Virus record (IMG/VR): IMGVR_UViG_3300041411_000178
Coordinates: 62,001-126,000 of that record
Strand: one strand, 5' to 3'
Length of the DNA: 64,000 bases
Numbering within the stretch: the first letter of the stretch is position 1; each line of letters starts with the position of its first letter. This document shows positions 1-64,000 of this stretch, one piece after another. The position numbers and the translations under genes were made by a program. The notes under the pieces are model-generated. The model was not told the origin of the DNA, made no database searches, and saw nothing but the letters and a program-made list of their open reading frames with translations.

Positions 1-399
1 GTGTTCTGGGAGAACAAGAACGCCCTGCCGTACCTCACCATGGATGTACCGTCTGATATCACGCCTGAAAAGCTGATCACAGAATTCCACACCTTCATTG
101 CAGCCCGTAAGCTCCCACCTTTCTCGCAGTTGCGTATCCGAGGTGGTAAAGCTGAGATCGTTAACCCGATCGTGGAAGTAATGAAGAAAGACTACCCCAT
201 GTTTGGGATCAAGGCTGAGAACGAAGTCGATAAAAGCGTCAGTGTTGACGAGACGTTGTTTGATGCTAAGGTCTACGAAGGGGTTTCATTAACGAAAGAG
301 AACTTAAACGATTCTCTCATGCCAGAAGTTGCTCCCAGGTTCTTGGAACTGGGGATTGACCTGGAAGAGGCGTTTGAGGTGTTGGAGGAGTTCAAATGA
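1..399 (+). CDS. 5'-truncated CDS, possibly the C-terminus of the SbcD/Mre11-like nuclease (phiKZ gp65 position)
   Basis: The ORF runs off the window edge. The call rests on its position upstream of the ChmC/gp68/PicA block; no catalytic motif is visible in this fragment. Confidence 0.4.
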   Translation: MFWENKNALPYLTMDVPSDITPEKLITEFHTFIAARKLPPFSQLRIRGGKAEIVNPIVEVMKKDYPMFGIKAENEVDKSVSVDETLFDAKVYEGVSLTKENLNDSLMPEVAPRFLELGIDLEEAFEVLEEFK

Positions 400-1190
400 G
401 AGCACTGGGTGCGTTAGGCATGTCGGTGGGAACTTCACTGGCATTAGAACTTGGCGGGGATGCAGTCCGATCGGCGGATACCCTGCTGTTTAATCTCAGG
501 ACTTTGATCCGTAACGCTCAGGCAGCTTACGAGAAGGATGATGCAGGAGCTGACGACGTCAAGCAACTGGTCAAGGATGTTGAAGAGGATTTGGTTAAGT
601 TAGGCCAGTATCTGGAACAGCTGCGTAAAGGCAAGCCTATTCAGATGGTGGTCTACTACCCGTCTTACCGCGGTCTGAAAAGCAAGTACAAACACGCTGA
701 CCTGACCGACTTCATCAACAACGGTACTGAGAAACAGAAGAAGTTTGCCAAGTTGACTAAAGACGTGGCAGAAGGGCTAATGGAGAAACATTCCAAGATC
801 CTCGTGAGCACAGATATCGGCATGCCTGATTTTAAGGGGAATGGCGTTGTCATGACTCACCACGTAGTCGACCTGGCAGATGCACGCGGTATTGGTCGCC
901 TCTTTCTTCTGGAATCTTACACGGGGGTATTAAAACCTTTCACGACTTGGTACACCAAACTGACTGGCGGGGAAGAACTGCACTACATGCCGTTTAACCA
1001 CCTCACCATTCAGATCTTCGGCGATCGCTCTACCAACTTTAAATCGTCTTCCAAGGCGATCAAGGATCTGGTGAAGAAGCTTGCCCTGGACAGTAACTGG
1101 ACGTCAGCCACGTCTATGAGTCGTGTAAGAAACAGTATCGCTGGAATGGACAATCCCGTTGACAAAGCCGGACTCTTGATGATGTTGTAA
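396..1190 (+). CDS. Conserved phiKZ-like hypothetical protein (gp66 position), possibly PIN/5'-nuclease-like fold
   Basis: 264 aa, with an ATGA overlap on the upstream stop. The fold guess comes only from the N-terminal LLFNLRTLIRNA strand-helix pattern. Confidence 0.45.
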   Translation: MRALGALGMSVGTSLALELGGDAVRSADTLLFNLRTLIRNAQAAYEKDDAGADDVKQLVKDVEEDLVKLGQYLEQLRKGKPIQMVVYYPSYRGLKSKYKHADLTDFINNGTEKQKKFAKLTKDVAEGLMEKHSKILVSTDIGMPDFKGNGVVMTHHVVDLADARGIGRLFLLESYTGVLKPFTTWYTKLTGGEELHYMPFNHLTIQIFGDRSTNFKSSSKAIKDLVKKLALDSNWTSATSMSRVRNSIAGMDNPVDKAGLLMML

Positions 1191-1201
1191 GGGAACAGAC
1201 C

Positions 1202-1435
1202 ATGCTCGAGAACACTATTCGCGATTTGACATCTGAAGTGGATAATCGCATCAGCAGTGCGCAATGTCATGATGTTGATACGGGGCCTTTGGAGGAAGCA
1301 CTGAAAATGCTGCACCTGATCCCTGAACTGTTTGAAAAGATCAAGCATGGTGAGCCGGGACATGAAGCGTGGCTTAAGGAAGCTATCGAATGTCATTTCC
1401 TCGGTAAACCCATGCCGGAGTACGTCGCCAAGTAA
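1202..1435 (+). CDS. Small hypothetical protein
   Basis: 77 aa, GGGA upstream of the ATG, co-oriented with its neighbours. Confidence 0.65.
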   Translation: MLENTIRDLTSEVDNRISSAQCHDVDTGPLEEALKMLHLIPELFEKIKHGEPGHEAWLKEAIECHFLGKPMPEYVAK

Positions 1436-1515
1436 CTCGTTTAATACCACTGAGTCGCCATTCATATAGACTCAAATCACCAATTTCCCAGTTTGAATAA
1501 AAAGGTAGAATCTCT

Positions 1516-2220
1516 ATGCAACCACAACGCAACGGCGCGCCCTCCGGTCAGAAGCGCAAGAAGACGTTCCTGAACGATTACCGTCAGGCACACCCATCCA
1601 CGGATGGTCCGATCAACGGTGGTAAGTACCCTGCTCAGCTGATGTTCGAGCAGAAGATCACCGGGCAGATCGTGTTGAAGATCAACGACGGCGTGTTCTC
1701 CGAAGGCAAGTCGACTCACAAAGAAGTCGAGCTCGATGCCTACGATCGCGGCCTGCTGTTCGAAGCCCTGAAAGACGCGGCTGATATCGCTGGTAACCCG
1801 AACTTCAAAGCGGCCAAGGTTGTACCGGCTCGTCACCAGTTCGTGTTTCAGGGCGGTTCGGGCCGTATGTCCGAGAAGCCAGTGGTGCAGTGCAACTTCA
1901 CCATCACCCGTGAAGACAACGGCGAGATCACCCTGGGTTACAGCAAGGGCGACTACAAGGCGCTGATCCGCTTCAAGGGTCCTCGCAGCATGAGCGTCAT
2001 GACCCGTACTCCAACCGGTGAAGTGGTTGAAGACAAAGGCATCATGTCCCGCTGGGCTGTGCGCCACTGGTGTGGCTTCATGAAGCCGGTGCTGGAACGT
2101 ATGGAACTGGAAGGCTGGGAACCACCGAAGCCTAAAGGTGACGCCGCTCCACGCAACAATGATTACAACAGCTCCAACGATTCGAGCAGCTCGACTGACT
2201 CCTTCGACGACGACTTCTAA
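1516..2220 (+). CDS. chmC: ChmC-like nucleus-associated nucleic-acid-binding protein (phiKZ gp67 position)
   Basis: 234 aa with a basic disordered N-terminus, a beta-rich core and an acidic low-complexity tail (NNDYNSSNDSSSSTDSFDDDF). It lies directly upstream of the gp68-like and PicA-like genes and has strong C-ending codon bias. Synteny-based call. Confidence 0.55.
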   Translation: MQPQRNGAPSGQKRKKTFLNDYRQAHPSTDGPINGGKYPAQLMFEQKITGQIVLKINDGVFSEGKSTHKEVELDAYDRGLLFEALKDAADIAGNPNFKAAKVVPARHQFVFQGGSGRMSEKPVVQCNFTITREDNGEITLGYSKGDYKALIRFKGPRSMSVMTRTPTGEVVEDKGIMSRWAVRHWCGFMKPVLERMELEGWEPPKPKGDAAPRNNDYNSSNDSSSSTDSFDDDF

Positions 2221-2237
2221 TCGTCCAAATGCTGATA

Positions 2238-2262
2238 AGAGCGGAGGGTAATCCTCCGTTCT
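2238..2262 (+). terminator. Hairpin terminator after chmC-like gene
   Basis: Stem AGAGCGGAGG/CCTCCGTTCT, followed by TATGGCTGC (2272-2280) and a T-run. Confidence 0.7.
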
Positions 2263-2321
2263 GCTTAACCCTATGGCTGCTAATTGTTTTTTTTTAAGTA
2301 ATTTCTCTATAGGCAAAAAGA

Positions 2322-2338
2322 TTTAAAACCTACATTAT
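2322..2338 (+). promoter_or_regulatory. Putative phage promoter motif TTTAAAACCTACATTAT
   Basis: Near-identical copies at 7346-7361 and 52697-52713, each in an AT-rich gap upstream of non-virion genes. Resembles phiKZ early (TATATTAC) and middle (AAanntTAC) elements. Confidence 0.55.
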
Positions 2339-2375
2339 TCCCTGGTAGACGACATTACTGTTTGGAGTTAGTAAC

Positions 2376-3935
2376 ATGCTTGAGCTTGCGATACGCCGAA
2401 CCTCCAGCAAGAAGTTCGAAGGGATTCTGATTACGTTCAACGATCAGATTATTAAGTTCAACGGCGAAGCGGCCATTAAACTGGAACGCACGATCAAGGA
2501 TCGCAGCGAAGCCACCTACAACCTGTTCGATTGCTTCAATGATTACATTGAAGGCACCATGGACCACGATCAGCAGAAGTATCTGTTCGATCTGTACAAC
2601 AAAGCTTACACCATTGTTGAGAGCGGTAAGTTCCAGGATTACAACGACGACCTGGCCCAAATCAAACCCATCACTGATGAGATCCTCGACTTCATCAACG
2701 TGCCGAAGTACTGCTCGTTCATCCATTACTCCAAGTACATGAAGATCCCCAAAGATCTGAGTGAAGCAGCGAGCAAGGGTGACTATCCAGAACAAACCAC
2801 CATCCGTGACCACGACTACGTCGAGCAGGTTAAGTTGGCGTTTGTGGCACGGACTATCTATCCAATCGTCTTCGGTCTGCAAGCACGATTCGAAGTGTTC
2901 ATGGGCAGTGGTGGTTTCAGCGATCTGGCCTGCGGTAACCTGATCAAGGATAACCCGTGGATCACACAACTGCCGGGTTGGCACAAACTGACCGGTTACG
3001 TCAAGTTCGCGTTTGACAAGCGTGGTATTCCTACCCAGCCTGACAGTGTCACCAGTGTTGAGAACTTTGTTGATAAAGTACTTTTTAACACGGTGTTCAA
3101 TCGTCTATGCTGTGCGGCTATTCCGGAAACGGAAGAAGGCAAGAACATTGCCACTGCTATTAACGCCTCGGTTAAGCAGCACGAGTCGTTGGGTGGTAAC
3201 TTCACGCAACGGGATTATCCAAGCGAGTCGGATGACGACAAGCGCTCGATGCTGGACAAGCACCAGATCAGTGAGGAAGTGCGCTCGACAGATGACACCG
3301 TATCGGCTGAGTTCTTCAGCTTTACGTTGTTTGACGAAGAAGACAATCCTCGTTACAAAGATCGCTTCAAGTACACCTGTGCGGCATTGGGTGTGCAGAA
3401 CGTTGAGCTGGTCGAGAAGATCTACGACAACCTGTCGCCACACTGGGACTTCGAGTTGGAAGATCACATCCTCAAGCTCCTGCAACTGACGTTTGCTTTT
3501 GAGGTGTCTCCATTTACCTTTGAAGCAGCCGGCTATGATCAACTGATGGCAGCGATCTGCATTGCGCAGGTACGACTGCATGAGCAAGGTTACAAGTACT
3601 TGCCGTCGGTGATTGGTGCGATCAAGGATCCGAATGGTGAACTGTCGCTACCAGATGGATTCAACCTGAGCGAAGAAGATCGTCAGTTCATGTCGTCCAT
3701 CTGTGAGATTCAAAACCGTAACAACGAAGGCCGCTCGTTTAACGAAGCAGTCGTCGCCGCCCAATCGTTCCTTGATAAGTTCGGTCGTGGCGTCTGGCAG
3801 TCCAATTTGGAATATGGGGTATTGGATACGCCAGAGACTTATGCATTGGTGGGTCAGGGCAAACTCTTTGCTCTGGAAATCAGCATTGAAGTCAAGAACG
3901 AATTCATGGCGTTGAACCGTAAAGTAAACGCCTAA
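2376..3935 (+). CDS. Non-virion RNA polymerase promoter-specificity subunit (phiKZ gp68-like)
   Basis: 519 aa. Size and position two genes upstream of the nvRNAP beta/beta' pair match phiKZ gp68. Confidence 0.7.
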   Translation: MLELAIRRTSSKKFEGILITFNDQIIKFNGEAAIKLERTIKDRSEATYNLFDCFNDYIEGTMDHDQQKYLFDLYNKAYTIVESGKFQDYNDDLAQIKPITDEILDFINVPKYCSFIHYSKYMKIPKDLSEAASKGDYPEQTTIRDHDYVEQVKLAFVARTIYPIVFGLQARFEVFMGSGGFSDLACGNLIKDNPWITQLPGWHKLTGYVKFAFDKRGIPTQPDSVTSVENFVDKVLFNTVFNRLCCAAIPETEEGKNIATAINASVKQHESLGGNFTQRDYPSESDDDKRSMLDKHQISEEVRSTDDTVSAEFFSFTLFDEEDNPRYKDRFKYTCAALGVQNVELVEKIYDNLSPHWDFELEDHILKLLQLTFAFEVSPFTFEAAGYDQLMAAICIAQVRLHEQGYKYLPSVIGAIKDPNGELSLPDGFNLSEEDRQFMSSICEIQNRNNEGRSFNEAVVAAQSFLDKFGRGVWQSNLEYGVLDTPETYALVGQGKLFALEISIEVKNEFMALNRKVNA

Positions 3936-3966
3936 GCAACTGAACTATCTTCGAGGTTAAAGCAAC

Positions 3967-5403
3967 ATGGCAGAAATTACGCTGATCAAAGCAATCTTCG
4001 GTATGGGTAACATGAACCATACCCACGTCCATCGGCACAACATCCTGGACATGTCGACGATGAACATCGACACCATCAAGATGGAGCAGCATCAAGGTGG
4101 TGTAACCCCTAACACACTGAATGCCATTGCTGCTCAGTCGGGCGGTCTGACCACGCGTCCATCCGGTGCGGTCAACATCGAAGATGACTGGAACATCCGT
4201 CGCGGTCTGGGGATGTTTACTTTCCTCATTACCAGCAACTCGGTTGAACAAGCCGAACTCGCAGTACTGGGTTACATGACCGGCGGTCAAGCCAGCCATG
4301 AAGGTATCGAACCTCAGACCATGTTCGTGCCGGTGCGTTGCTGGGATACCCGCACTACGCAGAAGTTCGACAACATGGGTCTGCCAATGGCGTCGACTGT
4401 TATTGCGTCGTCTCACCAGTTCCTGATGGGTGACCCAACCGGCCGTGACGAACTGAAGTCGGTACGTCCGCTGGACATGGCGCAAGAAGTGCTGGGCTAC
4501 ATGGCCAGTTCTGCGGATGGCATGCAAGATGGCTTTGACGGCATCCTGGCGGCTGACCTGCGTCAGAACGTAGTCATGTCCAAGACTGACAACCTCAACC
4601 CAACACACCACGCTCGTGAGCTGTTGAAGATTGCGGCAGCCACTACCACCGAAGGCCAGTACACCGGTATCGCAAATGCCATCGGTGATGCAATGGTCGG
4701 TCCTGGTATTGGTGAAGCACCTCTGACCAGCAACGAGTTCTTCAAAACCATGATGGCGGCAGGTGGTAGCTTCTCCATGAGCAACTTCATGGGCTGGAGC
4801 ATGGCGGAGATCAACTCGGTCTTCACCAACCTGCCAGACGTGATGAACATCACGCTGCTTAACCCAAGCGCCACGGTAGCTGTTGACAACACGCTGATCT
4901 CTCACGAGCACGGCGGTGCCAACAGCTTTGAAACCATCGCGGCTGAGCTGGCTTACCTGACGGTTCACATGCTGATCCGTTGCGGCCTGACTCACCTGGT
5001 GTTCTCTGCAACCAACAACCCACATCACTTCAGCGGTCTGGAAGGTTCGGACTCGGGTGTGGAAGTGGTGACTGGTACGTTCGGTTCGGTACTCGACCAC
5101 GACGAACACGCGATCAATCGGGTAGAACGCTTCAAGGAAATGCTGCGGGGCTTGTTCTTCAGCAAGTACTCGACGCAGTTCGTTCACACCTCGACGATCA
5201 TCAGCGTTCAGGTCAGCTGCCACCTGTTCGGTGAAACCGACGTGACGGTGTTCTTCAACGGGGAGGAAGGTCTCCAACGGAAGTACACCAATGCTACGTA
5301 CGCGGTTAACCGGACCAGTACCAACATCACCAACAGCCAAGACGGTCTGAATGAGGCTCAAAACTTCATGACGAACATCACCGAATACTTCACAAAGAAC
5401 TAA
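3967..5403 (+). CDS. picA: PicA/Imp1-like phage-nucleus protein import factor (phiKZ gp69 position)
   Basis: 478 aa, directly after the gp68-like gene as in the Chimalliviridae core block. Synteny-based. Confidence 0.6.
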   Translation: MAEITLIKAIFGMGNMNHTHVHRHNILDMSTMNIDTIKMEQHQGGVTPNTLNAIAAQSGGLTTRPSGAVNIEDDWNIRRGLGMFTFLITSNSVEQAELAVLGYMTGGQASHEGIEPQTMFVPVRCWDTRTTQKFDNMGLPMASTVIASSHQFLMGDPTGRDELKSVRPLDMAQEVLGYMASSADGMQDGFDGILAADLRQNVVMSKTDNLNPTHHARELLKIAAATTTEGQYTGIANAIGDAMVGPGIGEAPLTSNEFFKTMMAAGGSFSMSNFMGWSMAEINSVFTNLPDVMNITLLNPSATVAVDNTLISHEHGGANSFETIAAELAYLTVHMLIRCGLTHLVFSATNNPHHFSGLEGSDSGVEVVTGTFGSVLDHDEHAINRVERFKEMLRGLFFSKYSTQFVHTSTIISVQVSCHLFGETDVTVFFNGEEGLQRKYTNATYAVNRTSTNITNSQDGLNEAQNFMTNITEYFTKN

Positions 5404-5412
5404 GGACCTGCC

Positions 5413-6885
5413 ATGAATGAATTGAACAAGTTGTACAAAGCCATGTTGATGTCATGGGGTTCCGTAATCAAAGATGACGCCCGTATTGTGGTGTCCATCA
5501 ATGGTGACGAGATTCCGGTCCGCATCGACGACATGGACATGCACCTGCCGCTGTCCGAAGTCCTCGACGGCAATTGCATCGACAAGGTGTTCTTCCATCC
5601 GGCCTGCGAAAACGTGACCTCCAAGGAAACTGAAGTGTTCAAGGTGATTCGTCGCCTGTCCACCCTCAAGCTCCTGACCACGTTCACCGAGTACGTGCCG
5701 ATCATGTTCGGCGTGGCGAGCAAGACCACCAAGCAAGCCTGGCGTCAGAACATCCTCGACATGCTCGAGCCTCTGAAGTCGGCCAAGCGTACCTTCCGTG
5801 ATGAGCTGAAGAAACTGTTCAGCCAGATGCAAGTGGAAGTCAACGACAACGGCGTCGACAACCGTTTCCTGCACATCAAGGTCACCAAGGGTGGTGGTCG
5901 TGGCAAGAGCGGTGAGAAGGTCTACTACAAAGCCAAGCCGGTGTTCCCGTTCTACAACGAGATCATCAAGCGTCTGGCTCGCTCCGAAGGTCAGTCTGAC
6001 AACCAGACGGTTGAACTGAACGGCTTCAGCGTATCGATCGGCGCACTGAAGTTGGCGGCTCACCTGTTCCAGCAGATCCTGCCAATCGTGGAATCGCCGG
6101 ACGATCTGGAAATCGAATCGACCAGTCAAGTCGGCGCGCGTCTGTGTGCATACCTGGGTTGCTACTACGAGTTGGCTGAACAGCTGAACCGTATCCAGAA
6201 CACCTTCCGTGCAGACTTCGACAAGGCCGGTGTCTACCCAATCGACACCAACTGGTACGAACACCTGGAAGAGCTGCCGGAAATCTACCGTCAGGTGCCT
6301 ACGCTGGATTACAACAGCCACAACACCCAGGACGAAGAAGTCCAGCAGACCACCAACCAGCGCAACAACACCAACCTGTTCTCGGTCAGCGGCAATCGCA
6401 ACCAGAACAATAACAACAACCAAAACAACAACAGCAATAACAACAACAATAACGGCGGTAATAACAATAACCGTGCGAATGTTGTTGGCGGTAATGACGG
6501 TAGCTTCGACACCACCGTTCCAGCAATGGAATATGGCGACAACTACGTCAAGACCGAAATCGATTACATGAACGGCCACGTGATGCACTACGCCGTGAAC
6601 AACAATGGCAACCAGGTCATCTACCAGTGCACCCGCCACGGTAACCTGCTGCGTCGTATCGAAAGCAGCATGATGAACAACATGGGCGCCATGAACATGA
6701 TGGGCATGGGCGGTATGGGTGGCATGGGCGGTAACATGATGGGTGGTCAGCAATTGGCCAACGGCATGATCCTGCTGCCTAACGGTATGACCGTAATGCC
6801 GCAACAACTGCAACAAATGATGCGCCCAAGCACAAGCCAAGGCGCACCGGCTGGCACGTCGGACTATTCGGTTTCGACTTTCTAA
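5413..6885 (+). CDS. Conserved protein (phiKZ gp70 position) with N/Q- and G/M-rich low-complexity C-terminal half
   Basis: 490 aa, GGA upstream of the ATG. Globular N-terminal region, then poly-Asn and GMGG repeats. Confidence 0.7.
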   Translation: MNELNKLYKAMLMSWGSVIKDDARIVVSINGDEIPVRIDDMDMHLPLSEVLDGNCIDKVFFHPACENVTSKETEVFKVIRRLSTLKLLTTFTEYVPIMFGVASKTTKQAWRQNILDMLEPLKSAKRTFRDELKKLFSQMQVEVNDNGVDNRFLHIKVTKGGGRGKSGEKVYYKAKPVFPFYNEIIKRLARSEGQSDNQTVELNGFSVSIGALKLAAHLFQQILPIVESPDDLEIESTSQVGARLCAYLGCYYELAEQLNRIQNTFRADFDKAGVYPIDTNWYEHLEELPEIYRQVPTLDYNSHNTQDEEVQQTTNQRNNTNLFSVSGNRNQNNNNNQNNNSNNNNNNGGNNNNRANVVGGNDGSFDTTVPAMEYGDNYVKTEIDYMNGHVMHYAVNNNGNQVIYQCTRHGNLLRRIESSMMNNMGAMNMMGMGGMGGMGGNMMGGQQLANGMILLPNGMTVMPQQLQQMMRPSTSQGAPAGTSDYSVSTF

Positions 6886-6898
6886 GCAGCCATAAGGC

Positions 6899-6928
6899 TA
6901 GCAGGCTGGGGAATTCCCCAGCCTGCTA
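6899..6928. terminator. Bidirectional terminator (perfect 30-bp palindrome) between convergent genes
   Basis: TAGCAGGCTGGGGAATTCCCCAGCCTGCTA, with a T-rich tract on the right and GCAGCCATAA (6886-6895) on the left. Confidence 0.8.
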
Positions 6929-6940
6929 TACCTTTCTTTT

Positions 6941-7270
6941 TTAGGCTTTAACGGTATTACTGCGGGATATGGCTTTGTTCAAATCGCTCTCGTTGATCAT
7001 CTGAAACGAATGCATCTCAGACACATCCTGGTTGGGATCAGAGATGTCGTTGATAAATGCAGTGGCCCAACGCAAGTGAGCCGGGATGTTCATGACACGC
7101 ATCACCCGATAGAAGTCGTTACGGAATGCGTAGAGCATCGCTCGGTCCACAATGGGCATCAACTGAGAACCGCGCAGCAGGATTTCTTTTTCAGAACGAA
7201 CCAAAGTCTTGAAGGCTTCGGTGTAGTAAATGTCTTTACCGTTATCCGATTCGTTGTTTGGAATTGGCAT
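6941..7270 (-). CDS. Small protein, possibly T4 gp53/LysM-like baseplate component
   Basis: Start placed at MPIPNN because GGAGAGGA lies upstream. The segment LRWATAFINDISDP resembles the W-x4-5-N-x-I-x-DP pattern of gp53-like proteins. Confidence 0.5.
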   Translation of the reverse strand: MPIPNNESDNGKDIYYTEAFKTLVRSEKEILLRGSQLMPIVDRAMLYAFRNDFYRVMRVMNIPAHLRWATAFINDISDPNQDVSEMHSFQMINESDLNKAISRSNTVKA

Positions 7271-7345
7271 TGTCCTCTCCAAGCTAATTGTTAACTGGCG
7301 GCCCTATCCTTTATTGCTATAAGCGATATGGCAACCCTAATAAAA

Positions 7346-7361
7346 CTTAAACCTATATCAT
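7346..7361 (+). promoter_or_regulatory. Putative phage promoter motif CTTAAACCTATATCAT
   Basis: Variant of the 2322 and 52697 motif, upstream of the RNAP beta gene. Confidence 0.5.
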
Positions 7362-7408
7362 CCTTTTGAGTAGGTAGTACAAAGTTTAAGATAATAGGAG
7401 AAAGCATT

Positions 7409-9586
7409 GTGAGTGATAAGAGTAAAGATTCTCCTGATGAGGTCAAAGTTCCCGAAGTGGGACTCGGCCGATTTAAGAAGTGGGCTTACCTAGGCGAGAA
7501 CCAACTGCATCCGGCTGTAATGGGTGTTTGTGCAAACCTGGTAGTGTTCCCATGGGTATCGTCACCTACCCGTATTTACATGGTAGGCAACATGATCCCG
7601 AAGTCTGTTGTGACTTCGGGTGCAAGTGAGCGTAAACTTAAATCTGGCAACGAATACCAATATGCCAAACGCGCTCGCTGTGTTGAAGCTCCATCCAACA
7701 TGACGATTGAGGAAATCTTCTACGCCCAAGCTGTTAACGGAGGAGAAGGCGACACTGACAAATGGGCGCCGGTGTATGTGGTGTTCCGCAACGAGGAGAA
7801 GGGCAAGTACGATATCATGGAGTTTCCACGGTATAACGTACAAAACTCCTACGTTGGCTTTGAATATGTGTATGACATGAATGTCATGCGCAAGCTGAAG
7901 AAAGGTGCAACGTTCCCTAAAGGTACGATCTTTGCCAAATCCCCACGCATCAGTAAAGATGGCGAATGGATGTTTGGTATGGACCTCAAGGTAGCGCCGG
8001 CATCGTTCCACTATACCGAGGAGGACGGCATCGGCATTACCGAGAGCTGTGCTCGTGATAAGCTGCGTTGCATGTTTGAACATGTACGCGCTCACGGTTG
8101 GAACGAAGACGAGTGGGTTCCGCTGACGCTGTACGGAGATAGCCCATTCCCGCAAAGTGGTGAACGTATTCGTGAAGATGGCATTGTGATGGGTTTCCGT
8201 CGTCGTGTCTCTGCGAACGCGTTGGTGTCGCTCACCAAGAAAGCTTTGACCATTCCAGACGAGACACACGACATCCTGTTCAGGGCACCGGTGGACTCTG
8301 AGGTCATGTCGGTTGAAGTGATCAGTGAGCGCATGAAGAACAAGTCGAATAACCGTTCGACTGATTATATCAAACAGGCCCACACGAACATGCTGGAACG
8401 CTACGAGCGTCGCCAGAACGACATGTGGAACGAGGTGATCCGTTGGCACAGTGGTCGTGTATCGGCTAACCGTGGTAACCCAATCGCCATGACCCGTCCT
8501 TTGAATCGGTTTATCCGCTTCGCTAAGGGCAACTACACCATCAATGCGAATACCGGTAAACCCAACCCGCTGTTCCGTGCTGTGAAGCGTGTACGTGTTA
8601 AAGACTGGAGCATTACGATCCGGTTGCGTGAAATCGTTTCGGGCCGTGCAAAGTTCAAGATGTCGGGTATGAACGGCGACAAGGGTGTAATCGTTCGGAT
8701 CATCCCAGACGAAGATGCTCCGCGTTATGACGATGGTACTGTGTGTGACGTTGTGGTTAACAACACACCAGCCTTCCGTCGTCAGATCTTCTCGATGCTG
8801 ATGGAACAGTCGATCAACTTTATCAACGTCAACGTCCACAAGGAAGTTGTCAAGTTGCATAAGGAAGGCGACTACATTGGTGCCATGGAAAAACTGATGC
8901 TGTTCTACGAGACTGGGTTCCCAGAGTTCGCAGAGCTGGTACAGCAGACCATGGTGACCCGTGAGGACATCGTCGAGTACGTCAACGACATCGCGGCTAC
9001 GCAGATCAGTGTGCATGTGCGTAGCGACACCAAGCTCTACGGCGTTGAGATCATCAAAGCCCTGCGTAAGGTGTACAGCTACAAGCCTGAGCAAATCACT
9101 TTCCGAGATTCCCTCGGCGAGATGGTTCGGTCTGTCAACCCAGTACTGATCACGAACCAGCACTTCATGCTGTTGGACAAGTTCGGTACTGACATGTCGG
9201 CTCAGTCGCTGCCAATGTCTAACCCGTTCGGTATGCCAGCCAAACTTAACGAGGCCAACAAGTATTCCAGTTGGCTGCGGATGGTCTGGAACCGGAACAA
9301 GGGTGAAACAGAAGCACGGCTTACATTGAGCCAGGCAGGTGCTAAAGAAACGGTCAAGCAATTGGCCATGGGGTATGCACCTGAACTCCGTACGCGGATG
9401 GCACAGCGTGTGGTGCGGGCTGAGGATGGGTTTAACATCAACCAGATCATCAAGCCTGACGAGTATGGGTTAAACCGAGCAGTACAAATGTCGCAGAGCA
9501 TGCTCAGTGACTCCGGCTACACCCTGCGTCGTGAACTACCGTCTGACCGTTCAGATTATGAACCGCCTGTTAAGGAGTCCCTGTAA
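7409..9586 (+). CDS. rpoB: Non-virion RNA polymerase beta subunit, C-terminal part (phiKZ gp71-73-like)
   Basis: 725 aa, GTG start with GGAG upstream. KFKMSGMNGDKGVIVRIIPDEDAP matches the beta GDK...GxKG...P motif, and the C-terminal GETEAR matches GEME. Confidence 0.9.
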   Translation: MSDKSKDSPDEVKVPEVGLGRFKKWAYLGENQLHPAVMGVCANLVVFPWVSSPTRIYMVGNMIPKSVVTSGASERKLKSGNEYQYAKRARCVEAPSNMTIEEIFYAQAVNGGEGDTDKWAPVYVVFRNEEKGKYDIMEFPRYNVQNSYVGFEYVYDMNVMRKLKKGATFPKGTIFAKSPRISKDGEWMFGMDLKVAPASFHYTEEDGIGITESCARDKLRCMFEHVRAHGWNEDEWVPLTLYGDSPFPQSGERIREDGIVMGFRRRVSANALVSLTKKALTIPDETHDILFRAPVDSEVMSVEVISERMKNKSNNRSTDYIKQAHTNMLERYERRQNDMWNEVIRWHSGRVSANRGNPIAMTRPLNRFIRFAKGNYTINANTGKPNPLFRAVKRVRVKDWSITIRLREIVSGRAKFKMSGMNGDKGVIVRIIPDEDAPRYDDGTVCDVVVNNTPAFRRQIFSMLMEQSINFINVNVHKEVVKLHKEGDYIGAMEKLMLFYETGFPEFAELVQQTMVTREDIVEYVNDIAATQISVHVRSDTKLYGVEIIKALRKVYSYKPEQITFRDSLGEMVRSVNPVLITNQHFMLLDKFGTDMSAQSLPMSNPFGMPAKLNEANKYSSWLRMVWNRNKGETEARLTLSQAGAKETVKQLAMGYAPELRTRMAQRVVRAEDGFNINQIIKPDEYGLNRAVQMSQSMLSDSGYTLRRELPSDRSDYEPPVKESL

Positions 9587-11580
9587 TGGCCTTGCAAATT
9601 AACCTACGGGAGTTTGCTAACCTGCCTGAACACCAGGTATTGCGTTGGCGTGGTTTCCGTATGGCCGTTGAGGTCACGGATGACCAAGGGGAAAAGGTGC
9701 TGAGTGATAGTTATGCCATGCTGCTAACCTGGCAAGGCATGATGATTCACCGGCAATACAACAACGTACCGTACTCCGTTAAAGAGATCATCCCAACTGG
9801 CAAGAGCGTCGTGTATAACAACAAGACGCTCGCTATTCCGATGAACTGGATCATGGGTGAGATTGGACCCACCATTCATGATCCAGTGGAATGGGATTCA
9901 ATCAAGATGACCATTCACATGTGGCAGACCAAGCTTAACAACTTGATCGTGGTCATGAGTGAGACGTCGGTTATCTCGGCGATGGCGGAATCGGTAGACG
10001 ACCTGATCGAAGATCCGGGTATCCGCGAGATCCACCGCAAGGTACTCGATCGGGAAGTTACGATTGACGAAGGGGAAGAACTGTTCTCTGTTTACCTGAA
10101 GACGTCCGAGACATTGGATTACAACACGGTAGCCTTGCTGGCACGTACGGGTGGTGTGAGTATCAACCAAGCGTATCAAACGGCGATCATTCGAGGTGCA
10201 GTATTCGACCTTGATAACACCATCATGCCAAACGCTGTTATGGCGCGGTATGCGGATGGTGTGACCAACCTGGCAGACGCCATTGGTGATAACCGTGGTG
10301 CGGGTAAGGCACTCAACAGTAACGGTCGTGCACTGAAAGACTCGGAATGGTTTCACCGGAAGATTCACTTGTTCACGGCGATTATCCATTCCATCGGTCA
10401 CATGGAAGACTGCGGCTCGCTCGACACCGTGCCGCTGCGCATTGCGTCGACTGAGATGGCTAAGAGCCTGCTGGGTTCTTATCGTGTCCTGGAAGACGGC
10501 GCACTGGATCTGATCACAGCGCATAACTTCAAGTTGATCAAAGCAGGCGAGATCGTCAACCTGCGTAACGTGGGCTTCTGTAACAGTCCAAGTGGCACAC
10601 CGTGTGGCGTGTGTTATGGCATGATGAAGTCCGCCATCCCGTACAACCGGATGATGAAGAAGGATGCCAACATCGGCATGTTTGCCGGCACCACGATCTG
10701 TAACCCATTGGGTCAGAAAATGCTGTCGACCAAACACTTCATCCGTAACGCCACGAGCAAGAAGTTTGTACCTCATCACCGGGACAAGGAGATCATCCGT
10801 TCCAACGGCGATCAAATCTTCCTGGAGAAAGAGCTCTGCAAGGAAGGGACGCGACTGATTCTTAAGTCGACCATTGTGAAAGATTTGTCTGACCTGCGTT
10901 CCTTGGACATCATGGACGAGATCGCACTCAGCAAGTTGCCTTACTTTGGTGAAGTCACCTTCCAATATGAGGTGGAAGACATCATGGTGGGCGGTACCAC
11001 CACTCAGCAACATCCAGCGCAGACATCTGTATCGTCTCGCCGTGCCCGCTTTTCTATGGGATTCCTCCAGTATATACTGGACAATGGCTGGACCAACCAG
11101 GATAAGAAGTTTATCTCGGTTGATCTGTCCAAATGGAACAGTGAAGACCCTATGTTCGTGTTGCCCTATGTCCGTGAGGACTTGGACGCACACCGGGCTC
11201 GGGTGGAAAACTTCCTTACGTTCAACAAACGTAACGCGGCGTGGAAGAAGCAAGTTGTTACTCCGAAAGTCTTCGGGGAAGTCCTGGCCGAGTTCTGGTC
11301 GTTGATCGATGCTGAAACTAAAGGCATCAACATGATCTACGTCTCTGTGATCTTGGCTTGTGCGCTGACTAAGGATCCAGCGAATCATTCGTATAAGCTG
11401 GCAACCGGTCCTGGTGATAAGTACTTCACCAGTTTTGTAACCTGTGTGGACAACCGCGGTTCGGGTACGATGTCGATCTTTGAACGGCAGCAAAACATCC
11501 TGAACCTTCCGAAAACCTTTGCGGTTAAAGACCGTCAACCAAGTGTGCTGGAGTGCTTCCTGCAACACGCGGTGTCATAA
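9586..11580 (+). CDS. rpoC: Non-virion RNA polymerase beta' subunit, C-terminal part (phiKZ gp74-like)
   Basis: 664 aa. Bridge-helix-like ALKDSEWFHRKI, EDCGS, zinc cysteines (CNSP..PCGVCYG) and trigger-loop-like GMFAGTTICNPLGQKMLSTKH. 1-nt stop/start overlap with the beta gene. Confidence 0.9.
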   Translation: MALQINLREFANLPEHQVLRWRGFRMAVEVTDDQGEKVLSDSYAMLLTWQGMMIHRQYNNVPYSVKEIIPTGKSVVYNNKTLAIPMNWIMGEIGPTIHDPVEWDSIKMTIHMWQTKLNNLIVVMSETSVISAMAESVDDLIEDPGIREIHRKVLDREVTIDEGEELFSVYLKTSETLDYNTVALLARTGGVSINQAYQTAIIRGAVFDLDNTIMPNAVMARYADGVTNLADAIGDNRGAGKALNSNGRALKDSEWFHRKIHLFTAIIHSIGHMEDCGSLDTVPLRIASTEMAKSLLGSYRVLEDGALDLITAHNFKLIKAGEIVNLRNVGFCNSPSGTPCGVCYGMMKSAIPYNRMMKKDANIGMFAGTTICNPLGQKMLSTKHFIRNATSKKFVPHHRDKEIIRSNGDQIFLEKELCKEGTRLILKSTIVKDLSDLRSLDIMDEIALSKLPYFGEVTFQYEVEDIMVGGTTTQQHPAQTSVSSRRARFSMGFLQYILDNGWTNQDKKFISVDLSKWNSEDPMFVLPYVREDLDAHRARVENFLTFNKRNAAWKKQVVTPKVFGEVLAEFWSLIDAETKGINMIYVSVILACALTKDPANHSYKLATGPGDKYFTSFVTCVDNRGSGTMSIFERQQNILNLPKTFAVKDRQPSVLECFLQHAVS

Positions 11581-11582
11581 CT

Positions 11583-11608
11583 CGAAGTCTCCCTTAGGGG
11601 GGACTTCG
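11583..11608 (+). terminator. Hairpin after the beta' gene
   Basis: Stem CGAAGTCTCCC/GGGGGACTTCG, loop TTAG, T-rich tract downstream. Confidence 0.55.
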
Positions 11609-11639
11609 GTCCTCCCCTAATGTTTTTGAGGCTTTTGGT

Positions 11640-13976
11640 ATGAGGCATTCCGCCACGTTATCCACGGGTCACACTTATCTGCGAATCTTTGGGTACTACG
11701 GCGATTTCTGTGCAAAGGTAATCATCCCTTTTTGCCGCGCTCATCTGTACAAGACTGGTAAGGTTCCACTGCCAGGCACCAATAAACAGGTTTGGAAAGT
11801 GACCCACGTGTTCGCTCAGTCTAACCACGACAAAACTGAGTACCGCATTCCCGTGAGCTTAATGAAGGAATTCATTGAGTTTGCACAATACCGGGGTTAC
11901 AACACTTCCCGGATTGCTATTCAAACAGAACCAGAGATCGAAGGTGCAGATTGTGAGTTTCAACTGCGCCCTGAAATGTCCACTCCCCTGCCTGAACAGG
12001 AAGAGTGGATTGAGTACCAGTTAGCAGAAGGTGCCATCAAGATCAACAACGCCCCTACGGGCGGTGGTAAGGCGCTGGCCAATGATACACCGGTCAGAAC
12101 CATCCACGGTTGGCGTCCTATTGGTCAGATCAAGGTTAATGACCTTGTCATGGCCCCTGACGGCTCCCACACGTACGTTACAGGCGTTTTCCCACAAGGG
12201 AGAACACGGACTTACCATCTGATGTTTGAGGACCGCAGATCGATTGTGGCGTGCCCTGAGCATCAGTGGGAAGTTCGGGCTGAAGGTGAGACCGAATGGC
12301 AGGTACTGACTACGCAACAATTGGTAGACAGTGGCAAGACTTGGTACATTCCGTTAACCGCCAGCGAACGCAATCCTGACCGTGGGGATATCATCGAGCC
12401 TTACCTGATTGGCAAGACTGATCGGATTCTCGGTGAGAAGTATTTGGAAGGTTCTCACTCTCAGCGGATGGCGTTGTTACGCGGTTTGCTGGACAATGGG
12501 GGTGAACCACAACGTGACGGTTCGATTGTCTTCAAGACCGAATACGGTATCACTGCCAAGATGGTTCGTGATCTGGTTCGGAGCATTGGGGGGATTGCAG
12601 AAGCCAAGTTCAAGAAGTTTAAGAACTCGGTTATCCTGCGGCATCGGACTCCGGAGATCCTCTTCACTGATGAAGCGAAGCAGGACAAGTTGCGGAACTC
12701 GGAGAATCGGGATCTGGCATTAAAGATCCTGCAAATCACCGAGGGTAATCCAACCGAGACCACCTGCATCGCTGTAGAGCACCCTAGCCACTGTTTCGTG
12801 GTAAAGGACTACATTGTTACCCACAACACCTACATGAGTCTCTACACGGCCGTGCAGCTCGGCAAGCGGATCCTCATTACGGTACAGCCACGTTACATCA
12901 CCACCTGGATCAATGACATCGAGAAAACGTTGATCACGAAGCCAGGCGACATCGTGGTGTGGGAAAACGCTTCGCTACCGTTGCTGGGGGAGAACATCGA
13001 GAAGGGGATCCTCAATCCCAAGATCGTTATTGTTCCATTCTCTCGGATCTCGGGCTACCTGCGTAACAATCGCAAGGATCCTCATGCAGTACCGCTTGGC
13101 AAGATCTTTGAACAGATCAACCCGGGCCTGCGTATTGTGGATGAGGGACACGAATCGTTCCACGAGATCTGTCTGTCGCTGTTCCATGGCAACGTTAAGA
13201 AGTTGATTACCAACTCGGCTACATTGAGTGGTGATGATCCGTTCATGAACCGGATGTACAACTTGATGCTGCCAATCAGTCTCAGGCTTAAGGAACCTGA
13301 TCCCGAGAACTACATCGACATTGTTGCTTACATGTATCACTTGTGTCAGCGCAAGTACTTCTTGAAGACGATGCAGTTTGGCAGTTATAACGACATGGCG
13401 CTGGAGGCGTCGATTCTGCGCAGTCCGGTGTTAACGGAGTTCTACTTCAAGATTGCGGACAAGATGTTCCAGGAGTATTACATTGGGGTAGGTAATCCCG
13501 GTGAGTACGGCTACATTCCTCCCATACGGGAAGAGGGTACCAAAGCGTTGTTCTTCTTCTCACGGATTGAGATGTGTGAAACCATGCTGGCTATGTTCCA
13601 GCGGAAGTACCCACACTTGGACTTCTGTACCTTCCTCGGTACCAAGGACAAGAAGACACCAACGAAGTACCTGGAGCACGAGATCGTTATTACCACACCG
13701 GGCAGTTGCGGTACGGGTAAGGACATCCCAGGTCTGGTCAGGACGTTCTGTTTCCACACGGTCTTCTCGACGCAACGGAACAAACAAATGATCGGGCGCT
13801 TGCGTCAGTTCCGTGGGAAGTTCTCTCACTTCATTGGTCGGATCACCCCAATGTTTATCTTTGCGTTCTGTAACGACATCGGTAAGCACCAGGAGTGTTT
13901 CCAGAAGAGACGCATTGCTTTTGCCAGTAAGGAAAAGGACTTCAAACTTATTGAATCTAACTGCTCGCTCAATTAA
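11640..13976 (+). CDS. SF2 DExH helicase (phiKZ gp75-like) interrupted by an intein
   Basis: Walker A APTGGGK/T split by a 252-aa insert. Walker B IVDEGHE, motif III SAT and motif VI QMIGRLRQ are present. Confidence 0.88.
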   Translation: MRHSATLSTGHTYLRIFGYYGDFCAKVIIPFCRAHLYKTGKVPLPGTNKQVWKVTHVFAQSNHDKTEYRIPVSLMKEFIEFAQYRGYNTSRIAIQTEPEIEGADCEFQLRPEMSTPLPEQEEWIEYQLAEGAIKINNAPTGGGKALANDTPVRTIHGWRPIGQIKVNDLVMAPDGSHTYVTGVFPQGRTRTYHLMFEDRRSIVACPEHQWEVRAEGETEWQVLTTQQLVDSGKTWYIPLTASERNPDRGDIIEPYLIGKTDRILGEKYLEGSHSQRMALLRGLLDNGGEPQRDGSIVFKTEYGITAKMVRDLVRSIGGIAEAKFKKFKNSVILRHRTPEILFTDEAKQDKLRNSENRDLALKILQITEGNPTETTCIAVEHPSHCFVVKDYIVTHNTYMSLYTAVQLGKRILITVQPRYITTWINDIEKTLITKPGDIVVWENASLPLLGENIEKGILNPKIVIVPFSRISGYLRNNRKDPHAVPLGKIFEQINPGLRIVDEGHESFHEICLSLFHGNVKKLITNSATLSGDDPFMNRMYNLMLPISLRLKEPDPENYIDIVAYMYHLCQRKYFLKTMQFGSYNDMALEASILRSPVLTEFYFKIADKMFQEYYIGVGNPGEYGYIPPIREEGTKALFFFSRIEMCETMLAMFQRKYPHLDFCTFLGTKDKKTPTKYLEHEIVITTPGSCGTGKDIPGLVRTFCFHTVFSTQRNKQMIGRLRQFRGKFSHFIGRITPMFIFAFCNDIGKHQECFQKRRIAFASKEKDFKLIESNCSLN
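12072..12827 (+). mobile_element. Class 3 intein (252 aa) with degenerate LAGLIDADG endonuclease
   Basis: Begins ALANDTPV and ends IVTHN before Thr+1. Block B CPEHQW, block F TTCIAV, block G VTHN; LLRGLLDNGG and VRDLVRSIGG are endonuclease remnants. Confidence 0.88.
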
Positions 13977-14008
13977 TATGGGCGAGTATCCCTAAACGGA
14001 CAGTTGAT

Positions 14009-14449
14009 ATGCACAAATACGCAAGCGGTAAAAAGACTGTCACCAAGGCTGTGATACTGGAGTGCCACTGCCTTGGGTTAGCCGGGGATCTGGTGCGTAC
14101 AGTTGTTGGTGAATCCATTTCTGATTTTCTGCTGAACCTAACCGACGTTGATGCTCGCATCGATGACGAGTGGTACTATTCGCTTCTGAGAGATCGTCTT
14201 TACAACGACGACGGAGAAGTGATCTCCTGGTGGTATTCCGAACAGGAGAAGTTGATGTTTGAACGGGACCCACACGGGCACCTGATGTTGTACGGAAACC
14301 AGGTAAGTGGGTATCTGGAATCCATCGCGGCTGATAACGAGGACACTATTAACATGATCTACGCCAGCATGTCGCTGGAGGAAATCACTGTGAGTAGCAT
14401 TGCCCTCAAAGATAAGCTTATCCTTCTTGTGAGAGGAAAACAACCATGA
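14009..14449 (+). CDS. Hypothetical acidic protein
   Basis: 146 aa, overlapping the next start by 4 nt. Confidence 0.6.
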   Translation: MHKYASGKKTVTKAVILECHCLGLAGDLVRTVVGESISDFLLNLTDVDARIDDEWYYSLLRDRLYNDDGEVISWWYSEQEKLMFERDPHGHLMLYGNQVSGYLESIAADNEDTINMIYASMSLEEITVSSIALKDKLILLVRGKQP

Positions 14450-14823
14450 TGACGAAAAGTCACTTCATTCCTACCCCGGGCATTGAGCAACTCCCGCACT
14501 ACTTCATTATCCAGAAGTTGATCGAAGAACGCATTCGGTCGATTCTCCAGGGTGACAGTTTTGTGGACAAGTCGCACTTCCTGGTGGGCCACTACACCAC
14601 GATCCCGACGAACCTGACCACGCCGGAGCAGGTGACCAGCTACACCAACGAGATGGCGAAGACGGTGCTGGATACCTTCAAGGAGTTCGAGAAGAATCCG
14701 GAATACCACGATGCCATCCTCCAGCTCAAGCCGTACGAGAACACGATGTTCCAGATCATCAGCACGACCTACGTGGGCGTTCAGGTCCTGCTGAAATTCG
14801 AAGATAAGGACATGGCGAGTTAA
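14446..14823 (+). CDS. Hypothetical protein
   Basis: 125 aa, GAGG upstream, phage-typical codon bias. Confidence 0.7.
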   Translation: MMTKSHFIPTPGIEQLPHYFIIQKLIEERIRSILQGDSFVDKSHFLVGHYTTIPTNLTTPEQVTSYTNEMAKTVLDTFKEFEKNPEYHDAILQLKPYENTMFQIISTTYVGVQVLLKFEDKDMAS

Positions 14824-15383
14824 TGCTCTCATTCATCCTTAAGCTAGACCCTGAAACCCGAGAGGAGCTTTACTCAGATGTTGCGGTAGAGTTCCTCGAC
14901 TTGATTATGTTGGAGGCAATCTTTGTCATCTTTCAGATGGCGAACCCGTACGACTATCCACTGGTAGACGATATCGAATACCTGGCGGATGATCCGGACT
15001 CACAGTTCGAGGCTTCAGTAGAGTATCTGCTGGGCGTCTTGGCGGAAACGAATCCGATGGACGGGGTGCTAACGCCCAACGTGGAAGACTTGGTCGAATA
15101 TGACCCGGGTTACCGCGATGCCATCATGATCAAGTTGGGTGCAGCGGTTGATGCGATTAACGCCATGAACGATCCTTCTGAAATGGCAGCCATCAAGAAT
15201 ATCTTGTCGCAGCCTGGTTTCCAGAAGCGATTCAAATTCAACTCCCTGCATTTGAACGATCGAGTGGTTTACAGCATTTCTCCTGACGCGCTGGACTCGT
15301 TGGGGTTGCCGACCATTCCTCGGATAGGCTCTTTGATCGGTGGTGTGACCGCTGATGGATTGCCTGTTTTGCCTTTATGCTGA
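14823..15383 (+). CDS. Hypothetical acidic protein
   Basis: 186 aa, 1-nt stop/start overlap, ends just before a hairpin. Confidence 0.7.
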   Translation: MLSFILKLDPETREELYSDVAVEFLDLIMLEAIFVIFQMANPYDYPLVDDIEYLADDPDSQFEASVEYLLGVLAETNPMDGVLTPNVEDLVEYDPGYRDAIMIKLGAAVDAINAMNDPSEMAAIKNILSQPGFQKRFKFNSLHLNDRVVYSISPDALDSLGLPTIPRIGSLIGGVTADGLPVLPLC

Positions 15384-15388
15384 TACTG

Positions 15389-15430
15389 TATAACCCTACC
15401 CATCCCCGCGAAGGGATGGGTAGGGTTATA
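15389..15430. terminator. Bidirectional terminator between convergent genes
   Basis: 18-bp perfect stem TATAACCCTACCCATCCC/GGGATGGGTAGGGTTATA, loop CGCGAA. Confidence 0.85.
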
Positions 15431-15448
15431 TAACAGCTTTATTTTTTG

Positions 15449-16750
15449 CTACTTGATCGCAGTGGCCAGGTTCAGCTTGGTGCGCTTACGACCCGCCTGG
15501 TGGTGAGCCTTCATACGTTGCAACATGAACTCGGTTGGTACCCGTACAACTTCTGCCGAGAGACGGGAAGCGAACTTCGCCAAGCCTTCACCCAAACAGA
15601 TCTTGCAGTAGTTACCCTCAGGGGTCATGCAGAACTGAGGCACACGCATCAGGATTGGTTTACCGATCAGCTTCTCGGCGTCTTCAGGAGTGATAAGGAC
15701 AGCTTCCTTACCCTTCATGTAGTAACCGCCCACCCAGCTGAAGGCGTTCTCTTTAACCAGGGTCATCTCTTCAGTACGAGGAGTGCCACAGTCAACACCT
15801 TCGACCTTACCACGACCCACAAGACGCAGGGTTTCTTTTACCTGGCTACCACCTTCACCGGTTGCCATGGAACGCGAGTACGCACCGGCTACCGCGGCGT
15901 TGGTCTGTACCACGACCTGCTCAGGGTCAAGCCCTTCATCCAGACTACGAGGCAGTGCGATCCATTCACCAGTCTCTTCGTCTTGTTCAATGCCGAACGC
16001 AATGAACATCCGTTTACGCGCAGTGTTGATGAACTTGTCATTGATGAAGAAGTTCTTGCTCTCTCCTTTGAGCATTTCCTCCCGGTCCATTTGAACCAGT
16101 TCTTCAACAGCCGCTGTAAAGGCCACAGGGTCGTTTATCTTGCCTTCGGCCCTGAGCTTGGAGAAGAGCTCGTCTTTACGCTTAAGGACCGCTGGAGAGA
16201 TCGACAGGGCGTCTACGCCACCTGGCTTAACGAAGAACGAACCCAACCCTTCCAGGTAGTAGCAGTTCTCGGTAAACTTCAGGCAGTCATCGACAGAAGC
16301 CTTGTCATCCGGAATGGTTTCCCCTTCCTTGGGGTTATCGACCATCAGACGATTGATGTGACCCTCAATGATCTTCTTGGTGAAGAACTGATTGACGTAG
16401 TCCACCTTACCCATGAAAGGTTCCCACCACAGCACGATGTTGAACAACATCAGGCCGAAGGTAGAGTCAATAGGCTGGCCCTTGAGCATTGGGTGAAAGT
16501 CGCCCGGGAACGAATACTTATCGTCCATCACCGCAAAGGGTTGGTTCACATCACCGTCGAGTACAACCGTGTTACCCTCGATAATGGCATGAAACTTACC
16601 CTTCTCTACGAAGACCGTCCAGGGAATCTTCTTGAAGGCCCCAGAAGACTCCTCGTCCTCGAATTGAATCGAGATGATGGACTGTACCGCTGCCTTGTTG
16701 GCATAGCCCAGGTTGTTAAACCAGAGCTTCAGAAACTCGATCTTATTCAT
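15449..16750 (-). CDS. rpoC: Virion RNA polymerase beta' fragment (phiKZ gp80-like)
   Basis: 433 aa. Bridge-helix-like GAYSRSMATGEGGSQVK, DCGT, MRVPQFC and YCKICLG. Confidence 0.82.
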   Translation of the reverse strand: MNKIEFLKLWFNNLGYANKAAVQSIISIQFEDEESSGAFKKIPWTVFVEKGKFHAIIEGNTVVLDGDVNQPFAVMDDKYSFPGDFHPMLKGQPIDSTFGLMLFNIVLWWEPFMGKVDYVNQFFTKKIIEGHINRLMVDNPKEGETIPDDKASVDDCLKFTENCYYLEGLGSFFVKPGGVDALSISPAVLKRKDELFSKLRAEGKINDPVAFTAAVEELVQMDREEMLKGESKNFFINDKFINTARKRMFIAFGIEQDEETGEWIALPRSLDEGLDPEQVVVQTNAAVAGAYSRSMATGEGGSQVKETLRLVGRGKVEGVDCGTPRTEEMTLVKENAFSWVGGYYMKGKEAVLITPEDAEKLIGKPILMRVPQFCMTPEGNYCKICLGEGLAKFASRLSAEVVRVPTEFMLQRMKAHHQAGRKRTKLNLATAIK

Positions 16751-17648
16751 TGGTCAGGTCCAGTTGCCCGATCATCTTCTCAATGGCCAACAACGCCAAG
16801 TGATCCGTTGTGATCTCGTTAACGAGGTCCAGGAGTTCGTCACGAAGGGTATCGCTGTTCAACTCACTGATGAGATAGAGGGCCATGACCTCCTTACCGT
16901 AGAGGATTTGATTATCCATCGACGGGTAATCGAGGAGCTTAACCAAGTCCGTCTTGAAGAACGTCAGGTACGTCTCTACAGGGCTGCCTACGGCGCCGTT
17001 GTTGATAACGTGCTCATAGGCCAAGGTTCCATCAATCAGTGCTCTGTTGGCCCTTACACGCTTGATGATGTTAATAGGAATCCCTTCATCGACGTCGCCA
17101 GTCAAGAGGCTGTCACGGATGGCCTTTAAAGTCACCTCGCTAACATCTTGTAGTAGCAACTCGTAATTGACGAGGGACACATCGTCACCCATGTATTTCT
17201 GGAAAATCAGGAGGAAGCGGTCAACAGGGGGAATATCAAAAGAGTCCAGAATGTTACCCAGACCAATGACGTCTTCATATTGCTCCATCTCGTGGAAGAA
17301 TTTGCCAACATGGATAAGTTCCTCCGCTCGCTCGTGAGTCACTTCGTCGAGGTTGATGATAAACCCCAGACGGGACAACACGTCGATTATATTGTTGGTA
17401 ATCAACTCGTAGATTTGTTTCTTTTTGAGGGGGGTATCAAAAGTCTCATCCACGAGGATTTCGGTAATTACGTTTTGCAGCAATGACTCGGGAACATCAG
17501 ACAGAATTAAATTGAACCCGTCGGTCAATATTTTAGCTTGGGGGTCGGGTATAGAGGCCTTGAAGTCAACCCAGATACCACCGATGAGCGTGGCGGCGAG
17601 GTCTTCTTCCGCTGGCGTCATCGCCACTTCGTCAGTCTCAGTAAGCAT
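16743..17648 (-). CDS. Conserved hypothetical, probably virion-associated protein
   Basis: Start moved to MLTETD (17648), which has AGGA upstream. Overlaps the vRNAP gene start by 8 nt. Confidence 0.7.
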   Translation of the reverse strand: MLTETDEVAMTPAEEDLAATLIGGIWVDFKASIPDPQAKILTDGFNLILSDVPESLLQNVITEILVDETFDTPLKKKQIYELITNNIIDVLSRLGFIINLDEVTHERAEELIHVGKFFHEMEQYEDVIGLGNILDSFDIPPVDRFLLIFQKYMGDDVSLVNYELLLQDVSEVTLKAIRDSLLTGDVDEGIPINIIKRVRANRALIDGTLAYEHVINNGAVGSPVETYLTFFKTDLVKLLDYPSMDNQILYGKEVMALYLISELNSDTLRDELLDLVNEITTDHLALLAIEKMIGQLDLTNE

Positions 17649-17689
17649 TGGGACTTTCCTAACGTTAGTTAAACAGGGAATCATAGCAT

Positions 17690-18499
17690 ATGTCTACCAA
17701 ACAAGCACACAAGAAAGCAAAGCGTGCTGCGGCCTCGAAACAGAAAAGAAAGCAGGCTAACGTTGAACGCAACACTACCCAGTTCCTGATGGGTCGTCGT
17801 GAAACGGCTCGTTTCGAAAAGTCACCTGAAGGCAAGGAAGCATCCGAAGCGCGTCTGCGCTATGACATCGCTACCAAAGGTGTCGTGCAGACCGCTCTGG
17901 ACCTGAAGAAAGACATCGACGCAGTCAAGTCGGAACTGAACAACATCGAGGTGCTGAAAGGCATCAACGAAATGATCCCGATCCTGGGCAACATTCACGG
18001 CGTTCTCGAAGTCGTCACCAAACTGGTCGACATGAAGAAGACCGAGCTGACCGAAGAAGAAATGGCACTCGTTGTTCACTTCGACCGTCAGATCGTTGCG
18101 GTGGCCGAAGACGTTCACGCGATCTTCGAGTTCATCAACAAAGAACAAGAAGTGGACGAGTACATCTCCATCTTTGTTCACTACACCGACACCCTCGCCG
18201 AAATCATGCAGTTCGATATCCCGGCTCTGATGGACGGCGTACTGCGTCCGCGTGAACTGCTGATCAACGAATACGTTGCTGAGCACAAACACGAAGGCGA
18301 AAACAACTACGACTTCGGCATGCGCCTGCACGGCGAACGTATCAGCCGCGTGCAAGTCCTGTACCGCACTATCCCAGTCAGCGACGCCGCTCCTGCCGGT
18401 GTGCCTGTTGAGCCACCAGACGCTTACGAAGATGTAGCTGCTGGTGTGTTGCTCGAAAAGGATTCGTTCGAAGACGTCTCCGCCCGGCAAGTTAACTGA
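17690..18499 (+). CDS. Hypothetical helical protein with K/R-rich N-terminus
   Basis: 269 aa, N-terminus MSTKQAHKKAKRAAASKQKRK, strong codon bias. Confidence 0.75.
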   Translation: MSTKQAHKKAKRAAASKQKRKQANVERNTTQFLMGRRETARFEKSPEGKEASEARLRYDIATKGVVQTALDLKKDIDAVKSELNNIEVLKGINEMIPILGNIHGVLEVVTKLVDMKKTELTEEEMALVVHFDRQIVAVAEDVHAIFEFINKEQEVDEYISIFVHYTDTLAEIMQFDIPALMDGVLRPRELLINEYVAEHKHEGENNYDFGMRLHGERISRVQVLYRTIPVSDAAPAGVPVEPPDAYEDVAAGVLLEKDSFEDVSARQVN

Positions 18500-18522
18500 T
18501 CCCTTACGCAAGGAAGTAGTAC

Positions 18523-20250
18523 ATGAGTACCGAACCTCAAGATCCACTCGAGCAACAATCAGCTGCTCAGGCGCCGGTTACTGCTGCTCCAGCGGCACCG
18601 GCTCCAACGCACCACGATGTGCACACCGCTCAAAACACTACCATGACCAAAGTCCTGCCTCCTGAAGATGAAGTCCTTCGTGACCTCACTCAAGAAGAGC
18701 AGCAGGACGGTGGTTTCCTGACAGTCTTCCTGGGTAACCGTAAAGAAGACGTTGTCAAAGCTCAGAGCATTATCGGGCGCTGGCTGACCTACACCGGTTC
18801 CAAGGCCATGTTCGATGAAGAGCGGCTGCCTGAATCGGTCTTCCGTAAAGCTGAGACTGATTGGCTCGGCTATATCGAAGAGAAGTTCCCGGGCAAGACG
18901 TCTGACCAGGTAGCGACCCATGCGGCCGACCTGTACGCGTTCATGTCGGAGATCCAGGACGAGCTGAAGATTCGTACCTCGATCCTGAACGAGCCGAACA
19001 TCAGCAACACCTTCGACCGTGGTGGCGTCAATACCGGTGACATCGTCGGTAAGCGTCCGTCTGCATCGACCCAGGGTTTCTCGAACCGTGAGAACATGCG
19101 TCGTCGTGCTGCACGTAAAACCGGTTCGGGTGCTGACAAGCTGGCCTTCGATGTACTGTGCCGTGACTCGTTTGCCACGTTCTCCTTCTCGCGTACCAAC
19201 CATACCGAGATGGGCTCGCTGATGAACGACATCCGTCGTACCATCACCGGTTATGTTCAGCAGATCGGTAACAACAGTGCCGTGCTGGCACGTATCGCGT
19301 CGATCCGGGTTATCTGGAACTTCATTGCGAAGCGTATCAACAACACCAGCGTTACTGACGTGGCGGACTTCAACCAGTTGGCCAACGTGATCCTGCTGAC
19401 CGACATGGATACCATCATCACGGCGTTGATCGAATCGACCAACACCAAGGGTATCAACCTGAACCTGCGTTGCTTCTCCGGTAGCTGTGACTGGGAAGCC
19501 TTCAAGCTGGTACAGGCGTCGAAGCTGCTGCGTCAGCGGCACCACATCACCACCCCGGCCGATGAGGCGATCTACGCCAACCTGATCAACGGTCATGCCA
19601 AGTACACCATGGAAGAGACGCGTGCCATGAGCCGTGCTTCGACCTACGGTCTGGAAAGCAACCGTGTGTATAACGACGAGAAGTCGATGTACCTGGAATG
19701 CGCTCCTCCTACTCTGGCCGAAGCTTTCGCTGCGTTTGACTTCTTCATCGGCGAGATCAACCCAGAGCTGGCTGAGCTGCGTACCAAACTCGTAGACCCT
19801 GCTGAGTACCAGACTCAGGTCACGATGGTGCACAACAACCTCGGCTCGACTGAGTTCATCCACTGGGTGCAGCGTCAGGTTGACCTGCCGGCAGAGAACA
19901 CCGATGAAGTTGAAACGGTTTTTGCCCGTAGCGAGATGGACCCGAACGACTTCAACGGCGGTATCCTGGATGTTCTGCGCGACCAGGAAGACCTCAACCG
20001 TAACCTCGTCAAGTTCGTGCTCAACAAGACGCCGTACATGTCGCGTACCTTTATGGGTGTGCGTAACTACGTGTGTCCAAAGTGCCGCAAGAACATGGGT
20101 GATCTGGAAGATCCTGAAAACCTGCTGGATCGGAAGTTGGGTTACACCCCAATTGACCCAGTGATGAGTTTTTTTACCCTCACCCAGTGGTCGATACTCA
20201 AGCAGACGGCCGTCCAAAACAAAATCAGGTCCGAAGCCCTCTCGGAATAA
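18523..20250 (+). CDS. Tail/baseplate assembly chaperone-like protein (T4 gp26-like C-terminal CxxC)
   Basis: 575 aa, C-terminal YVCPKC...GYTPIDPVMSFF and an internal CFSGSC. The function is inference. Confidence 0.5.
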   Translation: MSTEPQDPLEQQSAAQAPVTAAPAAPAPTHHDVHTAQNTTMTKVLPPEDEVLRDLTQEEQQDGGFLTVFLGNRKEDVVKAQSIIGRWLTYTGSKAMFDEERLPESVFRKAETDWLGYIEEKFPGKTSDQVATHAADLYAFMSEIQDELKIRTSILNEPNISNTFDRGGVNTGDIVGKRPSASTQGFSNRENMRRRAARKTGSGADKLAFDVLCRDSFATFSFSRTNHTEMGSLMNDIRRTITGYVQQIGNNSAVLARIASIRVIWNFIAKRINNTSVTDVADFNQLANVILLTDMDTIITALIESTNTKGINLNLRCFSGSCDWEAFKLVQASKLLRQRHHITTPADEAIYANLINGHAKYTMEETRAMSRASTYGLESNRVYNDEKSMYLECAPPTLAEAFAAFDFFIGEINPELAELRTKLVDPAEYQTQVTMVHNNLGSTEFIHWVQRQVDLPAENTDEVETVFARSEMDPNDFNGGILDVLRDQEDLNRNLVKFVLNKTPYMSRTFMGVRNYVCPKCRKNMGDLEDPENLLDRKLGYTPIDPVMSFFTLTQWSILKQTAVQNKIRSEALSE

Positions 20251-20723
20251 TCCCCCGGGTCGACAATCGGATTGTCTTCAGTCCTACGTTCAATCAGGTT
20301 AACAACTCGCTTCTAGGGAAGTCCCTTAAAGATGTCACCCCAGAAGCGATGTCGTTTAACGAGTCCATGTTGCATGATTTGAACATGAACTACTACACCC
20401 CGGCTACTATGGATCCGTTCTCTTCAGTTGCTTACATCCCTGCTGAGAACGAGTTCATTCACGAGTGGTCGATCAAGTCTGTCGCTAAGAAGTACGGCTT
20501 CTACAAACTTCATGAGGTCATGTCGTTACGTGACTACATGGAAATGCCGATGTTCCTGATCGACGATTTGATTGCGGGTGTGGGTGAAGGACGTAGTCAG
20601 CGAGACAAGGCGGACAACCCTCCAGATCAGGACGGCAAAAGCAAGATGCCTAATGTGAAGGACAGTAACAAAGACTTGACAGAAATCATGCGACAACTGG
20701 GTTTGGATAAGAAAATGTTTTAA
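20187..20723 (+). CDS. Overlapping -1-frame ORF, gp51/GT-like chaperone partner, possibly made as a frameshift fusion
   Basis: The frame is open from 20157 to 20723 and overlaps the upstream gene. No SD precedes the GTG at 20187. Contains KYGFYKLHEVMSLRDYMEMP. Confidence 0.6.
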   Translation: MVDTQADGRPKQNQVRSPLGIIPRVDNRIVFSPTFNQVNNSLLGKSLKDVTPEAMSFNESMLHDLNMNYYTPATMDPFSSVAYIPAENEFIHEWSIKSVAKKYGFYKLHEVMSLRDYMEMPMFLIDDLIAGVGEGRSQRDKADNPPDQDGKSKMPNVKDSNKDLTEIMRQLGLDKKMF

Positions 20724-20736
20724 GTACTGCTAGCCT

Positions 20737-20758
20737 CTAGGGTCCCAACGGGCCCTAG
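20737..20758 (+). terminator. Hairpin after the 20187 ORF
   Basis: CTAGGGTCC/GGGCCCTAG stem. Confidence 0.5.
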
Positions 20759-20770
20759 GGGTTAAGCCGT

Positions 20771-20778
20771 ATTTTATG
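20771..20778 (+). promoter_or_regulatory. Putative late promoter ATTTTATG
   Basis: The same octamer occurs at 24552-24559 and 50274-50281, upstream of structural genes. TATG is the known phiKZ late promoter core. Confidence 0.5.
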
Positions 20779-20828
20779 CTGAAACCATATTCATGGTCGC
20801 ATACAACTCTCTACGAAAGGGCCCTTTC

Positions 20829-21461
20829 ATGAGCAAACAAGATTACACGCCACCTGAGAGCGAAAATCTCAGTGGTGATGCCGCAGAGGAGGTTGTTAAA
20901 ACTACCGCCCAAGCCCCTGCTGTACTCACTGCACCTGCCAAAGAAGAAGCTGCTCCGGCTGAGGCTACTTTCCAGGTAGAACCCATCGTCATCAGCATCG
21001 CGAAGATGATCAACGCCAAGGGCGATACCACCACTGATGTCATGGTGGCTCGTATCAGTCGTCACATCGAATTCCTCGCCGGGCGTAAGCGCTTCAAGGA
21101 TAAGAAGGACGAGCAGGATGAGCAGATCAGTTTCATCGAAACGATCGGTAACTCCATGCGCCTCGATTTCGAACAGTTCGCCGTCGTTACCGACGACCTG
21201 CTGACCGCTATCCGTGCCAACGCTGACGTGTTCTCCTCCGGTCTGGCTTTCCGCTACACCGTAGGCCTGGACCGCAAGTACCCGGCACAAACCATCCGCG
21301 TGTACCACACGTACATCTCGTTCCTGACCATGGTCGCCAAGAACTGGGAAGCGCGGTACAAGCTGCACTCGCTGATCGATCTGGCCAGTGTTATCACTGA
21401 GCTGAATCGCAAGGGTAAGGAAAACGTTACCCAGTACTTCCGCTATCTGACCAACGTGTAA
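20829..21461 (+). CDS. Conserved, probably virion structural protein
   Basis: Start moved to MSKQDY (GAAAGG upstream). Follows a late-type promoter. Confidence 0.65.
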   Translation: MSKQDYTPPESENLSGDAAEEVVKTTAQAPAVLTAPAKEEAAPAEATFQVEPIVISIAKMINAKGDTTTDVMVARISRHIEFLAGRKRFKDKKDEQDEQISFIETIGNSMRLDFEQFAVVTDDLLTAIRANADVFSSGLAFRYTVGLDRKYPAQTIRVYHTYISFLTMVAKNWEARYKLHSLIDLASVITELNRKGKENVTQYFRYLTNV

Positions 21462-21508
21462 CCCACCGCCGTCATTCACACCACCCCCTCCTCGCAAGGA
21501 CTGAACAA

Positions 21509-22582
21509 ATGGAATACGTAGAAGGCTCTTTCCAACCTGACGGCGACGGCTTTGGTCTCCCTGACGCACCCCACGTCGAGATCATGTTTGACTCCCTGAA
21601 CGACACTGCTGAGCAGATGGACGTTGCAGGTACCGAATCCATCTCCCTCACCGCTGCTCAACAGTACGCTCAAGGCGTTCTGATGGCCGCTGGTGTCTTT
21701 TCTGGCTCCCAGGTAACCGGTAACGAAGGTGTGTTCTCCGCTATCGGCGACGGCTTCAAGGCAGTTTGGGATTACATCTCCAAAACCTTCAAGTCGATCT
21801 GGGACTTCTTCTTCAACCGTGACAGCGCCAAAGACGCTGAAGTGGCGAAAGAAGCCTGCAAAGAAAACGCCGACGCTCTGGCTGCCGCGAATGCCGGTAC
21901 TCAGGACGAAGCCACCGCCGACAAGCAACTGAACGCAATGGCTGCTGCCGGTGTTGACGGTGAAGAAATCGCCAAGGCGAAGAAAGGCACTCTGGCCGAG
22001 AAGAAGAAAGCGGTCAAAGACGCCCTGAAAGAAATGGGCAAGATGAACAAGAAGGGTCAAGCTGCTTTGGCCACTGTTGTTGCCAATGCCGTCAAAGCCA
22101 AGAAAGCATTCCTGGCCCTCGCTACCTCCCATGGCAGCGAGAAAGAAAACAAAGCGGCCGGTCACCTGGCTGGCAAGACTGACTTCGCTGACAACGCCAT
22201 CGACATGGCCGGCATGGTTCTGAAGTTCACCAACCGTGACGCTCAGTTCCTCAGCAAGCTGGAAAAAGCCACCAGCATCACCGACGTCGGCGCTGCGATT
22301 CAATTCAGCAAAGACTGCGCGGCCAACATCGACTCCCTGAAATCGTTCTCCGACGAATTCAAGAACAAGAAAGCGGCCATCGAGAAAATGCTGACCAGCG
22401 CTGAAGCCAAGATGAAGAAGGCCAAAGACGCGAAGGACAAAGCTGAACTCCAGAAAGACATCGGCGCTCTGCGTGTGATCGTCGGTACTGGCGTGAAAGC
22501 GTCCAAGCTGATCGAAGCCAACTACACCCGCGTATCCGAAGCGTCCACTGCCCTTAACAAGGTCTTTGGTATCGCCGCTTAA
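21509..22582 (+). CDS. Internal head (ejection-type) protein
   Basis: 357 aa. Acidic propeptide with GTE and GNE sites, aromatic amphipathic helix, K/A-rich body. Confidence 0.7.
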   Translation: MEYVEGSFQPDGDGFGLPDAPHVEIMFDSLNDTAEQMDVAGTESISLTAAQQYAQGVLMAAGVFSGSQVTGNEGVFSAIGDGFKAVWDYISKTFKSIWDFFFNRDSAKDAEVAKEACKENADALAAANAGTQDEATADKQLNAMAAAGVDGEEIAKAKKGTLAEKKKAVKDALKEMGKMNKKGQAALATVVANAVKAKKAFLALATSHGSEKENKAAGHLAGKTDFADNAIDMAGMVLKFTNRDAQFLSKLEKATSITDVGAAIQFSKDCAANIDSLKSFSDEFKNKKAAIEKMLTSAEAKMKKAKDAKDKAELQKDIGALRVIVGTGVKASKLIEANYTRVSEASTALNKVFGIAA

Positions 22583-22618
22583 TAACGCCCGTAAGGCGTT
22601 CTGAGCATCGATCGTGAA

Positions 22619-22660
22619 TATAAGCCCTCCTACTCCTTTGCGGGAGTAGGAGGGCTTATA
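22619..22660. terminator. Bidirectional terminator between convergent genes
   Basis: 18-bp perfect stem with loop TTTGCG, overlapping TTATAGCTGC (22656-22665). Confidence 0.85.
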
Positions 22661-22666
22661 GCTGCT

Positions 22667-24538
22667 TTACGCTGCTTTCTTCAATGCTTCTGGTAGTACT
22701 GCTGCTTCTCTTGCTTCACGTTCTGCTTTTGCTTTAGCTGCACTTTCACGCAGTTGTTTCAACATATCCGCGTAACCCAGTTCTTCCAGACCTTTCTCGA
22801 AGTCGGATTGCAGTTTGTCTGCTTGTGGGAAACGGAACAGGTCGTGACTCAGACCCATGGCATTCGCTTGAGTACTGCTGGCATAGTTCACGGCGATCTC
22901 CCGGAACTTCATGTCATTAGCACCCTGAATGGCATAGACTTCCATCTGAGTCGTTTTGTTACTGGTGTTGGCTGCCAGTGTACCATGTGGGTAAGCACCC
23001 TCAACGTCAAGGTCAGATACACCACTGCGACCAGAGCTGATAACGTCATCCAGCCCAATGAACATCGCACGACCCATATCGGAGTTCTTCTCGGTATCGA
23101 GGAGAGCAATCCAGTTATCAAGAGTCGGCAGACGATCACTGAAGGTCTTATCACGTTTAGCCGGAGTACTGCCCCAGACATAACCGTGCTCACGTGCAAG
23201 GAAGGACAAGGTGTCCGAAATCAAACGTGGCTGTGAAACAAAGTTGAAGTATTCCGAATAACGCAACAACATCGGAATCGACAGCGAGAAGTCAAAAGTC
23301 TGCTCGTTGATTTCTTCAATAGGCCAGTTGTCTGCAATGTTGTACATCGAATACAGGTACGGATGTTCCTGCTGCATGTATCGATGCCACTGACCCGAGC
23401 CTGGACCTTTGCTCATGCCTTCCTCGGTATACAGCTTACCCTTTACCCCTTCACGGGTTGCAATCGATTCCAGCGAGTAACTCTCGAGCTTACCGGACGA
23501 GAATCGTTTAATGGCGTAACCTGACATGGCGTCAGCCCACTGCCACCTAGCCGGAGTACGAACTGTAGGAAACTTCTCCTGTGGTTCCAGTGGTGTCTTG
23601 TCGCCGTTCTCCTTAACCTTGTGTGTTCGACCCAGGTTCAGTTCATAACTGCGATACTCTCTCGGTACCGATGGATCACTGTACACGTCTGCGAGGTTAT
23701 AGCCTTCAGACCTGAGAGCGCGTTCACAGGCTTCCATGTCATAACCGGCATTCCAGCTCAACACCCAGTCAGGCGACCACTCGTGGAACTTCTGAATACA
23801 CGCAAACGCAATCTGACCTGGAGTATCGAACAATTCGTAAACAATCTCACATTTACGACGGTCAACGTGTTCCTGAATGTATTTCTTTTCGGCTGCTTTT
23901 AATTCAGCCAAGATGGCGAAGTCAGTTAAACGAACCTTCGGGTCAATTCTGTCCTGACGACTCTGGAACCAGCTACGTTGTCCTGCCCAGTACGCCTTAC
24001 CCTTCATGGTAACCGAAGCCATCATGATCGGTTTAACTTCACCAAAGGCTTCCATGTCTGCTTCAACGTCGAATGCCGCTACCGAGTAAGGTTCCTTTTC
24101 CTGATACTCAGCGTACTTCTTGAAGAACTGTTGCTTAAAGTGAACCGGTGTGGTCTGGTCCAAACCAAACACATACTGAATACCTTTACCTGACTTGACG
24201 TCATAGATCGTTGCATTGCGGTCAGCTACCCCAAATAGCTGCTTGCGCACTTCAAACGGAATGTCACGACGGGTACTACGGTATTCACGACAGAACCGTT
24301 CTTCCAGATAGTCCTTCGGCTGCATGAACTTACGGTGCTGCTCTTTGACCAGATGCCAAGGCTGCTTGTAGTTTTCAATCGAGATAAATGAATCGCTTCG
24401 CGAGTTGTCCTCGTGAATGTTGGTAATCTTTGCGGTCAGCAAGTCTTTGCTCTTGTCAAAACGATGCTCTGTATAGACGGCATGTTTGCAGACACGAGCA
24501 ATAATCGGTGATAGGTTTTGTGCTGTGGGTTGTGTCAT
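22667..24538 (-). CDS. Split family B DNA polymerase, exonuclease plus motif A subunit (phiKZ gp82-like)
   Basis: ExoI AFDVEAD, ExoII WNAGYD, ExoIII YNIAD and polymerase motif A DLDVEGAYP. Motifs B and C are absent. Start placed at MTQPTAQ (AGGA upstream). Confidence 0.82.
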   Translation of the reverse strand: MTQPTAQNLSPIIARVCKHAVYTEHRFDKSKDLLTAKITNIHEDNSRSDSFISIENYKQPWHLVKEQHRKFMQPKDYLEERFCREYRSTRRDIPFEVRKQLFGVADRNATIYDVKSGKGIQYVFGLDQTTPVHFKQQFFKKYAEYQEKEPYSVAAFDVEADMEAFGEVKPIMMASVTMKGKAYWAGQRSWFQSRQDRIDPKVRLTDFAILAELKAAEKKYIQEHVDRRKCEIVYELFDTPGQIAFACIQKFHEWSPDWVLSWNAGYDMEACERALRSEGYNLADVYSDPSVPREYRSYELNLGRTHKVKENGDKTPLEPQEKFPTVRTPARWQWADAMSGYAIKRFSSGKLESYSLESIATREGVKGKLYTEEGMSKGPGSGQWHRYMQQEHPYLYSMYNIADNWPIEEINEQTFDFSLSIPMLLRYSEYFNFVSQPRLISDTLSFLAREHGYVWGSTPAKRDKTFSDRLPTLDNWIALLDTEKNSDMGRAMFIGLDDVISSGRSGVSDLDVEGAYPHGTLAANTSNKTTQMEVYAIQGANDMKFREIAVNYASSTQANAMGLSHDLFRFPQADKLQSDFEKGLEELGYADMLKQLRESAAKAKAEREAREAAVLPEALKKAA

Positions 24539-24551
24539 GTTTTTATCCTGC

Positions 24552-24559
24552 ATTTTATG
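24552..24559 (+). promoter_or_regulatory. Putative late promoter ATTTTATG
   Basis: Copy of the octamer upstream of the 24622 structural cluster. Confidence 0.45.
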
Positions 24560-24621
24560 CCCGCTTTTAGCGCTATATCAATGGCGTCCCAGTATTAAAT
24601 ATCTTTGAGGAGTACAGGTGC

Positions 24622-26028
24622 ATGATCTCGATGGATTTTTTGAAACGACCCGTCGGAGGGTTGGAGTTCATTAACTTCCAGTCCACTGACTTCTACCGCA
24701 AGCAGGTGCTGTTCCTTGAAAGTCAGATCGGTCCCGACGGTGTTCTGAGTAAAGAAGCCATCCCAGGCATCAAAACCCTCATCGAAGAGTTCACTGGCTT
24801 TAAGAACGTGGACCTGAAGTTCTCGAGCAGCGGTAACCTGTCGGTTGACACCGGTTACTTCTCGCCTAACCACGTGCTGAACAACGCATTGGTAGACGAC
24901 CTGCTCAAGCCGACCCAGACCACCCTGTACCGCTGGTTTACCCAGAACAAGGACAAGGTGTTCAAAGGCGGTATCGATTACACCACCGGTAAAGTCCTCG
25001 GTAGTTTCCAGACCGTTCCTGTTACCTTTCAGATCAATCCTAATCTGAATGCCACCTTTCCTGCTGAGAAGGTGAAGAAGTTCGGCGTTCCCCTGGCTGG
25101 TATCCTGGCCGGTGCAATTGCCCATGAACTGGGCCATGTGTTCAGTGGCTGCATGATGCTGCTCACAGTCGCTTCTGACAACATCTATCTGAAAGCCTCT
25201 CTACGGTACTACCGTGAAGCCAAAGACGTCTCAGATCGCGTTGTAGTGCTCAAGGACATCGCTTCGCTGCTGGACGTTCCAGCGGCCAAACAGGGTGACC
25301 TGCAAAAGCTTGCACAGGACCAGGACGATAAAACCCTCTTCCTCTACTTCGATAAATTAATCGCCCAACGTAATATGCGACGCAGTTTGTCAGTAGGTGT
25401 GGAATCGATGTCGTCGGAAGTTGTAGCCGACATGTACGCTATCCGCATGGGTTGCGAGAAGGGTATTATCGCTGCTATCAGTATCCTGACTGACCAGGGT
25501 TGCATCCAGACCGTGGTTAACAGCCTGCTGATCGCCGCAGTGACTACCATCATTGCCCTGCCAGGTTTCATCGCCCTCACGGTGTCTATGGGCGTGGCGG
25601 GTGCAATGTTCATGGCCATGATCTTCTACATGTTCATCTTTGTCCTGAATTACTTCAGCAAGGGTTACTCGGGGGTCTACAACGCCGACCATCGTCGTTT
25701 CGAAGATGCGGTGCGTCAGCTGATCCAGAAGCTGAAAGAAGACACCACCATGCCAACCTCTGAAAAGAATGCGTTGGCGGATGAAGTACAGCAACTGTTG
25801 GCTCACGCTAATTGGCTGCGTCCTTGGTACGAGAGTACTGTGATCCACCGCTTCATGGGTTGGGTGTTCAGCCAGGCTGACTTCAAAGCTCAAGAAGTTG
25901 AACACTACACTTCCGTGATTGCCAACCACGAAGTGAACACCATTTCCGTTAAACTGGCGCGTCTTAAAAACCGCCGTGATGGCACGGACACTTCTCCGGA
26001 AGAAACCAACAAAACTTACGAAGCCTAA
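24622..26028 (+). CDS. Virion-cluster zinc metallopeptidase-like protein with hydrophobic segments
   Basis: HELGH (25123-25137), downstream EVVADMYAIRMG (M48-like ExxAD) and a hydrophobic stretch of about 45 aa. Confidence 0.7.
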   Translation: MISMDFLKRPVGGLEFINFQSTDFYRKQVLFLESQIGPDGVLSKEAIPGIKTLIEEFTGFKNVDLKFSSSGNLSVDTGYFSPNHVLNNALVDDLLKPTQTTLYRWFTQNKDKVFKGGIDYTTGKVLGSFQTVPVTFQINPNLNATFPAEKVKKFGVPLAGILAGAIAHELGHVFSGCMMLLTVASDNIYLKASLRYYREAKDVSDRVVVLKDIASLLDVPAAKQGDLQKLAQDQDDKTLFLYFDKLIAQRNMRRSLSVGVESMSSEVVADMYAIRMGCEKGIIAAISILTDQGCIQTVVNSLLIAAVTTIIALPGFIALTVSMGVAGAMFMAMIFYMFIFVLNYFSKGYSGVYNADHRRFEDAVRQLIQKLKEDTTMPTSEKNALADEVQQLLAHANWLRPWYESTVIHRFMGWVFSQADFKAQEVEHYTSVIANHEVNTISVKLARLKNRRDGTDTSPEETNKTYEA

Positions 26029-26052
26029 CCCTACCCATAAAGGAACTCCACC

Positions 26053-26448
26053 ATGTCGCATTTGATACATGTACTCGCTTTCAAGAAAGAGCTGACCGAA
26101 AAGGGTATTACTTGCCCGATCGAACAAAGCAAGCTGCTGGCCGAACCGTTCACTCGTGCACTGATCCGTCGCTCGTACCGCCTGGGTGGCTGGACCTCCG
26201 AGATGGATGAGAAAGCCTGGGCCATGCTCGACAAGTGGAACAAAGTGTCGCCTATCCCTGCCGCGCTGATCCACAAGGGTGCTCAGGTTCGTATCGGCGC
26301 ACTCAACGGCGCCATGCTGAACACCGGCTCCCTGCCGTGCAAGAAAGAATTCACCTGCATCGTGAACGACGTAGACGTTGGCGATCTGCCGACCTGCACC
26401 GTTCTGACCGATTACCTGGTACGTGAACTGGAGGCTAACCGTGAGTGA
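26053..26448 (+). CDS. Hypothetical protein
   Basis: 131 aa, AAGGA upstream. Confidence 0.7.
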   Translation: MSHLIHVLAFKKELTEKGITCPIEQSKLLAEPFTRALIRRSYRLGGWTSEMDEKAWAMLDKWNKVSPIPAALIHKGAQVRIGALNGAMLNTGSLPCKKEFTCIVNDVDVGDLPTCTVLTDYLVRELEANRE

Positions 26449-27955
26449 CTCGGCAACCACCCAGATCGATGATTACCAGCAGATTGGTAACTCGAGCCCT
26501 GTTGACTCGTATCAGCCGGGCGAAAACAAACAACGTGTCGACCTGACGGAATACTACCAGGTTAGCGAACAGAACAACGCCACCGTTATGGTGATGGGTT
26601 CTGAACAGCTGAACCTCGGTATGTTCTCCAAGCAGGTTGCCCGTCACCTCAAACTGCAAGGCGTCGAGAAGTACGACCCGTTCCCTTCCGAGCGTAATGC
26701 TCGTATGGGTGCTGAAGGTTTCTTCAGTGCGGTATACAACGGCTTCAAGGACTTCATCGAAGCGATCATCAAGTACATCCGCATGGCCATTGACTGGGTT
26801 GTCGACATGGTCAAGGGTATCTTCGGGTTCCGTAAGAGCGCTCGCATCACCAAGGCGATCGACGATGACCTCGGGAACCTGAAGAAAGAGTTCGAAGACA
26901 CGATGATCAGCTTTGGTTTCAACATTGCTGAGTACAACGTAGAGAACTTCCTCGGTACGCTGCCGGCGGGTCAGGATCGTGTGGCTCAAATCCATTTGCT
27001 GAAGAACCGTCTCGACAGCGATGTGGATCAGATCAAGAAGCTGGAAGCGTGCGTCCCACTGATCCAGCAGATCAACGCCAAGATCCTGCAAGCCGGTGAG
27101 AAAGTCAACACCGCCCAGAAGCGCCTGAAACGCGTTATCCTGGACGAGTACAACCGTTCCCGTGTTCGCTATAAAGGCGGTAACCACGTCGACGGTGCGA
27201 ACTCCAGCGAAGTCACAGTGGTGCTCAAGGCTATTCAGGAAACCTCGCTCGCCCTGGATACCAAGGAAATTGCCAGCTTGATGCAGAAGCTGTACAAGGA
27301 CCTTTACAGCATCGAGTTTGCAAACGAGGAACTGACGCACAAGTTCGATCAGGTGCAGAACCGCCTGAAGACCGAAGTGCAGGCCAGCACCAGTGTTGTC
27401 CGCGGTGTAGACGTCAGCGCTACCATGACCAGCATCCAGGCCCTCAACCTGCGCTACCAGAGTCTGGTGGACAGCGAGATCGACATCTCCAAGGTCAACT
27501 GGAAAGCGCTGGGTGAGATCGTTGACAAGTCTGACGGTGAGAAGCTGTCATCCATGTCGACCTATTACAACGCTCCTGCACTGCTGGCGGCTTACCAGGA
27601 ACTGTCGGTCGATATTCGCAACTTCGTTCAGTGCTCTTATGGCATCAGCAAGGAAGTCCTGCGGGTAGAGAAGCAGATCACCAGCCTGGTGGAGTGGTAC
27701 GGTCGTATCCACGCCTATTACTACGCCGGTGTCCTGGGTGACGCTGAAGGGATCGCGAAGGTTGTTGACGACGCGGTTAAACGGGGACTGAGCCCAATCG
27801 TCGAGGGTCGTGTCTTTATCAAGGATGCGGACGCCAAGACTTTTGGTGAGAAGCTGACGGCAAACGTTAACTTCGCCATCCAGAACGATATTGGTGGGGT
27901 GAAATCCAGCCTCAACAACTTCACCAAGCAAATCGGGGTAGGTAAATTGCTATGA
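26441..27955 (+). CDS. Internal head protein
   Basis: GTG start at 26441 after GGAGG. MGAEG site followed by an aromatic amphipathic helix, then a helical body. Confidence 0.7.
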   Translation: MSDSATTQIDDYQQIGNSSPVDSYQPGENKQRVDLTEYYQVSEQNNATVMVMGSEQLNLGMFSKQVARHLKLQGVEKYDPFPSERNARMGAEGFFSAVYNGFKDFIEAIIKYIRMAIDWVVDMVKGIFGFRKSARITKAIDDDLGNLKKEFEDTMISFGFNIAEYNVENFLGTLPAGQDRVAQIHLLKNRLDSDVDQIKKLEACVPLIQQINAKILQAGEKVNTAQKRLKRVILDEYNRSRVRYKGGNHVDGANSSEVTVVLKAIQETSLALDTKEIASLMQKLYKDLYSIEFANEELTHKFDQVQNRLKTEVQASTSVVRGVDVSATMTSIQALNLRYQSLVDSEIDISKVNWKALGEIVDKSDGEKLSSMSTYYNAPALLAAYQELSVDIRNFVQCSYGISKEVLRVEKQITSLVEWYGRIHAYYYAGVLGDAEGIAKVVDDAVKRGLSPIVEGRVFIKDADAKTFGEKLTANVNFAIQNDIGGVKSSLNNFTKQIGVGKLL

Positions 27956-28710
27956 GCCGAGCAGCTATGTGGGAAGAGGTCGTTAAACTGAAGGGCGTGG
28001 CTGAAGTCACTACCCAGACGTATATCGACGAACTCGAGTCGCTTATCAGTGCAATGGAAGACGATGGTCTGCCACTCACTGTTGCAACAAAGATCATCCG
28101 CGGTATCTGGGGTAACACTTCCCGGGCTAACGCCTTGCTGGTACAGCTGTCGGAATGCTTCCCGGAGACTAACAAGTCTGTGGTGCTGTACGCCGGCTTG
28201 CCTGCTGATGAAGCGCGTAAGCAGTTGGGTGAGCTGGAAGAAACCCGCGAGTACTTCAAGGTGATCTACGACTACATCAACGAAGTAGTCGACACCACGT
28301 TCAAGACACTGCTGGCCGCCGAATTTACCGTCGAAAGCCAGGACTGCCTGAATGAGTTCCGTTGTGAAGTGCTGAAGTATGTCGCCTACACGGGTGATTA
28401 CTTCTACGAAGCCGAGCAGAAGTTGAAAGACGGCTCGCTGACTTCGTGGGATCAACTCAACCGTGTGCCGGACATCGTGATCAACGGTGACTACATGTTC
28501 GTTACCGACTTCAAGGAATCCCTGGCCAAAGCTCACGTCGAATATCTGAAGGGAACTTTCCATCCAGATCTGCGCTCGTCGGGTTACAGCCTGAAGGACT
28601 TCTCGTGGCGCACCAGCGACATGTGCAACAAACTGAAGCTGCCGTTCATGTTTGCGGAATACCTGAACTCCAAGTACCCAGGTACGCCGTTGGAACAGCC
28701 TGCTGAATAA
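27952..28710 (+). CDS. Hypothetical protein in the virion cluster
   Basis: 252 aa, ATGA overlap with the upstream stop. Confidence 0.7.
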   Translation: MSRAAMWEEVVKLKGVAEVTTQTYIDELESLISAMEDDGLPLTVATKIIRGIWGNTSRANALLVQLSECFPETNKSVVLYAGLPADEARKQLGELEETREYFKVIYDYINEVVDTTFKTLLAAEFTVESQDCLNEFRCEVLKYVAYTGDYFYEAEQKLKDGSLTSWDQLNRVPDIVINGDYMFVTDFKESLAKAHVEYLKGTFHPDLRSSGYSLKDFSWRTSDMCNKLKLPFMFAEYLNSKYPGTPLEQPAE

Positions 28711-28726
28711 GTTGTACCGGCTATAA

Positions 28727-28760
28727 CCTACCCTACCTCCTTTGCGGGAGGTAGGGTAGG
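28727..28760. terminator. Bidirectional terminator between convergent genes
   Basis: Stem CCTACCCTACCTCC/GGAGGTAGGGTAGG, loop TTTGCG, followed by TTATGGCTGC (28762-28771). Confidence 0.85.
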
Positions 28761-28772
28761 ATTATGGCTGCT

Positions 28773-31709
28773 TTATACCGGACCCATGTTTACCATGGAC
28801 ACGTCATGCGGCAGGAAGACGATATCAATGTCTTCCTTAATCGACAACAGACCATCAGAACTCTGTTGCAGCAGTTTACGGATACTGAACCCGGTAAGGT
28901 CATCCGCGTTACTGATTACATCAACCGTACTGTCACCGGCTACGGCACTCAGCTTAACCGCCACCACTTCACTCGATGTCCCGTCTTTCAACTGCCAGGC
29001 GAGATCGTTAGCACTGAACGTCCGGGCTCCGAACAGACCTTCGTTAAGCGTCTGCGGGGTACTGGTTTCCAGAGCACTTTTCAGGCTTTGGTTCTTCATG
29101 CCAGAAGCCGTCAGGTAATACGTCACGACAAAACTCAGATCCTGACGCAGATACGACGTGTAGTTGCTGTTGACCACCACCTTCTGATAGCCCAGCTTGT
29201 TACGCGGCTGGTACACCAGACTCGTCTGATCCAGAGCGGACGATGCGAAGTAAGCCATGTCCTGACTGATAACGTCGACGAAGTAGTCTTTGGTTTCTTG
29301 AGCGAACTGTACGTCGTACTCATCATGACTGAAGAAGTACGCACCATCAAACCCGATGAAGTCCCAGTGATAGAGTTTCTCACGAGGAGCCACTTCGATG
29401 TAATTGCCATCGGCATCGAGCATGTAGTCGTCTTTGGTGTATTCCAGCCGAACCCGAGGAGGTACGTTGTTATCGTACATCAGGTCGCCTGCATGGTGCT
29501 CTACTTGAGCCACACCATCCACGAAGATGATTTCCTTAAATTCATCATCCGTACGTTTGTAGATCGTTTCTGGATAAGTGAACGGAACATCCACACCATA
29601 CTTCTTGTACTGTGCTTCACCGACCAGAGGACGGATACGGCTGTACAGGTTACCCAGCTTCTTGCCCAGTACAACGTTGTACTGAGTTTCGATGATCGCC
29701 ACCATTGGCACACGGAACAGGCTCTGGTCGATCTTCTCGTCCGAGTCAGTCGCCGTGTTTGCCTTATCACCCTGGAAGGTGAAGATGAACGTCATGTCCA
29801 GATCCAGAGGCACACCGGTAGTCGGCTGGGTGCTACCGAACTGCGAGAAGTTGGTGAAGTACATTACGTCATTCACGTCAACATCAAAACGGCTGTCCAA
29901 TGCGAACTGCCAGATGCGCTCACCCGATTCCGTCAGGCCGTACAACGTACCCGCAATGCTTGCCAGGCTGTTGGTGTCTTCCGGCTGTACCGACAGCTGA
30001 ACACCCAGGGTGGAGTCATCCAGTTCCTGGTAGCTCTTGCCAGAGGCCGTTACGATGGTGATCAGGTAACCCGAGTCGTTCTGTTCAATCGCAACAGTCC
30101 CAACCCCCACGTCAATACCCAACAGACTGTTCTCGGCCTTAAACGTCTGGCTCTTGAACTTGGGTTCATCCAGGTGATAGGTCCGCAACACCGCTTGGGA
30201 GTTGGTGAGGTCCATCACGTAGTAGAACGGGGTGTACACCAGCGTAGTGCTGGCTACCAAGTCAACCTTGCCTTCATTGCTTCGGGCTTCGTAGCTGTTC
30301 TTGGTAATCTGGTTAATCAGAACCGTAGTTGGCTGACTGATGTCAAACAATACGTTGTGTGGAACAGTAATGCGCTGACCGTTGTCAATCACCACACCGC
30401 TGCCGATCAGGTCATTGACCGACGCCAGATAACTACCGACAAAGCAACCCATCGGAGCAAACAGCTTCTTGTTATCCTGGATACGAAGTTCCTTGGTCAA
30501 CGAGTAGCTACGCTTGGTCATGTAGTCGATGGATTTAACCGAGTTGTAACCGTAGTTCTCCACGGTACCCACCAGGTTGTTTTCCGTGATCGGCAGGTTA
30601 CGCTGACGGCGACCCGAGATAAAGGAAGCCTTCATCTGAGCAAACGGGATAGCGTTGCTACCGCCCGATGTCGAGGTCATTGCACGCCAAGCCATACCAC
30701 CCGAAGACTTCAGTGCGTTGGAGAACGGACCCAGGGTACCAGCACCGTAACGATAGTCCTGGTAGTTCACCCCCACGTCACCCAGAGCGGTCTGTGTGAA
30801 GTCTTTCAGCAGCTCACCCTTCGTGGTGTAGGTATAGATGTCGATCGAACCGATACCCAGACCGTTGGCAATGTAGACATCAGGAATCTTGAAACCGTAC
30901 TTCTGATTGCTGACATCCAGGTTCAAAGCCAGGGTGACAGTGTTCGGGTCAAACACGTCCTGGTCATAACTCACCCGAATCTCAGACTTGACGCCACCAA
31001 CCGTTAGGAACGCACGCACGGCGAACAGGTAGTCAGGGAACACAACATCACCACTGCAACCCGAACTCTGGTTGGAGGTCAGGTTCTCCGTTGGCATGCA
31101 GACCAGCTGCCGGCACGGAATAACGATCGTCAGGTAACCGTTAGGGGTCACCACACGCTTCAGCAGGTTGTTGGCAATCGGATTGAGCGGGTTGTTGGTG
31201 GAATCGTCGTAAACCACCTGGTAACCGGTCTGCTCGCTGTAACGGATTTCAATACCGTTCTCGATAGCAAACGTGTAACCGCCAAAGGTCAGTTCAGTGT
31301 CCTTCGGCAACAGTAGCATTTTGTACGTGAAGGTACTCTTGCCCAGCGTAACCGTAACGTCCTTAGCTAGCGCTCTGAAGACGTCAGTGTTGATGGCGTA
31401 TTGCAGGTCCATGATCGACGGTGTGCCGAACATGCCAACCTGTTCTTCCTCAGACATGTGACGACTGAGGTCAGCTGTGCTACGCGCATGAGCTGGGAAC
31501 ATTTTCGCCACAGCGTCATCGATGCGAAGCAGGAGACCGTGAGCAGTACCCAGGATGATGTCAGTACCGAAAACAAACGGGTGAGTCTTGCTGTTGAGTT
31601 TTACCGACTTATTGAAGTAGTCGTTCTCAACCTGGTTGACCACACGGTTTACCCCACGGATAGGGTTGTTGGCCAGTGCGATCAATTCGTTCTGTGTAAT
31701 GTCGGCCAT
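28773..31709 (-). CDS. Large virion structural protein, probable baseplate wedge (phiKZ gp87-like, T4 gp6-like)
   Basis: 978 aa, beta-rich, with a TSTSGGSN..P motif typical of baseplate J/gp6 proteins. Synteny fits. Confidence 0.65.
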   Translation of the reverse strand: MADITQNELIALANNPIRGVNRVVNQVENDYFNKSVKLNSKTHPFVFGTDIILGTAHGLLLRIDDAVAKMFPAHARSTADLSRHMSEEEQVGMFGTPSIMDLQYAINTDVFRALAKDVTVTLGKSTFTYKMLLLPKDTELTFGGYTFAIENGIEIRYSEQTGYQVVYDDSTNNPLNPIANNLLKRVVTPNGYLTIVIPCRQLVCMPTENLTSNQSSGCSGDVVFPDYLFAVRAFLTVGGVKSEIRVSYDQDVFDPNTVTLALNLDVSNQKYGFKIPDVYIANGLGIGSIDIYTYTTKGELLKDFTQTALGDVGVNYQDYRYGAGTLGPFSNALKSSGGMAWRAMTSTSGGSNAIPFAQMKASFISGRRQRNLPITENNLVGTVENYGYNSVKSIDYMTKRSYSLTKELRIQDNKKLFAPMGCFVGSYLASVNDLIGSGVVIDNGQRITVPHNVLFDISQPTTVLINQITKNSYEARSNEGKVDLVASTTLVYTPFYYVMDLTNSQAVLRTYHLDEPKFKSQTFKAENSLLGIDVGVGTVAIEQNDSGYLITIVTASGKSYQELDDSTLGVQLSVQPEDTNSLASIAGTLYGLTESGERIWQFALDSRFDVDVNDVMYFTNFSQFGSTQPTTGVPLDLDMTFIFTFQGDKANTATDSDEKIDQSLFRVPMVAIIETQYNVVLGKKLGNLYSRIRPLVGEAQYKKYGVDVPFTYPETIYKRTDDEFKEIIFVDGVAQVEHHAGDLMYDNNVPPRVRLEYTKDDYMLDADGNYIEVAPREKLYHWDFIGFDGAYFFSHDEYDVQFAQETKDYFVDVISQDMAYFASSALDQTSLVYQPRNKLGYQKVVVNSNYTSYLRQDLSFVVTYYLTASGMKNQSLKSALETSTPQTLNEGLFGARTFSANDLAWQLKDGTSSEVVAVKLSAVAGDSTVDVISNADDLTGFSIRKLLQQSSDGLLSIKEDIDIVFLPHDVSMVNMGPV

Positions 31710-32786
31710 TTACTTAGCACCCCAGTATTCCATTTCCATCGAGTTCAGGTTGATCCAGGGATAGCACAACGCATAGTTCGCTTTGTAGTACTCACTGAAC
31801 TTCAACTTGCGGTAGTTGTTTTCCCGAACACTTGGGTTCATGTTTGGATTGAAGAACAACGTCGTGCGGTTAAACATGTCCGCGAGACGCAGGTTGTTGT
31901 AACGGAAGACCACACTTGGGAAGTTGATCTCCACTTCGTCCTGACCCTGACCCCGCAAACTGTTCTGCGTACGGTCAATGGTACTGAATGCACCCGATGG
32001 GTACGTGTTAGGCCAGGAGTAGCCGTTGCAGTAGATACCCTCGATACTCCGCATGTTCTTGTTCATGATGATGTGATAGATCCGCACATCATAATCGCGG
32101 TAGTTCTGGATCAACGCTTCGGCGTAAGGTTCCATCCCCTCATCACCCAGTGTTACACCCTCGATGTAGTGGTTGATCACATCGAAGATAAAGGGAACAA
32201 CGTTGGGCTTGGGGTTGTGGAAGGTCAGACGCATGTCGTAGTCGTAGTTAACCTTCAGAATCCCGTTGGGGTACTGATAGACTTCCTTACGAATACCCGG
32301 AGTGGATTTCTCTACTGGCATGTTCACATCGGGGAAACCCGACGACACCTTAACCAGGTTAGTCAAACACCCCATCCATGGATACAGCGGATCGAGCATT
32401 TCACTGTTACCACTGTTGGCTCTTCCCCATACCGGATCGAGCAACCCCTTAACGTAATGTTGTAGGGTGTTTCGAGTTGGGTTGTACAACGGCAACATTT
32501 GAGGATGTTTTATCACGTTTTCGTCGGATAAGTTCAACAACGGCCGGTTAATAAAGACTAATCCTATGGTGTCGTCGGGGATGGGAGCCAACTGGTTCCC
32601 AGGGCCTAGAATTCGTACCCCTTTCAGCATGCTGATCAGAGCACTCGAGTAACCGGGTCCGCCGTTTTCTCGAAATGCGTACTCAAGCCAGTCATCATAC
32701 GACTGGGAGTTCAGATCTTCTGCGGGTTCTTCATTCCCTGGGGTCTTGTCGTACCACCCGTTATACTGATTCGGATCATCCGCCAT
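31710..32786 (-). CDS. Virion structural protein, tail tube/baseplate gp48/gp54-like (phiKZ gp88-like)
   Basis: Start placed at MADDPNQ (GGAG upstream). Adjacent to the gp87-like gene and divergent from the gp89-like gene. Confidence 0.55.
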   Translation of the reverse strand: MADDPNQYNGWYDKTPGNEEPAEDLNSQSYDDWLEYAFRENGGPGYSSALISMLKGVRILGPGNQLAPIPDDTIGLVFINRPLLNLSDENVIKHPQMLPLYNPTRNTLQHYVKGLLDPVWGRANSGNSEMLDPLYPWMGCLTNLVKVSSGFPDVNMPVEKSTPGIRKEVYQYPNGILKVNYDYDMRLTFHNPKPNVVPFIFDVINHYIEGVTLGDEGMEPYAEALIQNYRDYDVRIYHIIMNKNMRSIEGIYCNGYSWPNTYPSGAFSTIDRTQNSLRGQGQDEVEINFPSVVFRYNNLRLADMFNRTTLFFNPNMNPSVRENNYRKLKFSEYYKANYALCYPWINLNSMEMEYWGAK

Positions 32787-32819
32787 TTCTCTGGCTCCCA
32801 TTAATGAAGGTAATTAAAA

Positions 32820-33926
32820 ATGATTGGTAACGTATTAGGTCTGGGGTCTTACCTGCTGGATATTGCTGGTAAGTTTTATCCCGATAGCAAAGACATAAAC
32901 TCCGCCGCCAAGGTGGCGGGCCAGGTTCAACGTTCATACAATGTGGTCTCTACCACATCGGTTCACCAGAGTGCCAACCGCGCCATCATTGCTCCAATGG
33001 TGGGTGTTGAGCAGTCGCTTCTGCATCAAGAATTCATGGCCGACCTCATGCAGATCATTATGCTGCGTGACGTAGTCGCTACTCTGACTCACCTGGCGCT
33101 TGAAGGCACCGTGGCAATGGGTGTTCAGATCAAGGACGTTATCGGTTCGATCAACCCAAACCGTGCAGGCATGATGGCGTTGATGGGCTGCGAAGCTTTC
33201 GACAACAACATCCCGAACGGCGACAAGCCTGACGACAAGGCACCGGAACAAGCCTTCGTTCAAATCGGTGGCAAGTCCATGCCGGATCTGAACGAGTACA
33301 CGCCTCTGGCCGTGGGTAAAGTGGTTAACGCCACCCTGACCACCGAGCGCGGTACCAAGATCGACTTCCCGTTGACCTTCCGCCAAATCCCCGTTCCTAT
33401 GTCCGTCAAGGATCTGAAGCGCACCTTCTCGGCCGCCAAGATCGAAGAGGGCTTCTTCGCTCGCCTGACCATGGCGAAGACAGGTGAGATCACTTACCCT
33501 GAATTCCTCAGTGGTAAGGATGTCATCAAAGAACGCTTCAACATCAAGAACGAAGAGATGTCGGGCTACTACAAAGAAGCCCTGCGTCGTGAAACCGGTA
33601 ACAAGCTCACCGCTGTTCGCACCGGCGTGGTCAGCTTCAACAGCATGGCCAACTCGTTCATCATGTCCCAGGAATCGGCTACCCAGCTGGAACTGGACAT
33701 CGGTAAGCGTTTCCGCGACCCACGTTCGCGTGAAGGGATCTTCAAGGCTGTGGTGGCAAACACCATCGTAGTCTGCAATGAAGACCGCGGCATTTACACC
33801 TTCTACACCCACGGCAGCGATATGCCTGAAGTCTACACCCGCAAGGATATCGCCGTTAAATCGAAGAAAGATTCCGGTTCCAACACTCTGGCGGACCTGG
33901 TCAAGTTGCTCAACGGAGGCATGTGA
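32820..33926 (+). CDS. Head/inner-body protein (phiKZ gp89-like)
   Basis: 368 aa, LMGCEA site about 125 aa in. Synteny. Confidence 0.6.
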   Translation: MIGNVLGLGSYLLDIAGKFYPDSKDINSAAKVAGQVQRSYNVVSTTSVHQSANRAIIAPMVGVEQSLLHQEFMADLMQIIMLRDVVATLTHLALEGTVAMGVQIKDVIGSINPNRAGMMALMGCEAFDNNIPNGDKPDDKAPEQAFVQIGGKSMPDLNEYTPLAVGKVVNATLTTERGTKIDFPLTFRQIPVPMSVKDLKRTFSAAKIEEGFFARLTMAKTGEITYPEFLSGKDVIKERFNIKNEEMSGYYKEALRRETGNKLTAVRTGVVSFNSMANSFIMSQESATQLELDIGKRFRDPRSREGIFKAVVANTIVVCNEDRGIYTFYTHGSDMPEVYTRKDIAVKSKKDSGSNTLADLVKLLNGGM

Positions 33927-34807
33927 TGGATATTTTCTCCTACGTCGGGAAAGTAAAGGCGGTAAAGAAGAACGAGATCCTGGCGACCATCATCAACGTT
34001 AAGGTAGCCGGCGACGACCTCAAGGCGAGCCTGGAAAACCTCCAGAGTAATAACATCGACCTGAGCGATCAGATCGAGCACTGGGCGATTACCCGTAGCC
34101 TGAAGAAGTCGATCACCAGTGCTGGCTTCAATGCCCGTGACCTGGTCGGCGTCTCCATGCACAACCTCAGCGCTATCGATGCACTGACCACTGAACTGAC
34201 CAAGGCTGTTAACAGCTACAAGGAAAGTCTGTGGGACGGTAAGCTCATGACTGTTAAGCAGGCTAACCTGTTGAACGTCATCGAGTTCCTGAACTTCTGG
34301 CTGCGCTATACCCGCATGGTCTACGATGTTCTGCTGACCATGAACAACCAGAAAGTTGATCCGGCGCGTTACCTGCAACCGATCGACCTGAAGTTCATCA
34401 ACGGGACGGCTTCGTTCTACACCAACTTCAGTATCGACCTGCTGCGCGGTGCAGCTGTGATCATGAAGAACATGAACGACCTGCCGGACATCGAGATCAC
34501 TCAGACCTCGCTGGACGTCATGGAAAGCACCGGTGGTAAGACCCAGGTCGACCTGCTGAACAAAGGCTTCGGTATCCACCTGGTGAACCCTGTCTTCTGG
34601 TGGGGTCTGGGCTGGAGCAAGATCCAGGGTCTGCGTATCGAAAGAATGCGCAGCGACAACGAGCACTTCGCCATGAAGATCTCGCAAGCGATCAACCTAC
34701 GTAACGGCACGAATGACCCGAGTCTCGATCGTCGCATCGAGATCTACCAGGACAAGATCATTCGCAACGACCACACCATTTCCGAGATCGAGGCCGACTA
34801 TGCCTGA
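33923..34807 (+). CDS. Head/inner-body protein (phiKZ gp90-like)
   Basis: 294 aa, GGAGG upstream. Synteny. Confidence 0.6.
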   Translation: MMDIFSYVGKVKAVKKNEILATIINVKVAGDDLKASLENLQSNNIDLSDQIEHWAITRSLKKSITSAGFNARDLVGVSMHNLSAIDALTTELTKAVNSYKESLWDGKLMTVKQANLLNVIEFLNFWLRYTRMVYDVLLTMNNQKVDPARYLQPIDLKFINGTASFYTNFSIDLLRGAAVIMKNMNDLPDIEITQTSLDVMESTGGKTQVDLLNKGFGIHLVNPVFWWGLGWSKIQGLRIERMRSDNEHFAMKISQAINLRNGTNDPSLDRRIEIYQDKIIRNDHTISEIEADYA

Positions 34808-35318
34808 ATTTCGCCGGGGTAACAACGGGTACGTCAGCGCTCACCTCGGTGATGGCGAACTGGCTGCGATGTTCAAGAACCTTAAGTACCTCCGTCAGGA
34901 TGCGTACCAGGACTTCGAACTGATCATGAAGGGTGACGTAACCATCGAAACCCTGCGCGAGGTTACTGCCCTGTGCGGTACTTCCTTCGCAGGGTGGATG
35001 GAAGTCAACTTCGATAACGGCAAAGGTCCGTTGGCTGATTTGGTCCGTGACATCATTCACTTCCTGAATGGTCGTTGTGGTCACCGTCAGTTGATCACGT
35101 CAGTTGGTATCCAGGAGAACAAACTCCAGGACGCTAACAGTACCCGTTACGGTACATACACGCCCACCTCTCGTCAAGGCGGTCATGCCGCTTTCTTGCA
35201 GGATGGGGACATGGTCTACGACAACGACCTCTATCGCCTGATGGCTGGCGTAGGAGCAGGCGTCGTCGGACGCATTTTCTTGCTCCTTGGAGGAGAGACC
35301 TACTATGGGTCAAATTAA
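34800..35318 (+). CDS. Conserved virion-cluster protein (gp91 position)
   Basis: Start moved to MPEFRR (GAGG upstream), overlapping the upstream stop by 8 nt. Confidence 0.6.
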   Translation: MPEFRRGNNGYVSAHLGDGELAAMFKNLKYLRQDAYQDFELIMKGDVTIETLREVTALCGTSFAGWMEVNFDNGKGPLADLVRDIIHFLNGRCGHRQLITSVGIQENKLQDANSTRYGTYTPTSRQGGHAAFLQDGDMVYDNDLYRLMAGVGAGVVGRIFLLLGGETYYGSN

Positions 35319-36618
35319 CCAGGAACTCCAACTGGCCGCTGAAATGGCTGCAATCTCCGCGGTGAAGTCTGCCGAGATTGTCAGCCTGGCCAAAGATACC
35401 GGCGACCTTGATCGTTTCCAGAACCGTCTGGAGAACAGCAAGGATCGGGTGAACATGGTTAAGGCGGTGCTGGAAAGCGCTGAGCCTCACCACGTCACGC
35501 CTGAGCTGGCCACCGTCATGGATGCCTCTCTTGCACGTTCCAGTGTCGACATTCCGCCTGCAAGCGGTCTGGACGCCGTTGAGGGCGCTGAGGCGCTCGG
35601 ACGAACCCTGATGCCGGAAGATTACCTTCTGACGCGTCTGATGGGCTGTGAGAGCTTCCTGGCGGACTTCTTCCGCAAGTCAAAGGAAGTAGTGGTCCGT
35701 ATCAACGACGGTTTCCGCGAAGCCTACATCGTCTTTACCCAAAACCACGACAGTCTGATTGATGCCGTGGATGCTTTGGAACGTGGGATTGAATCCACTC
35801 CGAAGTTTGACGAAGGCCGTGAGAACCTGTTGCTGGGCGCCCGTCTGTTCAACCTGTTCAAGGTGAACGGTCAGGTCAGCGGTGACTGGGTCGGTGATGT
35901 AAGCAAGCTGAGCCGTACTGTTTCTGCGTTGAGTTCGAACTACTACCTCAACAGCAAGAACAACATGAATGCAGTCCTGAGCTTCTTCGGCGGGTTTGCA
36001 GGATTGGATCAGCAGACCGGTCTGGAACGTTTCCTCGATCTGCCGTCTCAGTTGCCATCGACTCCGTTCAAGGAATGCAACAAACCCAACAAAGACTTCT
36101 CCACTGGTCGTGTTACTGCGAAACAGTCGGTTGAGTTGATGGGCGGTGCGTACTTCATTGACATCCGTCAGACCAAACCGAACTACCGCATGCACACCCC
36201 GGACGATGTGGATCAATTCCTCTACATCTACCTCAACGAAGAAAAGACCGGCTTCGAGAACAGTTCCGAAATCGTTTACCCGAAACTGGGTAACGAAGTT
36301 AAGAGCCTCTCGACTCAGCAGATCAAGGTGATTGCGAAACACCTGAAAGAACTGCTGAAGGAATGGAGCAAGGTATTCGAAGCGGGTGATAAGTACAAGC
36401 TCGCTGACAGCGATTACAACGATGTCGCCAAAGGCATCTACGAGTCGCAGATGGACGATGAACTGAAAGACAAGGTACTCAGTGCCTTCTCCTCGATTGT
36501 TCGTCGCAACCAGATCGAGCTGCTGACGCTGCGGGCCACCCTGACCAATTACCTGACCTTGGTCATCCACGGCTTGATCGAAGTATCCAACCTTTCGGTT
36601 AAGGCCAACACGCCGTAA
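35305..36618 (+). CDS. Head protein (phiKZ gp92-like)
   Basis: Start at MGQINQ after GGAGGAG. Contains GAE and GCE sites. Confidence 0.65.
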   Translation: MGQINQELQLAAEMAAISAVKSAEIVSLAKDTGDLDRFQNRLENSKDRVNMVKAVLESAEPHHVTPELATVMDASLARSSVDIPPASGLDAVEGAEALGRTLMPEDYLLTRLMGCESFLADFFRKSKEVVVRINDGFREAYIVFTQNHDSLIDAVDALERGIESTPKFDEGRENLLLGARLFNLFKVNGQVSGDWVGDVSKLSRTVSALSSNYYLNSKNNMNAVLSFFGGFAGLDQQTGLERFLDLPSQLPSTPFKECNKPNKDFSTGRVTAKQSVELMGGAYFIDIRQTKPNYRMHTPDDVDQFLYIYLNEEKTGFENSSEIVYPKLGNEVKSLSTQQIKVIAKHLKELLKEWSKVFEAGDKYKLADSDYNDVAKGIYESQMDDELKDKVLSAFSSIVRRNQIELLTLRATLTNYLTLVIHGLIEVSNLSVKANTP

Positions 36619-36629
36619 GGAGGCTCGTC

Positions 36630-37643
36630 ATGAGCAGTTCTAAGAGTCTGTACCGCCACTGTCTGGACAATCACCTGGACATGATTGATAACCAGCATGT
36701 TATCAGTCTGGCGGGCGGTCAGTTGTTGGCCTTGCCTCACCGCCTGAAGATTCAGGTTGAGGGTAACGAGGACTTTATGGAGAACGTTAAGGAGCTTGGC
36801 TCTGGTATGTTCGAAGTAAGCAAGTGGGTGGGTGGCAAGACCATCGATCTGTTTGGTAAGGCTCTCGGTGCCGCAGGCTCTGGTCTGTATCGTGCCTTCA
36901 GTGACAACGACACGTTGATCCGCAAGCTGTCGCAAAACTTCAGCAAGATCGACGATCACGAGTTGAACCTCAGCAAAACCACGATTGCCCTGATTACCGC
37001 CAATGGCGATATCGGCCATATTGGGCATGATATGGACACTCTGCTGAGCACGTTGGATGCACTGGATAAGCACAGCAAAGAGATTCTGAGTTACCTGGAC
37101 AAGCAGCTTCTGGTTGCCCGTAAGCTCAAAGGCGCTTCTTCGTCTGAGAACATCTTCGCCATTGTGGAGGAGTTTGAAGCCTTGAAGTACCCTGCGTTTA
37201 AGTTGCCGCACTCCAAGGGCACTTCGACGTACTCAGATACCCTGCCGGGTGGCAAGGTCTGGGAATGTGTATACGGTGATGGCAAGAGCCCGAAATATGT
37301 TATAGGTGGTGACGCACCTGCTGAGGCTGGGTCCACTGTGACTTTGTCCAAGTCTGAAGTCAGTGCTTTGCTGACCAAGCTGGACAAGATCAACTCTATG
37401 CACAAACGCTTGAAGACGTCCTATGACGGCTACTTGAGCTTTATCAAGAGCTGGGCAGAGATGGTGAAAACTGTCGACGCTAACCTTAGCAAGCTGGATA
37501 AGGTTAGTTCAAGTGCACGAGCAGAGGGTGAGAAACTCCTCAACGGCGAAGCCAATGCCTTGGCATTCTATAGCGGATTCACTCCTCGGGTGGTCAGCTA
37601 CACCGACAGGTACATTCATGGTGTGCTTGGTGTTTTCGCTTGA
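36630..37643 (+). CDS. Head protein
   Basis: 337 aa, AGGAGG upstream, VEGNED site followed by an amphipathic helix. Confidence 0.65.
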   Translation: MSSSKSLYRHCLDNHLDMIDNQHVISLAGGQLLALPHRLKIQVEGNEDFMENVKELGSGMFEVSKWVGGKTIDLFGKALGAAGSGLYRAFSDNDTLIRKLSQNFSKIDDHELNLSKTTIALITANGDIGHIGHDMDTLLSTLDALDKHSKEILSYLDKQLLVARKLKGASSSENIFAIVEEFEALKYPAFKLPHSKGTSTYSDTLPGGKVWECVYGDGKSPKYVIGGDAPAEAGSTVTLSKSEVSALLTKLDKINSMHKRLKTSYDGYLSFIKSWAEMVKTVDANLSKLDKVSSSARAEGEKLLNGEANALAFYSGFTPRVVSYTDRYIHGVLGVFA

Positions 37644-37691
37644 TGTTTAATTAAACACTCAAATTTCCTTCGTTAACGAAAAAGGATACAT

Positions 37692-38951
37692 GTGATGCAC
37701 GATATTCTCGATATGTACAAAGGCGCCGAAGAACTGGGTCTGGACGGTGCAGGCGGCGAAGCCGTTGTCGACGCAGTTGAAGACGTCGTAAAGACCGAAA
37801 TCGCCGAAGTGACCGTGGCGATCGAAGAGCAATCGACTGCTGTTGAGCAGCTGGTTGCCAAGGTCGACGACCTGGAAGAAGCCGTGGAAGAAGCGACCGA
37901 AGTCGTTGAAGGCATGGAATCCCTGATCAACTCCGGCAACTTCAACCCACTGGCTTTCGCACAGCTGTACAACCGCGGCGTTAAGCTCGGTAACAAGCTG
38001 GGCGCGAACATCCAGGGCGACCGCATGGGCGCCGAGTCGATCACCGACGCTTCGACCGCTCAGATGTATGCTCGCCAAGGCATGGAAAGCATCATGGACT
38101 CCATCAAGGAGTACGGCAAGAAGGCCGTCGAGTTCATCAAGCACATCTTCAACACCGTCATCAACTTCTTCGTGTCGATCTTCGACAAGGCCACTGGCCT
38201 GGAACGTCGTTGCGACCAGCTGAAGAAGCGCCTGGAAGACAGCACCAAGCTGAAAGAAACCGTCAAGCTGGGCGGCTGGAACGTCTACGTCGACTACGCC
38301 AAAGGCGGCCTGGGCAGCGCGAAAACCGCTGGCTTCGAAGCCACTCAAGGCGCGATCGCCAAACTGACCGAGCTGGGCAAGAACGTTACCGGCATCAGCC
38401 TGGAAGACTTCAAGTCGGCTTACAGCGGCCTGATCTCTGCCATCAAAACCGACGCCAAGGCGGCCGGCAAGTACAACGAGAAGAAAGCTGGTACCCATGA
38501 CGTCCTGATCGGCGTGATGAACGGTATCCGCATTCAGGTCTCGTACATCGACAGCGAAATCAAGACCATGGCAGAAGCTGCCGCGGCCGCTCGTTCGCTG
38601 AAGATGGTTGTGATGAAAGACCCAGAAGCCAAGAAACTGACCTCGGGCGAAGTCAAAGCCAAAGCCGACAAGTCGGCTCTGCTGAAGGCGATCTCCGAAG
38701 TGCGTGGCACCGGTGCGTTCATCCGCAACACCAAAGTGGCCAAAGCTTTCAGCGCTGCTGAGCGTGACCGCGTTGTGGGTTCCCTGAACTCGATCAAAGC
38801 TGGCGACGCCGACAAGTCGGCTGAAGTCAACGGTCAAGTGAACCTGGTCAAAGCTGTTTACAGCTCGACTTCCACCATGGCCACCAACGTGACCAAAGTG
38901 GCAATCAACACCGCCGGCGCCGTGCTGGACTGCGTTGCTGCTCACTTGTAA
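37692..38951 (+). CDS. Major internal head protein (phiKZ gp93/gp162 family-like)
   Basis: 419 aa with very strong codon bias. Acidic propeptide with repeated GxE sites, aromatic amphipathic helix and K/A-rich body. Confidence 0.75.
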   Translation: MMHDILDMYKGAEELGLDGAGGEAVVDAVEDVVKTEIAEVTVAIEEQSTAVEQLVAKVDDLEEAVEEATEVVEGMESLINSGNFNPLAFAQLYNRGVKLGNKLGANIQGDRMGAESITDASTAQMYARQGMESIMDSIKEYGKKAVEFIKHIFNTVINFFVSIFDKATGLERRCDQLKKRLEDSTKLKETVKLGGWNVYVDYAKGGLGSAKTAGFEATQGAIAKLTELGKNVTGISLEDFKSAYSGLISAIKTDAKAAGKYNEKKAGTHDVLIGVMNGIRIQVSYIDSEIKTMAEAAAAARSLKMVVMKDPEAKKLTSGEVKAKADKSALLKAISEVRGTGAFIRNTKVAKAFSAAERDRVVGSLNSIKAGDADKSAEVNGQVNLVKAVYSSTSTMATNVTKVAINTAGAVLDCVAAHL

Positions 38952-38987
38952 GGGTGCTGTAGCAGTTGCCGTAATACCGTAAGGTAG

Positions 38988-39017
38988 CTACTAAGGGCGA
39001 GCAATCGCCCTTAGTAG
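38988..39017 (+). terminator. Hairpin terminator
   Basis: 13-bp stem with GCAA loop, followed by TTATGGCCGC (39020-39029) and T-runs. Confidence 0.8.
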
Positions 39018-39093
39018 TCTTATGGCCGCATTTTGTTTTTTCAAGGGATGCTATAGGTTTTGCTACATATCCTTTTTAACAGGTACTTTAACC

Positions 39094-40152
39094 ATGACGC
39101 AGCCAGTGCTTGCTCGACGTTTTATCAATACACCCACTGTTGAAGCACTCTACAACGCCGAGAATCCTGAGAGCGTTGTGGATGCTCCAGATGACAAGAT
39201 CGACGACCTGTCGGACGAATACGACCAGGTGTCCGGTACGGAGTCGCTGTACTACCAATACATCTTCTCGCACATCCCTCGCAAACAGGATCTTGACAGT
39301 GTCCAAGGGACTGAAGGTTTCATGAGCTGGGTTAAAGACATGGTCGGTTCTTTGATCACGGCTGTGAAGAACTTCTTCAAGTGGGTCTTCAGCTTCTTCA
39401 CTGGCAAGAAAGAAGTAGCGGCTCGCAAGAACAAGAACCTCATCGAGAAACTGGACAAGAATGGGGTTAAGCATCACTTCACCCATTACCCTGCTGGCTA
39501 TGTTAGCGTGTGGGCCAGCAAGGCCAAGATCCCAGCTAACCTGGACTGGATGAAGAAGGCCGGTGAAGACTGGAAGAAAGCCAACGCCAAGACCGTTGAG
39601 TATATCAACGAAATCAAGAAGACCATTCAGACAGCCGAAAGCACTTACCTGAAGAAAGGTCAGTTGAGCAAAGGCAAGGATGAACTGGAGAAGCTCTTCA
39701 AGGCTCACCACGACGCCATTGTCCGTATCTTCGGCAAAGAGCCTGCTCTCTTTATCGGCGGTTGCACTGTGTCGGTTACAGCGCACGGTAAGCTGTCCCT
39801 GAAGCCCGATCCTGATCTGCTCGAAGCAGACAAGAACGCCGGCTTTATCAGCAGCGAAACCACCACCCGTACTTTGGCTGGTGACCTGACTGCAATGAAC
39901 ACCACGTTCCAAGGCACGATCAACAAATCGACTGAACTGGAAAGTGTCTTCATTAAAGGTCTCAACAACAGCCTGTCTTTTGCCAATACGGTTGAAGTCA
40001 ATGATGAAGCTGTGGCCAAGCAACTGACCAACAGTCTGAATGAGATCGTGCGTAACAGTATGGCCGGCGTTAAGGCGCTGGAGACTCTGTTGTTCAAGGT
40101 CTACAACTCTCACACCGCTATTGTTGAAAGCAGCGTAGAAACCAAAGGGTAA
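39094..40152 (+). CDS. Internal head protein
   Basis: Start moved to MTQPVL. Two GTE sites, then FMSWVKDMVGSLITAVKNFFKWVFSFF. Confidence 0.7.
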   Translation: MTQPVLARRFINTPTVEALYNAENPESVVDAPDDKIDDLSDEYDQVSGTESLYYQYIFSHIPRKQDLDSVQGTEGFMSWVKDMVGSLITAVKNFFKWVFSFFTGKKEVAARKNKNLIEKLDKNGVKHHFTHYPAGYVSVWASKAKIPANLDWMKKAGEDWKKANAKTVEYINEIKKTIQTAESTYLKKGQLSKGKDELEKLFKAHHDAIVRIFGKEPALFIGGCTVSVTAHGKLSLKPDPDLLEADKNAGFISSETTTRTLAGDLTAMNTTFQGTINKSTELESVFIKGLNNSLSFANTVEVNDEAVAKQLTNSLNEIVRNSMAGVKALETLLFKVYNSHTAIVESSVETKG

Positions 40153-40158
40153 TCCATT

Positions 40159-40644
40159 ATGCGCTTGAATTGCTTTAACAAAACTTTGTTGGTTGCCACT
40201 GCCATGGAGCAACAGGGTATTGATGGATTGAACCCACGTTTCGGTGTTGGACGTTCTGTCAGTGATGACGCGTTCAGTTACGTTGAGCAAGGCGCTGTAG
40301 GTGCTGGCTTGATTATCGAAAAGGTTGACCTGGGGGAGCTGTTTAAAGGTATCCCTCAGGACATCAGTGGTTTGACCTTTGGCATGCCTGAGCAAGCCGA
40401 CCTGCAAGCCGTAGACGCTCTCGTAGACGGCTGTGTAGAAGAAAGTATCGTGACCTTGTCCGCCATTGATCAAACGGGCGGTGGCGACGACCTCAGCATT
40501 CTGTTCTTTAACTGGATGCGGCTCGTTGGTCTGAGTGACCTGACCCGATTTGAAGTAGAGCTGGGTACGAGTGAGGGGTTCCTCTACGTAACAGCCCGTC
40601 GGGCCACGTACTACCGTGGTACCGTCGTCATCAAGTATTTGTAA
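40159..40644 (+). CDS. Hypothetical protein, possibly virion-associated
   Basis: 161 aa, co-oriented within the structural operon. Confidence 0.6.
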   Translation: MRLNCFNKTLLVATAMEQQGIDGLNPRFGVGRSVSDDAFSYVEQGAVGAGLIIEKVDLGELFKGIPQDISGLTFGMPEQADLQAVDALVDGCVEESIVTLSAIDQTGGGDDLSILFFNWMRLVGLSDLTRFEVELGTSEGFLYVTARRATYYRGTVVIKYL

Positions 40645-40654
40645 GGAGAAGGGA

Positions 40655-42088
40655 ATGAATTTGTATTTCGAGCTGGGGCTTGTCAGTCTGTTGCTGACGG
40701 GTAAAGCAGGAAACCTGGATCCTGAAAAGAATCCGGTGATGGTTGAGCTTCTCCGTTCCATGGGTTTGGACTACGTCGTTGATCACGACGCTGATGCTGA
40801 CAGCTCTCCTGCAAAGGAACGTCTGTTCAGCATCGTCGCTGCTCTGGAAGACCGTCTGGCGTATTACGACGGTAGCGAGCTGGAAGTTAACTGGCCGGTG
40901 AACCAGTACCTGAACGAACTGTTGAAAGACGCTCAGAACGGCACCTTTACTCAAGAGCGCATTGTGGCCATGCAGGTCTGCGCTCTGGGTAACAAGACCA
41001 TGGACAACATGTCGGGGTCTGCTGTTGAAGAGTGGATTGAATTTGCTCACAACAAGCTTCAGTACTTCATCGAAGTGTATGAAGGTCATGAAGCACCTAA
41101 CCTCGTGGGTGCTCAGGTTCATATCCGCGCCATCGAATACGCTGAGAAGGTGTTGAACATCATCGATGTGTTCGTGACCAGTCGTCTGGGCATGTTCATG
41201 GGTGCGGAAGAGTTCTCTCCTGCACAACTCGAAGACCTGCCAGAACCACAGGCGGTTAACTTCGACGAGCCTGAAGACTGCCGTAAGGACGCTGACTGTG
41301 ATTGTGGCTGTGTGGTGGATCACACCATGAACCTGATCCAGGGCATGGAAGACTACCTGAACGGTCAGAATACGCCTGCGGCCAACTACCTCATCGGTGT
41401 GGCCAGTGCTAACAACGTGCGTCTGAGCTCCGTAGAGGGTGCAGAAGGTGCGATCCTTGACGGCATCAAGGATATGGCCATGAAGGCCTGGACGGCGATC
41501 ACAGAGTCTTTCTCTGCTATTAAGGAGTGGTTCACTTCGAACGATGGCGAGGCAGACACCAAAGCGATCAAAGATTCGGCGGAAAACAACAAGAAAGATC
41601 TGGCGGCCTCTAAAGAAGGCAGCGGTGATCAAATCAACCCAGCGGCTAAAGCGGGTTTGGTTAAGTTGGCGGCTGAGGCCGATCCATCGGGTGCGTTCAG
41701 CGCTATCGTGGGTGGTCTCAACTCGAAGTCTGACGCGGCCTCTTGCCTCGACAAGCTGTTGGGTCTCCTGCAAAAGCAACAGGGTCCTGCGGCTGGTTTG
41801 CAAGAGCTCATGAACCTTGCTCAAAAACGCCTGGCCGATCTGAAAGCGGCAGCCAGTGCAACAGCGGGCAAGGATGAGAAAAACAAGGAAGTTGTAGGCA
41901 CTGCCAAGAAGACGGTTCAGGAAAGCATTGCTGCTACGAAAGAATCGATCAAGCAGGTAAAAGAGAAAGTCACTGCCCACAAGAAACTGGTGTCAGGTAT
42001 CCGCAAAGCGGTTAGCGGTATCAATACTCAGATCTTCCCAGCCGCAGAGCCTAAAGAGAAAGCACCTAAAGGCGATAAGAAGGAGTAA
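40655..42088 (+). CDS. Internal head protein
   Basis: Start at MNLYFE after AAGGAG. GAE and GME sites, amphipathic helix, K/A-rich C-terminus. Confidence 0.7.
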   Translation: MNLYFELGLVSLLLTGKAGNLDPEKNPVMVELLRSMGLDYVVDHDADADSSPAKERLFSIVAALEDRLAYYDGSELEVNWPVNQYLNELLKDAQNGTFTQERIVAMQVCALGNKTMDNMSGSAVEEWIEFAHNKLQYFIEVYEGHEAPNLVGAQVHIRAIEYAEKVLNIIDVFVTSRLGMFMGAEEFSPAQLEDLPEPQAVNFDEPEDCRKDADCDCGCVVDHTMNLIQGMEDYLNGQNTPAANYLIGVASANNVRLSSVEGAEGAILDGIKDMAMKAWTAITESFSAIKEWFTSNDGEADTKAIKDSAENNKKDLAASKEGSGDQINPAAKAGLVKLAAEADPSGAFSAIVGGLNSKSDAASCLDKLLGLLQKQQGPAAGLQELMNLAQKRLADLKAAASATAGKDEKNKEVVGTAKKTVQESIAATKESIKQVKEKVTAHKKLVSGIRKAVSGINTQIFPAAEPKEKAPKGDKKE

Positions 42089-42093
42089 CGGCA

Positions 42094-42792
42094 ATGTCCT
42101 TGGAAAACGTACATCCGGAGTTTCTTGCACGCATCAAGAAACAGCTTCCCGAAGGCTACACGGTTCTGAGTGCCGAGCCTGAGTCTGAATCCGTTGCAGC
42201 CTTTACGGTTGAAAAGGACGGCATCCGCCAACAAGCCAAGATGAGCAAGGGCAATCTCCTGCGCGTCATGGTTCACAAGGCTCCTGAAGTCTCTGCCAAT
42301 GAAGGTGACCCTCTGGGCCTGGTTATCCAGGAACTGTCGGATGCGTACAACCTTCACCTGCTGGACAAGGTGGACTACAACGTCGAAGACACCAAGGTTG
42401 CTTTCGGTGGTCGTCCTCAGTATCAGGTCTCTGTACCTATCCTGGCAACCAGCATCAGTCTGAGCGGTGTGTTGATCTTCACCGTCAAGAACAAAGAAGC
42501 CCCGGTACGTTCAACTGAATGTGTCGCGGTGGATCTGGAAGAGCAGCGTGTGCGTATGGCGCTGGCAGGTAAAGTGTTCCAGGCGGCCGATGCGGTTAAT
42601 GATGATCAGTCCCTCTCCCAAGAGTACGCTGAACAGCTGTCGACCTTTGTTAACTCCCTGGGGTTCAAACTGCGTCTTGCAGCAGAAGACTTCCAGGAAG
42701 CAACGATTGTCAGCCAGTTGAATGACGGTATCTCGAACCTGATCATTCTTCAGTTCGCCGATGGCCTGGTTGCACCTGTGCGCTGGAACTAA
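42094..42792 (+). CDS. Hypothetical protein, possibly virion-associated
   Basis: 232 aa, AGGAG upstream. Confidence 0.65.
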   Translation: MSLENVHPEFLARIKKQLPEGYTVLSAEPESESVAAFTVEKDGIRQQAKMSKGNLLRVMVHKAPEVSANEGDPLGLVIQELSDAYNLHLLDKVDYNVEDTKVAFGGRPQYQVSVPILATSISLSGVLIFTVKNKEAPVRSTECVAVDLEEQRVRMALAGKVFQAADAVNDDQSLSQEYAEQLSTFVNSLGFKLRLAAEDFQEATIVSQLNDGISNLIILQFADGLVAPVRWN

Positions 42793-42809
42793 CACCCCTT
42801 ACGGTTAGT

Positions 42810-42832
42810 AGTGGAAGGTAACCCCTTCCACT
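42810..42832 (+). terminator. Hairpin terminator
   Basis: AGTGGAAGG/CCTTCCACT followed by a long T-rich tract. Confidence 0.65.
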
Positions 42833-42854
42833 GCTTATCTTTTTATTTCTTTTA

Positions 42855-44393
42855 TTGAGCATAATCCCCATGATGCTGAAATCGATGGTTATGTCTGAAG
42901 ATGATTATGCATCGTTCTTTCGTCCTGCGGTGCTGGACTCCCTCAGACAAGTTCTAAAGTACTACGGCTTGGACAACGCTTCGCAGATCATTTACAACGG
43001 TGAGAACGACGTTACCAAGTTGATCGGCAGCAACAGCGATGACGGTCTGCGTGGCGATATGTTCACCGACGGCACCTTCCGTAACAAACTGTACATCGTG
43101 GTAGAGAAAGAAGACACCCCATTTAACACCGGTTATTCCAACCAGCGTCGTGAACCGACCGAACGCCCGGTATGGTTAACCGATGACGAAGAGCCTATGG
43201 GTCTGTACCCGGCCTTCTCCGGTGTAAAGGTTAACGTATCCGTCGTGGCCTCGTTTAACAGCCAAAAGCTGGCGGACCACTACGTACGCCGTATTAACCG
43301 TCTGCGTGATAACCAGATGGCAGACATGGCTTTCAGTGCCACAGTTCACCTGGGCGTTAACAACGGCATCCTCGCTTGCATGCAGGACATCCACGCACTG
43401 ATCCTCAAGAACGAACCGACTACGCCTGATTTCGGGACGTGGTTCAACAAGTATTGTCAGGTACCCTTTACCACTATTTCCAACGTGGCAGGCAAGAACA
43501 AACGCCTGGTGGTTCCTCAGCGTCTGGACTACATCGGTATCCAGTGGGAAGGCGCAGAGATCCAACGTGCACGTAAAGGTTCTACCATTGGCAAGTATGA
43601 AGTGGAGATGAAGTACTTCTTCTATTTCAACGAGTTCACCAACTGGGAGTTCTTTTACCCGTTGGACGTTTATCAGGATGAGATCCCGGCTAAGTGGATT
43701 CCTATCCCCAACGAACAGTTCACACGTCCGTTCAACGTACGGGTAGCGCCTGAGGTGGCATGGGGTCTGTCTAACCAGATCACGCGTCAGCAGGAAGCCC
43801 CCTACTTCATGAAGTTGCCTAAACACGATCCTTGGGTCATGGCGCGGGTGCCGTTTGTACAGCCGATCATTCAGGCACGGTTGGCGGTGGAGAATATCGA
43901 GAACCAAGAGCTGGTCAACATCTTCGACATTCCAGGCTTTAAATGGAACGAGCAGGTGAAGGCTTATATGCTCCGTCGTCACAAGGTAGCCTTTACTCAG
44001 TTCTCCACGCCGTTCCTGATCTGGGTGTACAGCAACAACCTGCGCATCCTACCCACTCAGTTGAGTATGGATGAGACAGGCTCTGTAAGGCTCTCCAGGC
44101 TGCCTACGATGAAGAATGTGCATCACATCGTGGTAACGCTCGATTATTCCATCCGCGACTACACAGACGACTTCTGGGCCGATCTGCAAAAGAACCCCCA
44201 GGACCTCAATCTGTTGCCAGCTATTTTCCCGTGGTATCGCTGGGACTTGTTGCCTGAGCCATGGCTCGCACACATTCCGCAGATCCGTAAGGACATCGAT
44301 AAAGGCTTAGGCCTGCCAGGTCATAACCCGACCCGGTACATGATGAACCTTGGGCTTAATGCATATGTATTGATAGAGGACAAACGCAAATGA
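42855..44393 (+). CDS. Virion structural protein, neck/tail-junction class (phiKZ gp98 position)
   Basis: About 510 aa; the true start may be the ATG at 42870. Synteny only. Confidence 0.5.
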   Translation: MSIIPMMLKSMVMSEDDYASFFRPAVLDSLRQVLKYYGLDNASQIIYNGENDVTKLIGSNSDDGLRGDMFTDGTFRNKLYIVVEKEDTPFNTGYSNQRREPTERPVWLTDDEEPMGLYPAFSGVKVNVSVVASFNSQKLADHYVRRINRLRDNQMADMAFSATVHLGVNNGILACMQDIHALILKNEPTTPDFGTWFNKYCQVPFTTISNVAGKNKRLVVPQRLDYIGIQWEGAEIQRARKGSTIGKYEVEMKYFFYFNEFTNWEFFYPLDVYQDEIPAKWIPIPNEQFTRPFNVRVAPEVAWGLSNQITRQQEAPYFMKLPKHDPWVMARVPFVQPIIQARLAVENIENQELVNIFDIPGFKWNEQVKAYMLRRHKVAFTQFSTPFLIWVYSNNLRILPTQLSMDETGSVRLSRLPTMKNVHHIVVTLDYSIRDYTDDFWADLQKNPQDLNLLPAIFPWYRWDLLPEPWLAHIPQIRKDIDKGLGLPGHNPTRYMMNLGLNAYVLIEDKRK

Positions 44394-45679
44394 GCCTGAA
44401 GACAACACCGCTGGGACAGGAGCTTCCGCCAGAACCGGAACGTCCCAAGATTTACAGCAATACGTACAAGCACACCATCGTAGACTCGGCTTATACACCT
44501 GAGACGTCGTTGCTGACGATGGTAGACGGTACTCCGCGACTGATGGAGTACTACCGTCGAGAGTTGGGTGCCGACGAAGAGGTCTCCACCTTCCAGCCGG
44601 ATAACTCGGCGGTGTATCAAAGCTACGCCCGTATCAAGAACCTGATCGGTAAACAGGACGGTGCAGGGGCTTACGCCTTTGACCCCACTACTGGCGAGTC
44701 GTCGGGTACGTTCGAGATGTGGCTGGCGTTCGACTTGGCTCCGTTGCAGTATGACGTGGCCATCATGGACATTGGTGAAGGGCGCGCGGGCTTGTTCCAC
44801 ATTACCCAGCAACCTGAGATCCGTAACGACACCTCGAACAAGGTCTACCTGTGTACCTTTGAGAAACTCGGTATCCTGACCGAGCAGATCTTTGCACAGC
44901 TGGATATCCGTGTGGTTAAGGAGTGGGTCTACTCCAAGGACTCTGCGTTGCATGGTGGTATCTCCATCATCACCGACACAGAGTTCACCACGGCCAAGGA
45001 ACTGTTCAACTGGCGGTTAACGATTGCCAACTTCATCATGAACACGTTCTATTGGAACCCGGAGCGGACCATTTGCTGGGAAGACCAACACAAGCGGAAG
45101 ATCTACGACCAGTACCTGGTTAAGTTCCTCGCAGCGCAAATGCCGTCTGATCTGCGAACCTCCTACCCGCCGATCAATCAGTTCTCCACGCAATACGGTG
45201 GACGGGAATACGGTGGCTTTGGCGACATCAACATTTGGGAAGTTCTGATGCGGGGAGACTTCAACCTGCTCCCTGTAGCCAAGAACTCGGACGTAACGAT
45301 CGTATCCACCAACCGTCTGATCAATAGCCGTCAATACGGTAACCTGCGTTCCAGCAAGTTTGATTGGGTGGTGGTGGTCGATCCAGAACGTTACCAGATC
45401 CAGCGTGCGTATTTCAACATGGATGGTTTCCCGCTGTTAGCCTCCAGCCCGCAATACAAAACGACCTACTTGTTCACCCCTGAGTTCTACGAGGGTCAAC
45501 CCCAGAATGAGTTTGAACATCTGGTGGTCGACGCCCTGAAGAACCAGATGGTAGACCGGGAGAGACTCTTGAACTACTGCAAGGGTTACTTCCAACTGGA
45601 CAAGTGGAAACAACTTTACCACGGCGCTATCCTGCTGCTGTTGATTCAGGTGAGCCGTAAGTTCGGACCCCCTCTATGA
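44390..45679 (+). CDS. Virion structural protein, possible neck protein (phiKZ gp99 position)
   Basis: 429 aa. PLQYDVAIMDIGEGRAGLFHIT resembles head-tail connector barrels. Synteny. Confidence 0.5.
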   Translation: MSLKTTPLGQELPPEPERPKIYSNTYKHTIVDSAYTPETSLLTMVDGTPRLMEYYRRELGADEEVSTFQPDNSAVYQSYARIKNLIGKQDGAGAYAFDPTTGESSGTFEMWLAFDLAPLQYDVAIMDIGEGRAGLFHITQQPEIRNDTSNKVYLCTFEKLGILTEQIFAQLDIRVVKEWVYSKDSALHGGISIITDTEFTTAKELFNWRLTIANFIMNTFYWNPERTICWEDQHKRKIYDQYLVKFLAAQMPSDLRTSYPPINQFSTQYGGREYGGFGDINIWEVLMRGDFNLLPVAKNSDVTIVSTNRLINSRQYGNLRSSKFDWVVVVDPERYQIQRAYFNMDGFPLLASSPQYKTTYLFTPEFYEGQPQNEFEHLVVDALKNQMVDRERLLNYCKGYFQLDKWKQLYHGAILLLLIQVSRKFGPPL

Positions 45680-46416
45680 AAATGCTCTATCCTCGTTATG
45701 GTGCCGTACGGAATCGGTTGATTGAACTGTACGGCATTTTGAATCACAACGTCTTTGGGGTCTGGGTGGCCCCTAAGAGTTTGATGACTCTCGAAGACTT
45801 GCGTGGACGTTATCACAACAACCAGGCTGGGTTCGCCAATGATCACAACTATTACGACGAACCCCAGCTGCGTCAGATGAAGATCCCGCAGGTGTTGCAC
45901 TTCTTGCCCAACATCACCCACCCTGACGAATTGGGTTTCAACAAGGCCAACGAAACTGTACCGCTTATCTACGAATCCATTCAGGAGTACTTGAGCCTGT
46001 GGTGTGAGATGATTCGTACGGTGCCTGAGTTCAAGTCTCCTCCTCGTGAGGAACTGCGGCAGTTGGAGAACCTGGCGTACATGTTGTTCAGGACGTATGA
46101 ACGGATTAAACCGTTTGTAATTAACCAGGCTATTCGAGAAGCCGGTAAGGACGATCGTCGACAGGAAGGTCAAGGTCTGGCTTCTCTGGGTATGCTGTTT
46201 ACCATGACCCCAATGTTGAACAAGGGCGTGGGGCAGGAGATCAGCTTTGTCAGTCACCTGGATGACCTCGAAGGTCATGAGAACTCTGCGTACATGGTGG
46301 ACCATGGTGTGACGTCGCCGGGTAACTTCTTCCCGACGCGTATCTCTTCGGACAGCCTGACCCATGTGGAAGTCCATCAGGAACCCAATGACTGGATCTT
46401 CCGAGGGGATAACTAA
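45676..46416 (+). CDS. Conserved hypothetical protein (gp100 position)
   Basis: 246 aa, ATGA overlap with the upstream stop. Confidence 0.6.
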   Translation: MKMLYPRYGAVRNRLIELYGILNHNVFGVWVAPKSLMTLEDLRGRYHNNQAGFANDHNYYDEPQLRQMKIPQVLHFLPNITHPDELGFNKANETVPLIYESIQEYLSLWCEMIRTVPEFKSPPREELRQLENLAYMLFRTYERIKPFVINQAIREAGKDDRRQEGQGLASLGMLFTMTPMLNKGVGQEISFVSHLDDLEGHENSAYMVDHGVTSPGNFFPTRISSDSLTHVEVHQEPNDWIFRGDN

Positions 46417-46418
46417 TC

Positions 46419-47777
46419 ATGGAGATGCCAAAGCCAATAGCCAACATCATTGCGCACGCGAATGCCATTGATGCCGTGGGCTACGAGCGAGTCTTTACTG
46501 TTGATGCCATGATCGTCACCCCGACTGAGCAAGTCCCCCTGTTGATCCCTAATGGGTTTGCTTGCTTGTCGCTGTTTGGTCCTGCCCATGGTGGTGGTAT
46601 CTCGCACAGCGATAACGCACGCATTAAAGCTCAGATCCAGCCCGGCGTGTACATGCGTCGCATATTGCCCCATAAGGACAACCTCTTTATCGAGGTGACC
46701 GAACGGGTAGGGATCACGCAGATCATGCGCCGGTGGCGTGCTGTGCCTCTGGGAGACGCTGACCCGGAGATGCAGGGTGGTAACTCGGCTCTGGCTGACT
46801 TGACCACCAAAGACGAAACCAACATGATCACGGTGACCTTCCAGTTGTTTGAGACAGGCTATGCCTTGCTCAGGAACGAACTGGTCTCTGACACTGTGTT
46901 GATGACTACGCTGAAGGATCTGTTGCATGGGATTCTTACTGCGTATGGTCAGGGCGTTGCACTGACAGGTGCTGATGCTTTTAAAGGTGTCAACATCGAA
47001 GAGCCAGTGGACAACGCACGGGTATTCAGTCATGTGGCGATTCCTGCTGCTGTACCGCTAGTTAAACTGGCGATGTGGTTGCAGGAGCATGACGAGTTCG
47101 GTTTCTACAACACGGGGTTGGGGTGCTACTACCGGAAGGGAATGTGGTGGATCTATCCACTGTATCGCACAGGGCGCTATGAGCGGGCTCCAAAGGTACT
47201 GAACGTATATCGGGTACCCGAAGACGTGATTCCGTCTCTAAAGCGCTCGTACTACCTGGAAGGGAAGGTATTGACCGTACTGTCAACAGGTGGAGGGGCT
47301 ACGAAGGACGGCTCTGACATCAAGAAGCAGAACGTCGGTACTGGTAAGCGGATTATCACCGCGGATGCTGCCATGGGTGAGACCGGTGTGTACTACAACA
47401 AAGGTCAGGCCATGACAACACGTGCTGACTCCCTGTCGGAGTACCAGACGTCTAAGCGAGCCAGTGGTGAGGAAATGATGGGCTACCATGCAGAGCCTAC
47501 CAACAACCTCTGTAAGCACCTGTCTGAGAATGCTCGGAACGACGGTAACCTGGTACAGGTTGCTTGGCACAACTCTGATGCCTCTCAGATTGAACCGGGG
47601 ATGGCTGTTCGTTACTTCTACATGAGTGGGAGTAATAACCTGGTGTACAAGGAAGGTACAGTGCACTTCATCAAGTCTGAATGGCAGATGGATACACAGA
47701 GCGTAGGACAACCTACTTTCAGGGAGAAGGCTCTTTTAGGTTTGTTCATTTCTGACGAAGAGATTGCTGCGGAATAA
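46419..47777 (+). CDS. Virion structural protein, probable baseplate hub (phiKZ gp101-like, T4 gp27-like)
   Basis: 452 aa, beta-rich, with a C-terminal WHNSD..QIEPGMAV barrel-type segment. Synteny. Confidence 0.55.
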   Translation: MEMPKPIANIIAHANAIDAVGYERVFTVDAMIVTPTEQVPLLIPNGFACLSLFGPAHGGGISHSDNARIKAQIQPGVYMRRILPHKDNLFIEVTERVGITQIMRRWRAVPLGDADPEMQGGNSALADLTTKDETNMITVTFQLFETGYALLRNELVSDTVLMTTLKDLLHGILTAYGQGVALTGADAFKGVNIEEPVDNARVFSHVAIPAAVPLVKLAMWLQEHDEFGFYNTGLGCYYRKGMWWIYPLYRTGRYERAPKVLNVYRVPEDVIPSLKRSYYLEGKVLTVLSTGGGATKDGSDIKKQNVGTGKRIITADAAMGETGVYYNKGQAMTTRADSLSEYQTSKRASGEEMMGYHAEPTNNLCKHLSENARNDGNLVQVAWHNSDASQIEPGMAVRYFYMSGSNNLVYKEGTVHFIKSEWQMDTQSVGQPTFREKALLGLFISDEEIAAE

Positions 47778-47926
47778 ATCTTCAGCCGCTTCCCTATGCC
47801 TATGTTCGAAAGGACTAACTCTTGGGAGACCAGGGGGGAGGGTGAGGGGAGTTGGCTGATATTAACTAGCCCCTTAGCGTAGCTAAGGGTTTCCTTGTTC
47901 TGCTGTACAAAGGGGAATAGGCAATA

Positions 47927-48070
47927 ATGTTAAATGACCTTACCAAGAAAAAGATCAACATTTTGGGGCTGTTGCTTCCAAAGCCCTCCAAAGAGCAGAA
48001 GGAGGCGCGCGACGCACTCGCCAAGCCAGAACACGACAAACTGATTGAAAGCGCTCTGCGCGTGTTGTAG
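47927..48070 (+). CDS. Small 47-aa ORF not in the supplied track
   Basis: My translation is MLNDLTKKKINILGLLLPKPSKEQKEARDALAKPEHDKLIESALRVL. AAAGGGGA lies upstream, and the ORF ends just before a terminator. Confidence 0.5.
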   Translation: MLNDLTKKKINILGLLLPKPSKEQKEARDALAKPEHDKLIESALRVL

Positions 48071-48088
48071 ACGGTTATAGCGGCTATA

Positions 48089-48128
48089 TTAATACCCTAA
48101 CCGCTCCTAGGAGCGGTTAGGGTATTAA
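48089..48128. terminator. Perfect 40-bp palindrome, bidirectional terminator
   Basis: TTAATACCCTAACCGCTCCT/AGGAGCGGTTAGGGTATTAA, between the small ORF and the 3' end of dnaB. Confidence 0.8.
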
Positions 48129-48144
48129 GCTCCATTCTAGTTCT

Positions 48145-49692
48145 TTATGCTGCTACACCGAAGTGATCGAAATCGTTCTCTAGATCGCCATTCTCATTTA
48201 GACGCTGTGTCAAACTGCGACGGAAAGCTGCTTTCTTGCCAATGTCGTGTTCCAAGCCTTTCTCAGGATGCAAATCGTAGATCCCAAAGCGTTCTTCTGG
48301 CAAACATCCTTCGCCCCGTTGTTTACCTACGCAGAACGTGAAGTAAACCTTGAAGGTTGTTTTGGCCACATGGATGGTGATGACCACATCCACTTCGTTG
48401 GTGATTTTCGTCGAGGTTTCAGTAAGCGACTTACCGGACACTTCTCGAGCAAAGTACACCTCAGACTCTTCGTCCGATTCCTGTAGCTTCATCTTGGCTG
48501 CTGGAGACAATTGATGAGGCGTCAAGAAGCAGATACCGCGAGCAATAATGAAACCCCTGATCTTCCGGAAGTGCATTTGCAGCTTGTCGGACTTTGTTTC
48601 GCCAGGGATCTTGTCGATGTTTTGCAGACCGCAGTAGTCGTAGGCCCAGAAGATGATCTCGTGACCTTTGAGTTCCAGTTGACGGCAACGAGCAAACATG
48701 GTATTCGCCGAGTCTTTACTGGAATCAATTTGGTTGATGATGAGATACCAACCATTTTCTTTAAAGCAGCTAACGATGGCATCAACGATGTCCATGTTCT
48801 CAGCAGTCTGGAAGTCAGAGGTAATCCCGTGACGTGCAGAGAGCGCCAGCTTGTACATGCGCATGATGATCAGATCCATGGTGTCTTCAGCAGACTCCAG
48901 GAGGATCGTAGGGATCTTGGCCTTGTCACGCAGCATAGGCTTGTTGTAGAGACCGATACTGGCAACCATGTGACTCGTAGCGAGAGACTTACCCCGGTTA
49001 GTCAACGCTTCGATCATGTACATCTTGCCACGGCGGAAACCACCATCAGGATTCAAGGCAATGTTCAAGCCCTGGATACCTGACTTCATGATGCCTTCAA
49101 GACTGTTCTCGCGCTTAGCCATGTCGATGATGGCATTAAACGAGTCAGGAGCTTCAGACGTCACCTGAGCAACGATTTCAGATTGACGTTCTTCCATGCC
49201 CTGGTTGACACCGGCTTGGACCAAATCGATCAGGTTAGCCCAATCGTCTTTGCCCATGTCATTGATGTCTTTGAAGTAGAAGTCCTTAATTGCCTTCTTG
49301 AACTTCTTGGCAAACTCTTCACCTTCCGAGTTAAGCCGGATCTCAGAAATGTGCTGGTAGATAACTTTACGAGTCATCTCATCACTGGCTTGATCTTCCA
49401 GACCATGCTGGATTGCTTCTTTCAAGCTCTCATCATTCTTGACGAACATGCTCACACGTTGCATCAAAGATGATTTTATGACCAGTACATCTTCTTCGGG
49501 CTGTTCCAACAGCCAGCGGATAGTTGCGCGAATGCTATCCCGGATCCCTTTGTCCTGAGTAAAGACGTCGGAGTTGGGGACGGGCAGTTCGTTTAACGTA
49601 TCTACCAGTTCCGTGATTAGGTTAGTGTCTTTCAGCTTCTTAGCCTGATACAACGCAGACAACAACTTAACCAGTACCAATAAATCGTTCAT
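48145..49692 (-). CDS. dnaB: DnaB-like replicative helicase (phiKZ gp118-like)
   Basis: Walker A ALTNRGKS, H1a LESAED, H2 WAYDY, H3 LTPHQL, H4 EVDVV and KQRG arginine finger. Confidence 0.88.
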   Translation of the reverse strand: MNDLLVLVKLLSALYQAKKLKDTNLITELVDTLNELPVPNSDVFTQDKGIRDSIRATIRWLLEQPEEDVLVIKSSLMQRVSMFVKNDESLKEAIQHGLEDQASDEMTRKVIYQHISEIRLNSEGEEFAKKFKKAIKDFYFKDINDMGKDDWANLIDLVQAGVNQGMEERQSEIVAQVTSEAPDSFNAIIDMAKRENSLEGIMKSGIQGLNIALNPDGGFRRGKMYMIEALTNRGKSLATSHMVASIGLYNKPMLRDKAKIPTILLESAEDTMDLIIMRMYKLALSARHGITSDFQTAENMDIVDAIVSCFKENGWYLIINQIDSSKDSANTMFARCRQLELKGHEIIFWAYDYCGLQNIDKIPGETKSDKLQMHFRKIRGFIIARGICFLTPHQLSPAAKMKLQESDEESEVYFAREVSGKSLTETSTKITNEVDVVITIHVAKTTFKVYFTFCVGKQRGEGCLPEERFGIYDLHPEKGLEHDIGKKAAFRRSLTQRLNENGDLENDFDHFGVAA

Positions 49693-49715
49693 TAGGAAAC
49701 CCCTAGGAGCTGAAA

Positions 49716-50264
49716 ATGATTCTTAAGACCCCTCAAGGGAAGTCAGTCCGTATTTTTTATCTGACCAGCGAGATGCAACGTTTGCTGGCCAGTCAAGCAA
49801 TTCCGTTCAGCGATCTTTCTAAGCTGTCAACATATCATCAGAAGTTGACGTTCGGTGAAATCGCAAACATTCTCAAGTTCCAATACCTCGTTGCTCAAGA
49901 GCTGGGTGTTCTGCTCATCGACCCGAAACATCTGTTCGGTGAAGGGTACAACGCGGGCATGGTCGAGGCTGCATTTAATAGCCTGGACGGTGAAAGCTTA
50001 TCCGCAATTGTTAAGGACACCAAGTCCTTCAGTTGCATCGACGCGGGCATGAACACCATTATCTTTCTATTTAATGGGGAGAACGCTCCAAAGGCTCCTG
50101 GCTTCGACACGCTAGAGTGTGTCACTTTCTCTGGCGCTTTGCTGGAAACAATTTTTGCTAAGGTGGGATACATGGAATCCCACAACGGTAAAATCCCAAA
50201 ACCTAACCAGGGTGAATTTACCTTGGCAGAGGTTTACAAACTGGTTAGTATACAAAACCCGTAA
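49716..50264 (+). CDS. Conserved protein upstream of the major capsid gene (gp119 position)
   Basis: 182 aa, AGGAG upstream. Confidence 0.65.
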   Translation: MILKTPQGKSVRIFYLTSEMQRLLASQAIPFSDLSKLSTYHQKLTFGEIANILKFQYLVAQELGVLLIDPKHLFGEGYNAGMVEAAFNSLDGESLSAIVKDTKSFSCIDAGMNTIIFLFNGENAPKAPGFDTLECVTFSGALLETIFAKVGYMESHNGKIPKPNQGEFTLAEVYKLVSIQNP

Positions 50265-50273
50265 CTTCACTGT

Positions 50274-50281
50274 ATTTTATG
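50274..50281 (+). promoter_or_regulatory. Putative late promoter ATTTTATG for the capsid gene
   Basis: TATG core 60 nt upstream of the capsid start. Confidence 0.55.
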
Positions 50282-50340
50282 TGTAGCGCTAATACACAGA
50301 CAAATATATTTGTTCACATCCTCAGTAAAGGATTCGAGTC

Positions 50341-52533
50341 ATGGCCTTTAAACAAGTCACCGCGTCTCTGAAGAATACCGGAAACCTCTTCAGCGCCGTT
50401 CGTACCGCCCTGGGCAACAACCAACTCAACACCGTGATCGGGGCTGAAAGCTTCGATACCTTCGCTGACGGCGTGAAAAGCATTGCCGGCGTTGAAAGTC
50501 ACCAGCTGACCACGCTGTTCAACAACGTCACTCCAAAGCAGTTCGACGCGTTCGCTGGCTCCCTGAACCGCTCCGGCGTTCCTGGCACCGAAATGGCGAT
50601 CATGGGCGAAGCAGCCAAGGCTCTGGCCGAAGTCACTGGTATCGAGGGTTTCTCGCTCCAGAACTTCAAAGGCAGCGAGATGGACATCAAGGCAGCCAAC
50701 CTGACCTTGAACGCCCAGTCGCACCTGCAAACTCCTGGCGCTGAAGCGCTGTTCTCCACCATCACCGTTCGTTACGAAGACGAAGGCGCCAACCTGGTAG
50801 TCCGCGCTGCGGGTATCGGTTCGTACGCCTACGGCAACTCGGCATGGCAGTCGGCTTCCGAACTGCGTCCGATCTTCGGCCTGCTGCGTACCGGCGACAT
50901 GTTCAAGGACGAAGTCCTGGCCGTACATCCGGTATACCCGGAAAACGCCAACGACGACAACCGCGACTTCTTCGTTGATACCGCGATCGTTCCAGCCGGC
51001 ACTGCTACCTACCCGGAAGCAGACGCCTACAACCGTAGCTCCCACGCTACTCAGTTCCTGAAAGTTCCGAACACCATTCCGAACTACCTGGCACTGACCC
51101 AGGTTCCTGGCCAGCGTCCATGGACCAGCACCGATGAACTCGAGTCCAACTCGCTGGTCATCAAAGAAGTTCTCGCTTCCGCTAAACTGGGCGCGACCAA
51201 CATCAACTTCTTCATCAACACCGTTGCGATCTCGAACAACACCTTCGGCCCTACCAGCCAAGGCCAGTCGTCCGACGACCGTGAAGTAAACCTGCACCTG
51301 CGCGCTCTGCCAGGCTTCTCGGTTCTGGACAAAGATGGCGCACCGGTCGGCGAGACCCTGTTCGCTGCTTTCAAAACCGCCGGTTACGAGCCTCTGCTGA
51401 ACATCAGCATGAACGGCAACTACCAGCGCCAGAGCAACGAGCTGCGTCTGAACTCCGGTCAAGTGACCGTGCACGGCCTGCGTGACCTGACCAACGGCAA
51501 CGTTGTCACCATGCACAAAGCCGACGCTACCCAAAAGGGCCTGATCAAGTCCCTGACTGCTGGCGCCGTTACCGGTGTCGACATGGGCGGCAACGTGTCC
51601 AACACCTCCCGCGGTAACTTCGGCTACCGTATCGAAGTGTTCGATGCTGACAAGCGTCTGAGCGTACGTCGCAACAGCCCGGTCTCGGTCAAGTACCCAG
51701 TATCGGCTGACGACGTGAACCAAGCGTCCCTGGACTTCGCGATTCAGCAAATGTCCATCGCCATCAACAACCAGTGCTCGAAGAAAGCGTTCGATGTGGC
51801 TCAGGAACACCTGAAGTACATCACCTCGATCGACGGCTCTCCAGTTGTTGGTAACCAACAGGGCTCCAACGTCCTGCCAGGTCAGCACTACGTTTCGGCT
51901 GCGGCCGTTAACCGTTCGTTCAAGATCAAGGACCGTGTATCGTCCCTGGACTCGGCTGACGTGTTCGACAACGTTGCTGCTGTGTTCCTGAACGAGCTCA
52001 GCGACATCACTGCTGCCCTGAACACCAAGTCGGGTCTGGCTGCGATCGCTGAATACGGCGGCACCGACAAGATCGAATGGACCGTCGTGGTTCACCAGAA
52101 CTTGGCGCGCTTCCTGATGCGCTCGGGCGACGCTCGCTCCCTGGGTCCAGTGACCCCGATGACCATCGTTGAGACCAACTTCGACAGCCAAATCGGCCAA
52201 CTGCTGATCGTTCCGAAGAACACGTCCACCAACGACTTCATCAACCCGCTGGGCGGCATCGGCGTGAACATCTCGAAAGAGAACATCGTCGTACAGGGTA
52301 ACGTGACTCGTGACCAGCAGGACTTCGGTGTGGTCATGACCATGCCTACCTACCGTCACTGGCCGCTGAACGTCATCATCGGCTCGCTGATCATCGAAGA
52401 TGCTCACGAGTTCCTGGGTGACGATGGCCTGCTGACCAAGCTGGCGAAGCAGATCGTTCAGGTTGAAGGTCTGAACGAAGGTATCGCTGCGCTGGTTACC
52501 GCGACTGAAGGTAACGCACCTGTAAACCCGTAA
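50341..52533 (+). CDS. Major capsid protein precursor (phiKZ gp120-like)
   Basis: 730 aa with extreme codon bias and N-terminal GxE processing sites. The DnaB-gp119-MCP-gp122-RNAP beta synteny fits. Confidence 0.88.
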   Translation: MAFKQVTASLKNTGNLFSAVRTALGNNQLNTVIGAESFDTFADGVKSIAGVESHQLTTLFNNVTPKQFDAFAGSLNRSGVPGTEMAIMGEAAKALAEVTGIEGFSLQNFKGSEMDIKAANLTLNAQSHLQTPGAEALFSTITVRYEDEGANLVVRAAGIGSYAYGNSAWQSASELRPIFGLLRTGDMFKDEVLAVHPVYPENANDDNRDFFVDTAIVPAGTATYPEADAYNRSSHATQFLKVPNTIPNYLALTQVPGQRPWTSTDELESNSLVIKEVLASAKLGATNINFFINTVAISNNTFGPTSQGQSSDDREVNLHLRALPGFSVLDKDGAPVGETLFAAFKTAGYEPLLNISMNGNYQRQSNELRLNSGQVTVHGLRDLTNGNVVTMHKADATQKGLIKSLTAGAVTGVDMGGNVSNTSRGNFGYRIEVFDADKRLSVRRNSPVSVKYPVSADDVNQASLDFAIQQMSIAINNQCSKKAFDVAQEHLKYITSIDGSPVVGNQQGSNVLPGQHYVSAAAVNRSFKIKDRVSSLDSADVFDNVAAVFLNELSDITAALNTKSGLAAIAEYGGTDKIEWTVVVHQNLARFLMRSGDARSLGPVTPMTIVETNFDSQIGQLLIVPKNTSTNDFINPLGGIGVNISKENIVVQGNVTRDQQDFGVVMTMPTYRHWPLNVIIGSLIIEDAHEFLGDDGLLTKLAKQIVQVEGLNEGIAALVTATEGNAPVNP

Positions 52534-52629
52534 TAAGGGTTGCGGCAGCTTACTACGGGGTTCTTGATCCTGAGTAAGCTCCGTGGTGTCGTAGTGCTGC
52601 GGTAACCCCTTCACAGGGATACAAACCTA

Positions 52630-52665
52630 AACCCCCTCTCCTGGCTTCGGTTGGGAGAGGGGGTT
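52630..52665 (+). terminator. Capsid-gene terminator
   Basis: Stem AACCCCCTCTCC/GGAGAGGGGGTT with C(TTCG)G apex, then TTATGGCTGC (52664-52673) and T-runs. Confidence 0.8.
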
Positions 52666-52696
52666 ATGGCTGCATTTTCATTATTTGTTGTAATTT

Positions 52697-52713
52697 TTTA
52701 AACCTACATTATT
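52697..52713 (+). promoter_or_regulatory. Putative phage promoter motif TTTAAACCTACATTATT
   Basis: Shares AAACCTACATTATT with the 2322 element. Confidence 0.55.
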
Positions 52714-52769
52714 AGAGCAGACTACGTATTACAGATTGGCTTTTAAGGAAGTCGGCAGAGGTTCTAATC

Positions 52770-53906
52770 ATGACTACTGAATTGAATTGCTTCCAACTTA
52801 ACTACCGAATTACCAATATCTCCAGCAAAGAGATTATTGTGAAGATCAAAGGTGGGTTGAGTTACATTGTGCAACGTGGTAGTGAAGCCACGTATATCAA
52901 TGAACAACAAATCCACGTAGTCATCGAGAATGTCTTCTTGGACAATCTCATGATTGACGTGAACGCTGCTCTGACTAAACTGGACAAAGCCGTTTTGGTA
53001 GAGTTGAGTAAAGAACACGAACGTCTGAAGAAGACCAACAACGAATACCATCTTCGTATGCCGGTCAGTCTGCGTGTTTCGTTGGACCTGCACAAAGGCT
53101 TGGTGGAACGCAACAATGCGATCCATAGCGAGCTGATGGGCATTACCATGTACGTGGGTAGCGAGAACCTGAATCAACCCTGTCTCAATACCCCCGCGTT
53201 CACCATGCAGGAGCTCTTCGAGAATCCTGGTGACGAATCCATGCAGAGTAAAGGAGGACTGCACTACTTTGTTTATGTAAACGACCCACAACGGGTTAAT
53301 AAGCCACTCTATACGAACATCATGGGTGAATCGACTGAGGTACCGGTTGACTATGATGCTAACAAACAACCCGGATTGTATGTTGGTATTTCCCGCGGTA
53401 TTGAACCACGGGGGACCCAATATTACGCCTTCGGTGAATTGAATGACCAGAAACTAACACAGCTGGGATTATTCAAGACAAAAGCCGAGTGTGATTTAGG
53501 AGGCAATACAGAACGATTCTTGACGGCAGAGAGCAAGAATCGAGACCTTATTAAAGACGCCAACAGCATGCGTACCCAGATCCAAAACCTGACAGAGGCG
53601 TTGGGGAAATCTGAAACCAACGTTTTTCGCCTGAACACTGAGTTGATTAAAGTGAAAGACGAGCATAAGCTCGAGATAAATGCTATCAAGATGGAGCACC
53701 GCATGGAGGCTAACACCTTGAAGCATAGCGGCAAAATGGCATCGGACTTGTTCAAGTTCGAGAGCCGCATCAAGGATACAGTGAATAAGGCGAACACTGA
53801 GCTTGTAAAGCAAAAGGGCGCGCAGAATTCCTGGGGGGACTTTGCGAAAGCCGTAGGCACCTTGGCAGGTGTGGCAATCACGGGGTATAAGCTGCTAACA
53901 GCATAA
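52770..53906 (+). CDS. Conserved protein with C-terminal coiled coil (gp122 position)
   Basis: 378 aa. Heptad-rich last 120 aa and a hydrophobic C-terminus. Confidence 0.65.
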   Translation: MTTELNCFQLNYRITNISSKEIIVKIKGGLSYIVQRGSEATYINEQQIHVVIENVFLDNLMIDVNAALTKLDKAVLVELSKEHERLKKTNNEYHLRMPVSLRVSLDLHKGLVERNNAIHSELMGITMYVGSENLNQPCLNTPAFTMQELFENPGDESMQSKGGLHYFVYVNDPQRVNKPLYTNIMGESTEVPVDYDANKQPGLYVGISRGIEPRGTQYYAFGELNDQKLTQLGLFKTKAECDLGGNTERFLTAESKNRDLIKDANSMRTQIQNLTEALGKSETNVFRLNTELIKVKDEHKLEINAIKMEHRMEANTLKHSGKMASDLFKFESRIKDTVNKANTELVKQKGAQNSWGDFAKAVGTLAGVAITGYKLLTA

Positions 53907-53916
53907 CGGAGCATCC

Positions 53917-55578
53917 ATGTCAGGTAAACTAGCCAGAGCCATTGATAACTCAATGCCACGGTTCAACTCAACGATCACAGAGGGGTTTCATCAGAACGAG
54001 TTCGAAGGTGCCGTACACTATTACGAGAATGCTCTACGGATGATCTTTAAGAGCATCGAAAAGCGTGGCGTCTTCTTTAAAGGTGTGGATGAGGTCGACC
54101 CTGATGAATATATCAATCACCTGATTCAAAGCAGTACGAAGTTGTTCGATATCCACAAGGAAACACTCTACCCGGTTAAGCTGAAGTTTGAATACCGTAA
54201 TCGGGCGGGTGACATCATCGAGATGCAGCAGTACACCATGTTGGCGTACACTGACGTTTACGGCGACCTGTGGTTGCGTGGTACGCAATACAGCTTGCAG
54301 ATCGTGCTGGCTGAACGCGGTCTACCGGTCACTAAAGAGAATGCCTTGTTTGTTAAGGTGTTGGGCTTTAAGTTCAAGATCGGTACCGAACACTTCAAGT
54401 TCTCCCAGGTTTTCACCGACACGGGTAACTTGACGTACAAGACCACCGAGCTGAACCTGGCGGCTAACCGCTTCTACAGCCCGACTGAGTCTCGCAAGAT
54501 CAACGACACCAAAACCCCAATGCCATTGCTGGCGTGGTACACGTTTGCGGACATGGGGTTCAGTAAGGCGATTGACATCTTTGGGGAATGCGACTATGAG
54601 ATCGCACCTATTGAAGTACTGATCGCTGAGTGTCGTCCGGAAGACCGCTGGGAGATCTTTACCCGCGCCAGCCGTTCTGGGAATGCCAAGTACCTGGGGG
54701 AGTTTGTTCCTCACGACTACGGCATTGCAATACGTAACAAATCGAGCAAGCGTAAAGAACTCAGCGCAATGGGCTTGCAGTATGCCAGTGCGCTGTTGTT
54801 CGTAGTTGACTGCCTTTCGTCGTACTTCGATATTGACAACATCGATAACCCGGATTATTGGAAGTTGATCATTGGTCGTTGCTCGGTTAAGTCCGGTGAC
54901 AGCAATGATTACATCATGCGCTTGATGAATGAGCACTTTGATTCCATTAACGAGTACCTCGACGAAGATTCGATCAAGAAGTTTGCCAGCCAGTCGATCG
55001 TAGTAAGCAACATGTTCGAGTTGTTTAACTACATCATTGCTAACCGCAGTGAGATTGTGCAAACCACGGATCGCGCAGACATGTTCCACAAGGAACTGGC
55101 GAGTTTGGAGTTTACGTTGGACAAGCTGATTACAGCCGCCAACAAGTTCAAGCACGAGATCAAAAACAACTCCGAGCTTAACCAGAAAAAGGTTGCTCGT
55201 TTCCTGACCAACAACTTTCACATTAAGGAGATTGACAATTCACGTACAACCAATCTCATTCAGGAAGCGACACCAACCGATTGCCCGTATGTGGACTATG
55301 TGTTGGGTTGTATGCCTCAGCATCGTGTTTATACGAATTCGACCAAAGCGAAGAAGCGCGGTGAGTTTGATCCCACCGACAGTGCAGGCAGCGCGCATGC
55401 GAGCATTGCATTTGTAAACAGCTTCCTCCGGGTAACTGGACCCTATCCGGACGGTCGAGGCTATCTCAATCCATGTGTATATCTCATTCAAGGCAAAACA
55501 ACAGCGTTGGATCCATCGCTGAAGTGGCTGTTCGAGAAGACGGATAAACGCCTACGCTACCGCGAGCCCTTTGCTTAA
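53917..55578 (+). CDS. rpoB: Non-virion RNA polymerase beta subunit, N-terminal part (phiKZ gp123-like)
   Basis: 553 aa. YTDVYGDLWLRGTQYSLQIVL matches the beta G.F.inG.E.v region. Size and synteny fit. Confidence 0.75.
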   Translation: MSGKLARAIDNSMPRFNSTITEGFHQNEFEGAVHYYENALRMIFKSIEKRGVFFKGVDEVDPDEYINHLIQSSTKLFDIHKETLYPVKLKFEYRNRAGDIIEMQQYTMLAYTDVYGDLWLRGTQYSLQIVLAERGLPVTKENALFVKVLGFKFKIGTEHFKFSQVFTDTGNLTYKTTELNLAANRFYSPTESRKINDTKTPMPLLAWYTFADMGFSKAIDIFGECDYEIAPIEVLIAECRPEDRWEIFTRASRSGNAKYLGEFVPHDYGIAIRNKSSKRKELSAMGLQYASALLFVVDCLSSYFDIDNIDNPDYWKLIIGRCSVKSGDSNDYIMRLMNEHFDSINEYLDEDSIKKFASQSIVVSNMFELFNYIIANRSEIVQTTDRADMFHKELASLEFTLDKLITAANKFKHEIKNNSELNQKKVARFLTNNFHIKEIDNSRTTNLIQEATPTDCPYVDYVLGCMPQHRVYTNSTKAKKRGEFDPTDSAGSAHASIAFVNSFLRVTGPYPDGRGYLNPCVYLIQGKTTALDPSLKWLFEKTDKRLRYREPFA

Positions 55579-55602
55579 TCCAGGGGGTGTTAGGAGTGTG
55601 TA

Positions 55603-57930
55603 ATGATTAAACCATCAAACCCAGCTGCTGTGCAGATTCCAGACGGGAACAACATGGGCGGTAACAACCCCATGAACCCGATGAATCGCACAGGTTATCA
55701 AAACCCGCTGCAAAACAATAACGCCAACCTGTCTCCAGGCGACGTTATTCGCAACATCATGTCGCAAAACCTGAACAACACCAATGCTCAGAGCGGCGGT
55801 GGTTTTAACTGGGGCGGTGTGGCTGGCAGCCTTTATGAAGATGATGCGCTGCGGTCACTCCGTACCAGTCAGGAAAACGATCCAACCAGCAACGCGTACT
55901 TGATTGACCGGGTCGCTGGTGCAATGCAGATGTTCTTGCAACAAGTGTATCACCGTGCTGGTCCTTTCTTTGAAGAGTACCGCAAAGCTCGTGAAGACTT
56001 CCGTCAGAACGAGATGCAACAGATCGATGAAGTTCGCAATGCGTTTATTGAAGACGTTAACAAGCAGCACGAGTTTACTCGCGTTATCGCGATCAATGCC
56101 ATGCCGTTCTTTGGCAAGGGGTTGATTGAGCTGCTGCGTAATGGTAACCGTGATCAGCTGCAACAGGCTGAGTATTTGAACACGGCGTTCATTGCGTGCC
56201 GCAACGTTTTGTTCTTTGAAATGGTTAACTGGTTGATGAAGTCGCCTAACGGGCGTCGTTTCACTAACCGTCTGCCGAAAGCTATTACTGCGCGTATCGC
56301 TAACTTGGAGAACTTCAAGGAAGCGGCTGCTGCTGTATACGACGTCTTTAACCAGACCTCGCCATACAACAACCTGGAGTTCAAACGTCCAGAGTCTACC
56401 CGTACCGATTACAACATGCTTTATGGTCCGGCGTCAGATTACGTTCAACGTTCGTTTGAGCCGCAGGCGCCTCAATCCTCGACGTATCAGGATGAGGCCA
56501 TGCAGGATATCTACCGCATGATCAGTATTAACGCAAACAACCGGGGACAGTTCTCTCGCCCCACACAAGACAGATCACTTGTTATTGGAGGTGAGGTTAT
56601 GCAAAGTTGGGATGAAGTTCGTCAAGATTTCAACAACCTGAACCCGGGCAACCGCGGTGAGTTCCGACTCAACCGGTTCTTCTACAACATCGGTAAACCG
56701 AATCACTACTTCATCCCGGAGAGTGACTGGAAGAAGATCCAACACGCGTATCGTCGTCACGAGGAACAGAAGGCAGAGGAAACGGTTCTCAAAGACTGCT
56801 TCCGTATTGTCATCATCGACCTCGACAACGACAGCGGTTGGTTCAGTACCATCGTCCGCAAAGAGGGGCTCGATATGCAAACTGTCCTCACGGACCCAGC
56901 CAAGCTGTTACCACTGCTGGAAAACCCAGACGAGTTGGACGACTCCTGGGTAGTTAAACCGTTCCCGCTGGAAGACGTCGTGGTTGAAAAGACCATGGAC
57001 ATTCCAATCGAAACGGTTGAGAAGATGGAAAAGGCTGTTCCACTGATTGCTGTTGCCGATCCAATCATCAGCAACTCCAGCAAACAACTGGAAAGCATCA
57101 TGGACACCGCCAACGATCGCCTGACCAAGAACTTCACCAAGGTCAACGCCGTCGGCTTCCACGCTGTCAACTGGGACACGTACAAGTGTGTGTCGAAGGA
57201 AGAGAAAGACACGCTGCGTGAAGATCTGATGTTCCTGTTCAAGGACAACGACGATCGCGCAAGCTTTGTCAATGCGGTAGCTGCTGTTGGTCGTTATGAT
57301 GTGCAGAACAAAGTCAGCAACGAGCTGATCCGGTTCATCGGTACACATCTGACCCAAGTGCTCAACAACTGGCTGATCAACTGCGCGGGTTACAACCCGA
57401 ACAAGAACGGCCGCGGTCATCTGTCGGTTAACAACATCCTGACCGACTACCGTGATCTGATTGACTGGCTCAAGCAACACGATCCAGAAACCATGCTCCA
57501 CCTGGTGGAAGTTGAGAAAGCAAACTATCTCAACGAGTCGGTTCGTATGTTCGACTACATCAACCCGTATGTACTGGCTGAAGGACAAGAACCTTCGATT
57601 ATTGATCTGATCAATACCGAACTGGAACTGGTTGTCGGCCGTCACATGTACGTCAATGTGATCAACAAGCGTACGGGTCCTGCTTACACCGAAGCCAATG
57701 TGCCGGTGCGTATCAAGCGCAGCAAGTGGCCTGAATACTTCAAGATGGTTGAAGATGGCTTCGACGAAACGATGACCGAAGACGATGATGTCATGGTCAC
57801 CGACAAACTGCTGCGTTTCACCGAATCCGGTGGCACGTGGTTGTTCAGCTATTCCACGATCGACCGCAACGTTGCGACGCTGCGTTTTGTATCGCGTGAA
57901 AAGCCGCTGTGCCTGCTGTCCCTGAGCTAA
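55603..57930 (+). CDS. Large conserved hypothetical protein
   Basis: 775 aa, AGGAG upstream, N/M/Q/G-rich N-terminus. Confidence 0.75.
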   Translation: MIKPSNPAAVQIPDGNNMGGNNPMNPMNRTGYQNPLQNNNANLSPGDVIRNIMSQNLNNTNAQSGGGFNWGGVAGSLYEDDALRSLRTSQENDPTSNAYLIDRVAGAMQMFLQQVYHRAGPFFEEYRKAREDFRQNEMQQIDEVRNAFIEDVNKQHEFTRVIAINAMPFFGKGLIELLRNGNRDQLQQAEYLNTAFIACRNVLFFEMVNWLMKSPNGRRFTNRLPKAITARIANLENFKEAAAAVYDVFNQTSPYNNLEFKRPESTRTDYNMLYGPASDYVQRSFEPQAPQSSTYQDEAMQDIYRMISINANNRGQFSRPTQDRSLVIGGEVMQSWDEVRQDFNNLNPGNRGEFRLNRFFYNIGKPNHYFIPESDWKKIQHAYRRHEEQKAEETVLKDCFRIVIIDLDNDSGWFSTIVRKEGLDMQTVLTDPAKLLPLLENPDELDDSWVVKPFPLEDVVVEKTMDIPIETVEKMEKAVPLIAVADPIISNSSKQLESIMDTANDRLTKNFTKVNAVGFHAVNWDTYKCVSKEEKDTLREDLMFLFKDNDDRASFVNAVAAVGRYDVQNKVSNELIRFIGTHLTQVLNNWLINCAGYNPNKNGRGHLSVNNILTDYRDLIDWLKQHDPETMLHLVEVEKANYLNESVRMFDYINPYVLAEGQEPSIIDLINTELELVVGRHMYVNVINKRTGPAYTEANVPVRIKRSKWPEYFKMVEDGFDETMTEDDDVMVTDKLLRFTESGGTWLFSYSTIDRNVATLRFVSREKPLCLLSLS

Positions 57931-57944
57931 GTCTCTAGATAGAA

Positions 57945-57974
57945 GTAACCTACCGGGGCTACCCGGTAGGTTAC
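57945..57974 (+). terminator. Hairpin terminator
   Basis: 13-bp stem GTAACCTACCGGG/CCCGGTAGGTTAC with T-runs downstream. Confidence 0.8.
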
Positions 57975-58021
57975 GGTCTATTACGCATTTTGTTTTTTTA
58001 AGATACAGCCGGTTTCACGTC

Positions 58022-58029
58022 TATATTAC
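58022..58029 (+). promoter_or_regulatory. Early promoter-like TATATTAC
   Basis: Exact match to the phiKZ early promoter consensus, upstream of a cluster of small genes. Confidence 0.6.
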
Positions 58030-58085
58030 TTGGGTGATTAAGACAATTAAGTCTTTCATAATTAAACCCAATGGGAGTTACAACT

Positions 58086-58418
58086 ATGTCCACTATGTCT
58101 CAAGCAGATCGCGCAGCAGCAATGAAAGCATTCAGCGGCGAACGTGATACTGGCGTACGCGTTGGTCAAATTGCCGGCGTAGCTGGTGCACTGGTTGGTG
58201 CAGCGGCATGTGTATCCCAGGGTAGTTCTCTGGGCAGTGGCCTCGCAGGTGGTGTAGCCGGTGCAGTAGCCGGTTATGCAGTTGGTACCCTGTGGGGTGT
58301 AGCAGAACTGAACGCTACTGGCAAGATCATCAGCGGCACCATGTCTGGTCTGTTCGGTGTAGCAGTAGCCAGCTCGGTCTGCTCGATCGTTGATTGTTTC
58401 GTTAACGAGCCTCAGTAA
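58086..58418 (+). CDS. Small glycine-zipper membrane protein
   Basis: Start at MSTMSQ after GGAG. Three hydrophobic G/A-rich segments with GxxxG repeats. Confidence 0.65.
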   Translation: MSTMSQADRAAAMKAFSGERDTGVRVGQIAGVAGALVGAAACVSQGSSLGSGLAGGVAGAVAGYAVGTLWGVAELNATGKIISGTMSGLFGVAVASSVCSIVDCFVNEPQ

Positions 58419-58453
58419 TTCCACTAGGCTCTTATTAAAGGAGTTTTAAAAAG

Positions 58454-58714
58454 ATGGTCGCTAAGATCTTTGACAAGCTGATGGGTTTCTCCACCAGCGA
58501 CTTTCCTAAGTCTGAAGTCGAGTTGGTTCGGTTTCGCACTATGTTGGAAGTTCTGCGGAACAGTGCAGTTGCAGATCGCGACCAGGAACTCCTGGAGAAC
58601 CGCCTCTACAACCCACTGGTTAAAATGGAAGTTCAGCAATTTCCGAAGACACTGAAAGATCACATGGTGTTCAACGGCAATCTGCTGAACCTGTTCACGG
58701 CCAGAGCGGCCTAA
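58454..58714 (+). CDS. Small hypothetical protein
   Basis: 86 aa, AAGGAG upstream. Confidence 0.7.
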   Translation: MVAKIFDKLMGFSTSDFPKSEVELVRFRTMLEVLRNSAVADRDQELLENRLYNPLVKMEVQQFPKTLKDHMVFNGNLLNLFTARAA

Positions 58715-58720
58715 GCGGTG

Positions 58721-58750
58721 AATAAAGGGGAGGTCACACTTCCCTTTATT
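58721..58750 (+). terminator. Hairpin terminator
   Basis: AATAAAGGGGAG/CTTCCCTTTATT followed by T residues. Confidence 0.6.
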
Positions 58751-58776
58751 TTTTCTCTCCTTATAAGGAAGCAGCC

Positions 58777-59142
58777 ATGTTACTTAAACTTCATCACCCA
58801 GCTGTAATGGGCGCATCGGTGATTGACCAGATTCTGGACTATGTAACAGGGATGATCGTCGTGAATGCGTGGCCAGATGATATCCGTAACTCCAAGGATA
58901 TTATCACTGAGCTACGTATTGTAGTAAGTGAAGATGATTTTCTTGCTACACTGAATCACTATCACGCTTTCCTCTATGTAGGAACGCCTGAGACACTCCC
59001 CAGGACGTTTGCAAGCTTCTACCGGCACCAGCCCTTTAAGGATTGGGTCATCCTCCTTAAACCTAAGGATAATCGCCTAGCCGATCCTGTCTACATTTTC
59101 TCGGCTAACAACCCTACTCCTCCATCCCCTACGCTTCATTAG
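58777..59142 (+). CDS. Hypothetical protein
   Basis: 121 aa, AAGGA upstream. Confidence 0.65.
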   Translation: MLLKLHHPAVMGASVIDQILDYVTGMIVVNAWPDDIRNSKDIITELRIVVSEDDFLATLNHYHAFLYVGTPETLPRTFASFYRHQPFKDWVILLKPKDNRLADPVYIFSANNPTPPSPTLH

Positions 59143-59151
59143 GAGAACTGC

Positions 59152-59739
59152 ATGACTGACATGAGCGAAGTACCAGAAAAGTGCTACAAGCATTTGACTG
59201 ATGAAGACCTGGCGATTCTGCTGGGAGGCTATCGGGTTATCAATTACAAGGATACCCCAGATCGGCTGAAAGGTGTTGACGTGCCTACTGGGCTGGAACT
59301 TGTTTACGAGATCCAGCGTCGTCTGAAGTTGTCGGGTCCTAACATCAGTTGGGATCAGGCGGTCGATCGTCGAGCACCTGTGGTAGAGGAAGAACCATAC
59401 GGCCTGCCACAGTCGTTTTCCTTGGCAGGATTACTCACAGATGAAGGTCGCTTACTTAAACAGTTCAAGCTGATTCTTCATGGACTGACGCTTTATAAAA
59501 CATACCCTGATTCGTGGCCTGACAGCATACAGGTGTTTGAGCAGTTCAAACAATTCCTGACGGATCAGCGTGAGGGTGCCATAAGAGTTAATAAGCCTAC
59601 TGTTGATCTGGTGGTTGTTATTCCAAAGGAAGATAACGCGGTCCTGCAAGAGATCAACCGTCTCAACAGTGAAAGCGGTCTACCGCGAGCGTTCTGTTTT
59701 GTGGCTTACCGTTATAACCTCGAAGAAGTTATGTACTGA
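59152..59739 (+). CDS. Hypothetical protein sharing an N-terminal domain with 59836..60471
   Basis: 195 aa, AGGAG upstream. Confidence 0.7.
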   Translation: MTDMSEVPEKCYKHLTDEDLAILLGGYRVINYKDTPDRLKGVDVPTGLELVYEIQRRLKLSGPNISWDQAVDRRAPVVEEEPYGLPQSFSLAGLLTDEGRLLKQFKLILHGLTLYKTYPDSWPDSIQVFEQFKQFLTDQREGAIRVNKPTVDLVVVIPKEDNAVLQEINRLNSESGLPRAFCFVAYRYNLEEVMY

Positions 59740-59744
59740 GATAA

Positions 59745-59766
59745 CTGTGCCGGGTGACCGGCACAG
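59745..59766 (+). terminator. Hairpin terminator
   Basis: CTGTGCCGG/CCGGCACAG followed by a T-rich tract. Confidence 0.65.
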
Positions 59767-59835
59767 CAAGTCTTCTTTATTTTTTGCATTAACATCCTTT
59801 GTAGAAACCCATCCGTAACCAAAGAGAGAGAACCG

Positions 59836-60471
59836 ATGTCTAATACTTATCCGCATCTCAACAATGGTGACGTGGCCAACCTGCTGGCTAACCATCGTCT
59901 CGTGCAAGTGAACCCGGTCGAGCAGCGTTACGCTAACGATCCGTTCCCGACTGGCGATGGCCTGATCGCAGAGATCAAAGAGCGTCTGAACTCGGCCCCT
60001 GGTGATCTGGGTGGCCTGCCATCCGAAAACGAGCCGGTTGTTCAGCGTATGACGCCTGAAGCCGCTCTGAACAACGTCACCTCGATCTCCGACCTGGACA
60101 CCCTGACCGATCACTACTCGGCTCTGCTCATCGAAGCAGCCCCACTGGTGGAAGGCAACGAACTCGCTGATGCCATCGGTGACCTGAAGTCCCGCGTGCT
60201 GACCGTGGTATCTGAAGGTCTCGAACCAGTGCGTATCGAAACTCCGGCCAAAGGCCAGAGCGATGCTGAACTGGTAACCCTGTATAACGGCATCAAAAGC
60301 CTCGAAGACCTCGAAGCTGCACTGAGCGCCGAACACGGTGAAGAAGTTCTGCTGGCTATCGTTGGCATGACTGACCGCATCCGTGCTTCCGTCATCGCCG
60401 CACTGCCCCCTGCTGAGAAAGTAGCAGAAGAACCTGCACCTGAGCAAGAACAAGCTTCTGACCAAGCGTAA
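59836..60471 (+). CDS. Acidic hypothetical protein sharing an N-terminal domain with 59152..59739
   Basis: 211 aa with strong codon bias. Confidence 0.75.
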   Translation: MSNTYPHLNNGDVANLLANHRLVQVNPVEQRYANDPFPTGDGLIAEIKERLNSAPGDLGGLPSENEPVVQRMTPEAALNNVTSISDLDTLTDHYSALLIEAAPLVEGNELADAIGDLKSRVLTVVSEGLEPVRIETPAKGQSDAELVTLYNGIKSLEDLEAALSAEHGEEVLLAIVGMTDRIRASVIAALPPAEKVAEEPAPEQEQASDQA

Positions 60472-60482
60472 GCAGCCATAAG

Positions 60483-60520
60483 GCTAACCCTCCTACCCCG
60501 CAAAGGGTAGGAGGGTTAGC
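60483..60520. terminator. Bidirectional terminator between convergent genes
   Basis: 16-bp stem with loop CGCAAA; GCAGCCATAA at 60472-60481. Confidence 0.85.
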
Positions 60521-60544
60521 TATGTGGTTTTTCTTTTTTGCTAC

Positions 60545-63500
60545 TTACTCGTCTTTCGATCCGTTGAACGGATTGTACGCTTTGCCACCTGGATCTTTAT
60601 CACCAGCTGGTTTATCAGCGTCTTCTTCCGCTGGAGGATTGTCCGCATCATCAGCCGCAGGCGGCGAATCAGCCGGTTCATCACCAGGCATTGGAGGACC
60701 GAGATCGTCACCAGTGCCAAGATCCCCGTCACTAGTATCAAGGCTTTGATCGTCGGTACCCGTACCCGGCTCCACAGGAGCATCATCAGGTCCGCCACCA
60801 AGGCCACCATCAGTATCAAGCCCATTAGCACCTTCCTCAGGTTCTGGTTCAGGAGGCGCCAGTTTCTTCGCCAACTTCTCACCGTACTGCGAGTTGAGTT
60901 TCTTGTTGGAGTCGGTAATCCCTTCAATGAGGTCAGCAACAAAGGTTGCGGTGTTGATACGTTGGTGGATCATCTGTTGTACAAACGACGCGATACCACC
61001 ACCTTTACCTTCGTTAACAATATCATCAAACGGCATCGGCAAGTTAAACCGACGGAATGCTTCAGACGTCAATGCCGACTTAACCATCGATTTGATTTCG
61101 ACGTCAGTGAAGTCTTCAGATTGAATATTCAGCGCCTTCAAGATCTGAGGCAGCACACCGTTGTTACCCGCGGCCTCTTCCCAAGCCGATACCAGTGCTG
61201 TTACAGCGTCCAAGCTATCCTTCAGCTTGTTAGTCGACTCAGTGCTGGTAGGTACTGGTAGGTAGACGTAGATCGAGGTAAAGAAGTCCGCCAAGATAAC
61301 CTTGACCTTTTCCTCGTCAGTGCCTTCCAGTAATTCCTTGCTATCAGGCTTCCAGAGTTTCTTGTTGTCCAGAATACACTGAACAAGGTCTTGCATCAGA
61401 GGACCGTTGACTCGGGTATGCTTGCGCATGAAGTCAATCAAGAAGTCGCAGATCATTTCCTGCCAGTTGATCGCCTGGTTAAACACCATCTCGTATTCAG
61501 TCACCGCTTCAATCTTGAAGTTGTTCTGATCGTCCGCCACATCCAGCCATGCACGAGGCAGGTTGAAGTAGTTGGAAATGGAGTTCATTACAGCATCCCG
61601 GCTGGCCGGATCAACGGGCTTGAAGTTATCCTTCTGTTTACCCTGGGTACTGATGTCCGGTGTAGGCAAGTGAACGTTGTCACCGGCGTTAACCTTAACC
61701 GACAGAGACGCTTCTCGCAGCGCATCCACAACCTGGGGTACGGATAGTTGAGCCGTCGACAGGATGGAGTGCAACTTAGGGTTGGTGTCGAAGAAGGTAG
61801 CCCGCGCAATTGCAATGGTTTGTTCTGGGTCAGAGTCCTCCTTCTCGATGTTAATAACCATCTCGGTGTGAGGCTGAGCTGCTTCCAGGTTGGCCAAGGC
61901 GTCAGCGACGTCGTAGGCTGCCAGACGAGCGATGTGAGTTTTAGCCGCTTGAGTCAGAGACTGACCAATGCCCAGACGGTTGTACTTGATAGCGCCGTAC
62001 GAAACAGCTTCGCCCGGTACGTACAAGCAACGCACACCTTGTTTACGGAAGATACGGGATAGGAAGATCTTGTTGACCTCTTCATCCAGCGTGATACTGA
62101 CGCTGTTACCCTTGTCGCTATAAACAGAAGAGATGAACTGACGAACAATGCTCTTCTCAGCCATGTCCGCGAACTCAGACATATCGAAGTCACAAGGGTT
62201 ACCCGACTGCACAGCCCGCAAGGAAGAGATCAGCGAGTTCTCGCTACCCATCTTGTTCTTGTTGGCGATGCTGTCCTTGTTCTTCTTCAGGGACTGGTAG
62301 AACTCTGGGTCATCAGTGTTCTTGAGGAACGCACCGGTCTCTGGGTCCAGCAGAATGATGTAGTCATCGATCTTGCCGTTACTGCCGTTGAAGTGAATCG
62401 GGAAGATCGCTTCGGAAGGGATGTGCCAGCTCAGACCACGACCGTAAGGCGCCACGCTCAGCGAGTCATTCGACTTGATGAACTGCAACGACTGAGAACG
62501 AATGTTGCGCGACTTGAATACCGAAGCATTCAGGTTGTTCAACTGTTCCTCATTCAGGTTCATGGTGGTGGCTTGTTCAGGCTTGTCCTTGCCAGCCTTA
62601 GCTGCCTTCTTAGGTTTTCCGTCCTTACCCGCGTTCTTCTCATCTTCTTCCTGCTGCTTAGCCAGGTCGGCGTCCCGTTCCTTCTGGGACTTCATAGCCG
62701 AGGAGATGATGTTGTCAAAGCTTTCTGCACCCATCACCGACTTGATGTCACGATCGCGCTTAGCCTCCTGGAACTTCTGGAGGTACAGTACGGCCGGGTT
62801 GTCGGTGATGGTGATCCCCCATTCGTTCTCGGTGTCTACTGCTGGGTCAAAGATAGGGAACTCTTCTTCGACGAAATCAGACCCGGTGGTGAACAATGCT
62901 TCCAAACCACTGACCGCACCGGCATTAGGTGTTTTCGGAGCATGAGGGTTACGAACAAAGCGACCCTTGTTCTTGACCTTGGTCTTACCATCAGCGAAAA
63001 CGAACTCGGCATCCAGCTCGCTTTTGGCCTTGTTGAACTCTTCGTTACCAGTCCGTTTGGATGGGTCAACTTCGGAGCCGTTGATCAAGTAATCCAGGCC
63101 AGGACGACTCAGGTTAAAGATCGCGTAGGAGCCCGTATTCCACATGATATCGTCGAGCATCTTCTTCAGAAGCGACTCGATCTTATAGTCATTGGTGTAA
63201 TAATCGTCCCAGATGGCCAGCAGGCTGGTGTGCAGAGCCGCGTTTTTAATTTTTGTGCTCTGGGTATCGTAGGTCAACATTTTGTCCTGTTTCCCGTTAG
63301 GGTACAGGATGATCGTGTTCCAGATCAAGTTGGCCTTATCAATCATCGGTGTAATGGCCCGCAGGTCATATGCCGAGTTGATGTTATTACTGATAATGTT
63401 GCTCAAGCGATTAAGCTTATATTCGTTGATGGTTTTTGTACCACCAACCTCCTCACGATCAGGAGCGACCCCATTTTTAGGCGTTGCATTACGCAAGGTA

Positions 63501-63598
63501 GCTGCAATCGCTGGCGACACATTCTTGATGTTTTCACGAATCTTGGTGTAGTCGACTGACCGGTTACCACGAGTCGCGGTGCGCGTTTCGAACCCCAT
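60545..63598 (-). CDS. Portal protein (phiKZ gp129-like)
   Basis: Start placed at MGFETR (GAGG upstream). Large helical protein with GxE sites, T4 gp20-like LPRAWLD and FKIEAV segments, and an acidic P/G/D tail. Synteny fits. Confidence 0.7.
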   Translation of the reverse strand: MGFETRTATRGNRSVDYTKIRENIKNVSPAIAATLRNATPKNGVAPDREEVGGTKTINEYKLNRLSNIISNNINSAYDLRAITPMIDKANLIWNTIILYPNGKQDKMLTYDTQSTKIKNAALHTSLLAIWDDYYTNDYKIESLLKKMLDDIMWNTGSYAIFNLSRPGLDYLINGSEVDPSKRTGNEEFNKAKSELDAEFVFADGKTKVKNKGRFVRNPHAPKTPNAGAVSGLEALFTTGSDFVEEEFPIFDPAVDTENEWGITITDNPAVLYLQKFQEAKRDRDIKSVMGAESFDNIISSAMKSQKERDADLAKQQEEDEKNAGKDGKPKKAAKAGKDKPEQATTMNLNEEQLNNLNASVFKSRNIRSQSLQFIKSNDSLSVAPYGRGLSWHIPSEAIFPIHFNGSNGKIDDYIILLDPETGAFLKNTDDPEFYQSLKKNKDSIANKNKMGSENSLISSLRAVQSGNPCDFDMSEFADMAEKSIVRQFISSVYSDKGNSVSITLDEEVNKIFLSRIFRKQGVRCLYVPGEAVSYGAIKYNRLGIGQSLTQAAKTHIARLAAYDVADALANLEAAQPHTEMVINIEKEDSDPEQTIAIARATFFDTNPKLHSILSTAQLSVPQVVDALREASLSVKVNAGDNVHLPTPDISTQGKQKDNFKPVDPASRDAVMNSISNYFNLPRAWLDVADDQNNFKIEAVTEYEMVFNQAINWQEMICDFLIDFMRKHTRVNGPLMQDLVQCILDNKKLWKPDSKELLEGTDEEKVKVILADFFTSIYVYLPVPTSTESTNKLKDSLDAVTALVSAWEEAAGNNGVLPQILKALNIQSEDFTDVEIKSMVKSALTSEAFRRFNLPMPFDDIVNEGKGGGIASFVQQMIHQRINTATFVADLIEGITDSNKKLNSQYGEKLAKKLAPPEPEPEEGANGLDTDGGLGGGPDDAPVEPGTGTDDQSLDTSDGDLGTGDDLGPPMPGDEPADSPPAADDADNPPAEEDADKPAGDKDPGGKAYNPFNGSKDE

Positions 63599-63619
63599 AT
63601 GAACCTCACGAGTTAAACT

Positions 63620-64000
63620 ATGAATAGTGTCGATCTGGATAAGTATCACTCGGACACTTTCAGCCTAGTTCGCACCATGGTTATCAAAATCGAGGCCTTG
63701 GCCGAACGAGATAACCTAGTGTTGACACAAGCTGGGGAATCCGTCTCTTCGGACAAAACGACATGGCGTTATTACATGAACCTCAATGGGGATTACCACC
63801 CTACTGATGAAGTAATGTGGATCAACTCCATTGATACTGGTGAACGGATTATCTTTAACAAGGATAATCTGAAGTTGCACCTCGCGACAAATCGAGAGTA
63901 CAGCAAAGGCGGGTATTGGTTTAACCGTCTTGCCGACGTATACCCAGGGCAGACTGCCTTGATTAACGGCATACTTGCACCGATCCCGTACTCTGAAACC
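63620..64000 (+). CDS. 3'-truncated virion structural protein divergent from the portal (phiKZ gp128/gp130 class)
   Basis: Open from ATG 63620 to the window end: MNSVDLDKYHSDTFSLVRTMVIK...SDKTTWRYYMNLNGDYHPTDE. Not in the supplied ORF track. Confidence 0.65.
   Translation, partial: MNSVDLDKYHSDTFSLVRTMVIKIEALAERDNLVLTQAGESVSSDKTTWRYYMNLNGDYHPTDEVMWINSIDTGERIIFNKDNLKLHLATNREYSKGGYWFNRLADVYPGQTALINGILAPIPYSET

What the first reader, a model, noticed from the sequence alone, without database searches (positions are those of the whole stretch)
2272..60520. Recurring hairpin + TTATGGCTGC element at transcript ends: phage-specific terminator or antisense late promoter
A conserved decamer sits right next to strong hairpins. 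On + it reads TATGGCTGC 2272, TTATAGCTGC 22656, TTATGGCTGC 28762, TTATGGCCGC 39020 and TTATGGCTGC 52664. On - it reads TTATGGCTGC at 6886-6895 and 60472-60481, and TATAGCCGC at 48080-48088. In each case it lies 3' of the hairpin on the strand of a gene that ends there (ChmC-like, head proteins, MCP, portal, gp53-like, DnaB), where a U-tract would normally be. At convergent junctions it abuts the opposite gene's stop codon. Hypothesis A: a sequence-specific termination or 3'-processing signal for the phage RNAP. Hypothesis B: its TATG core is a late promoter, which at convergent junctions would fire antisense into the opposite gene.
Basis: partly seen in the sequence, partly recalled or inferred. 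Interest (0 to 1): 0.65.

Follow-up and report, generated by a model that had tools for sequence, protein, structure and literature searches.

The report
Jumbo-phage hairpin-plus-TTAT transcription terminators
The recurring hairpin followed by TTATGGCTGC is this uncultured jumbo phage's version of a transcription stop signal already mapped by experiment in its relatives phiKZ and 201phi2-1, so it is real and tidy but largely ordinary.

Summary
In the 224-kb genome, 12 of 25 near-matches to TTATGGCTGC sit directly at the 3' end of a strong hairpin (0.11 expected), as do 7 of 8 exact copies.

It is a terminator, not a promoter:
- The core motif is at 12 of 17 convergent gene junctions, 0 of 17 divergent junctions and 6 of 156 tandem junctions.
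- It never follows an intragenic hairpin or an antisense-oriented one.
- In 26 related phage contigs the site after the major capsid gene always has a hairpin with a different stem. Its G:U pairs work only in the sense RNA.
- There the decamer slot is interchangeable with TATGTTGC, TTATGTTTGC, TTTATTACGC or a plain TTTTTTTTGC.

Published long-read RNA mapping found the same design in phiKZ (61 terminators: C-rich/G-rich stem-loop, then TTAT) and in 201phi2-1. My scan of 50 kb of phiKZ shows hairpin + TTATGYYGT.

Hypothesis A (a phage-type terminator with a short UUAU segment in place of a U-tract) is supported. Hypothesis B (an antisense late promoter) is not.

The one open oddity is that the motif contains TATG, the late-promoter core of the non-virion RNA polymerase. 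No transcript ends were mapped for this phage.

The parts
2238..2280 (+). Weaker terminator after gene 1516-2220: hairpin 2238-2262, 8-nt spacer, CTATGGCTGC 2271-2280, then a T-run.
   Evidence: fold -16 to -19 kcal/mol. Tandem junction. The promoter-like AAACCTACATTAT follows at 2326.
6886..6928 (-). Bidirectional terminator at a convergent junction. Hairpin 6899-6928, with TTATGGCTGC 6886-6895 on the - strand after gene 6941-7282. On the + strand the same hairpin is followed by TACCTTTCTTTTTT.
   Evidence: The motif abuts the stop codon of + gene 5413-6885 with no gap.
22619..22665 (+). Bidirectional terminator: perfect 18-bp hairpin 22619-22660 whose base is TATAA/TTATA, with TTATAGCTGC at 22656-22665.
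   Evidence: Lies between gene 21509-22582 (+) and the DNA polymerase gene 22667-24553 (-). Not flagged by the T-run terminator scan.
28717..28771 (.). Bidirectional terminator with the motif on both sides. Hairpin 28727-28760, TTATGGCTGC 28762-28771 on +, and TTATAGCCGG on - (reverse complement of 28717-28726).
   Evidence: Convergent junction of 27952-28710 (+) and 28773-31709 (-).
38987..39029 (+). Terminator after the internal head protein gene. Hairpin 38987-39018, TTATGGCCGC 39020-39029, then ATTTTGTTTTTT.
   Evidence: The ATG inside the motif is not the start of the next gene. The homologous start is at 39094.
48080..48128 (-). Terminator of the DnaB-like helicase gene 48145-49692 (-). 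Hairpin 48089-48128 and TATAGCCGC 48080-48088 on the - strand.
   Evidence: The motif keeps this orientation in relatives, in the variants TATAGCCGC, ATATGGCTGC, TTATGTTTGC and TTTATTTTGC.
52630..52673 (+). Terminator of the major capsid protein gene 50341-52533. Hairpin 52630-52665 with G:U pairs, and TTATGGCTGC 52664-52673.
   Evidence: Metatranscriptome contigs of relatives end at 52477 and 52613, and depth drops 5-10 fold across it.
60472..60529 (.). Bidirectional terminator. On the - strand, hairpin 60483-60520 then TTATGGCTGC 60472-60481, after the virion structural gene 60545-63649. On the + strand, an extended hairpin 60474-60529 then TTTCTTTTTTGC, after gene 59836-60471.
   Evidence: The decamer plus TTA is kept in relatives down to 62% MCP identity while the stems change.
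57945..57986 (+). Sister variant of the same terminator family: hairpin 57945-57974 followed by CTATTACGC (57978-57986) and ATTTTGTTTTTTT.
   Evidence: The same TATTACGC variant follows hairpins elsewhere in the genome and after the RisingSun MCP gene.
15387..15432 (.). Convergent-junction hairpin with a TATAA/TTATA base, followed on + by ACAGCTTTATTTTTTGC. This is the U-rich variant of the family.

Best explanation
The element is a factor-independent transcription terminator. It is the version used by this EL/RisingSun-like nucleus-forming jumbo phage of the conserved terminator already mapped in phiKZ and 201phi2-1.

Proposed mechanism:
- The RNA of the gene that ends just upstream folds into a long G+C-rich hairpin, with a pyrimidine-rich 5' arm and a purine-rich 3' arm.
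- The next bases, UUAU, give a short weak RNA:DNA hybrid in the slot where bacterial terminators carry a U-tract.
- The following G/U-rich bases ending in GC (GGCUGC here, KYYGU in phiKZ) are a lineage-specific distal part. They are presumably tuned to the phage's own multisubunit RNA polymerases.
- At convergent gene pairs the stem is a perfect palindrome, so one hairpin stops both transcripts. A TTAT-type tail, or a U-run, is usually present on both sides, packed right up to the opposite stop codon.

Shown here: the anatomy, the enrichment, the orientation, the junction bias, the sense-strand RNA pairing and the conservation.
Shown elsewhere, by experiment: transcript 3' ends map to the homologous motif in phiKZ and 201phi2-1.
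Inferred: that 3' ends form here, and the roles of UUAU and GC.
For: 1. Tight coupling to hairpins. 12 of 25 near-matches and 7 of 8 exact copies lie at a hairpin's 3' end, P = 2e-22.
2. Junction bias. The core motif is at 12 of 17 convergent, 0 of 17 divergent and 6 of 156 tandem junctions, Fisher P = 2e-5. It follows 0 of 92 intragenic hairpins and 0 of 11 antisense-oriented tandem hairpins.
3. The orthologous site after the MCP gene in 26 IMG/VR relatives. A hairpin is always present but its stem sequence differs. The tail varies from TTATGGCTGC through TATGTTGC, TTATGTTTGC and TTTATTACGC to TTTTTTTTGC. In 19 of 19 non-redundant copies the sense fold is 3-18 kcal/mol more stable than the antisense fold, through 1-6 G:U pairs.
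4. The motif orientation after DnaB is conserved across relatives. The decamer at the 60472 site is kept down to 62% MCP identity while the stems turn over.
5. Published mapping. In phiKZ, 61 mapped terminators share BCCYCCCCHWWDGGGRRGGBYTTATKYYGT (PMC10914365). In 201phi2-1, motif A (n=59) resembles it, and 8 terminators of that phage, chosen for varied motifs, work in a terminator trap (PMC11512511).
6. My own scans find TTAT enriched after hairpins in phiKZ, EL, RisingSun and this genome.
7. The phage encodes a homologue of the phiKZ non-virion RNA polymerase subunit gp123, next to the MCP gene.
8. Metatranscriptome contigs of relatives cover the MCP gene and stop before or at the hairpin, with a 5-10 fold drop in depth.
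Against: - No 3'-end mapping exists for this phage. The only RNA data are assembled contigs of 90-95% relatives, which cannot show true ends or strand.
- The decamer is more uniform within this genome than a mere weak-hybrid segment requires. It is also more conserved at the 60472 site than the stems are. The role of GGCTGC is therefore unexplained.
- The motif contains TATG, the core of the phiKZ late promoter. A second, promoter-related role is not excluded.
- The gene calls used for the junction statistics come from my own codon model, not from a curated annotation.
Confidence: 0.8

Rival explanations
1. Hypothesis B of the first reader. The TATG inside the motif is a late promoter for the non-virion RNA polymerase. 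It would drive the next gene at tandem junctions and fire antisense into the opposite gene at convergent junctions.
For: - The phiKZ late promoter is TATG with G as +1 (PMC4666361, PMC12809450).
- The likely MCP late promoter here is tATTTTATGtg at 50273-50281, conserved in all relatives, so TTATG is shared with the motif.
- The phage has the gp123 homologue that reads TATG in phiKZ.
Against: - The motif is absent from all 17 divergent junctions, where operons start, and present at 12 of 17 convergent junctions.
- Three of the eight window sites, and about a third of the genome's decamer-type copies, read TATA rather than TATG. Every single substitution in TATG nearly abolished phiKZ transcription.
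- Relatives replace the motif with a plain T-run at the same site.
- At tandem sites 2271 and 52664 a separate conserved promoter-like motif, AAACCTACATTAT, lies between the element and the next gene. EL annotates that motif as a promoter.
- Candidate late promoters have a T-rich stretch before TATG, not a G+C stem.
Confidence: 0.06
2. Dual reading. [quoted passage not shown] This would give a sequence-specific pause just after the hairpin that replaces the U-tract pause. Alternatively it would allow immediate re-initiation.
For: - In a 50-kb phiKZ sample, 19 of 66 oriented hairpins are followed by TATG against 3.3 expected. The usual form is TTATGYYGT.
- In phiKZ, gp123 binds the non-template TATG (PMC12809450).
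- At the 60472 site the decamer is more conserved than the stems.
- No held paper links TTATG with phiKZ terminators.
Against: - In this genome the fifth base is G, A or T, at 11, 17 and 12 of 43.
- Relatives manage with plain U-runs at the same site while keeping the TATG late promoter upstream of the MCP gene.
- Several 201phi2-1 terminators work in uninfected cells, where no phage polymerase is present.
- The sequence downstream of TATG in P119L and in the MCP promoter here does not resemble the terminator tail.
Confidence: 0.08
3. RNA processing and stability element. Transcription reads through, and an endonuclease cuts in the single-stranded ...GC/AUUUUG tail, which resembles the RN|WUU preference of RNase E (recalled from memory, not tested). 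The hairpin then protects the new 3' end.
For: - In tandem contexts the motif is typically followed by ATTTTG and a T-run.
- Hairpins at 3' ends stabilise RNA in general (established knowledge).
Against: - At convergent junctions the ATTTTG part is missing, yet the motif is commonest there.
- The homologous phiKZ and 201phi2-1 elements behave as terminators in read-through measurements and in a terminator trap.
- Processing alone would not prevent polymerase collisions at convergent genes.
Confidence: 0.05
4. A dispersed repeat (REP-like or miniature mobile element) with no role in transcription.
For: Several stems share CCCTCCTACCC-like arms and TTTGCG/CGCAAA loops.
Against: - The positions are orthologous across relatives, while the stem sequences differ and stay paired.
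- The placement is strict, 8-37 nt after stop codons at most sites, and the element never lies inside a gene.
- There are no target duplications or flanking repeats.
Confidence: 0.01

Closest known systems
Conserved phiKZ terminator motif (Putzeys et al. 2024, PMC10914365) and 201phi2-1 terminator motif A (PMC11512511)
   Same: - A G+C-rich stem-loop with a C-rich 5' arm and a G-rich 3' arm.
- TTAT directly after the stem, then a short G/pyrimidine tail.
- Placement after gene ends, and bidirectional use between convergent genes.
- A host phage family with its own virion and non-virion multisubunit RNA polymerases.
- My scan of phiKZ 100-150 kb shows TTATGTCGT, TTATGTTGT and TTATGCTGT after hairpins.
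   Different: - The stems here are longer: 13-18 bp against about 7-10 bp.
- The tail is GGCTGC (general form NNNN-GC) rather than KYYGT.
- The fifth base is G/A/T here but mostly G in phiKZ.
- No 3'-end mapping exists for this phage.
Canonical bacterial intrinsic (Rho-independent) terminator
   Same: A G+C-rich RNA hairpin followed by a weak A/U hybrid. It is bidirectional when an A-rich stretch mirrors the U-rich one; here that is TATAA...TTATA. In relatives the same site carries a plain U-run.
   Different: Only 3 of the first 4 tail bases are U, and the distal tail is G/C-containing. The standard T-run scan misses these sites.
phiKZ-type late promoter of the non-virion RNA polymerase (TATG, G = +1)
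   Same: It shares the four bases TATG in 5 of the 8 window sites.
   Different: - The position is wrong: gene ends, not operon starts.
- The upstream context is a G+C stem, not T-rich.
- TATA and TATT variants occur.
- The motif can be replaced by U-runs.
Phage N4 hairpin promoters for its virion RNA polymerase
   Same: An inverted repeat lies directly next to a possible start site.
   Different: - N4 hairpins are 5-7 bp DNA structures at the starts of early genes.
- Here the stems are 13-18 bp, lie at gene ends, and tolerate G:U pairs that are valid only in RNA.

Membership tests
Chimalliviridae conserved terminator (phiKZ motif / 201phi2-1 motif A) | G+C-rich stem-loop with a pyrimidine-rich 5' arm and a purine-rich 3' arm | tested here: met
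   Stems such as CCCTCCTACTCC/GGAGTAGGAGGG and CCCCCTCTCC/GGGAGAGGGGG.
Chimalliviridae conserved terminator (phiKZ motif / 201phi2-1 motif A) | 5'-TTAT-3' directly 3' of the stem | tested here: met
   TTAT lies within -5..+5 of the stem end in 26 of 91 strong oriented hairpins against 2.2 expected, P = 7e-21. The same enrichment is seen in phiKZ, EL and RisingSun.
Chimalliviridae conserved terminator (phiKZ motif / 201phi2-1 motif A) | Tail KYYGT after TTAT | tested here: inconclusive
   The tail here is G-G-C-T-G-C (general form NNNN-GC). One genome copy reads TTATGCTGT, which matches exactly. The tails are related but not identical.
Chimalliviridae conserved terminator (phiKZ motif / 201phi2-1 motif A) | Lies after gene ends in sense orientation, and is bidirectional between convergent genes | tested here: met
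   12 of 17 convergent, 0 of 17 divergent, 0 of 92 intragenic. Distance from the upstream stop codon is 8-37 nt at most elements.
Chimalliviridae conserved terminator (phiKZ motif / 201phi2-1 motif A) | Transcript 3' ends accumulate at the element | not testable with these tools
   Only assembled metatranscriptome contigs of relatives are available. The MCP contigs stop at 52477 and 52613, and depth falls across the hairpin. This is suggestive only.
Chimalliviridae conserved terminator (phiKZ motif / 201phi2-1 motif A) | The phage carries phiKZ-type multisubunit RNA polymerase genes | tested here: met
   Window 53917-55578 matches PHROG 2943 'polymerase' at E = 7e-156, and phiKZ gp123 at E = 8e-16. 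It is syntenic, next to the MCP gene.
Canonical intrinsic terminator | At least 5 T in the 8 bases after the stem | tested here: not met
   The hairpins at 22619, 28727 and 38988 are not among the 22 T-run hits in 20-40 kb. That hit count is itself no more than chance, 18.3 expected.
phiKZ-type late promoter | Intact TATG with G at +1 | tested here: inconclusive
   Met at 5 of the 8 window sites. 22656 and 48080 read TATA, and the partner on the - side of the 28727 hairpin also reads TATA.
phiKZ-type late promoter | Located upstream of genes or operons that need a start | tested here: not met
   0 of 17 divergent junctions. At tandem sites 2271 and 52664 another conserved promoter-like motif precedes the next gene.
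phiKZ-type late promoter | Primary 5' ends at the G | not testable with these tools
   No raw RNA reads of an infection are available.

The most novel reading that the evidence does not exclude
The terminator tail of nucleus-forming jumbo phages deliberately contains the late-promoter core TATG. The elongating non-virion RNA polymerase would re-read it in the non-template strand with its promoter pocket, as in sigma-dependent pausing. That would give a polymerase-specific pause that replaces the U-tract, or would couple termination to immediate re-initiation. If so, promoter recognition and termination in this polymerase family would be linked. It could also explain why the decamer is conserved more strictly than the stems.
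Probability: 0.08. Interest if true: 0.65.

Novelty: new member of a known kind. Interest (0 to 1): 0.3.

Why it matters
- It gives a usable rule for annotating transcription units in EL/RisingSun-like jumbo phages, most of which are known only from metagenomes. The rule is a long hairpin followed by TTAT-NNNN-GC. It marks gene ends and is nearly universal at convergent gene pairs.
- It extends the hairpin + TTAT terminator design mapped in phiKZ and 201phi2-1 to a distant branch of the family. This argues that the design is ancestral to these phages and suited to their unusual RNA polymerases.
- It points to an overlap between the terminator tail and the TATG late-promoter core. That overlap appears undiscussed in the papers I could search and could be tested cheaply in phiKZ.

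Tried and rejected
- RNA evidence. The one run search found only metagenomes and three metatranscriptomes that hold 9-12% of the sampled words. Laying four runs on 47400-53300 gave assembled contigs of 85-99% relatives with no strand or end information. This supports expression of the MCP gene and a drop after it, nothing finer.
- Rfam at gathering thresholds found no family anywhere in the window.
- The canonical sigma-70 promoter and T-run terminator scan of 20-40 kb was uninformative for these sites. Terminator-like hits were at chance level, and sigma-70-like sites were depleted, 3 against 13 expected.
- Supplementary tables with the phiKZ and 201phi2-1 start-site and terminator coordinates are not held. 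Ceyssens et al. 2014 is not held. I could therefore not check where 3' ends fall relative to TTATG, nor whether any start site sits on a hairpin-adjacent TATG.
- The ATG in the motif as a start codon: rejected. ORFs 28764-31007 and 39022-40152 begin there only as shadow or extended frames, and the true start of the second gene is at 39094.
- A match of the tail to the E. coli elemental pause consensus was considered from memory. The register does not fit, so it was dropped.
- A link between the terminator tail and the sequence downstream of TATG in P119L or in the MCP promoter here: none seen.
- My first hairpin scan with RNAfold windows timed out. I replaced it with a stem-extension scan.
- The large protein searches were not used, and none was needed.

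Full report
**What the window is.**
- The window is bases 62001-126000 of a single 224,004-bp contig with 51.5% G+C.
- Its major capsid protein (MCP; window 50341-52533) is 63% identical to that of Erwinia phage RisingSun and 57% identical to that of Pseudomonas phage EL. Gene order matches both.
- DNA-level matches to named phages are negligible.
- IMG/VR holds 26 related contigs with 58-99% MCP identity.
- Runs that hold the sequence are soil, rhizosphere, plant and wastewater metagenomes.
- The gene next to the MCP gene (53917-55578) is a homologue of phiKZ gp123, the beta-like subunit of the non-virion RNA polymerase.
- So this is an uncultured EL/RisingSun-like member of the nucleus-forming jumbo phages.

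- Seven follow a 13-18 bp hairpin (perfect at the convergent junctions) of -24 to -34 kcal/mol, within a few bases of the stem end or overlapping it. The site at 2271 follows a weaker hairpin after an 8-nt spacer.
- In the window there are 10 hits with at most one mismatch against 2.76 expected, and no shuffle reaches 10. The three hits without a hairpin are intragenic and fit the chance expectation.
- Genome-wide, 12 of 25 such hits lie at the 3' end of an oriented hairpin, against 0.11 expected (P = 2e-22).
- Seven of eight exact copies do so. The eighth is an ordinary gene start, ATGGCTGCT behind a ribosome-binding site.

**Terminator or promoter?** I called genes with a self-trained codon model: 208 genes, 173 of them on the + strand. 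I then classified every junction.
- The core T?TAT[GA]G[CT][CT]G[CG] occurs at 12 of 17 convergent junctions, 0 of 17 divergent junctions, 6 of 156 tandem ++ junctions and 1 of 17 tandem -- junctions. Fisher's test for convergent against divergent gives P = 2e-5.
- Promoters belong at divergent junctions and terminators at convergent ones.
- None of 92 intragenic hairpins carries the core. None of 11 hairpins read in the antisense direction at tandem junctions carries it.
- At convergent junctions the stems are perfect palindromes. The opposite direction usually has its own tail. Examples are TTATAGCCGG at 28717-28726, TATGTGGTTTTTCTTTTTTGC after 60520, TACCTTTCTTTTTT after 6928, and TTATATTTACGC or CTATTACGC elsewhere.
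- Two antisense promoters facing each other would make little sense. Two terminator tails sharing one hairpin do.

**Comparative evidence at the MCP site.**
- Downstream of the MCP gene, every relative has a hairpin, but the stem sequences differ completely.
- The tail occupies the same slot with different letters: TTATGGCTGC, TATGTTGC, TTATGCTGC, TTATGTTTGC, TATTTTGC, TTTATTACGC (RisingSun), TTATAGCGC, or simply TTTTTTTTGC.
- So the decamer stands where a U-tract stands in close kin.
- In all 19 non-redundant copies the sense-strand fold is 3-18 kcal/mol more stable than the antisense fold, because of 1-6 G:U pairs. The hairpin therefore works as RNA of the capsid transcript.

**Comparative evidence at other sites.**
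- After DnaB, a - strand gene, the motif stays on the DnaB sense strand in relatives across the 60-95% range, again with variants from TATAGCCGC to TTTATTTTGC.
- At the site orthologous to 60472, TTATGGCYGC or TTATGTCTGC followed by TTA is retained down to 62% MCP identity while the stems change. Some sequence-specific constraint on the tail therefore exists.
- A general alignment of 43 sense-oriented tails gives T-T-A-T, then G/A/T, G/T, C/T, T/C, G, C, then a T-rich stretch.

**What follows the element at tandem sites.**
- The usual continuation is ATTTTG and a T-run.
- At 2326 and 52700 there is then AAACCTACATTAT. This motif has 13 near-copies in the genome, most of them 24-190 nt upstream of genes. 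It is conserved in all relatives and is annotated as a putative phage promoter in EL.
- At those two sites the next gene therefore has its own start signal.
- The ATG inside the motif is not a start codon. The gene after 39020 begins at 39094.

**What is known.**
- Long-read mapping of primary transcripts in phiKZ found 133 termination sites. [quoted passage not shown] Six are bidirectional regions between convergent genes (PMC10914365).
- 201phi2-1 has the same motif (n=59). Eight of its terminators, chosen for varied motifs, were strong in a terminator trap in uninfected Pseudomonas chlororaphis (PMC11512511).
- My scan of phiKZ 100-150 kb shows the tails directly: TTATGTCGT, TTATGTTGT, TTATGACGT, TTATGCTGT. 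This includes the hairpin after its MCP gene and both sides of the hairpin between genes 129 and 130.
- TTAT is enriched after hairpins in phiKZ, EL, RisingSun and this genome.
- The window element is thus a member of this known terminator family, with a lineage-specific distal tail and longer stems.

**The promoter idea in detail.**
- The phiKZ late promoter is TATG with G as +1, and every position is needed (PMC4666361). The non-template strand is read by gp123 (PMC12809450).
- A likely late promoter of this kind lies 60 nt upstream of the MCP start codon. It reads tATTTTATGtgtagc, at 50273-50287, and is conserved in all relatives. Similar aTTTTATG sites precede other genes.
- So TTATG is shared between late promoters and the terminator tail, and in phiKZ the tail is mostly TATG (19 observed against 3.3 expected).
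- I found no held paper that mentions this overlap.
- Here, however, the fifth base is G, A or T (11, 17 and 12 of 43). Relatives use plain U-runs at the same site. The sequence after TATG in P119L or in the MCP promoter here does not resemble the tail.
- I therefore keep a promoter-pocket pause or re-initiation role only as a low-probability novel reading.

**RNA data.**
- Only assembled contigs were available. In three soil, peat and rhizosphere metatranscriptomes, contigs of 85-99% relatives cover the MCP gene.
- One contig ends at 52613 directly followed by adapter sequence, and two end at 52477.
- Summed depth falls from 14-40 to 0-6 across the hairpin.
- This fits termination but cannot locate an end or a strand.

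**Mechanism I commit to.** This is hairpin-driven intrinsic termination.
- The hairpin forms in the nascent RNA.
- UUAU supplies the weak upstream part of the hybrid.
- The distal G/U-rich bases ending in GC modulate efficiency for the phage polymerases by a means not yet known.
- At convergent pairs the palindrome serves both directions.
- Steps shown here: anatomy, enrichment, orientation, junction bias, RNA-level pairing and conservation.
- Step shown elsewhere by experiment: 3' ends at the homologous motif.
- Steps inferred: 3' ends here, and the roles of UUAU and GC.

**Verdict.**
Hypothesis A is supported and hypothesis B is not.
- The element is a new member of a known kind, so interest is modest.

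Noticed in passing
window 2326-2338 and 52700-52712 (7349 with 2 mismatches); genome-wide 13 near-copies: Promoter-like motif tttNAAACCTACATTAT, most copies 24-190 nt upstream of + strand genes. It is conserved downstream of the MCP terminator in all 26 relatives and is annotated 'putative phage promoter' in EL (L028 30602-30620, 43609-43627). Its temporal class is unknown.
   Followed up: partly
window 50273-50340: Likely late promoter and leader of the MCP gene. It reads tATTTTATG, with G at 50281, 60 nt before the ATG. Two small palindromes follow (GTGTAGCGCTAATACAC and ACAAATATATTTGT). All of this is conserved in relatives from 58 to 99% MCP identity.
   Followed up: partly
window 57995-58029; six more in the genome (e.g. 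genome 25833, 156936, 202787): A third promoter-like motif: TTTAAGATAC, about 13 nt, then cTATATTAC. There are 7 exact TATATTAC copies, all intergenic and all on the + strand. In four copies it is followed by a near-identical leader (tGTGATTAAGACAATTAAGTCTTTCA or a close variant). It looks like an AT-rich early-promoter class.
   Followed up: no
whole window, e.g. 28764-31007 (+) over 28773-31709 (-); 3904-5361 (-) over 3967-5403 (+): Very long antisense 'shadow' ORFs lie over most real genes. Two of them start at the ATG inside the terminator motif (28764, 39022). Codon scoring and homology place the real genes on the other strand or at a later start.
   Followed up: partly
window 20001-40000: Sigma-70-like promoter matches are depleted (3 against 13 expected from shuffles). 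This fits a phage that does not use the host polymerase.
   Followed up: no
window 47778-48079: A 302-nt stretch without a called gene lies between gene 46419-47777 and the DnaB terminator. RisingSun has gp79 plus an HNH endonuclease here, and EL has four small genes, so this is a variable insertion spot.
   Followed up: no
window 48200-53300: Relatives at 85-99% identity appear in soil, peat and rhizosphere metatranscriptome libraries, with the MCP gene best covered. This phage group is therefore probably active in such habitats. Carry-over of DNA into those libraries was not excluded.
   Followed up: partly
genome 27384, 59960, 120744, 121775, 156673, 187471, 220557 (window 58744, 59775): A second tail type follows hairpins: a spacer of 5-12 nt, then CTTTATTTTTTTGC. 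It shares TTAT...TGC with the decamer and may be the U-rich end of the same terminator family.
   Followed up: partly

What the first reader, a model, noticed from the sequence alone, without database searches (positions are those of the whole stretch)
12072..12827. Ala-initiated class 3 intein with a decayed homing endonuclease in the helicase P-loop
The insert sits between K and T of Walker A (APTGGGK|T). It starts with Ala rather than Cys or Ser, so it cannot use the class 1 N-S shift. It carries the class 3 WCT triad: Trp in block B (HQW), Cys at F4 (TTCIAV) and Thr in block G (VTHN). The LAGLIDADG part looks broken: after EPYLIG the first motif and spacer seem deleted, and the second motif reads LDNGG instead of the usual xDxDG. 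This suggests a non-mobile intein whose splicing gates helicase activity, possibly under redox control through the F4 Cys (inference).
Basis: partly seen in the sequence, partly recalled or inferred. Interest (0 to 1): 0.7.

Follow-up and report, generated by a model that had tools for sequence, protein, structure and literature searches.

The report
Class 3 intein in phage helicase
A self-splicing protein insert (a class 3 intein) interrupts the ATP-binding loop of a giant phage's helicase; it is a normal member of a widespread phage intein family, but it has lost half of its homing nuclease and keeps the other half under strong selection.

Summary
Window 12072-12827 (+) is a 252-codon in-frame insert between Lys and Thr of Walker A (GGGK|T) in a 778-aa SF2 helicase. 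This helicase is the syntenic orthologue of phiKZ gp75 and EL gp040, in an uncultivated 224-kb EL-like jumbo phage. Intein-less alleles fix both boundaries exactly.

It meets every sequence criterion of class 3. It starts with Ala1 and has His64-x-Trp66, Cys232 at F4 and Thr250-His251-Asn252, followed by Thr+1. These residues are invariant in 40 aligned inteins from this site. Its closest natural solved relatives are the mycobacterial class 3 DnaB inteins.

The nuclease is truncated. LAGLIDADG motif 1 and about 94 residues are missing, and motif 2 has lost its catalytic Asp (Gly143).

- The remnant is not decaying. It models as a complete half-domain (pLDDT 96) and is under strong purifying selection (53 synonymous versus 2 replacement codon differences to one relative).
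- The short intein is not strictly immobile. Intein and helicase trees conflict, so it has moved between helicase lineages.

Redox gating is untested. The known DnaBi1 partner cysteine is absent, although a clade-specific Cys61 occupies block B position 7.

Verdict: a new member of a known kind, of modest interest.

The parts
11640..13976 (+). Helicase precursor ORF (778 aa). It is an SF2 helicase and the syntenic orthologue of EL gp040 and phiKZ gp75. It lies directly downstream of an RNA polymerase beta-type subunit gene (9586-11580).
   Evidence: The exteins match phrog_16 DNA helicase. Conserved motifs are GxGK|T, DEGH, SAT and QxxGRxR.
11640..12071 (+). N-extein (aa 1-144), ending in the first part of Walker A (APTGGGK).
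12072..12827 (+). Class 3 intein, 252 aa (ALANDTPV...IVTHN).
   Evidence: Boundaries are set by intein-less alleles. PDB phmmer gives 6BS8 at E 5e-8. AF2 gives pLDDT 96.4. Foldseek returns inteins.
12072..12371 (+). N-terminal part of the Hint splicing domain (intein aa 1-100; blocks A and B).
12252..12254 (+). Cys61 at block B position 7 (CPEH). It aligns with Asp62 of the DxxH motif of M. smegmatis DnaBi1. It is Cys in all 15 inteins of the 'AL' type and G/D/N in the other type.
   Evidence: PMC6195587.
12261..12269 (+). Block B His64 (B10) and Trp66 (B12, the W of the WCT signature).
   Evidence: Invariant in 40 of 40 inteins.
12396..12416 (+). EPYLIGK: the stub of LAGLIDADG motif 1 (block C). 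The deletion junction lies between Lys115 and Thr116 (12416|12417). About 94 residues present in full-length relatives are missing here.
12384..12707 (+). Retained half of the LAGLIDADG nuclease domain (intein aa 105-212), modelled as helix 129-143, two strands, helix 159-171, two strands. It is catalytically dead but under purifying selection.
   Evidence: No Pfam LAGLIDADG match.
12474..12503 (+). LAGLIDADG motif 2 (block E), LLRGLLDNGG. The catalytic Asp of the DTDG found in full-length relatives is Gly143 here.
12573..12599 (+). Nuclease block H helix, LVRSIGGIA. L168, V169, S171, G174 and A176 are nearly invariant, and G173 is invariant across long and short inteins.
12708..12827 (+). C-terminal part of the Hint domain (intein aa 213-252; blocks F and G).
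12765..12767 (+). Cys232 at block F position 4, the predicted initiating nucleophile of class 3 splicing.
   Evidence: It aligns with Cys118 of DnaBi1 and is invariant in 40 of 40 inteins.
12819..12827 (+). Block G Thr250 (G5), His251 and the terminal Asn252.
   Evidence: Invariant in 40 of 40 inteins.
12828..13976 (+). C-extein (382 aa plus stop). Its first residue, Thr+1 (12828-12830), is both the Walker A Thr and the C-terminal splicing nucleophile.

Best explanation
The insert is a functional class 3 intein at the classic P-loop site of an essential jumbo-phage SF2 helicase.

The helicase is translated as a 778-aa precursor whose Walker A motif is split, so it is presumably inactive as an ATPase. 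Splicing is inferred to follow the class 3 route established for relatives:
1. Cys232 (F4), positioned by His64, Trp66 and Thr250, attacks the Lys144-Ala1 peptide bond and forms a block F branched thioester.
2. The N-extein is passed to the side chain of Thr+1.
3. Asn252 cyclises and releases the intein.
4. An O-to-N shift restores GGGKT in a 526-aa helicase.

The intein descends from a full-length LAGLIDADG intein of the same site. A single ancestral deletion removed nuclease blocks C and D, and the catalytic Asp of block E was then lost, so it cannot cut DNA by itself. The surviving half-domain is kept by selection. The most likely reason is that the splicing domain has come to depend on it for folding. 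This part is inference.

The element persists mainly by vertical descent. It is occasionally transferred between helicase alleles by recombination, possibly at breaks made by full-length inteins that target the same site.
For: Shown by these analyses:
- Exact boundaries from empty alleles.
- An intact frame in a core gene found in 290 phage records.
- Ala1 plus H64, W66, C232, T250, H251, N252 and T+1, all invariant in 40 inteins.
- The best natural solved relatives are the class 3 DnaB inteins 6BS8 and 6RIX (E 5e-8 and 8e-6). The top hit overall, 6RIZ, is an engineered gp41-1 carrying the WCT motif. Foldseek gives TM 0.82-0.86 relative to the class 3 DnaB chains and 0.69-0.78 to PI-SceI.
- A confident fold: pLDDT 96.4, pTM 0.92.
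- dN/dS of 0.03-0.17 over the intein. In the nuclease remnant there are 53 synonymous versus 2 replacement codon differences (window vs L088) and 42 versus 5 (window vs L008).
- All 19 'AL-short' inteins form one clade (100/100) with the same deletion junction, sister to full-length forms.
- The catalytic Asp143 is present in every intein of 343 aa or more and absent in all AL-short ones.
- Tree incongruence: p-AU 0.009 on the intein tree and 4e-5 on the extein tree.
- Helicases about 95% identical in DNA carry different inteins.

From the literature: the class 3 definition and mechanism (PMC3196547, PMC5050341, PMC7664689).
Against: No experiment shows splicing of this intein or any jumbo-phage relative. 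The mechanism is inferred from sequence signatures. Grafting WCT onto a class 1 intein did not yield splicing (PMC7664689), so the triad alone is not sufficient. Block B position 7 is Cys rather than the Asp of DnaBi1, and its effect is unknown. The reason the half-domain is conserved is not established. dS is near saturation for most pairs, so only the three closest comparisons are quantitative. The clade groupings for the AU tests were chosen after I had seen identity values.
Confidence: 0.85

Rival explanations
1. The intein is a conditional switch. Oxidants or zinc trap Cys232, for example in a disulfide with Cys61 or Cys241, and delay helicase maturation until conditions are favourable. 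smegmatis DnaBi1.
For: It is homologous to DnaBi1, whose F4 Cys forms a regulatory disulfide (PMC6195587). The window intein has two extra cysteines. Cys61 sits at block B position 7 next to the catalytic His and is conserved in all 15 AL-type inteins.
Against: The DnaBi1 partner Cys48 aligns with Thr47 here. Cys241 is present in only 7 of 40 inteins, and the Q-type inteins at the same site have no Cys61. A lytic phage with a short infection cycle has no obvious use for a stress pause.
Confidence: 0.15
2. The retained half-nuclease has a function of its own. It might bind DNA or dimerise to couple splicing to DNA or to assembly, or it might help the element spread. In that case it is not merely a folding scaffold.
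For: Replacement changes in the remnant are rarer than in the exteins (Fisher p 1.5e-5 for window vs L088). Length was stable at 248-255 aa in 18 of 19 clade members while the clade diverged to 47% identity. Blocks E and H are conserved across long and short forms. A homodimer prediction passed its mark (ipSAE 0.54, best of 3 controls 0.27; the mark was reached by 21 of 30 solved homodimers and 0 of 23 monomers; runs agree in at least 94% of contacts, partner pLDDT at least 92).
Against: The predicted dimer interface uses Hint residues 11, 21-36, 100-103 and 128. It does not use the LAGLIDADG helix, so it is not an I-CreI-like pairing. Other window comparisons show the remnant no more constrained than the rest. 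Nuclease-domain deletions commonly impair intein folding (my own knowledge, not tested here), and this suffices to explain the conservation.
Confidence: 0.25
3. The insert is a dead intein or a permanent insertion that is never spliced, and the helicase works with it or is dispensable.
For: No direct evidence. Non-splicing class 3-like pseudo-inteins exist, such as Arth_1007 (PMC3196547).
Against: That pseudo-intein lacks F4 Cys and B10 His, whereas both are invariant here. The insert splits Walker A of a gene conserved across phiKZ-like phages. There is strong purifying selection on the whole intein.
Confidence: 0.03
4. It splices by a class 2-like route, with Thr+1 attacking the N-terminal junction directly and Cys232 playing only a supporting role.
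For: Ala1 is also compatible with class 2 (PMC7664689).
Against: Class 2 inteins are known only in KlbA (PMC3196547). The WCT triad is invariant here. The nearest natural solved relatives are class 3.
Confidence: 0.04

Closest known systems
Mycobacterial class 3 DnaB inteins (M. smegmatis DnaBi1, PDB 6BS8; M. chimaera DnaB1, 6RIX/6RIY)
   Same: P-loop insertion in a helicase. Same start (ALAxDTP). HxW in block B, Cys at F4, and THN followed by a hydroxyl nucleophile. Sequence E 5e-8 and fold TM 0.82-0.86.
   Different: They are mini-inteins of about 139-146 aa with a disordered linker instead of a folded half-nuclease. Block B position 7 is Asp there and Cys here. The redox partner Cys48 is Thr47 here. 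The host is bacterial DnaB, not a phage SF2 helicase.
Mycobacteriophage class 3 inteins (Bethlehem DnaB, Catera gp206 helicase, P-loop inteins of large terminases)
   Same: Phage-borne class 3 inteins between the Walker A Lys and Thr, with LAGLIDADG-type nucleases. tblastn finds 165 Mycobacterium phage records, for example Gaia terminase at 33% identity over the full length (PMC5050341, PMC3196547).
   Different: Most of those keep a canonical two-motif nuclease. Their hosts are actinobacteriophages, not phiKZ-like jumbo phages.
Intein of Pseudomonas phage EL gp040 and other phiKZ-like helicase inteins (unannotated in the records)
   Same: Same gene, same site, class 3 signature, similar size (EL 248 aa), and loss of the first nuclease half.
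   Different: EL belongs to the other ('Q') intein lineage: 35% identity, Met1, Gly at block B position 7. Its deletion has different boundaries, so it is an independent truncation.
PI-SceI and other LAGLIDADG intein endonucleases
   Same: Overall Hint plus nuclease architecture; best Foldseek matches (TM 0.69-0.78 relative to the model).
   Different: They are class 1 inteins with two complete nuclease halves and catalytic acidic residues. The window has one half and no catalytic Asp.

Membership tests
Intein (Hint-domain protein-splicing element) | In-frame insertion in a conserved host protein that is absent from orthologues, with exact boundaries | tested here: met
   58 of 105 homologue clusters, RisingSun gp45 and phiKZ gp75 have an uninterrupted GK-T/S.
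Intein (Hint-domain protein-splicing element) | Hint fold with blocks A, B, F and G, block B His, terminal His-Asn and a +1 nucleophile | tested here: met
   AF2 pLDDT 96.4. Foldseek returns inteins. H64, H251, N252 and T+1 are invariant.
Intein (Hint-domain protein-splicing element) | Protein splicing actually occurs | not testable with these tools
   Needs expression and detection of the spliced helicase and the free intein.
Class 3 intein | No Cys/Ser/Thr nucleophile at intein position 1 | tested here: met
   Ala1 (GCG, 12072-12074). Among 40 site-mates the first residue is A, G, E, D, L, F or M, with one Ser.
Class 3 intein | WCT signature: Trp at B12, Cys at F4, Thr at G5 | tested here: met
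   W66, C232 and T250 are invariant in 40 of 40 inteins. C232 aligns with DnaBi1 Cys118.
Class 3 intein | Belongs to the monophyletic class 3 clade | tested here: inconclusive
   The nearest natural solved sequences are class 3. About 546 IMG/VR relatives share the signature. [quoted passage not shown]
Class 3 intein | Block F branched thioester intermediate on the F4 Cys | not testable with these tools
   This is a biochemical criterion (PMC3196547).
Active LAGLIDADG homing endonuclease | Two LAGLIDADG motifs (or one plus homodimerisation through that helix) | tested here: not met
   Motif 1 and block D are deleted. The predicted homodimer does not use the LAGLIDADG helix. There is no PF14528 match, unlike full-length relatives.
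Active LAGLIDADG homing endonuclease | Catalytic acidic residue at the end of each motif | tested here: not met
   Gly143 replaces the Asp of DTDG. The Asp is kept in all inteins of 343 aa or more.
Redox-gated intein of the DnaBi1 type | A non-catalytic Cys equivalent to Cys48 that pairs with the F4 Cys | tested here: not met
   The aligned residue is Thr47. Other cysteines (61, 241) exist, but their geometry is untested.

The most novel reading that the evidence does not exclude
The short intein may be a non-autonomous mobile element. It has lost its own nuclease, keeps a selected half-domain, and spreads by using double-strand breaks made at the same helicase site by the full-length inteins of co-infecting phages. 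It would then be the protein-level analogue of a non-autonomous transposon. Alternatively, the conserved half-domain may have gained a new DNA-binding or regulatory role that makes helicase maturation conditional.
Probability: 0.25. Interest if true: 0.5.

Novelty: new member of a known kind. Interest (0 to 1): 0.3.

Why it matters
Class 3 inteins at the Walker A Lys|Thr site of phage ATPases have been known since 2010, so the core finding is ordinary.

What it adds:
- The phiKZ/EL-type jumbo-phage helicase is a heavily used intein site, occupied in 47 of 105 clusters. It shows all stages of the homing cycle side by side: empty, full-length, and truncated in several independent ways.
- The inteins explain why GenBank records often call this helicase a 'terminase large subunit' or a homing endonuclease.
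- A stable, selected half-LAGLIDADG module in an intein that still moves between alleles is a tidy system for two questions: why nuclease remnants persist, and whether nuclease-less inteins can be mobilised in trans.
- Compact class 3 inteins with a folded internal domain may also interest protein engineers.

Tried and rejected
- Megablast of the gene against cultured phage records found nothing. The own genome is withheld and the nearest cultured relative is only 52% identical in protein.
- Pfam gives only sub-threshold hits for the intein (Hom_end_hint, E 0.018) and none for the nuclease remnant or for the ORFs overlapping the intein in other frames and on the other strand. I therefore rejected an antisense or out-of-frame nuclease gene. 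High synonymous divergence also argues against an overlapping gene.
- An I-CreI-like homodimer through the LAGLIDADG helix was tested by complex prediction. A dimer is predicted, but through the Hint domain, so that idea is not supported.
I repeated it without them.
- I could not obtain model coordinates, so Cys-Cys distances were not measured.
- Base composition gives no sign of recent foreign origin: intein GC is 52%, exteins 49-50%.
- A literature search found no description of the jumbo-phage helicase inteins. The 2011 paper on the phage origin of class 3 inteins was not in the searchable library and is cited only through PMC3196547.
- My automatic intein-start finder for the 80 IMG/VR loci failed on about a dozen, so I use that length distribution only qualitatively.
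Full report
**Where the feature lies.** The window is bases 62001-126000 of a 224,004-bp virus record with direct terminal repeats, estimated complete. The finding sits in ORF 11640-13976 (+), 778 aa. The flanking parts of this protein match phrog_16 'DNA helicase', and the upstream gene 9586-11580 is an RNA polymerase beta-type subunit. By tblastn the C-terminal 382 aa match 290 phage records, all phiKZ-like jumbo phages. The best are Pseudomonas phage EL and its relatives at 52% identity. Gene order is the same as in EL (gp039 RNAP, gp040 helicase), RisingSun (gp44, gp45) and phiKZ (gp74 RNAP, gp75 helicase). The host protein is therefore the gp75-type SF2 helicase of an uncultivated EL-like jumbo phage. 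The conserved motifs GxGK-T, DEGH, SAT and QxxGRxR are visible in the alignment.

**Checking the observation.** An alignment with intein-less RisingSun gp45 (510 aa) fixes the insert at residues 145-396, which is nt 12072-12827, between ...PTGGGK and TYMSLY.... phiKZ gp75 (537 aa) is also uninterrupted (TGKGK-TLTSL).
- Of 105 metagenomic helicase clusters found with the C-extein, 58 have an empty site and 47 carry an insert exactly there. Every insert ends in VTHN followed by Thr.
Only the F4 Cys codon needs correcting, to 12765-12767.

**What the insert is.** A phmmer search of the PDB returns only inteins at significant E-values.
- The top hit is an engineered gp41-1 that carries the WCT motif (6RIZ).
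- The next is the class 3 DnaB intein of M. smegmatis (6BS8, E 5e-8), followed by wild-type gp41-1 (6QAZ) and the M. chimaera DnaB1 intein (6RIX/6RIY).
- The 6BS8 alignment pairs ALANDTP with ALALDTP, EHQW with QHQW, TTCIAV with VRCVEV, and VTHN with PTHN.

An AlphaFold2 model built on 40 site-mates is very confident (pLDDT 96.4, pTM 0.92). Foldseek matches PI-SceI-type inteins over the whole model (TM 0.69-0.78) and the class 3 DnaB inteins over the splicing domain (TM 0.82-0.86 relative to those chains).

In the 40-sequence alignment, His64, Trp66, Cys232, Thr250, His251 and Asn252 are invariant. The first residue is A, G, E, D, L, F or M, with Ser once and never Cys. These are the published defining features of class 3 inteins: no position-1 nucleophile, Trp at B12, Cys at F4 and Thr at G5 (PMC3196547, PMC5050341, PMC7664689). 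The Lys|Thr P-loop position is called the 'classic' intein site (PMC5050341).

A scan of IMG/VR with the alignment found at least 546 related inteins. In the 80 best, the junctions are almost always GK|x ... [VL]THN|[TS] in various ATPases. The element therefore belongs to a very large, phage-borne class 3 P-loop intein family.

**The nuclease part.**
- Full-length inteins at this site (343-387 aa) carry two LAGLIDADG motifs and a Pfam LAGLIDADG_3 match.
- The window intein keeps only EPYLIGK of motif 1. It then lacks about 94 residues (blocks C and D) and resumes at TDRILGEKYLEGS.
- Motif 2 reads LLRGLLDNGG. The Asp that ends DTDG in every intein of 343 aa or more is Gly143 here, and it is absent in all inteins of the same clade.
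- No LAGLIDADG Pfam match remains.

**The remnant is not a decaying relic.**
- In the model it forms a complete half-domain: helix 129-143, two strands, helix 159-171, two strands.
- Blocks E and H stay conserved across long and short inteins. R132, L136, L168, V169, S171, G174 and A176 are nearly invariant, and G173 is invariant.
- Codon comparisons with three relatives whose DNA I could fetch show strong purifying selection in residues 101-212. There are 53 synonymous-only versus 2 amino-acid-changing codon differences to L088, 42 versus 5 to L008, and 35 versus 26 to the more distant L009.
- This is at least as constrained as the splicing domain and the helicase itself. For the L088 pair, the Fisher test against the exteins gives p 1.5e-5.
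- Synonymous sites are near saturation in more distant pairs, so only the close pairs are quantitative.

**Evolution and mobility.**
- On a tree of 72 helicase exteins, full-length inteins are scattered almost at random (13 changes for 14 rows), and near-identical helicases occur with and without them. This is the signature of active homing.
- The window's type ('AL-short') is clustered (6 changes for 17 rows; never this low in 500 shuffles).
- On the intein tree the 19 AL-short inteins form one clade (100/100) with the same deletion junction, sister to full-length AL-type inteins. This indicates one ancient truncation.
- EL and several other lineages lost the same half with different boundaries, so the loss is recurrent.
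- The short intein has nevertheless moved. The intein tree rejects the grouping seen in the helicase tree (p-AU 0.009), and the helicase tree rejects the intein grouping (p-AU 4e-5).
- The window's intein is 69-71% identical to inteins whose helicases are only 58% identical. It is 50-51% identical to inteins in closer helicases at 65-66%.
- In one case two helicase genes that differ at roughly 5% of extein nucleotides carry an AL-short intein and a full-length Q-type intein, and a third, more distant relative (roughly 15-20% of extein nucleotides differ) has an empty site.
- I chose the tested groups after seeing identities, and all sequences are metagenomic assemblies. These are caveats.

**Mechanism.** The helicase must be made as a precursor with a split Walker A. 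By homology, Cys232 attacks the Lys144-Ala1 bond, the N-extein moves to Thr+1, Asn252 cyclises, and an acyl shift restores GGGKT. These steps are shown for Bethlehem DnaB, Dra Snf2, Catera gp206 and the mycobacterial DnaB inteins (PMC3196547, PMC6195587). They are inferred here.

That partner is Thr47 here. The window has Cys61 at block B position 7, where DnaBi1 has Asp62, and this Cys is conserved in all 15 AL-type inteins. It also has Cys241, found in 7 of 40 inteins.

A homodimer prediction passed its mark. The ipSAE was 0.54 against a best of 3 controls of 0.27. The mark was reached by 21 of 30 solved homodimers and 0 of 23 monomers. Runs agree in at least 94% of contacts, and partner pLDDT is at least 92. 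The interface is on the Hint domain, not the LAGLIDADG helix, so it gives no support to an I-CreI-like reconstitution of a nuclease.

**Comparison with the known, and verdict.** This is a new member of the known class 3 P-loop intein family. It is closest in sequence to the mycobacterial DnaB mini-inteins and to mycobacteriophage helicase and terminase inteins. It shares its site with the unannotated intein of phage EL gp040. I found no paper describing inteins in the phiKZ-type helicase, but the kind of element is well established.

The points of modest interest are:
- the selected half-nuclease;
- the Cys at block B position 7;
- the evidence that a nuclease-less intein still changes hosts.

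Interest 0.3.

Noticed in passing
Own genome outside the window: G000:C1:206777-207568 (-), locus L005: A second class 3 P-loop intein (about 264 aa; GSGK|AMPLST...HLW...ACISI...VTHN|T) in an SNF2-like helicase. It also lacks recognisable catalytic LAGLIDADG motifs.
   Followed up: partly
Own genome outside the window: G000:C1:38059-38955 (+), loci L006/L007: A third class 3 P-loop intein (PRQQGK|YQDDND...HLW...CTCIEV...VTHN|T) in a terminase-like protein. Both LAGLIDADG motifs are present but degenerate (LIGGQ, LDQGA). All three inteins of this phage therefore appear to be nuclease-dead.
   Followed up: partly
window 11640-13976 and its homologues in GenBank phage records: Orthologues of this helicase are variously annotated as 'terminase large subunit', 'DOD-type homing endonuclease', 'DarB-like antirestriction' or 'transcript termination protein'. 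The intein alone matches PHROG families named terminase large subunit, helicase loader and primase. The inserted intein therefore probably drives annotation-transfer errors.
   Followed up: partly
Proteins P0016, P0017, P0019; P0025 and P0032; P0052 and P0064: Near-identical helicase exteins occur with an empty site, or with different full-length inteins (346 aa and 374 aa with different first residues). This indicates ongoing homing and intein replacement at this site in natural populations.
   Followed up: partly
L089 7127-7636 and L095 5489-5571 (relatives' contigs): Weak or faint HNH_3 matches in small genes about 2 kb downstream of the helicase in two related phages. These are possible free-standing homing endonucleases near the intein site. 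The corresponding window ORFs (14009-15383) have no such match.
   Followed up: no
window 12072-12827 (intein), complex prediction: A symmetric homodimer is predicted through Hint-domain residues 11, 21-25, 33, 35-36, 100-103 and 128. The ipSAE was 0.54 against a best of 3 controls of 0.27. The mark was reached by 21 of 30 solved homodimers and 0 of 23 monomers. Runs agree in at least 94% of contacts, and partner pLDDT is at least 92. Its meaning is unknown.
   Followed up: no
The TGC codon is 12765-12767.
   Followed up: yes

Follow-up and report, generated by a model that had tools for sequence, protein, structure and literature searches.

The window examined, a 64,000-nucleotide stretch of DNA (positions 62,001 to 126,000 of IMG/VR record IMGVR_UViG_3300041411_000178), was found to carry a gene of 575 codons at 18523-20250 on the plus strand. 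Its product is a member of phrog_4585 (full-length profile match, E 7e-96), the family of phiKZ gp077 and Chimalliviridae core gene cg18, to which it was linked by HMM searches reaching the phiKZ-type relatives and by conserved synteny. Across 123 representatives of the family the four cysteines C317, C322, C518 and C521 are conserved, F550 is invariant and F551 near-invariant, and an AF2 model of the 575-aa protein was obtained with pLDDT 84.7 and pTM 0.84. Upstream, at 17690-18499 (+), lies a co-oriented gene of 269 aa (phrog_28183), which occupies the position of phiKZ gp078 with conserved synteny and is probably in the same operon. The wider neighbourhood comprises an RNA polymerase beta subunit, a gp79-like gene, the gp78-like gene, two unknown genes and DNA polymerase, and in relatives the gene likewise lies among genes for vRNAP and nvRNAP subunits, helicase and DNA polymerase. 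A megablast search of the locus against phage records gave no match, because this phage is known only from metagenomes, and Pfam and NCBIfam searches with both products and with the neighbours returned nothing useful.

Codons 549-552 of the gene are AGT TTT TTT ACC, so that the heptamer T TTT TTT occupies 20169-20175 (+) in X XXY YYZ phase, from the third base of codon 549 to codon 551. The -1 frame is closed by TGA at 20154-20156 and then stays open from 20157 to the TAA at 20721-20723, giving 188 codons stop to stop, or 184 from the slip site. A -1 slip would therefore join 551 residues of the upstream gene to 182 residues of the -1 frame in a 733-aa fusion with the junction ...PVMSFF|YPHPVVDTQADGRPK. 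Within this frame a GTG at 20187 and an ATG at 20349 are the candidate starts of the downstream ORF, but both show weak anti-SD pairing (-2.2 and -0.9 kcal/mol, respectively, against -5 to -9 for neighbouring real starts). The gene as a whole prefers TTC over TTT for Phe (21 against 6). Every coordinate stated in the sequence-only reading was confirmed, including those of the heptamer and the open -1 frame, and the codon bias that it noted is real.

A run of seven T is not by itself beyond chance. The window contains three loci with runs of seven or more T (five overlapping matches), below the 9.3 matches expected from shuffled sequence, and the other two runs lie outside long ORFs. What is far beyond chance is the conservation of the site. 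Nor is the run a sequencing error, because three DNA assemblies from different studies, one of which may be the window's own source, carry the stretch 19700-20800 with no difference and no indel.

To examine conservation, homologous gene pairs were compared, a test that had been proposed from the sequence alone. The site in phase and the -1 ORF were present in the window and in 9 annotated relatives sharing 22-38% identity, and in 52 of 52 loci once IMG/VR was added. The canonical site was also found in 5 of 6 distant metagenomic relatives, in SL2, phiKZ, SPFM17, PCH45 and RSL2, and in 5 of 7 further genera. In total, the downstream ORF lies in the -1 frame and overlaps the same spot in 70 of 70 homologous loci, which include phiKZ (PHIKZ077 + PHIKZ076.4), EL, OBP, RisingSun, PCH45, RSL2, SPN3US-like phages and metagenomic jumbo phages. 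Of these 70, 67 carry an in-phase T TTT TTY/A, whereas the three exceptions keep a degenerate U_UUY site (N UUU UUC or G GUU UUU A) with the -1 ORF intact. The heptamer is held at synonymous positions by purifying selection: codon 549 always ends in T although the residue varies (S/N/A/T), and F550 is TTT in 34 of 34 sequences, against 26% TTT gene-wide. The permitted shift window is narrow, running from 4 codons upstream to 11 codons downstream of the run, and contains no other conserved slippery motif.

The peptide encoded in the -1 frame is conserved from the slip site onwards, with the motif FF[YRH]PxP...R.SPL, and tblastn of the -1 translation matched relatives from residue 4, which is the slip site. 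In the dual-coding overlap at 20176-20250 (+), frame 0 encodes the C-terminal helix of the short form (TLTQ...EALSE; predicted at residues 546-574 in the AF2 model), and frame -1 encodes the linker YPHPV...RSPLG. Synonymous-site identity peaks here at 0.72 against about 0.49 elsewhere in the gene, and substitutions are spread evenly over codon positions, with a position-3 share of 0.34. The 98 nt that follow, 20251-20348 (+), between the frame-0 stop and the first ATG, are coding only in the -1 frame, which is open in all loci. Their position-3 share of substitutions is 0.52, the same as the 0.51 of the annotated downstream gene, showing that this gap evolves as coding sequence. The remaining part, 20349-20723 (+), is what gene callers annotate as a separate gene of about 124 aa (phrog_19747, matched from residue 58 of the GTG ORF). 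It is a small domain, predicted to be helical (AF2 pLDDT 69), followed by a charged tail, and gave BFVD matches to the small proteins of RisingSun, PS1 and Goslar. Annotated starts of the downstream ORF fall at different alignment positions. In phiKZ no ATG, GTG or TTG exists for 87 codons after the site, a point already inside the conserved domain; SL2 likewise has no start codon for 87 codons, and the annotation of these two phages covers only a fragment of 45-80 aa.

Motifs of the H_HH.U_UU.Y type are among the most efficient -1 motifs in E. coli, and U_UU.U_UU.Y is a high-efficiency bacterial motif that works above background without stimulators (PMC4066793). Stimulatory elements, which are common but not obligatory, were not detected at this site: the minimum free energy of the downstream region was unremarkable (z = 0.63), RNAalifold gave 0 consensus pairs, and no conserved SD-like sequence was seen upstream. 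The efficiency of any shift may therefore be low.

The best explanation is that ribosomes translating the 575-codon gene reach U UUU UUU and, in a minority of passes, both Phe-tRNAs slip back one base. In this view, most ribosomes would stay in frame, add a 24-residue C-terminal helix and stop at 20250, giving the short form of 575 aa. Slipped ribosomes would read YPHPV... through the gap, which only they could reach, and on to 20723, giving a long form of 733 aa with the same first 551 residues, a proline-rich disordered linker, a helical domain of about 130 aa and a charged tail. The predicted junction is LGYTPIDPVMSFF-YPHPVVDTQADGRPK for this phage and FPHLIPIDMLSTFF-YFGGLEVKPDGVVNDLR for phiKZ, in which the short form would be 533 aa and the long form about 687 aa. 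The downstream gene would then be the alternative C-terminus of this protein (the pair being gp077 + gp076.4 in phiKZ) and not an independent gene, with the recoding signal shared by the whole phiKZ-related jumbo-phage group. The anatomy of the site, its conservation and the coding constraint in the -1 frame are established by the comparisons above, whereas it is inferred that the long protein is made, that the shift is ribosomal, that it is a minority event and that the two forms act in a fixed ratio. We are fairly confident in a ribosomal -1 frameshift producing a functional long isoform, a confidence that does not extend to any particular function. The interpretation offered by the sequence-only reading was partly supported: the programmed -1 frameshift, its site and junction, the fusion of about 733 aa, the lack of a usable downstream start and the phiKZ-like origin are all supported, more strongly than could be known from one sequence, but its G/GT-type tail chaperone label holds only as an analogy of expression architecture, and its suggested resemblance to T4 gp26/gp51 is only weakly supported.

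The same fusion could arise by transcriptional slippage, if the phage RNA polymerase stuttered on the T run and added one U to a fraction of mRNAs. Runs of 7-8 T occur at the site in most lineages, UUUUUUU is noted as prone to transcriptional slippage (PMC4066793), these phages use unusual multisubunit RNA polymerases, and no stimulatory RNA structure was found. However, a large clade keeps only T6 (T TTT TTC) and three lineages keep only T5, runs that are short for polymerase stuttering but still fit A-site U_UUY tRNA re-pairing. In addition, the run is never lengthened beyond 8, and the base after it is restricted exactly as the ribosomal model predicts (Y, rarely A). A cDNA contig among the metagenomic RNA-library assemblies shows no indel, although contigs cannot reveal minor variants. 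Transcriptional slippage is considered unlikely.

Two independent genes, as annotated in all public records, are strongly disfavoured. An ATG does exist at 20349, and phrog_19747 models only the C-terminal part of about 120 aa, but this reading leaves the T run and overlap as incidental despite their retention, and does not account for the inconsistent annotated starts, the lack of a start codon in phiKZ and SL2, the weak SD pairing or the protein-level conservation upstream of the ATG. An artefact or pseudogene, in which a homopolymer miscall or recent mutation has split one long gene, would be typical of homopolymers but is refuted by the occurrence of the same arrangement in 70 genomes from many laboratories and sequencing platforms, by the identical assemblies, and by the frame-0 tail after the site, which is itself conserved and modelled as a confident helix.

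With regard to function, the protein is not a lambda G/GT homologue. There was no Pfam TAC hit in 34 close and 81 distant homologues, the only BFVD matches to proteins named tail assembly chaperone had E above 1 and probability at most 0.18, and a TAC_4 row in the ESM Atlas is only a lead. Profile searches for PF12322, the Pfam family of the T4 gp26 and gp51 baseplate hub assembly chaperones (PMC3004832), matched 0 of 34 close and 0 of 81 distant homologues, although T4 gp26 and gp51 themselves scored 1e-64 and 1e-52. Searches of the PDB by sequence profile and by Foldseek found nothing. Foldseek against BFVD gave hits to T4-like 'baseplate hub assembly protein/chaperone' entries with E 6e-3 to 0.3, probability 0.77-1.0 and TM 0.43-0.56, and ESM Atlas features scored 0.89. 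With hhalign, single T4 gp26 and gp51 sequences aligned only at the CPxC motif (probability 11-18%), the full family gave 9.9%, and one comparison gave 58% (E 1e-4), collinear to the gp26 C-terminus; none of these results reaches significance. The layout of two Cys pairs, the second being CPxC near the C-terminus, followed by a conserved FF is shared with T4 gp26 (C82, C84, C187, C190, F204, F205).

It is thus only tentatively suggested that the protein is a non-virion assembly chaperone distantly related to gp26/gp51, with the long form adding a second binding module in the manner of lambda G/GT. It is about equally possible that it is an early or middle zinc-binding factor acting in replication, transcription or phage-nucleus biology, the two isoforms tuning that role, which is compatible with the frameshift. 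In favour of this are the neighbouring RNA polymerase, helicase and DNA polymerase genes, and a published early-infection proteome in which the Churi homologue of phiKZ gp077 is listed among early-expressed proteins (PMC11849849), which sits awkwardly with a purely late tail chaperone. As far as could be judged, the protein is also not among the 28 modelled in the Goslar virion, in a paper that mentions no chaperone or frameshift, but absence from virions is also what an assembly chaperone would show. Against it, fold and motif leads point to gp26/gp51 and to nothing in nucleic acid metabolism, and the family extends to SPN3US-like and other jumbo phages whose taxonomy lines differ from that of phiKZ, so it may not be tied to the phage nucleus.

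Core gene cg18 is listed as a hypothetical protein by Prichard et al. (2023), who do not mention a frameshift; the next core gene there is cg19 (phiKZ gp079), so the downstream ORF does not seem to be listed beside it. Literature searches for a frameshift in phiKZ, Chimalliviridae, SPN3US, 201phi2-1 or gp077 returned only unrelated uses of the word, in agreement with the statement in the sequence-only reading that none was known for phiKZ-like phages. If correct, the frameshift would add a protein of about 730 aa to the proteomes of phiKZ and of hundreds of therapeutic and model jumbo phages, and would correct a systematic annotation error, with PHIKZ076.4, SL2_276 and similar entries being fragments of a trans-frame C-terminus. 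Essentiality, CRISPRi/ASO and Tn-seq data for the 'intergenic' stretch and the small ORF should then be read as belonging to gp077. It would also give the first functional handle on cg18 and offer a compact U UUU UUY signal without a detected stimulator across Pseudomonas, Erwinia, Vibrio, Aeromonas, Klebsiella, Ralstonia and other hosts, a useful natural test case for bacterial -1 frameshifting. A more far-reaching and rather unlikely possibility is that the frameshift is an ancient, obligatory feature of the whole phiKZ-related group and the long isoform an essential core protein missed entirely by current annotations. Were the gp26/gp51 link real, jumbo phages would run a G/GT-style two-isoform logic on a hub-chaperone scaffold, tying the unexplained T4 gp26/gp51 (and gp26') system to the conserved tail-chaperone frameshift; alternatively, the isoform pair might act early, in a nucleus- or replication-linked step, which would be a new use of recoding in phages.

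Comparison with known systems shows partial similarity in each case. Lambda gpG/gpGT and the tail assembly chaperone frameshift reported to be conserved in long-tailed phages (Xu, Hendrix & Duda 2004) share the -1 slip at an X XXY YYZ heptamer close to the 3' end of the upstream ORF, a downstream ORF without a start or SD of its own, two products (here inferred) with a common N-terminus and different C-termini, and a signal conserved although the sequences diverge. However, the shared part here is 551 aa rather than about 140 aa, the heptamer is U UUU UUY rather than G GGA AAG, and the gene is not adjacent to a tape-measure gene. T4 gene 26 also gives two nested products, gp26 and gp26', but by internal initiation; its FF is encoded by TTC TTT with no slippery site, and the jumbo-phage protein is 2.5 times larger. 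The E. coli dnaX tau/gamma and IS3-family orfA-orfB frameshifts are also bacterial -1 shifts on a homopolymeric heptamer yielding two isoforms in a set ratio, but those sites use A AAA AAG with an SD-like element and a hairpin or pseudoknot as stimulators, and the dnaX shift truncates the protein, whereas the shift inferred here extends it.

The sequence examined belongs to IMG/VR contig IMGVR_UViG_3300041411_000178, a 224-kb uncultured jumbo phage, and the contigs come from rhizosphere and soil metagenomes. The open reading frame at 18523-20250 (575 aa) reads AGT TTT TTT ACC at codons 549-552, which places T TTT TTT at 20169-20175 in X XXY YYZ phase. The -1 frame is closed by TGA at 20154-56 and is then open to 20723, so that a -1 slip would give a product of 551 + 182 = 733 aa with the junction proposed in the sequence-only reading; the arrangement described in that reading was found to be correct. 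The candidate starts for the downstream frame, GTG at 20187 and ATG at 20349, pair poorly with the anti-SD sequence (-2.2 and -0.9 kcal/mol, against -5 to -9 kcal/mol for neighbouring genes). Runs of 7 or more T are rare in the window, with 3 loci (5 overlapping matches) found where 9.3 matches would be expected by chance, and only the run at 20169-20175 lies inside a long ORF. The other two, a T9 at 2287-2295 and a T7 at 57993-57999, lie outside long plus-strand ORFs at the 5' edge of long minus-strand reading frames and are probably intergenic or promoter-proximal. Three DNA assemblies from different studies, one of which may be the source of the window itself, are identical across 19700-20800. 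In a wastewater RNA-seq metagenome (run X16), two contigs of a relative with roughly 95% identity end and begin at 20147/20149, about 20 nt upstream of the T run, with the downstream contig having 2.6 times the word depth; contigs cannot distinguish an assembly break from a transcript boundary here. A T7 run on its own is not beyond chance, and the case for recoding rests on comparison with relatives.

A tblastn search was carried out with the -1 frame translation as the query. Distant phages were matched from query residue 4, which is exactly the T run, and these matches overlap the 3' end of the upstream homologue. Ten loci sharing only 22-38% protein identity were then compared, namely the window, RisingSun, EL, FishSpeaker, Miami, OBP, Aeromonas D3, PDCC-1, AerS_266, and Yubaba. 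In all ten, the heptamer T TTT TTT or T TTT TTC is in phase 21-24 codons before the stop, the downstream gene is in the -1 frame, and the -1 frame is open across the site. Addition of IMG/VR loci gave 52 of 52. An HMM search of 1.84 billion representative proteins found 1052 relatives, most of which are proteins of about 500 aa that match the C-terminal two thirds of the profile and end in CPxC...IPxD...FFxL. Of six such metagenomic loci examined, five have T TTT TTT or T TTT TTA in phase and one has G GTT TTT A, with the -1 ORF present in all six. A tblastn search with one of these proteins hit 279 phage records, covering Phikzvirus, Seoulvirus (SPN3US-like), Agricanvirus, RSL2-like phages, PCH45, and others. 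The site was verified in SL2, phiKZ, SPFM17, PCH45, and RSL2, as well as in LucasX, Special G, KpLz-2_45, JM-2012, and Yong XC31, whereas Noxifer (G TTT TTC) and PS119XW (A TTT TTC) keep only the A-site U_UUC part. In PS119XW (position 2787 of locus record L068), phiKZ (position 4524 of locus record L064), and SL2 (position 3799 of locus record L060), a second in-phase X XXY YYZ heptamer (T TTC CCA/G) lies 23 codons before the stop. The -1 frame is open from this heptamer to the end of the downstream ORF in PS119XW but closes after 7 codons in phiKZ and SL2. It may be an alternative slip site in PS119XW, which has only A TTT TTC at the usual position. Of the 70 loci examined in total, some of which are the same genome held in two collections, 67 are canonical and 3 degenerate, and all 70 have the -1 overlap.

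Selection acts both on the signal and on the -1 frame. Codon 549 always ends in T although it encodes S, N, A, or T, and F550 is TTT in 34 of 34 sequences, whereas Phe is encoded by TTT only 26% of the time in these genes. Synonymous-site identity peaks just after the site, at 0.72 against about 0.49 elsewhere. The -1 peptide is conserved from the slip site onward, with FF[YRH]PxP followed by R-x-S-P-L and then a domain with an invariant His. Among close relatives, the 98 nt between the frame-0 stop and the first ATG take 52% of their substitutions at codon position 3 of the -1 frame, compared with 51% in the annotated downstream gene and 34% in the dual-coding overlap. The annotated starts of the small gene fall at different alignment positions. 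In phiKZ, the first ATG, GTG, or TTG of the -1 ORF is found 87 codons after the site, inside the conserved domain. The -1 ORF is annotated only as a short fragment in phiKZ (L064 4560-5063; NC_004629 about 71442-71945, minus strand), where GenBank lists PHIKZ076.4 (80 aa), and in SL2 (L060 3835-4338), where SL2_276 has 45 aa. The 220-320 nt before the fragment carry no gene, an annotation gap that probably affects all Phikzvirus records. The stretch in which a shift must occur runs from 4 codons upstream to 11 codons downstream of the run and contains no other conserved slippery motif.

With regard to mechanism, U_UU.U_UU.Y belongs to the class of most efficient -1 heptamers in E. coli (H_HH.U_UU.Y) and shifts above background without stimulators, with U_UUC and U_UUU being the next-best tetramers after A_AAG (PMC4066793). 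This matches both the canonical and the degenerate sites seen here. No conserved downstream structure and no upstream SD-like element were found, so that efficiency is probably modest. Transcriptional slippage on the T run would give the same protein and cannot be excluded, although the lineages with only T6 or T5 and the restriction of the following base to Y (rarely A) favour the ribosomal model. The anatomy of the site, its deep conservation, and the coding constraint on the -1 frame are thus read directly from the sequences, whereas the long isoform itself and the ribosomal origin of the shift are inferred from them. We consider it very likely that a trans-frame long isoform is made and, given that, likely that the shift is ribosomal.

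The gene is a member of phrog_4585 (E 7e-96), and its orthologue is phiKZ gp077, which is Chimalliviridae core gene cg18, listed as "hypothetical protein." The same protein is named differently by annotators (locus record L001, 771-2585, and database hits H21 and H121), as "putative ZipA-like cell division protein" (RisingSun, LAh10, ZPAH34), "putative baseplate protein" (KPN8), and "putative baseplate hub assembly protein" (pEa_SNUABM_43); the ZipA label probably reflects only the Pro/Ala/Gln-rich N terminus. AlphaFold2 gives a confident model (pLDDT 84.7, pTM 0.84), in which the frame-0 tail (residues 546-574) is predicted to be one long helix. The -1 extension is predicted to start with about 24 disordered residues followed by a small helical domain (pLDDT 69). 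No match was found in the PDB by sequence or by fold. Searches of BFVD gave strong matches to other jumbo-phage proteins, followed by a series of T4-like "baseplate hub assembly protein/chaperone" entries with E values of 6e-3 to 0.3, probabilities of 0.77-1.0, and TM scores of 0.43-0.56, and the ESM Atlas gave PF12322 as a lead. T4 gp26 and gp51 (locus record L053, 10803-12229) both match PF12322, so they are paralogues, and both carry a CPxC motif; they are listed as hub assembly chaperones (PMC3004832). gp26 has C82xC84...C187PEC190 and ends in ...EFFELL, three residues after a conserved FF, the position at which the jumbo-phage proteins are inferred to frameshift. The jumbo family has invariant C317, C322, C518, C521, and F550 and near-invariant F551. 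Comparison by hhalign gave a collinear match to the gp26 C terminus at 58% probability with the phiKZ-type subgroup, but only 9.9% with the whole family, and no homologue hits PF12322 directly. The relationship to gp26/gp51 is therefore suggestive and has not been shown.

The expression architecture is that of lambda G/GT, but membership of that family fails on homology, size, and gene context, and T4 gene 26 makes two products by internal initiation and has no slippery site. Three points argue against a purely late tail role. The neighbours are RNAP, helicase, and DNA-polymerase genes; the Churi homologue of gp077 is listed among early-expressed proteins; and the protein has no virion note in the phiKZ record, unlike gp079 and gp080, although this last point also fits a chaperone. 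A role as a hub or tail assembly chaperone remains tentative. The interpretation in the sequence-only reading, a -1 frameshift producing a G/GT-type tail chaperone pair, is supported for the frameshift and for its architecture, whereas the chaperone label holds only as an analogy and the suggested resemblance to T4 gp26/gp51 is only weakly supported. Programmed -1 frameshifting is itself an established kind of recoding; what appears to be new is its occurrence in this core jumbo-phage gene. No description of this frameshift was found in the literature searched, which was limited to open-access papers so that an earlier mention in a subscription journal cannot be excluded, and the word does not occur in two Chimalliviridae papers checked for it, the Goslar virion structure paper and a 2025 review.

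Elsewhere in the window, the ORF at 21509-22582 encodes a 357-aa Ala/Lys-rich, probably coiled-coil protein (phrog_21850) with a weak, sub-threshold NCBIfam match to RqcH. The gp78-like protein of the window (17690-18499) has no Pfam hit, whereas in one distant metagenomic relative (locus record L054, 3507-4001) the gene in the gp078 position carries Pfam DUF1353.
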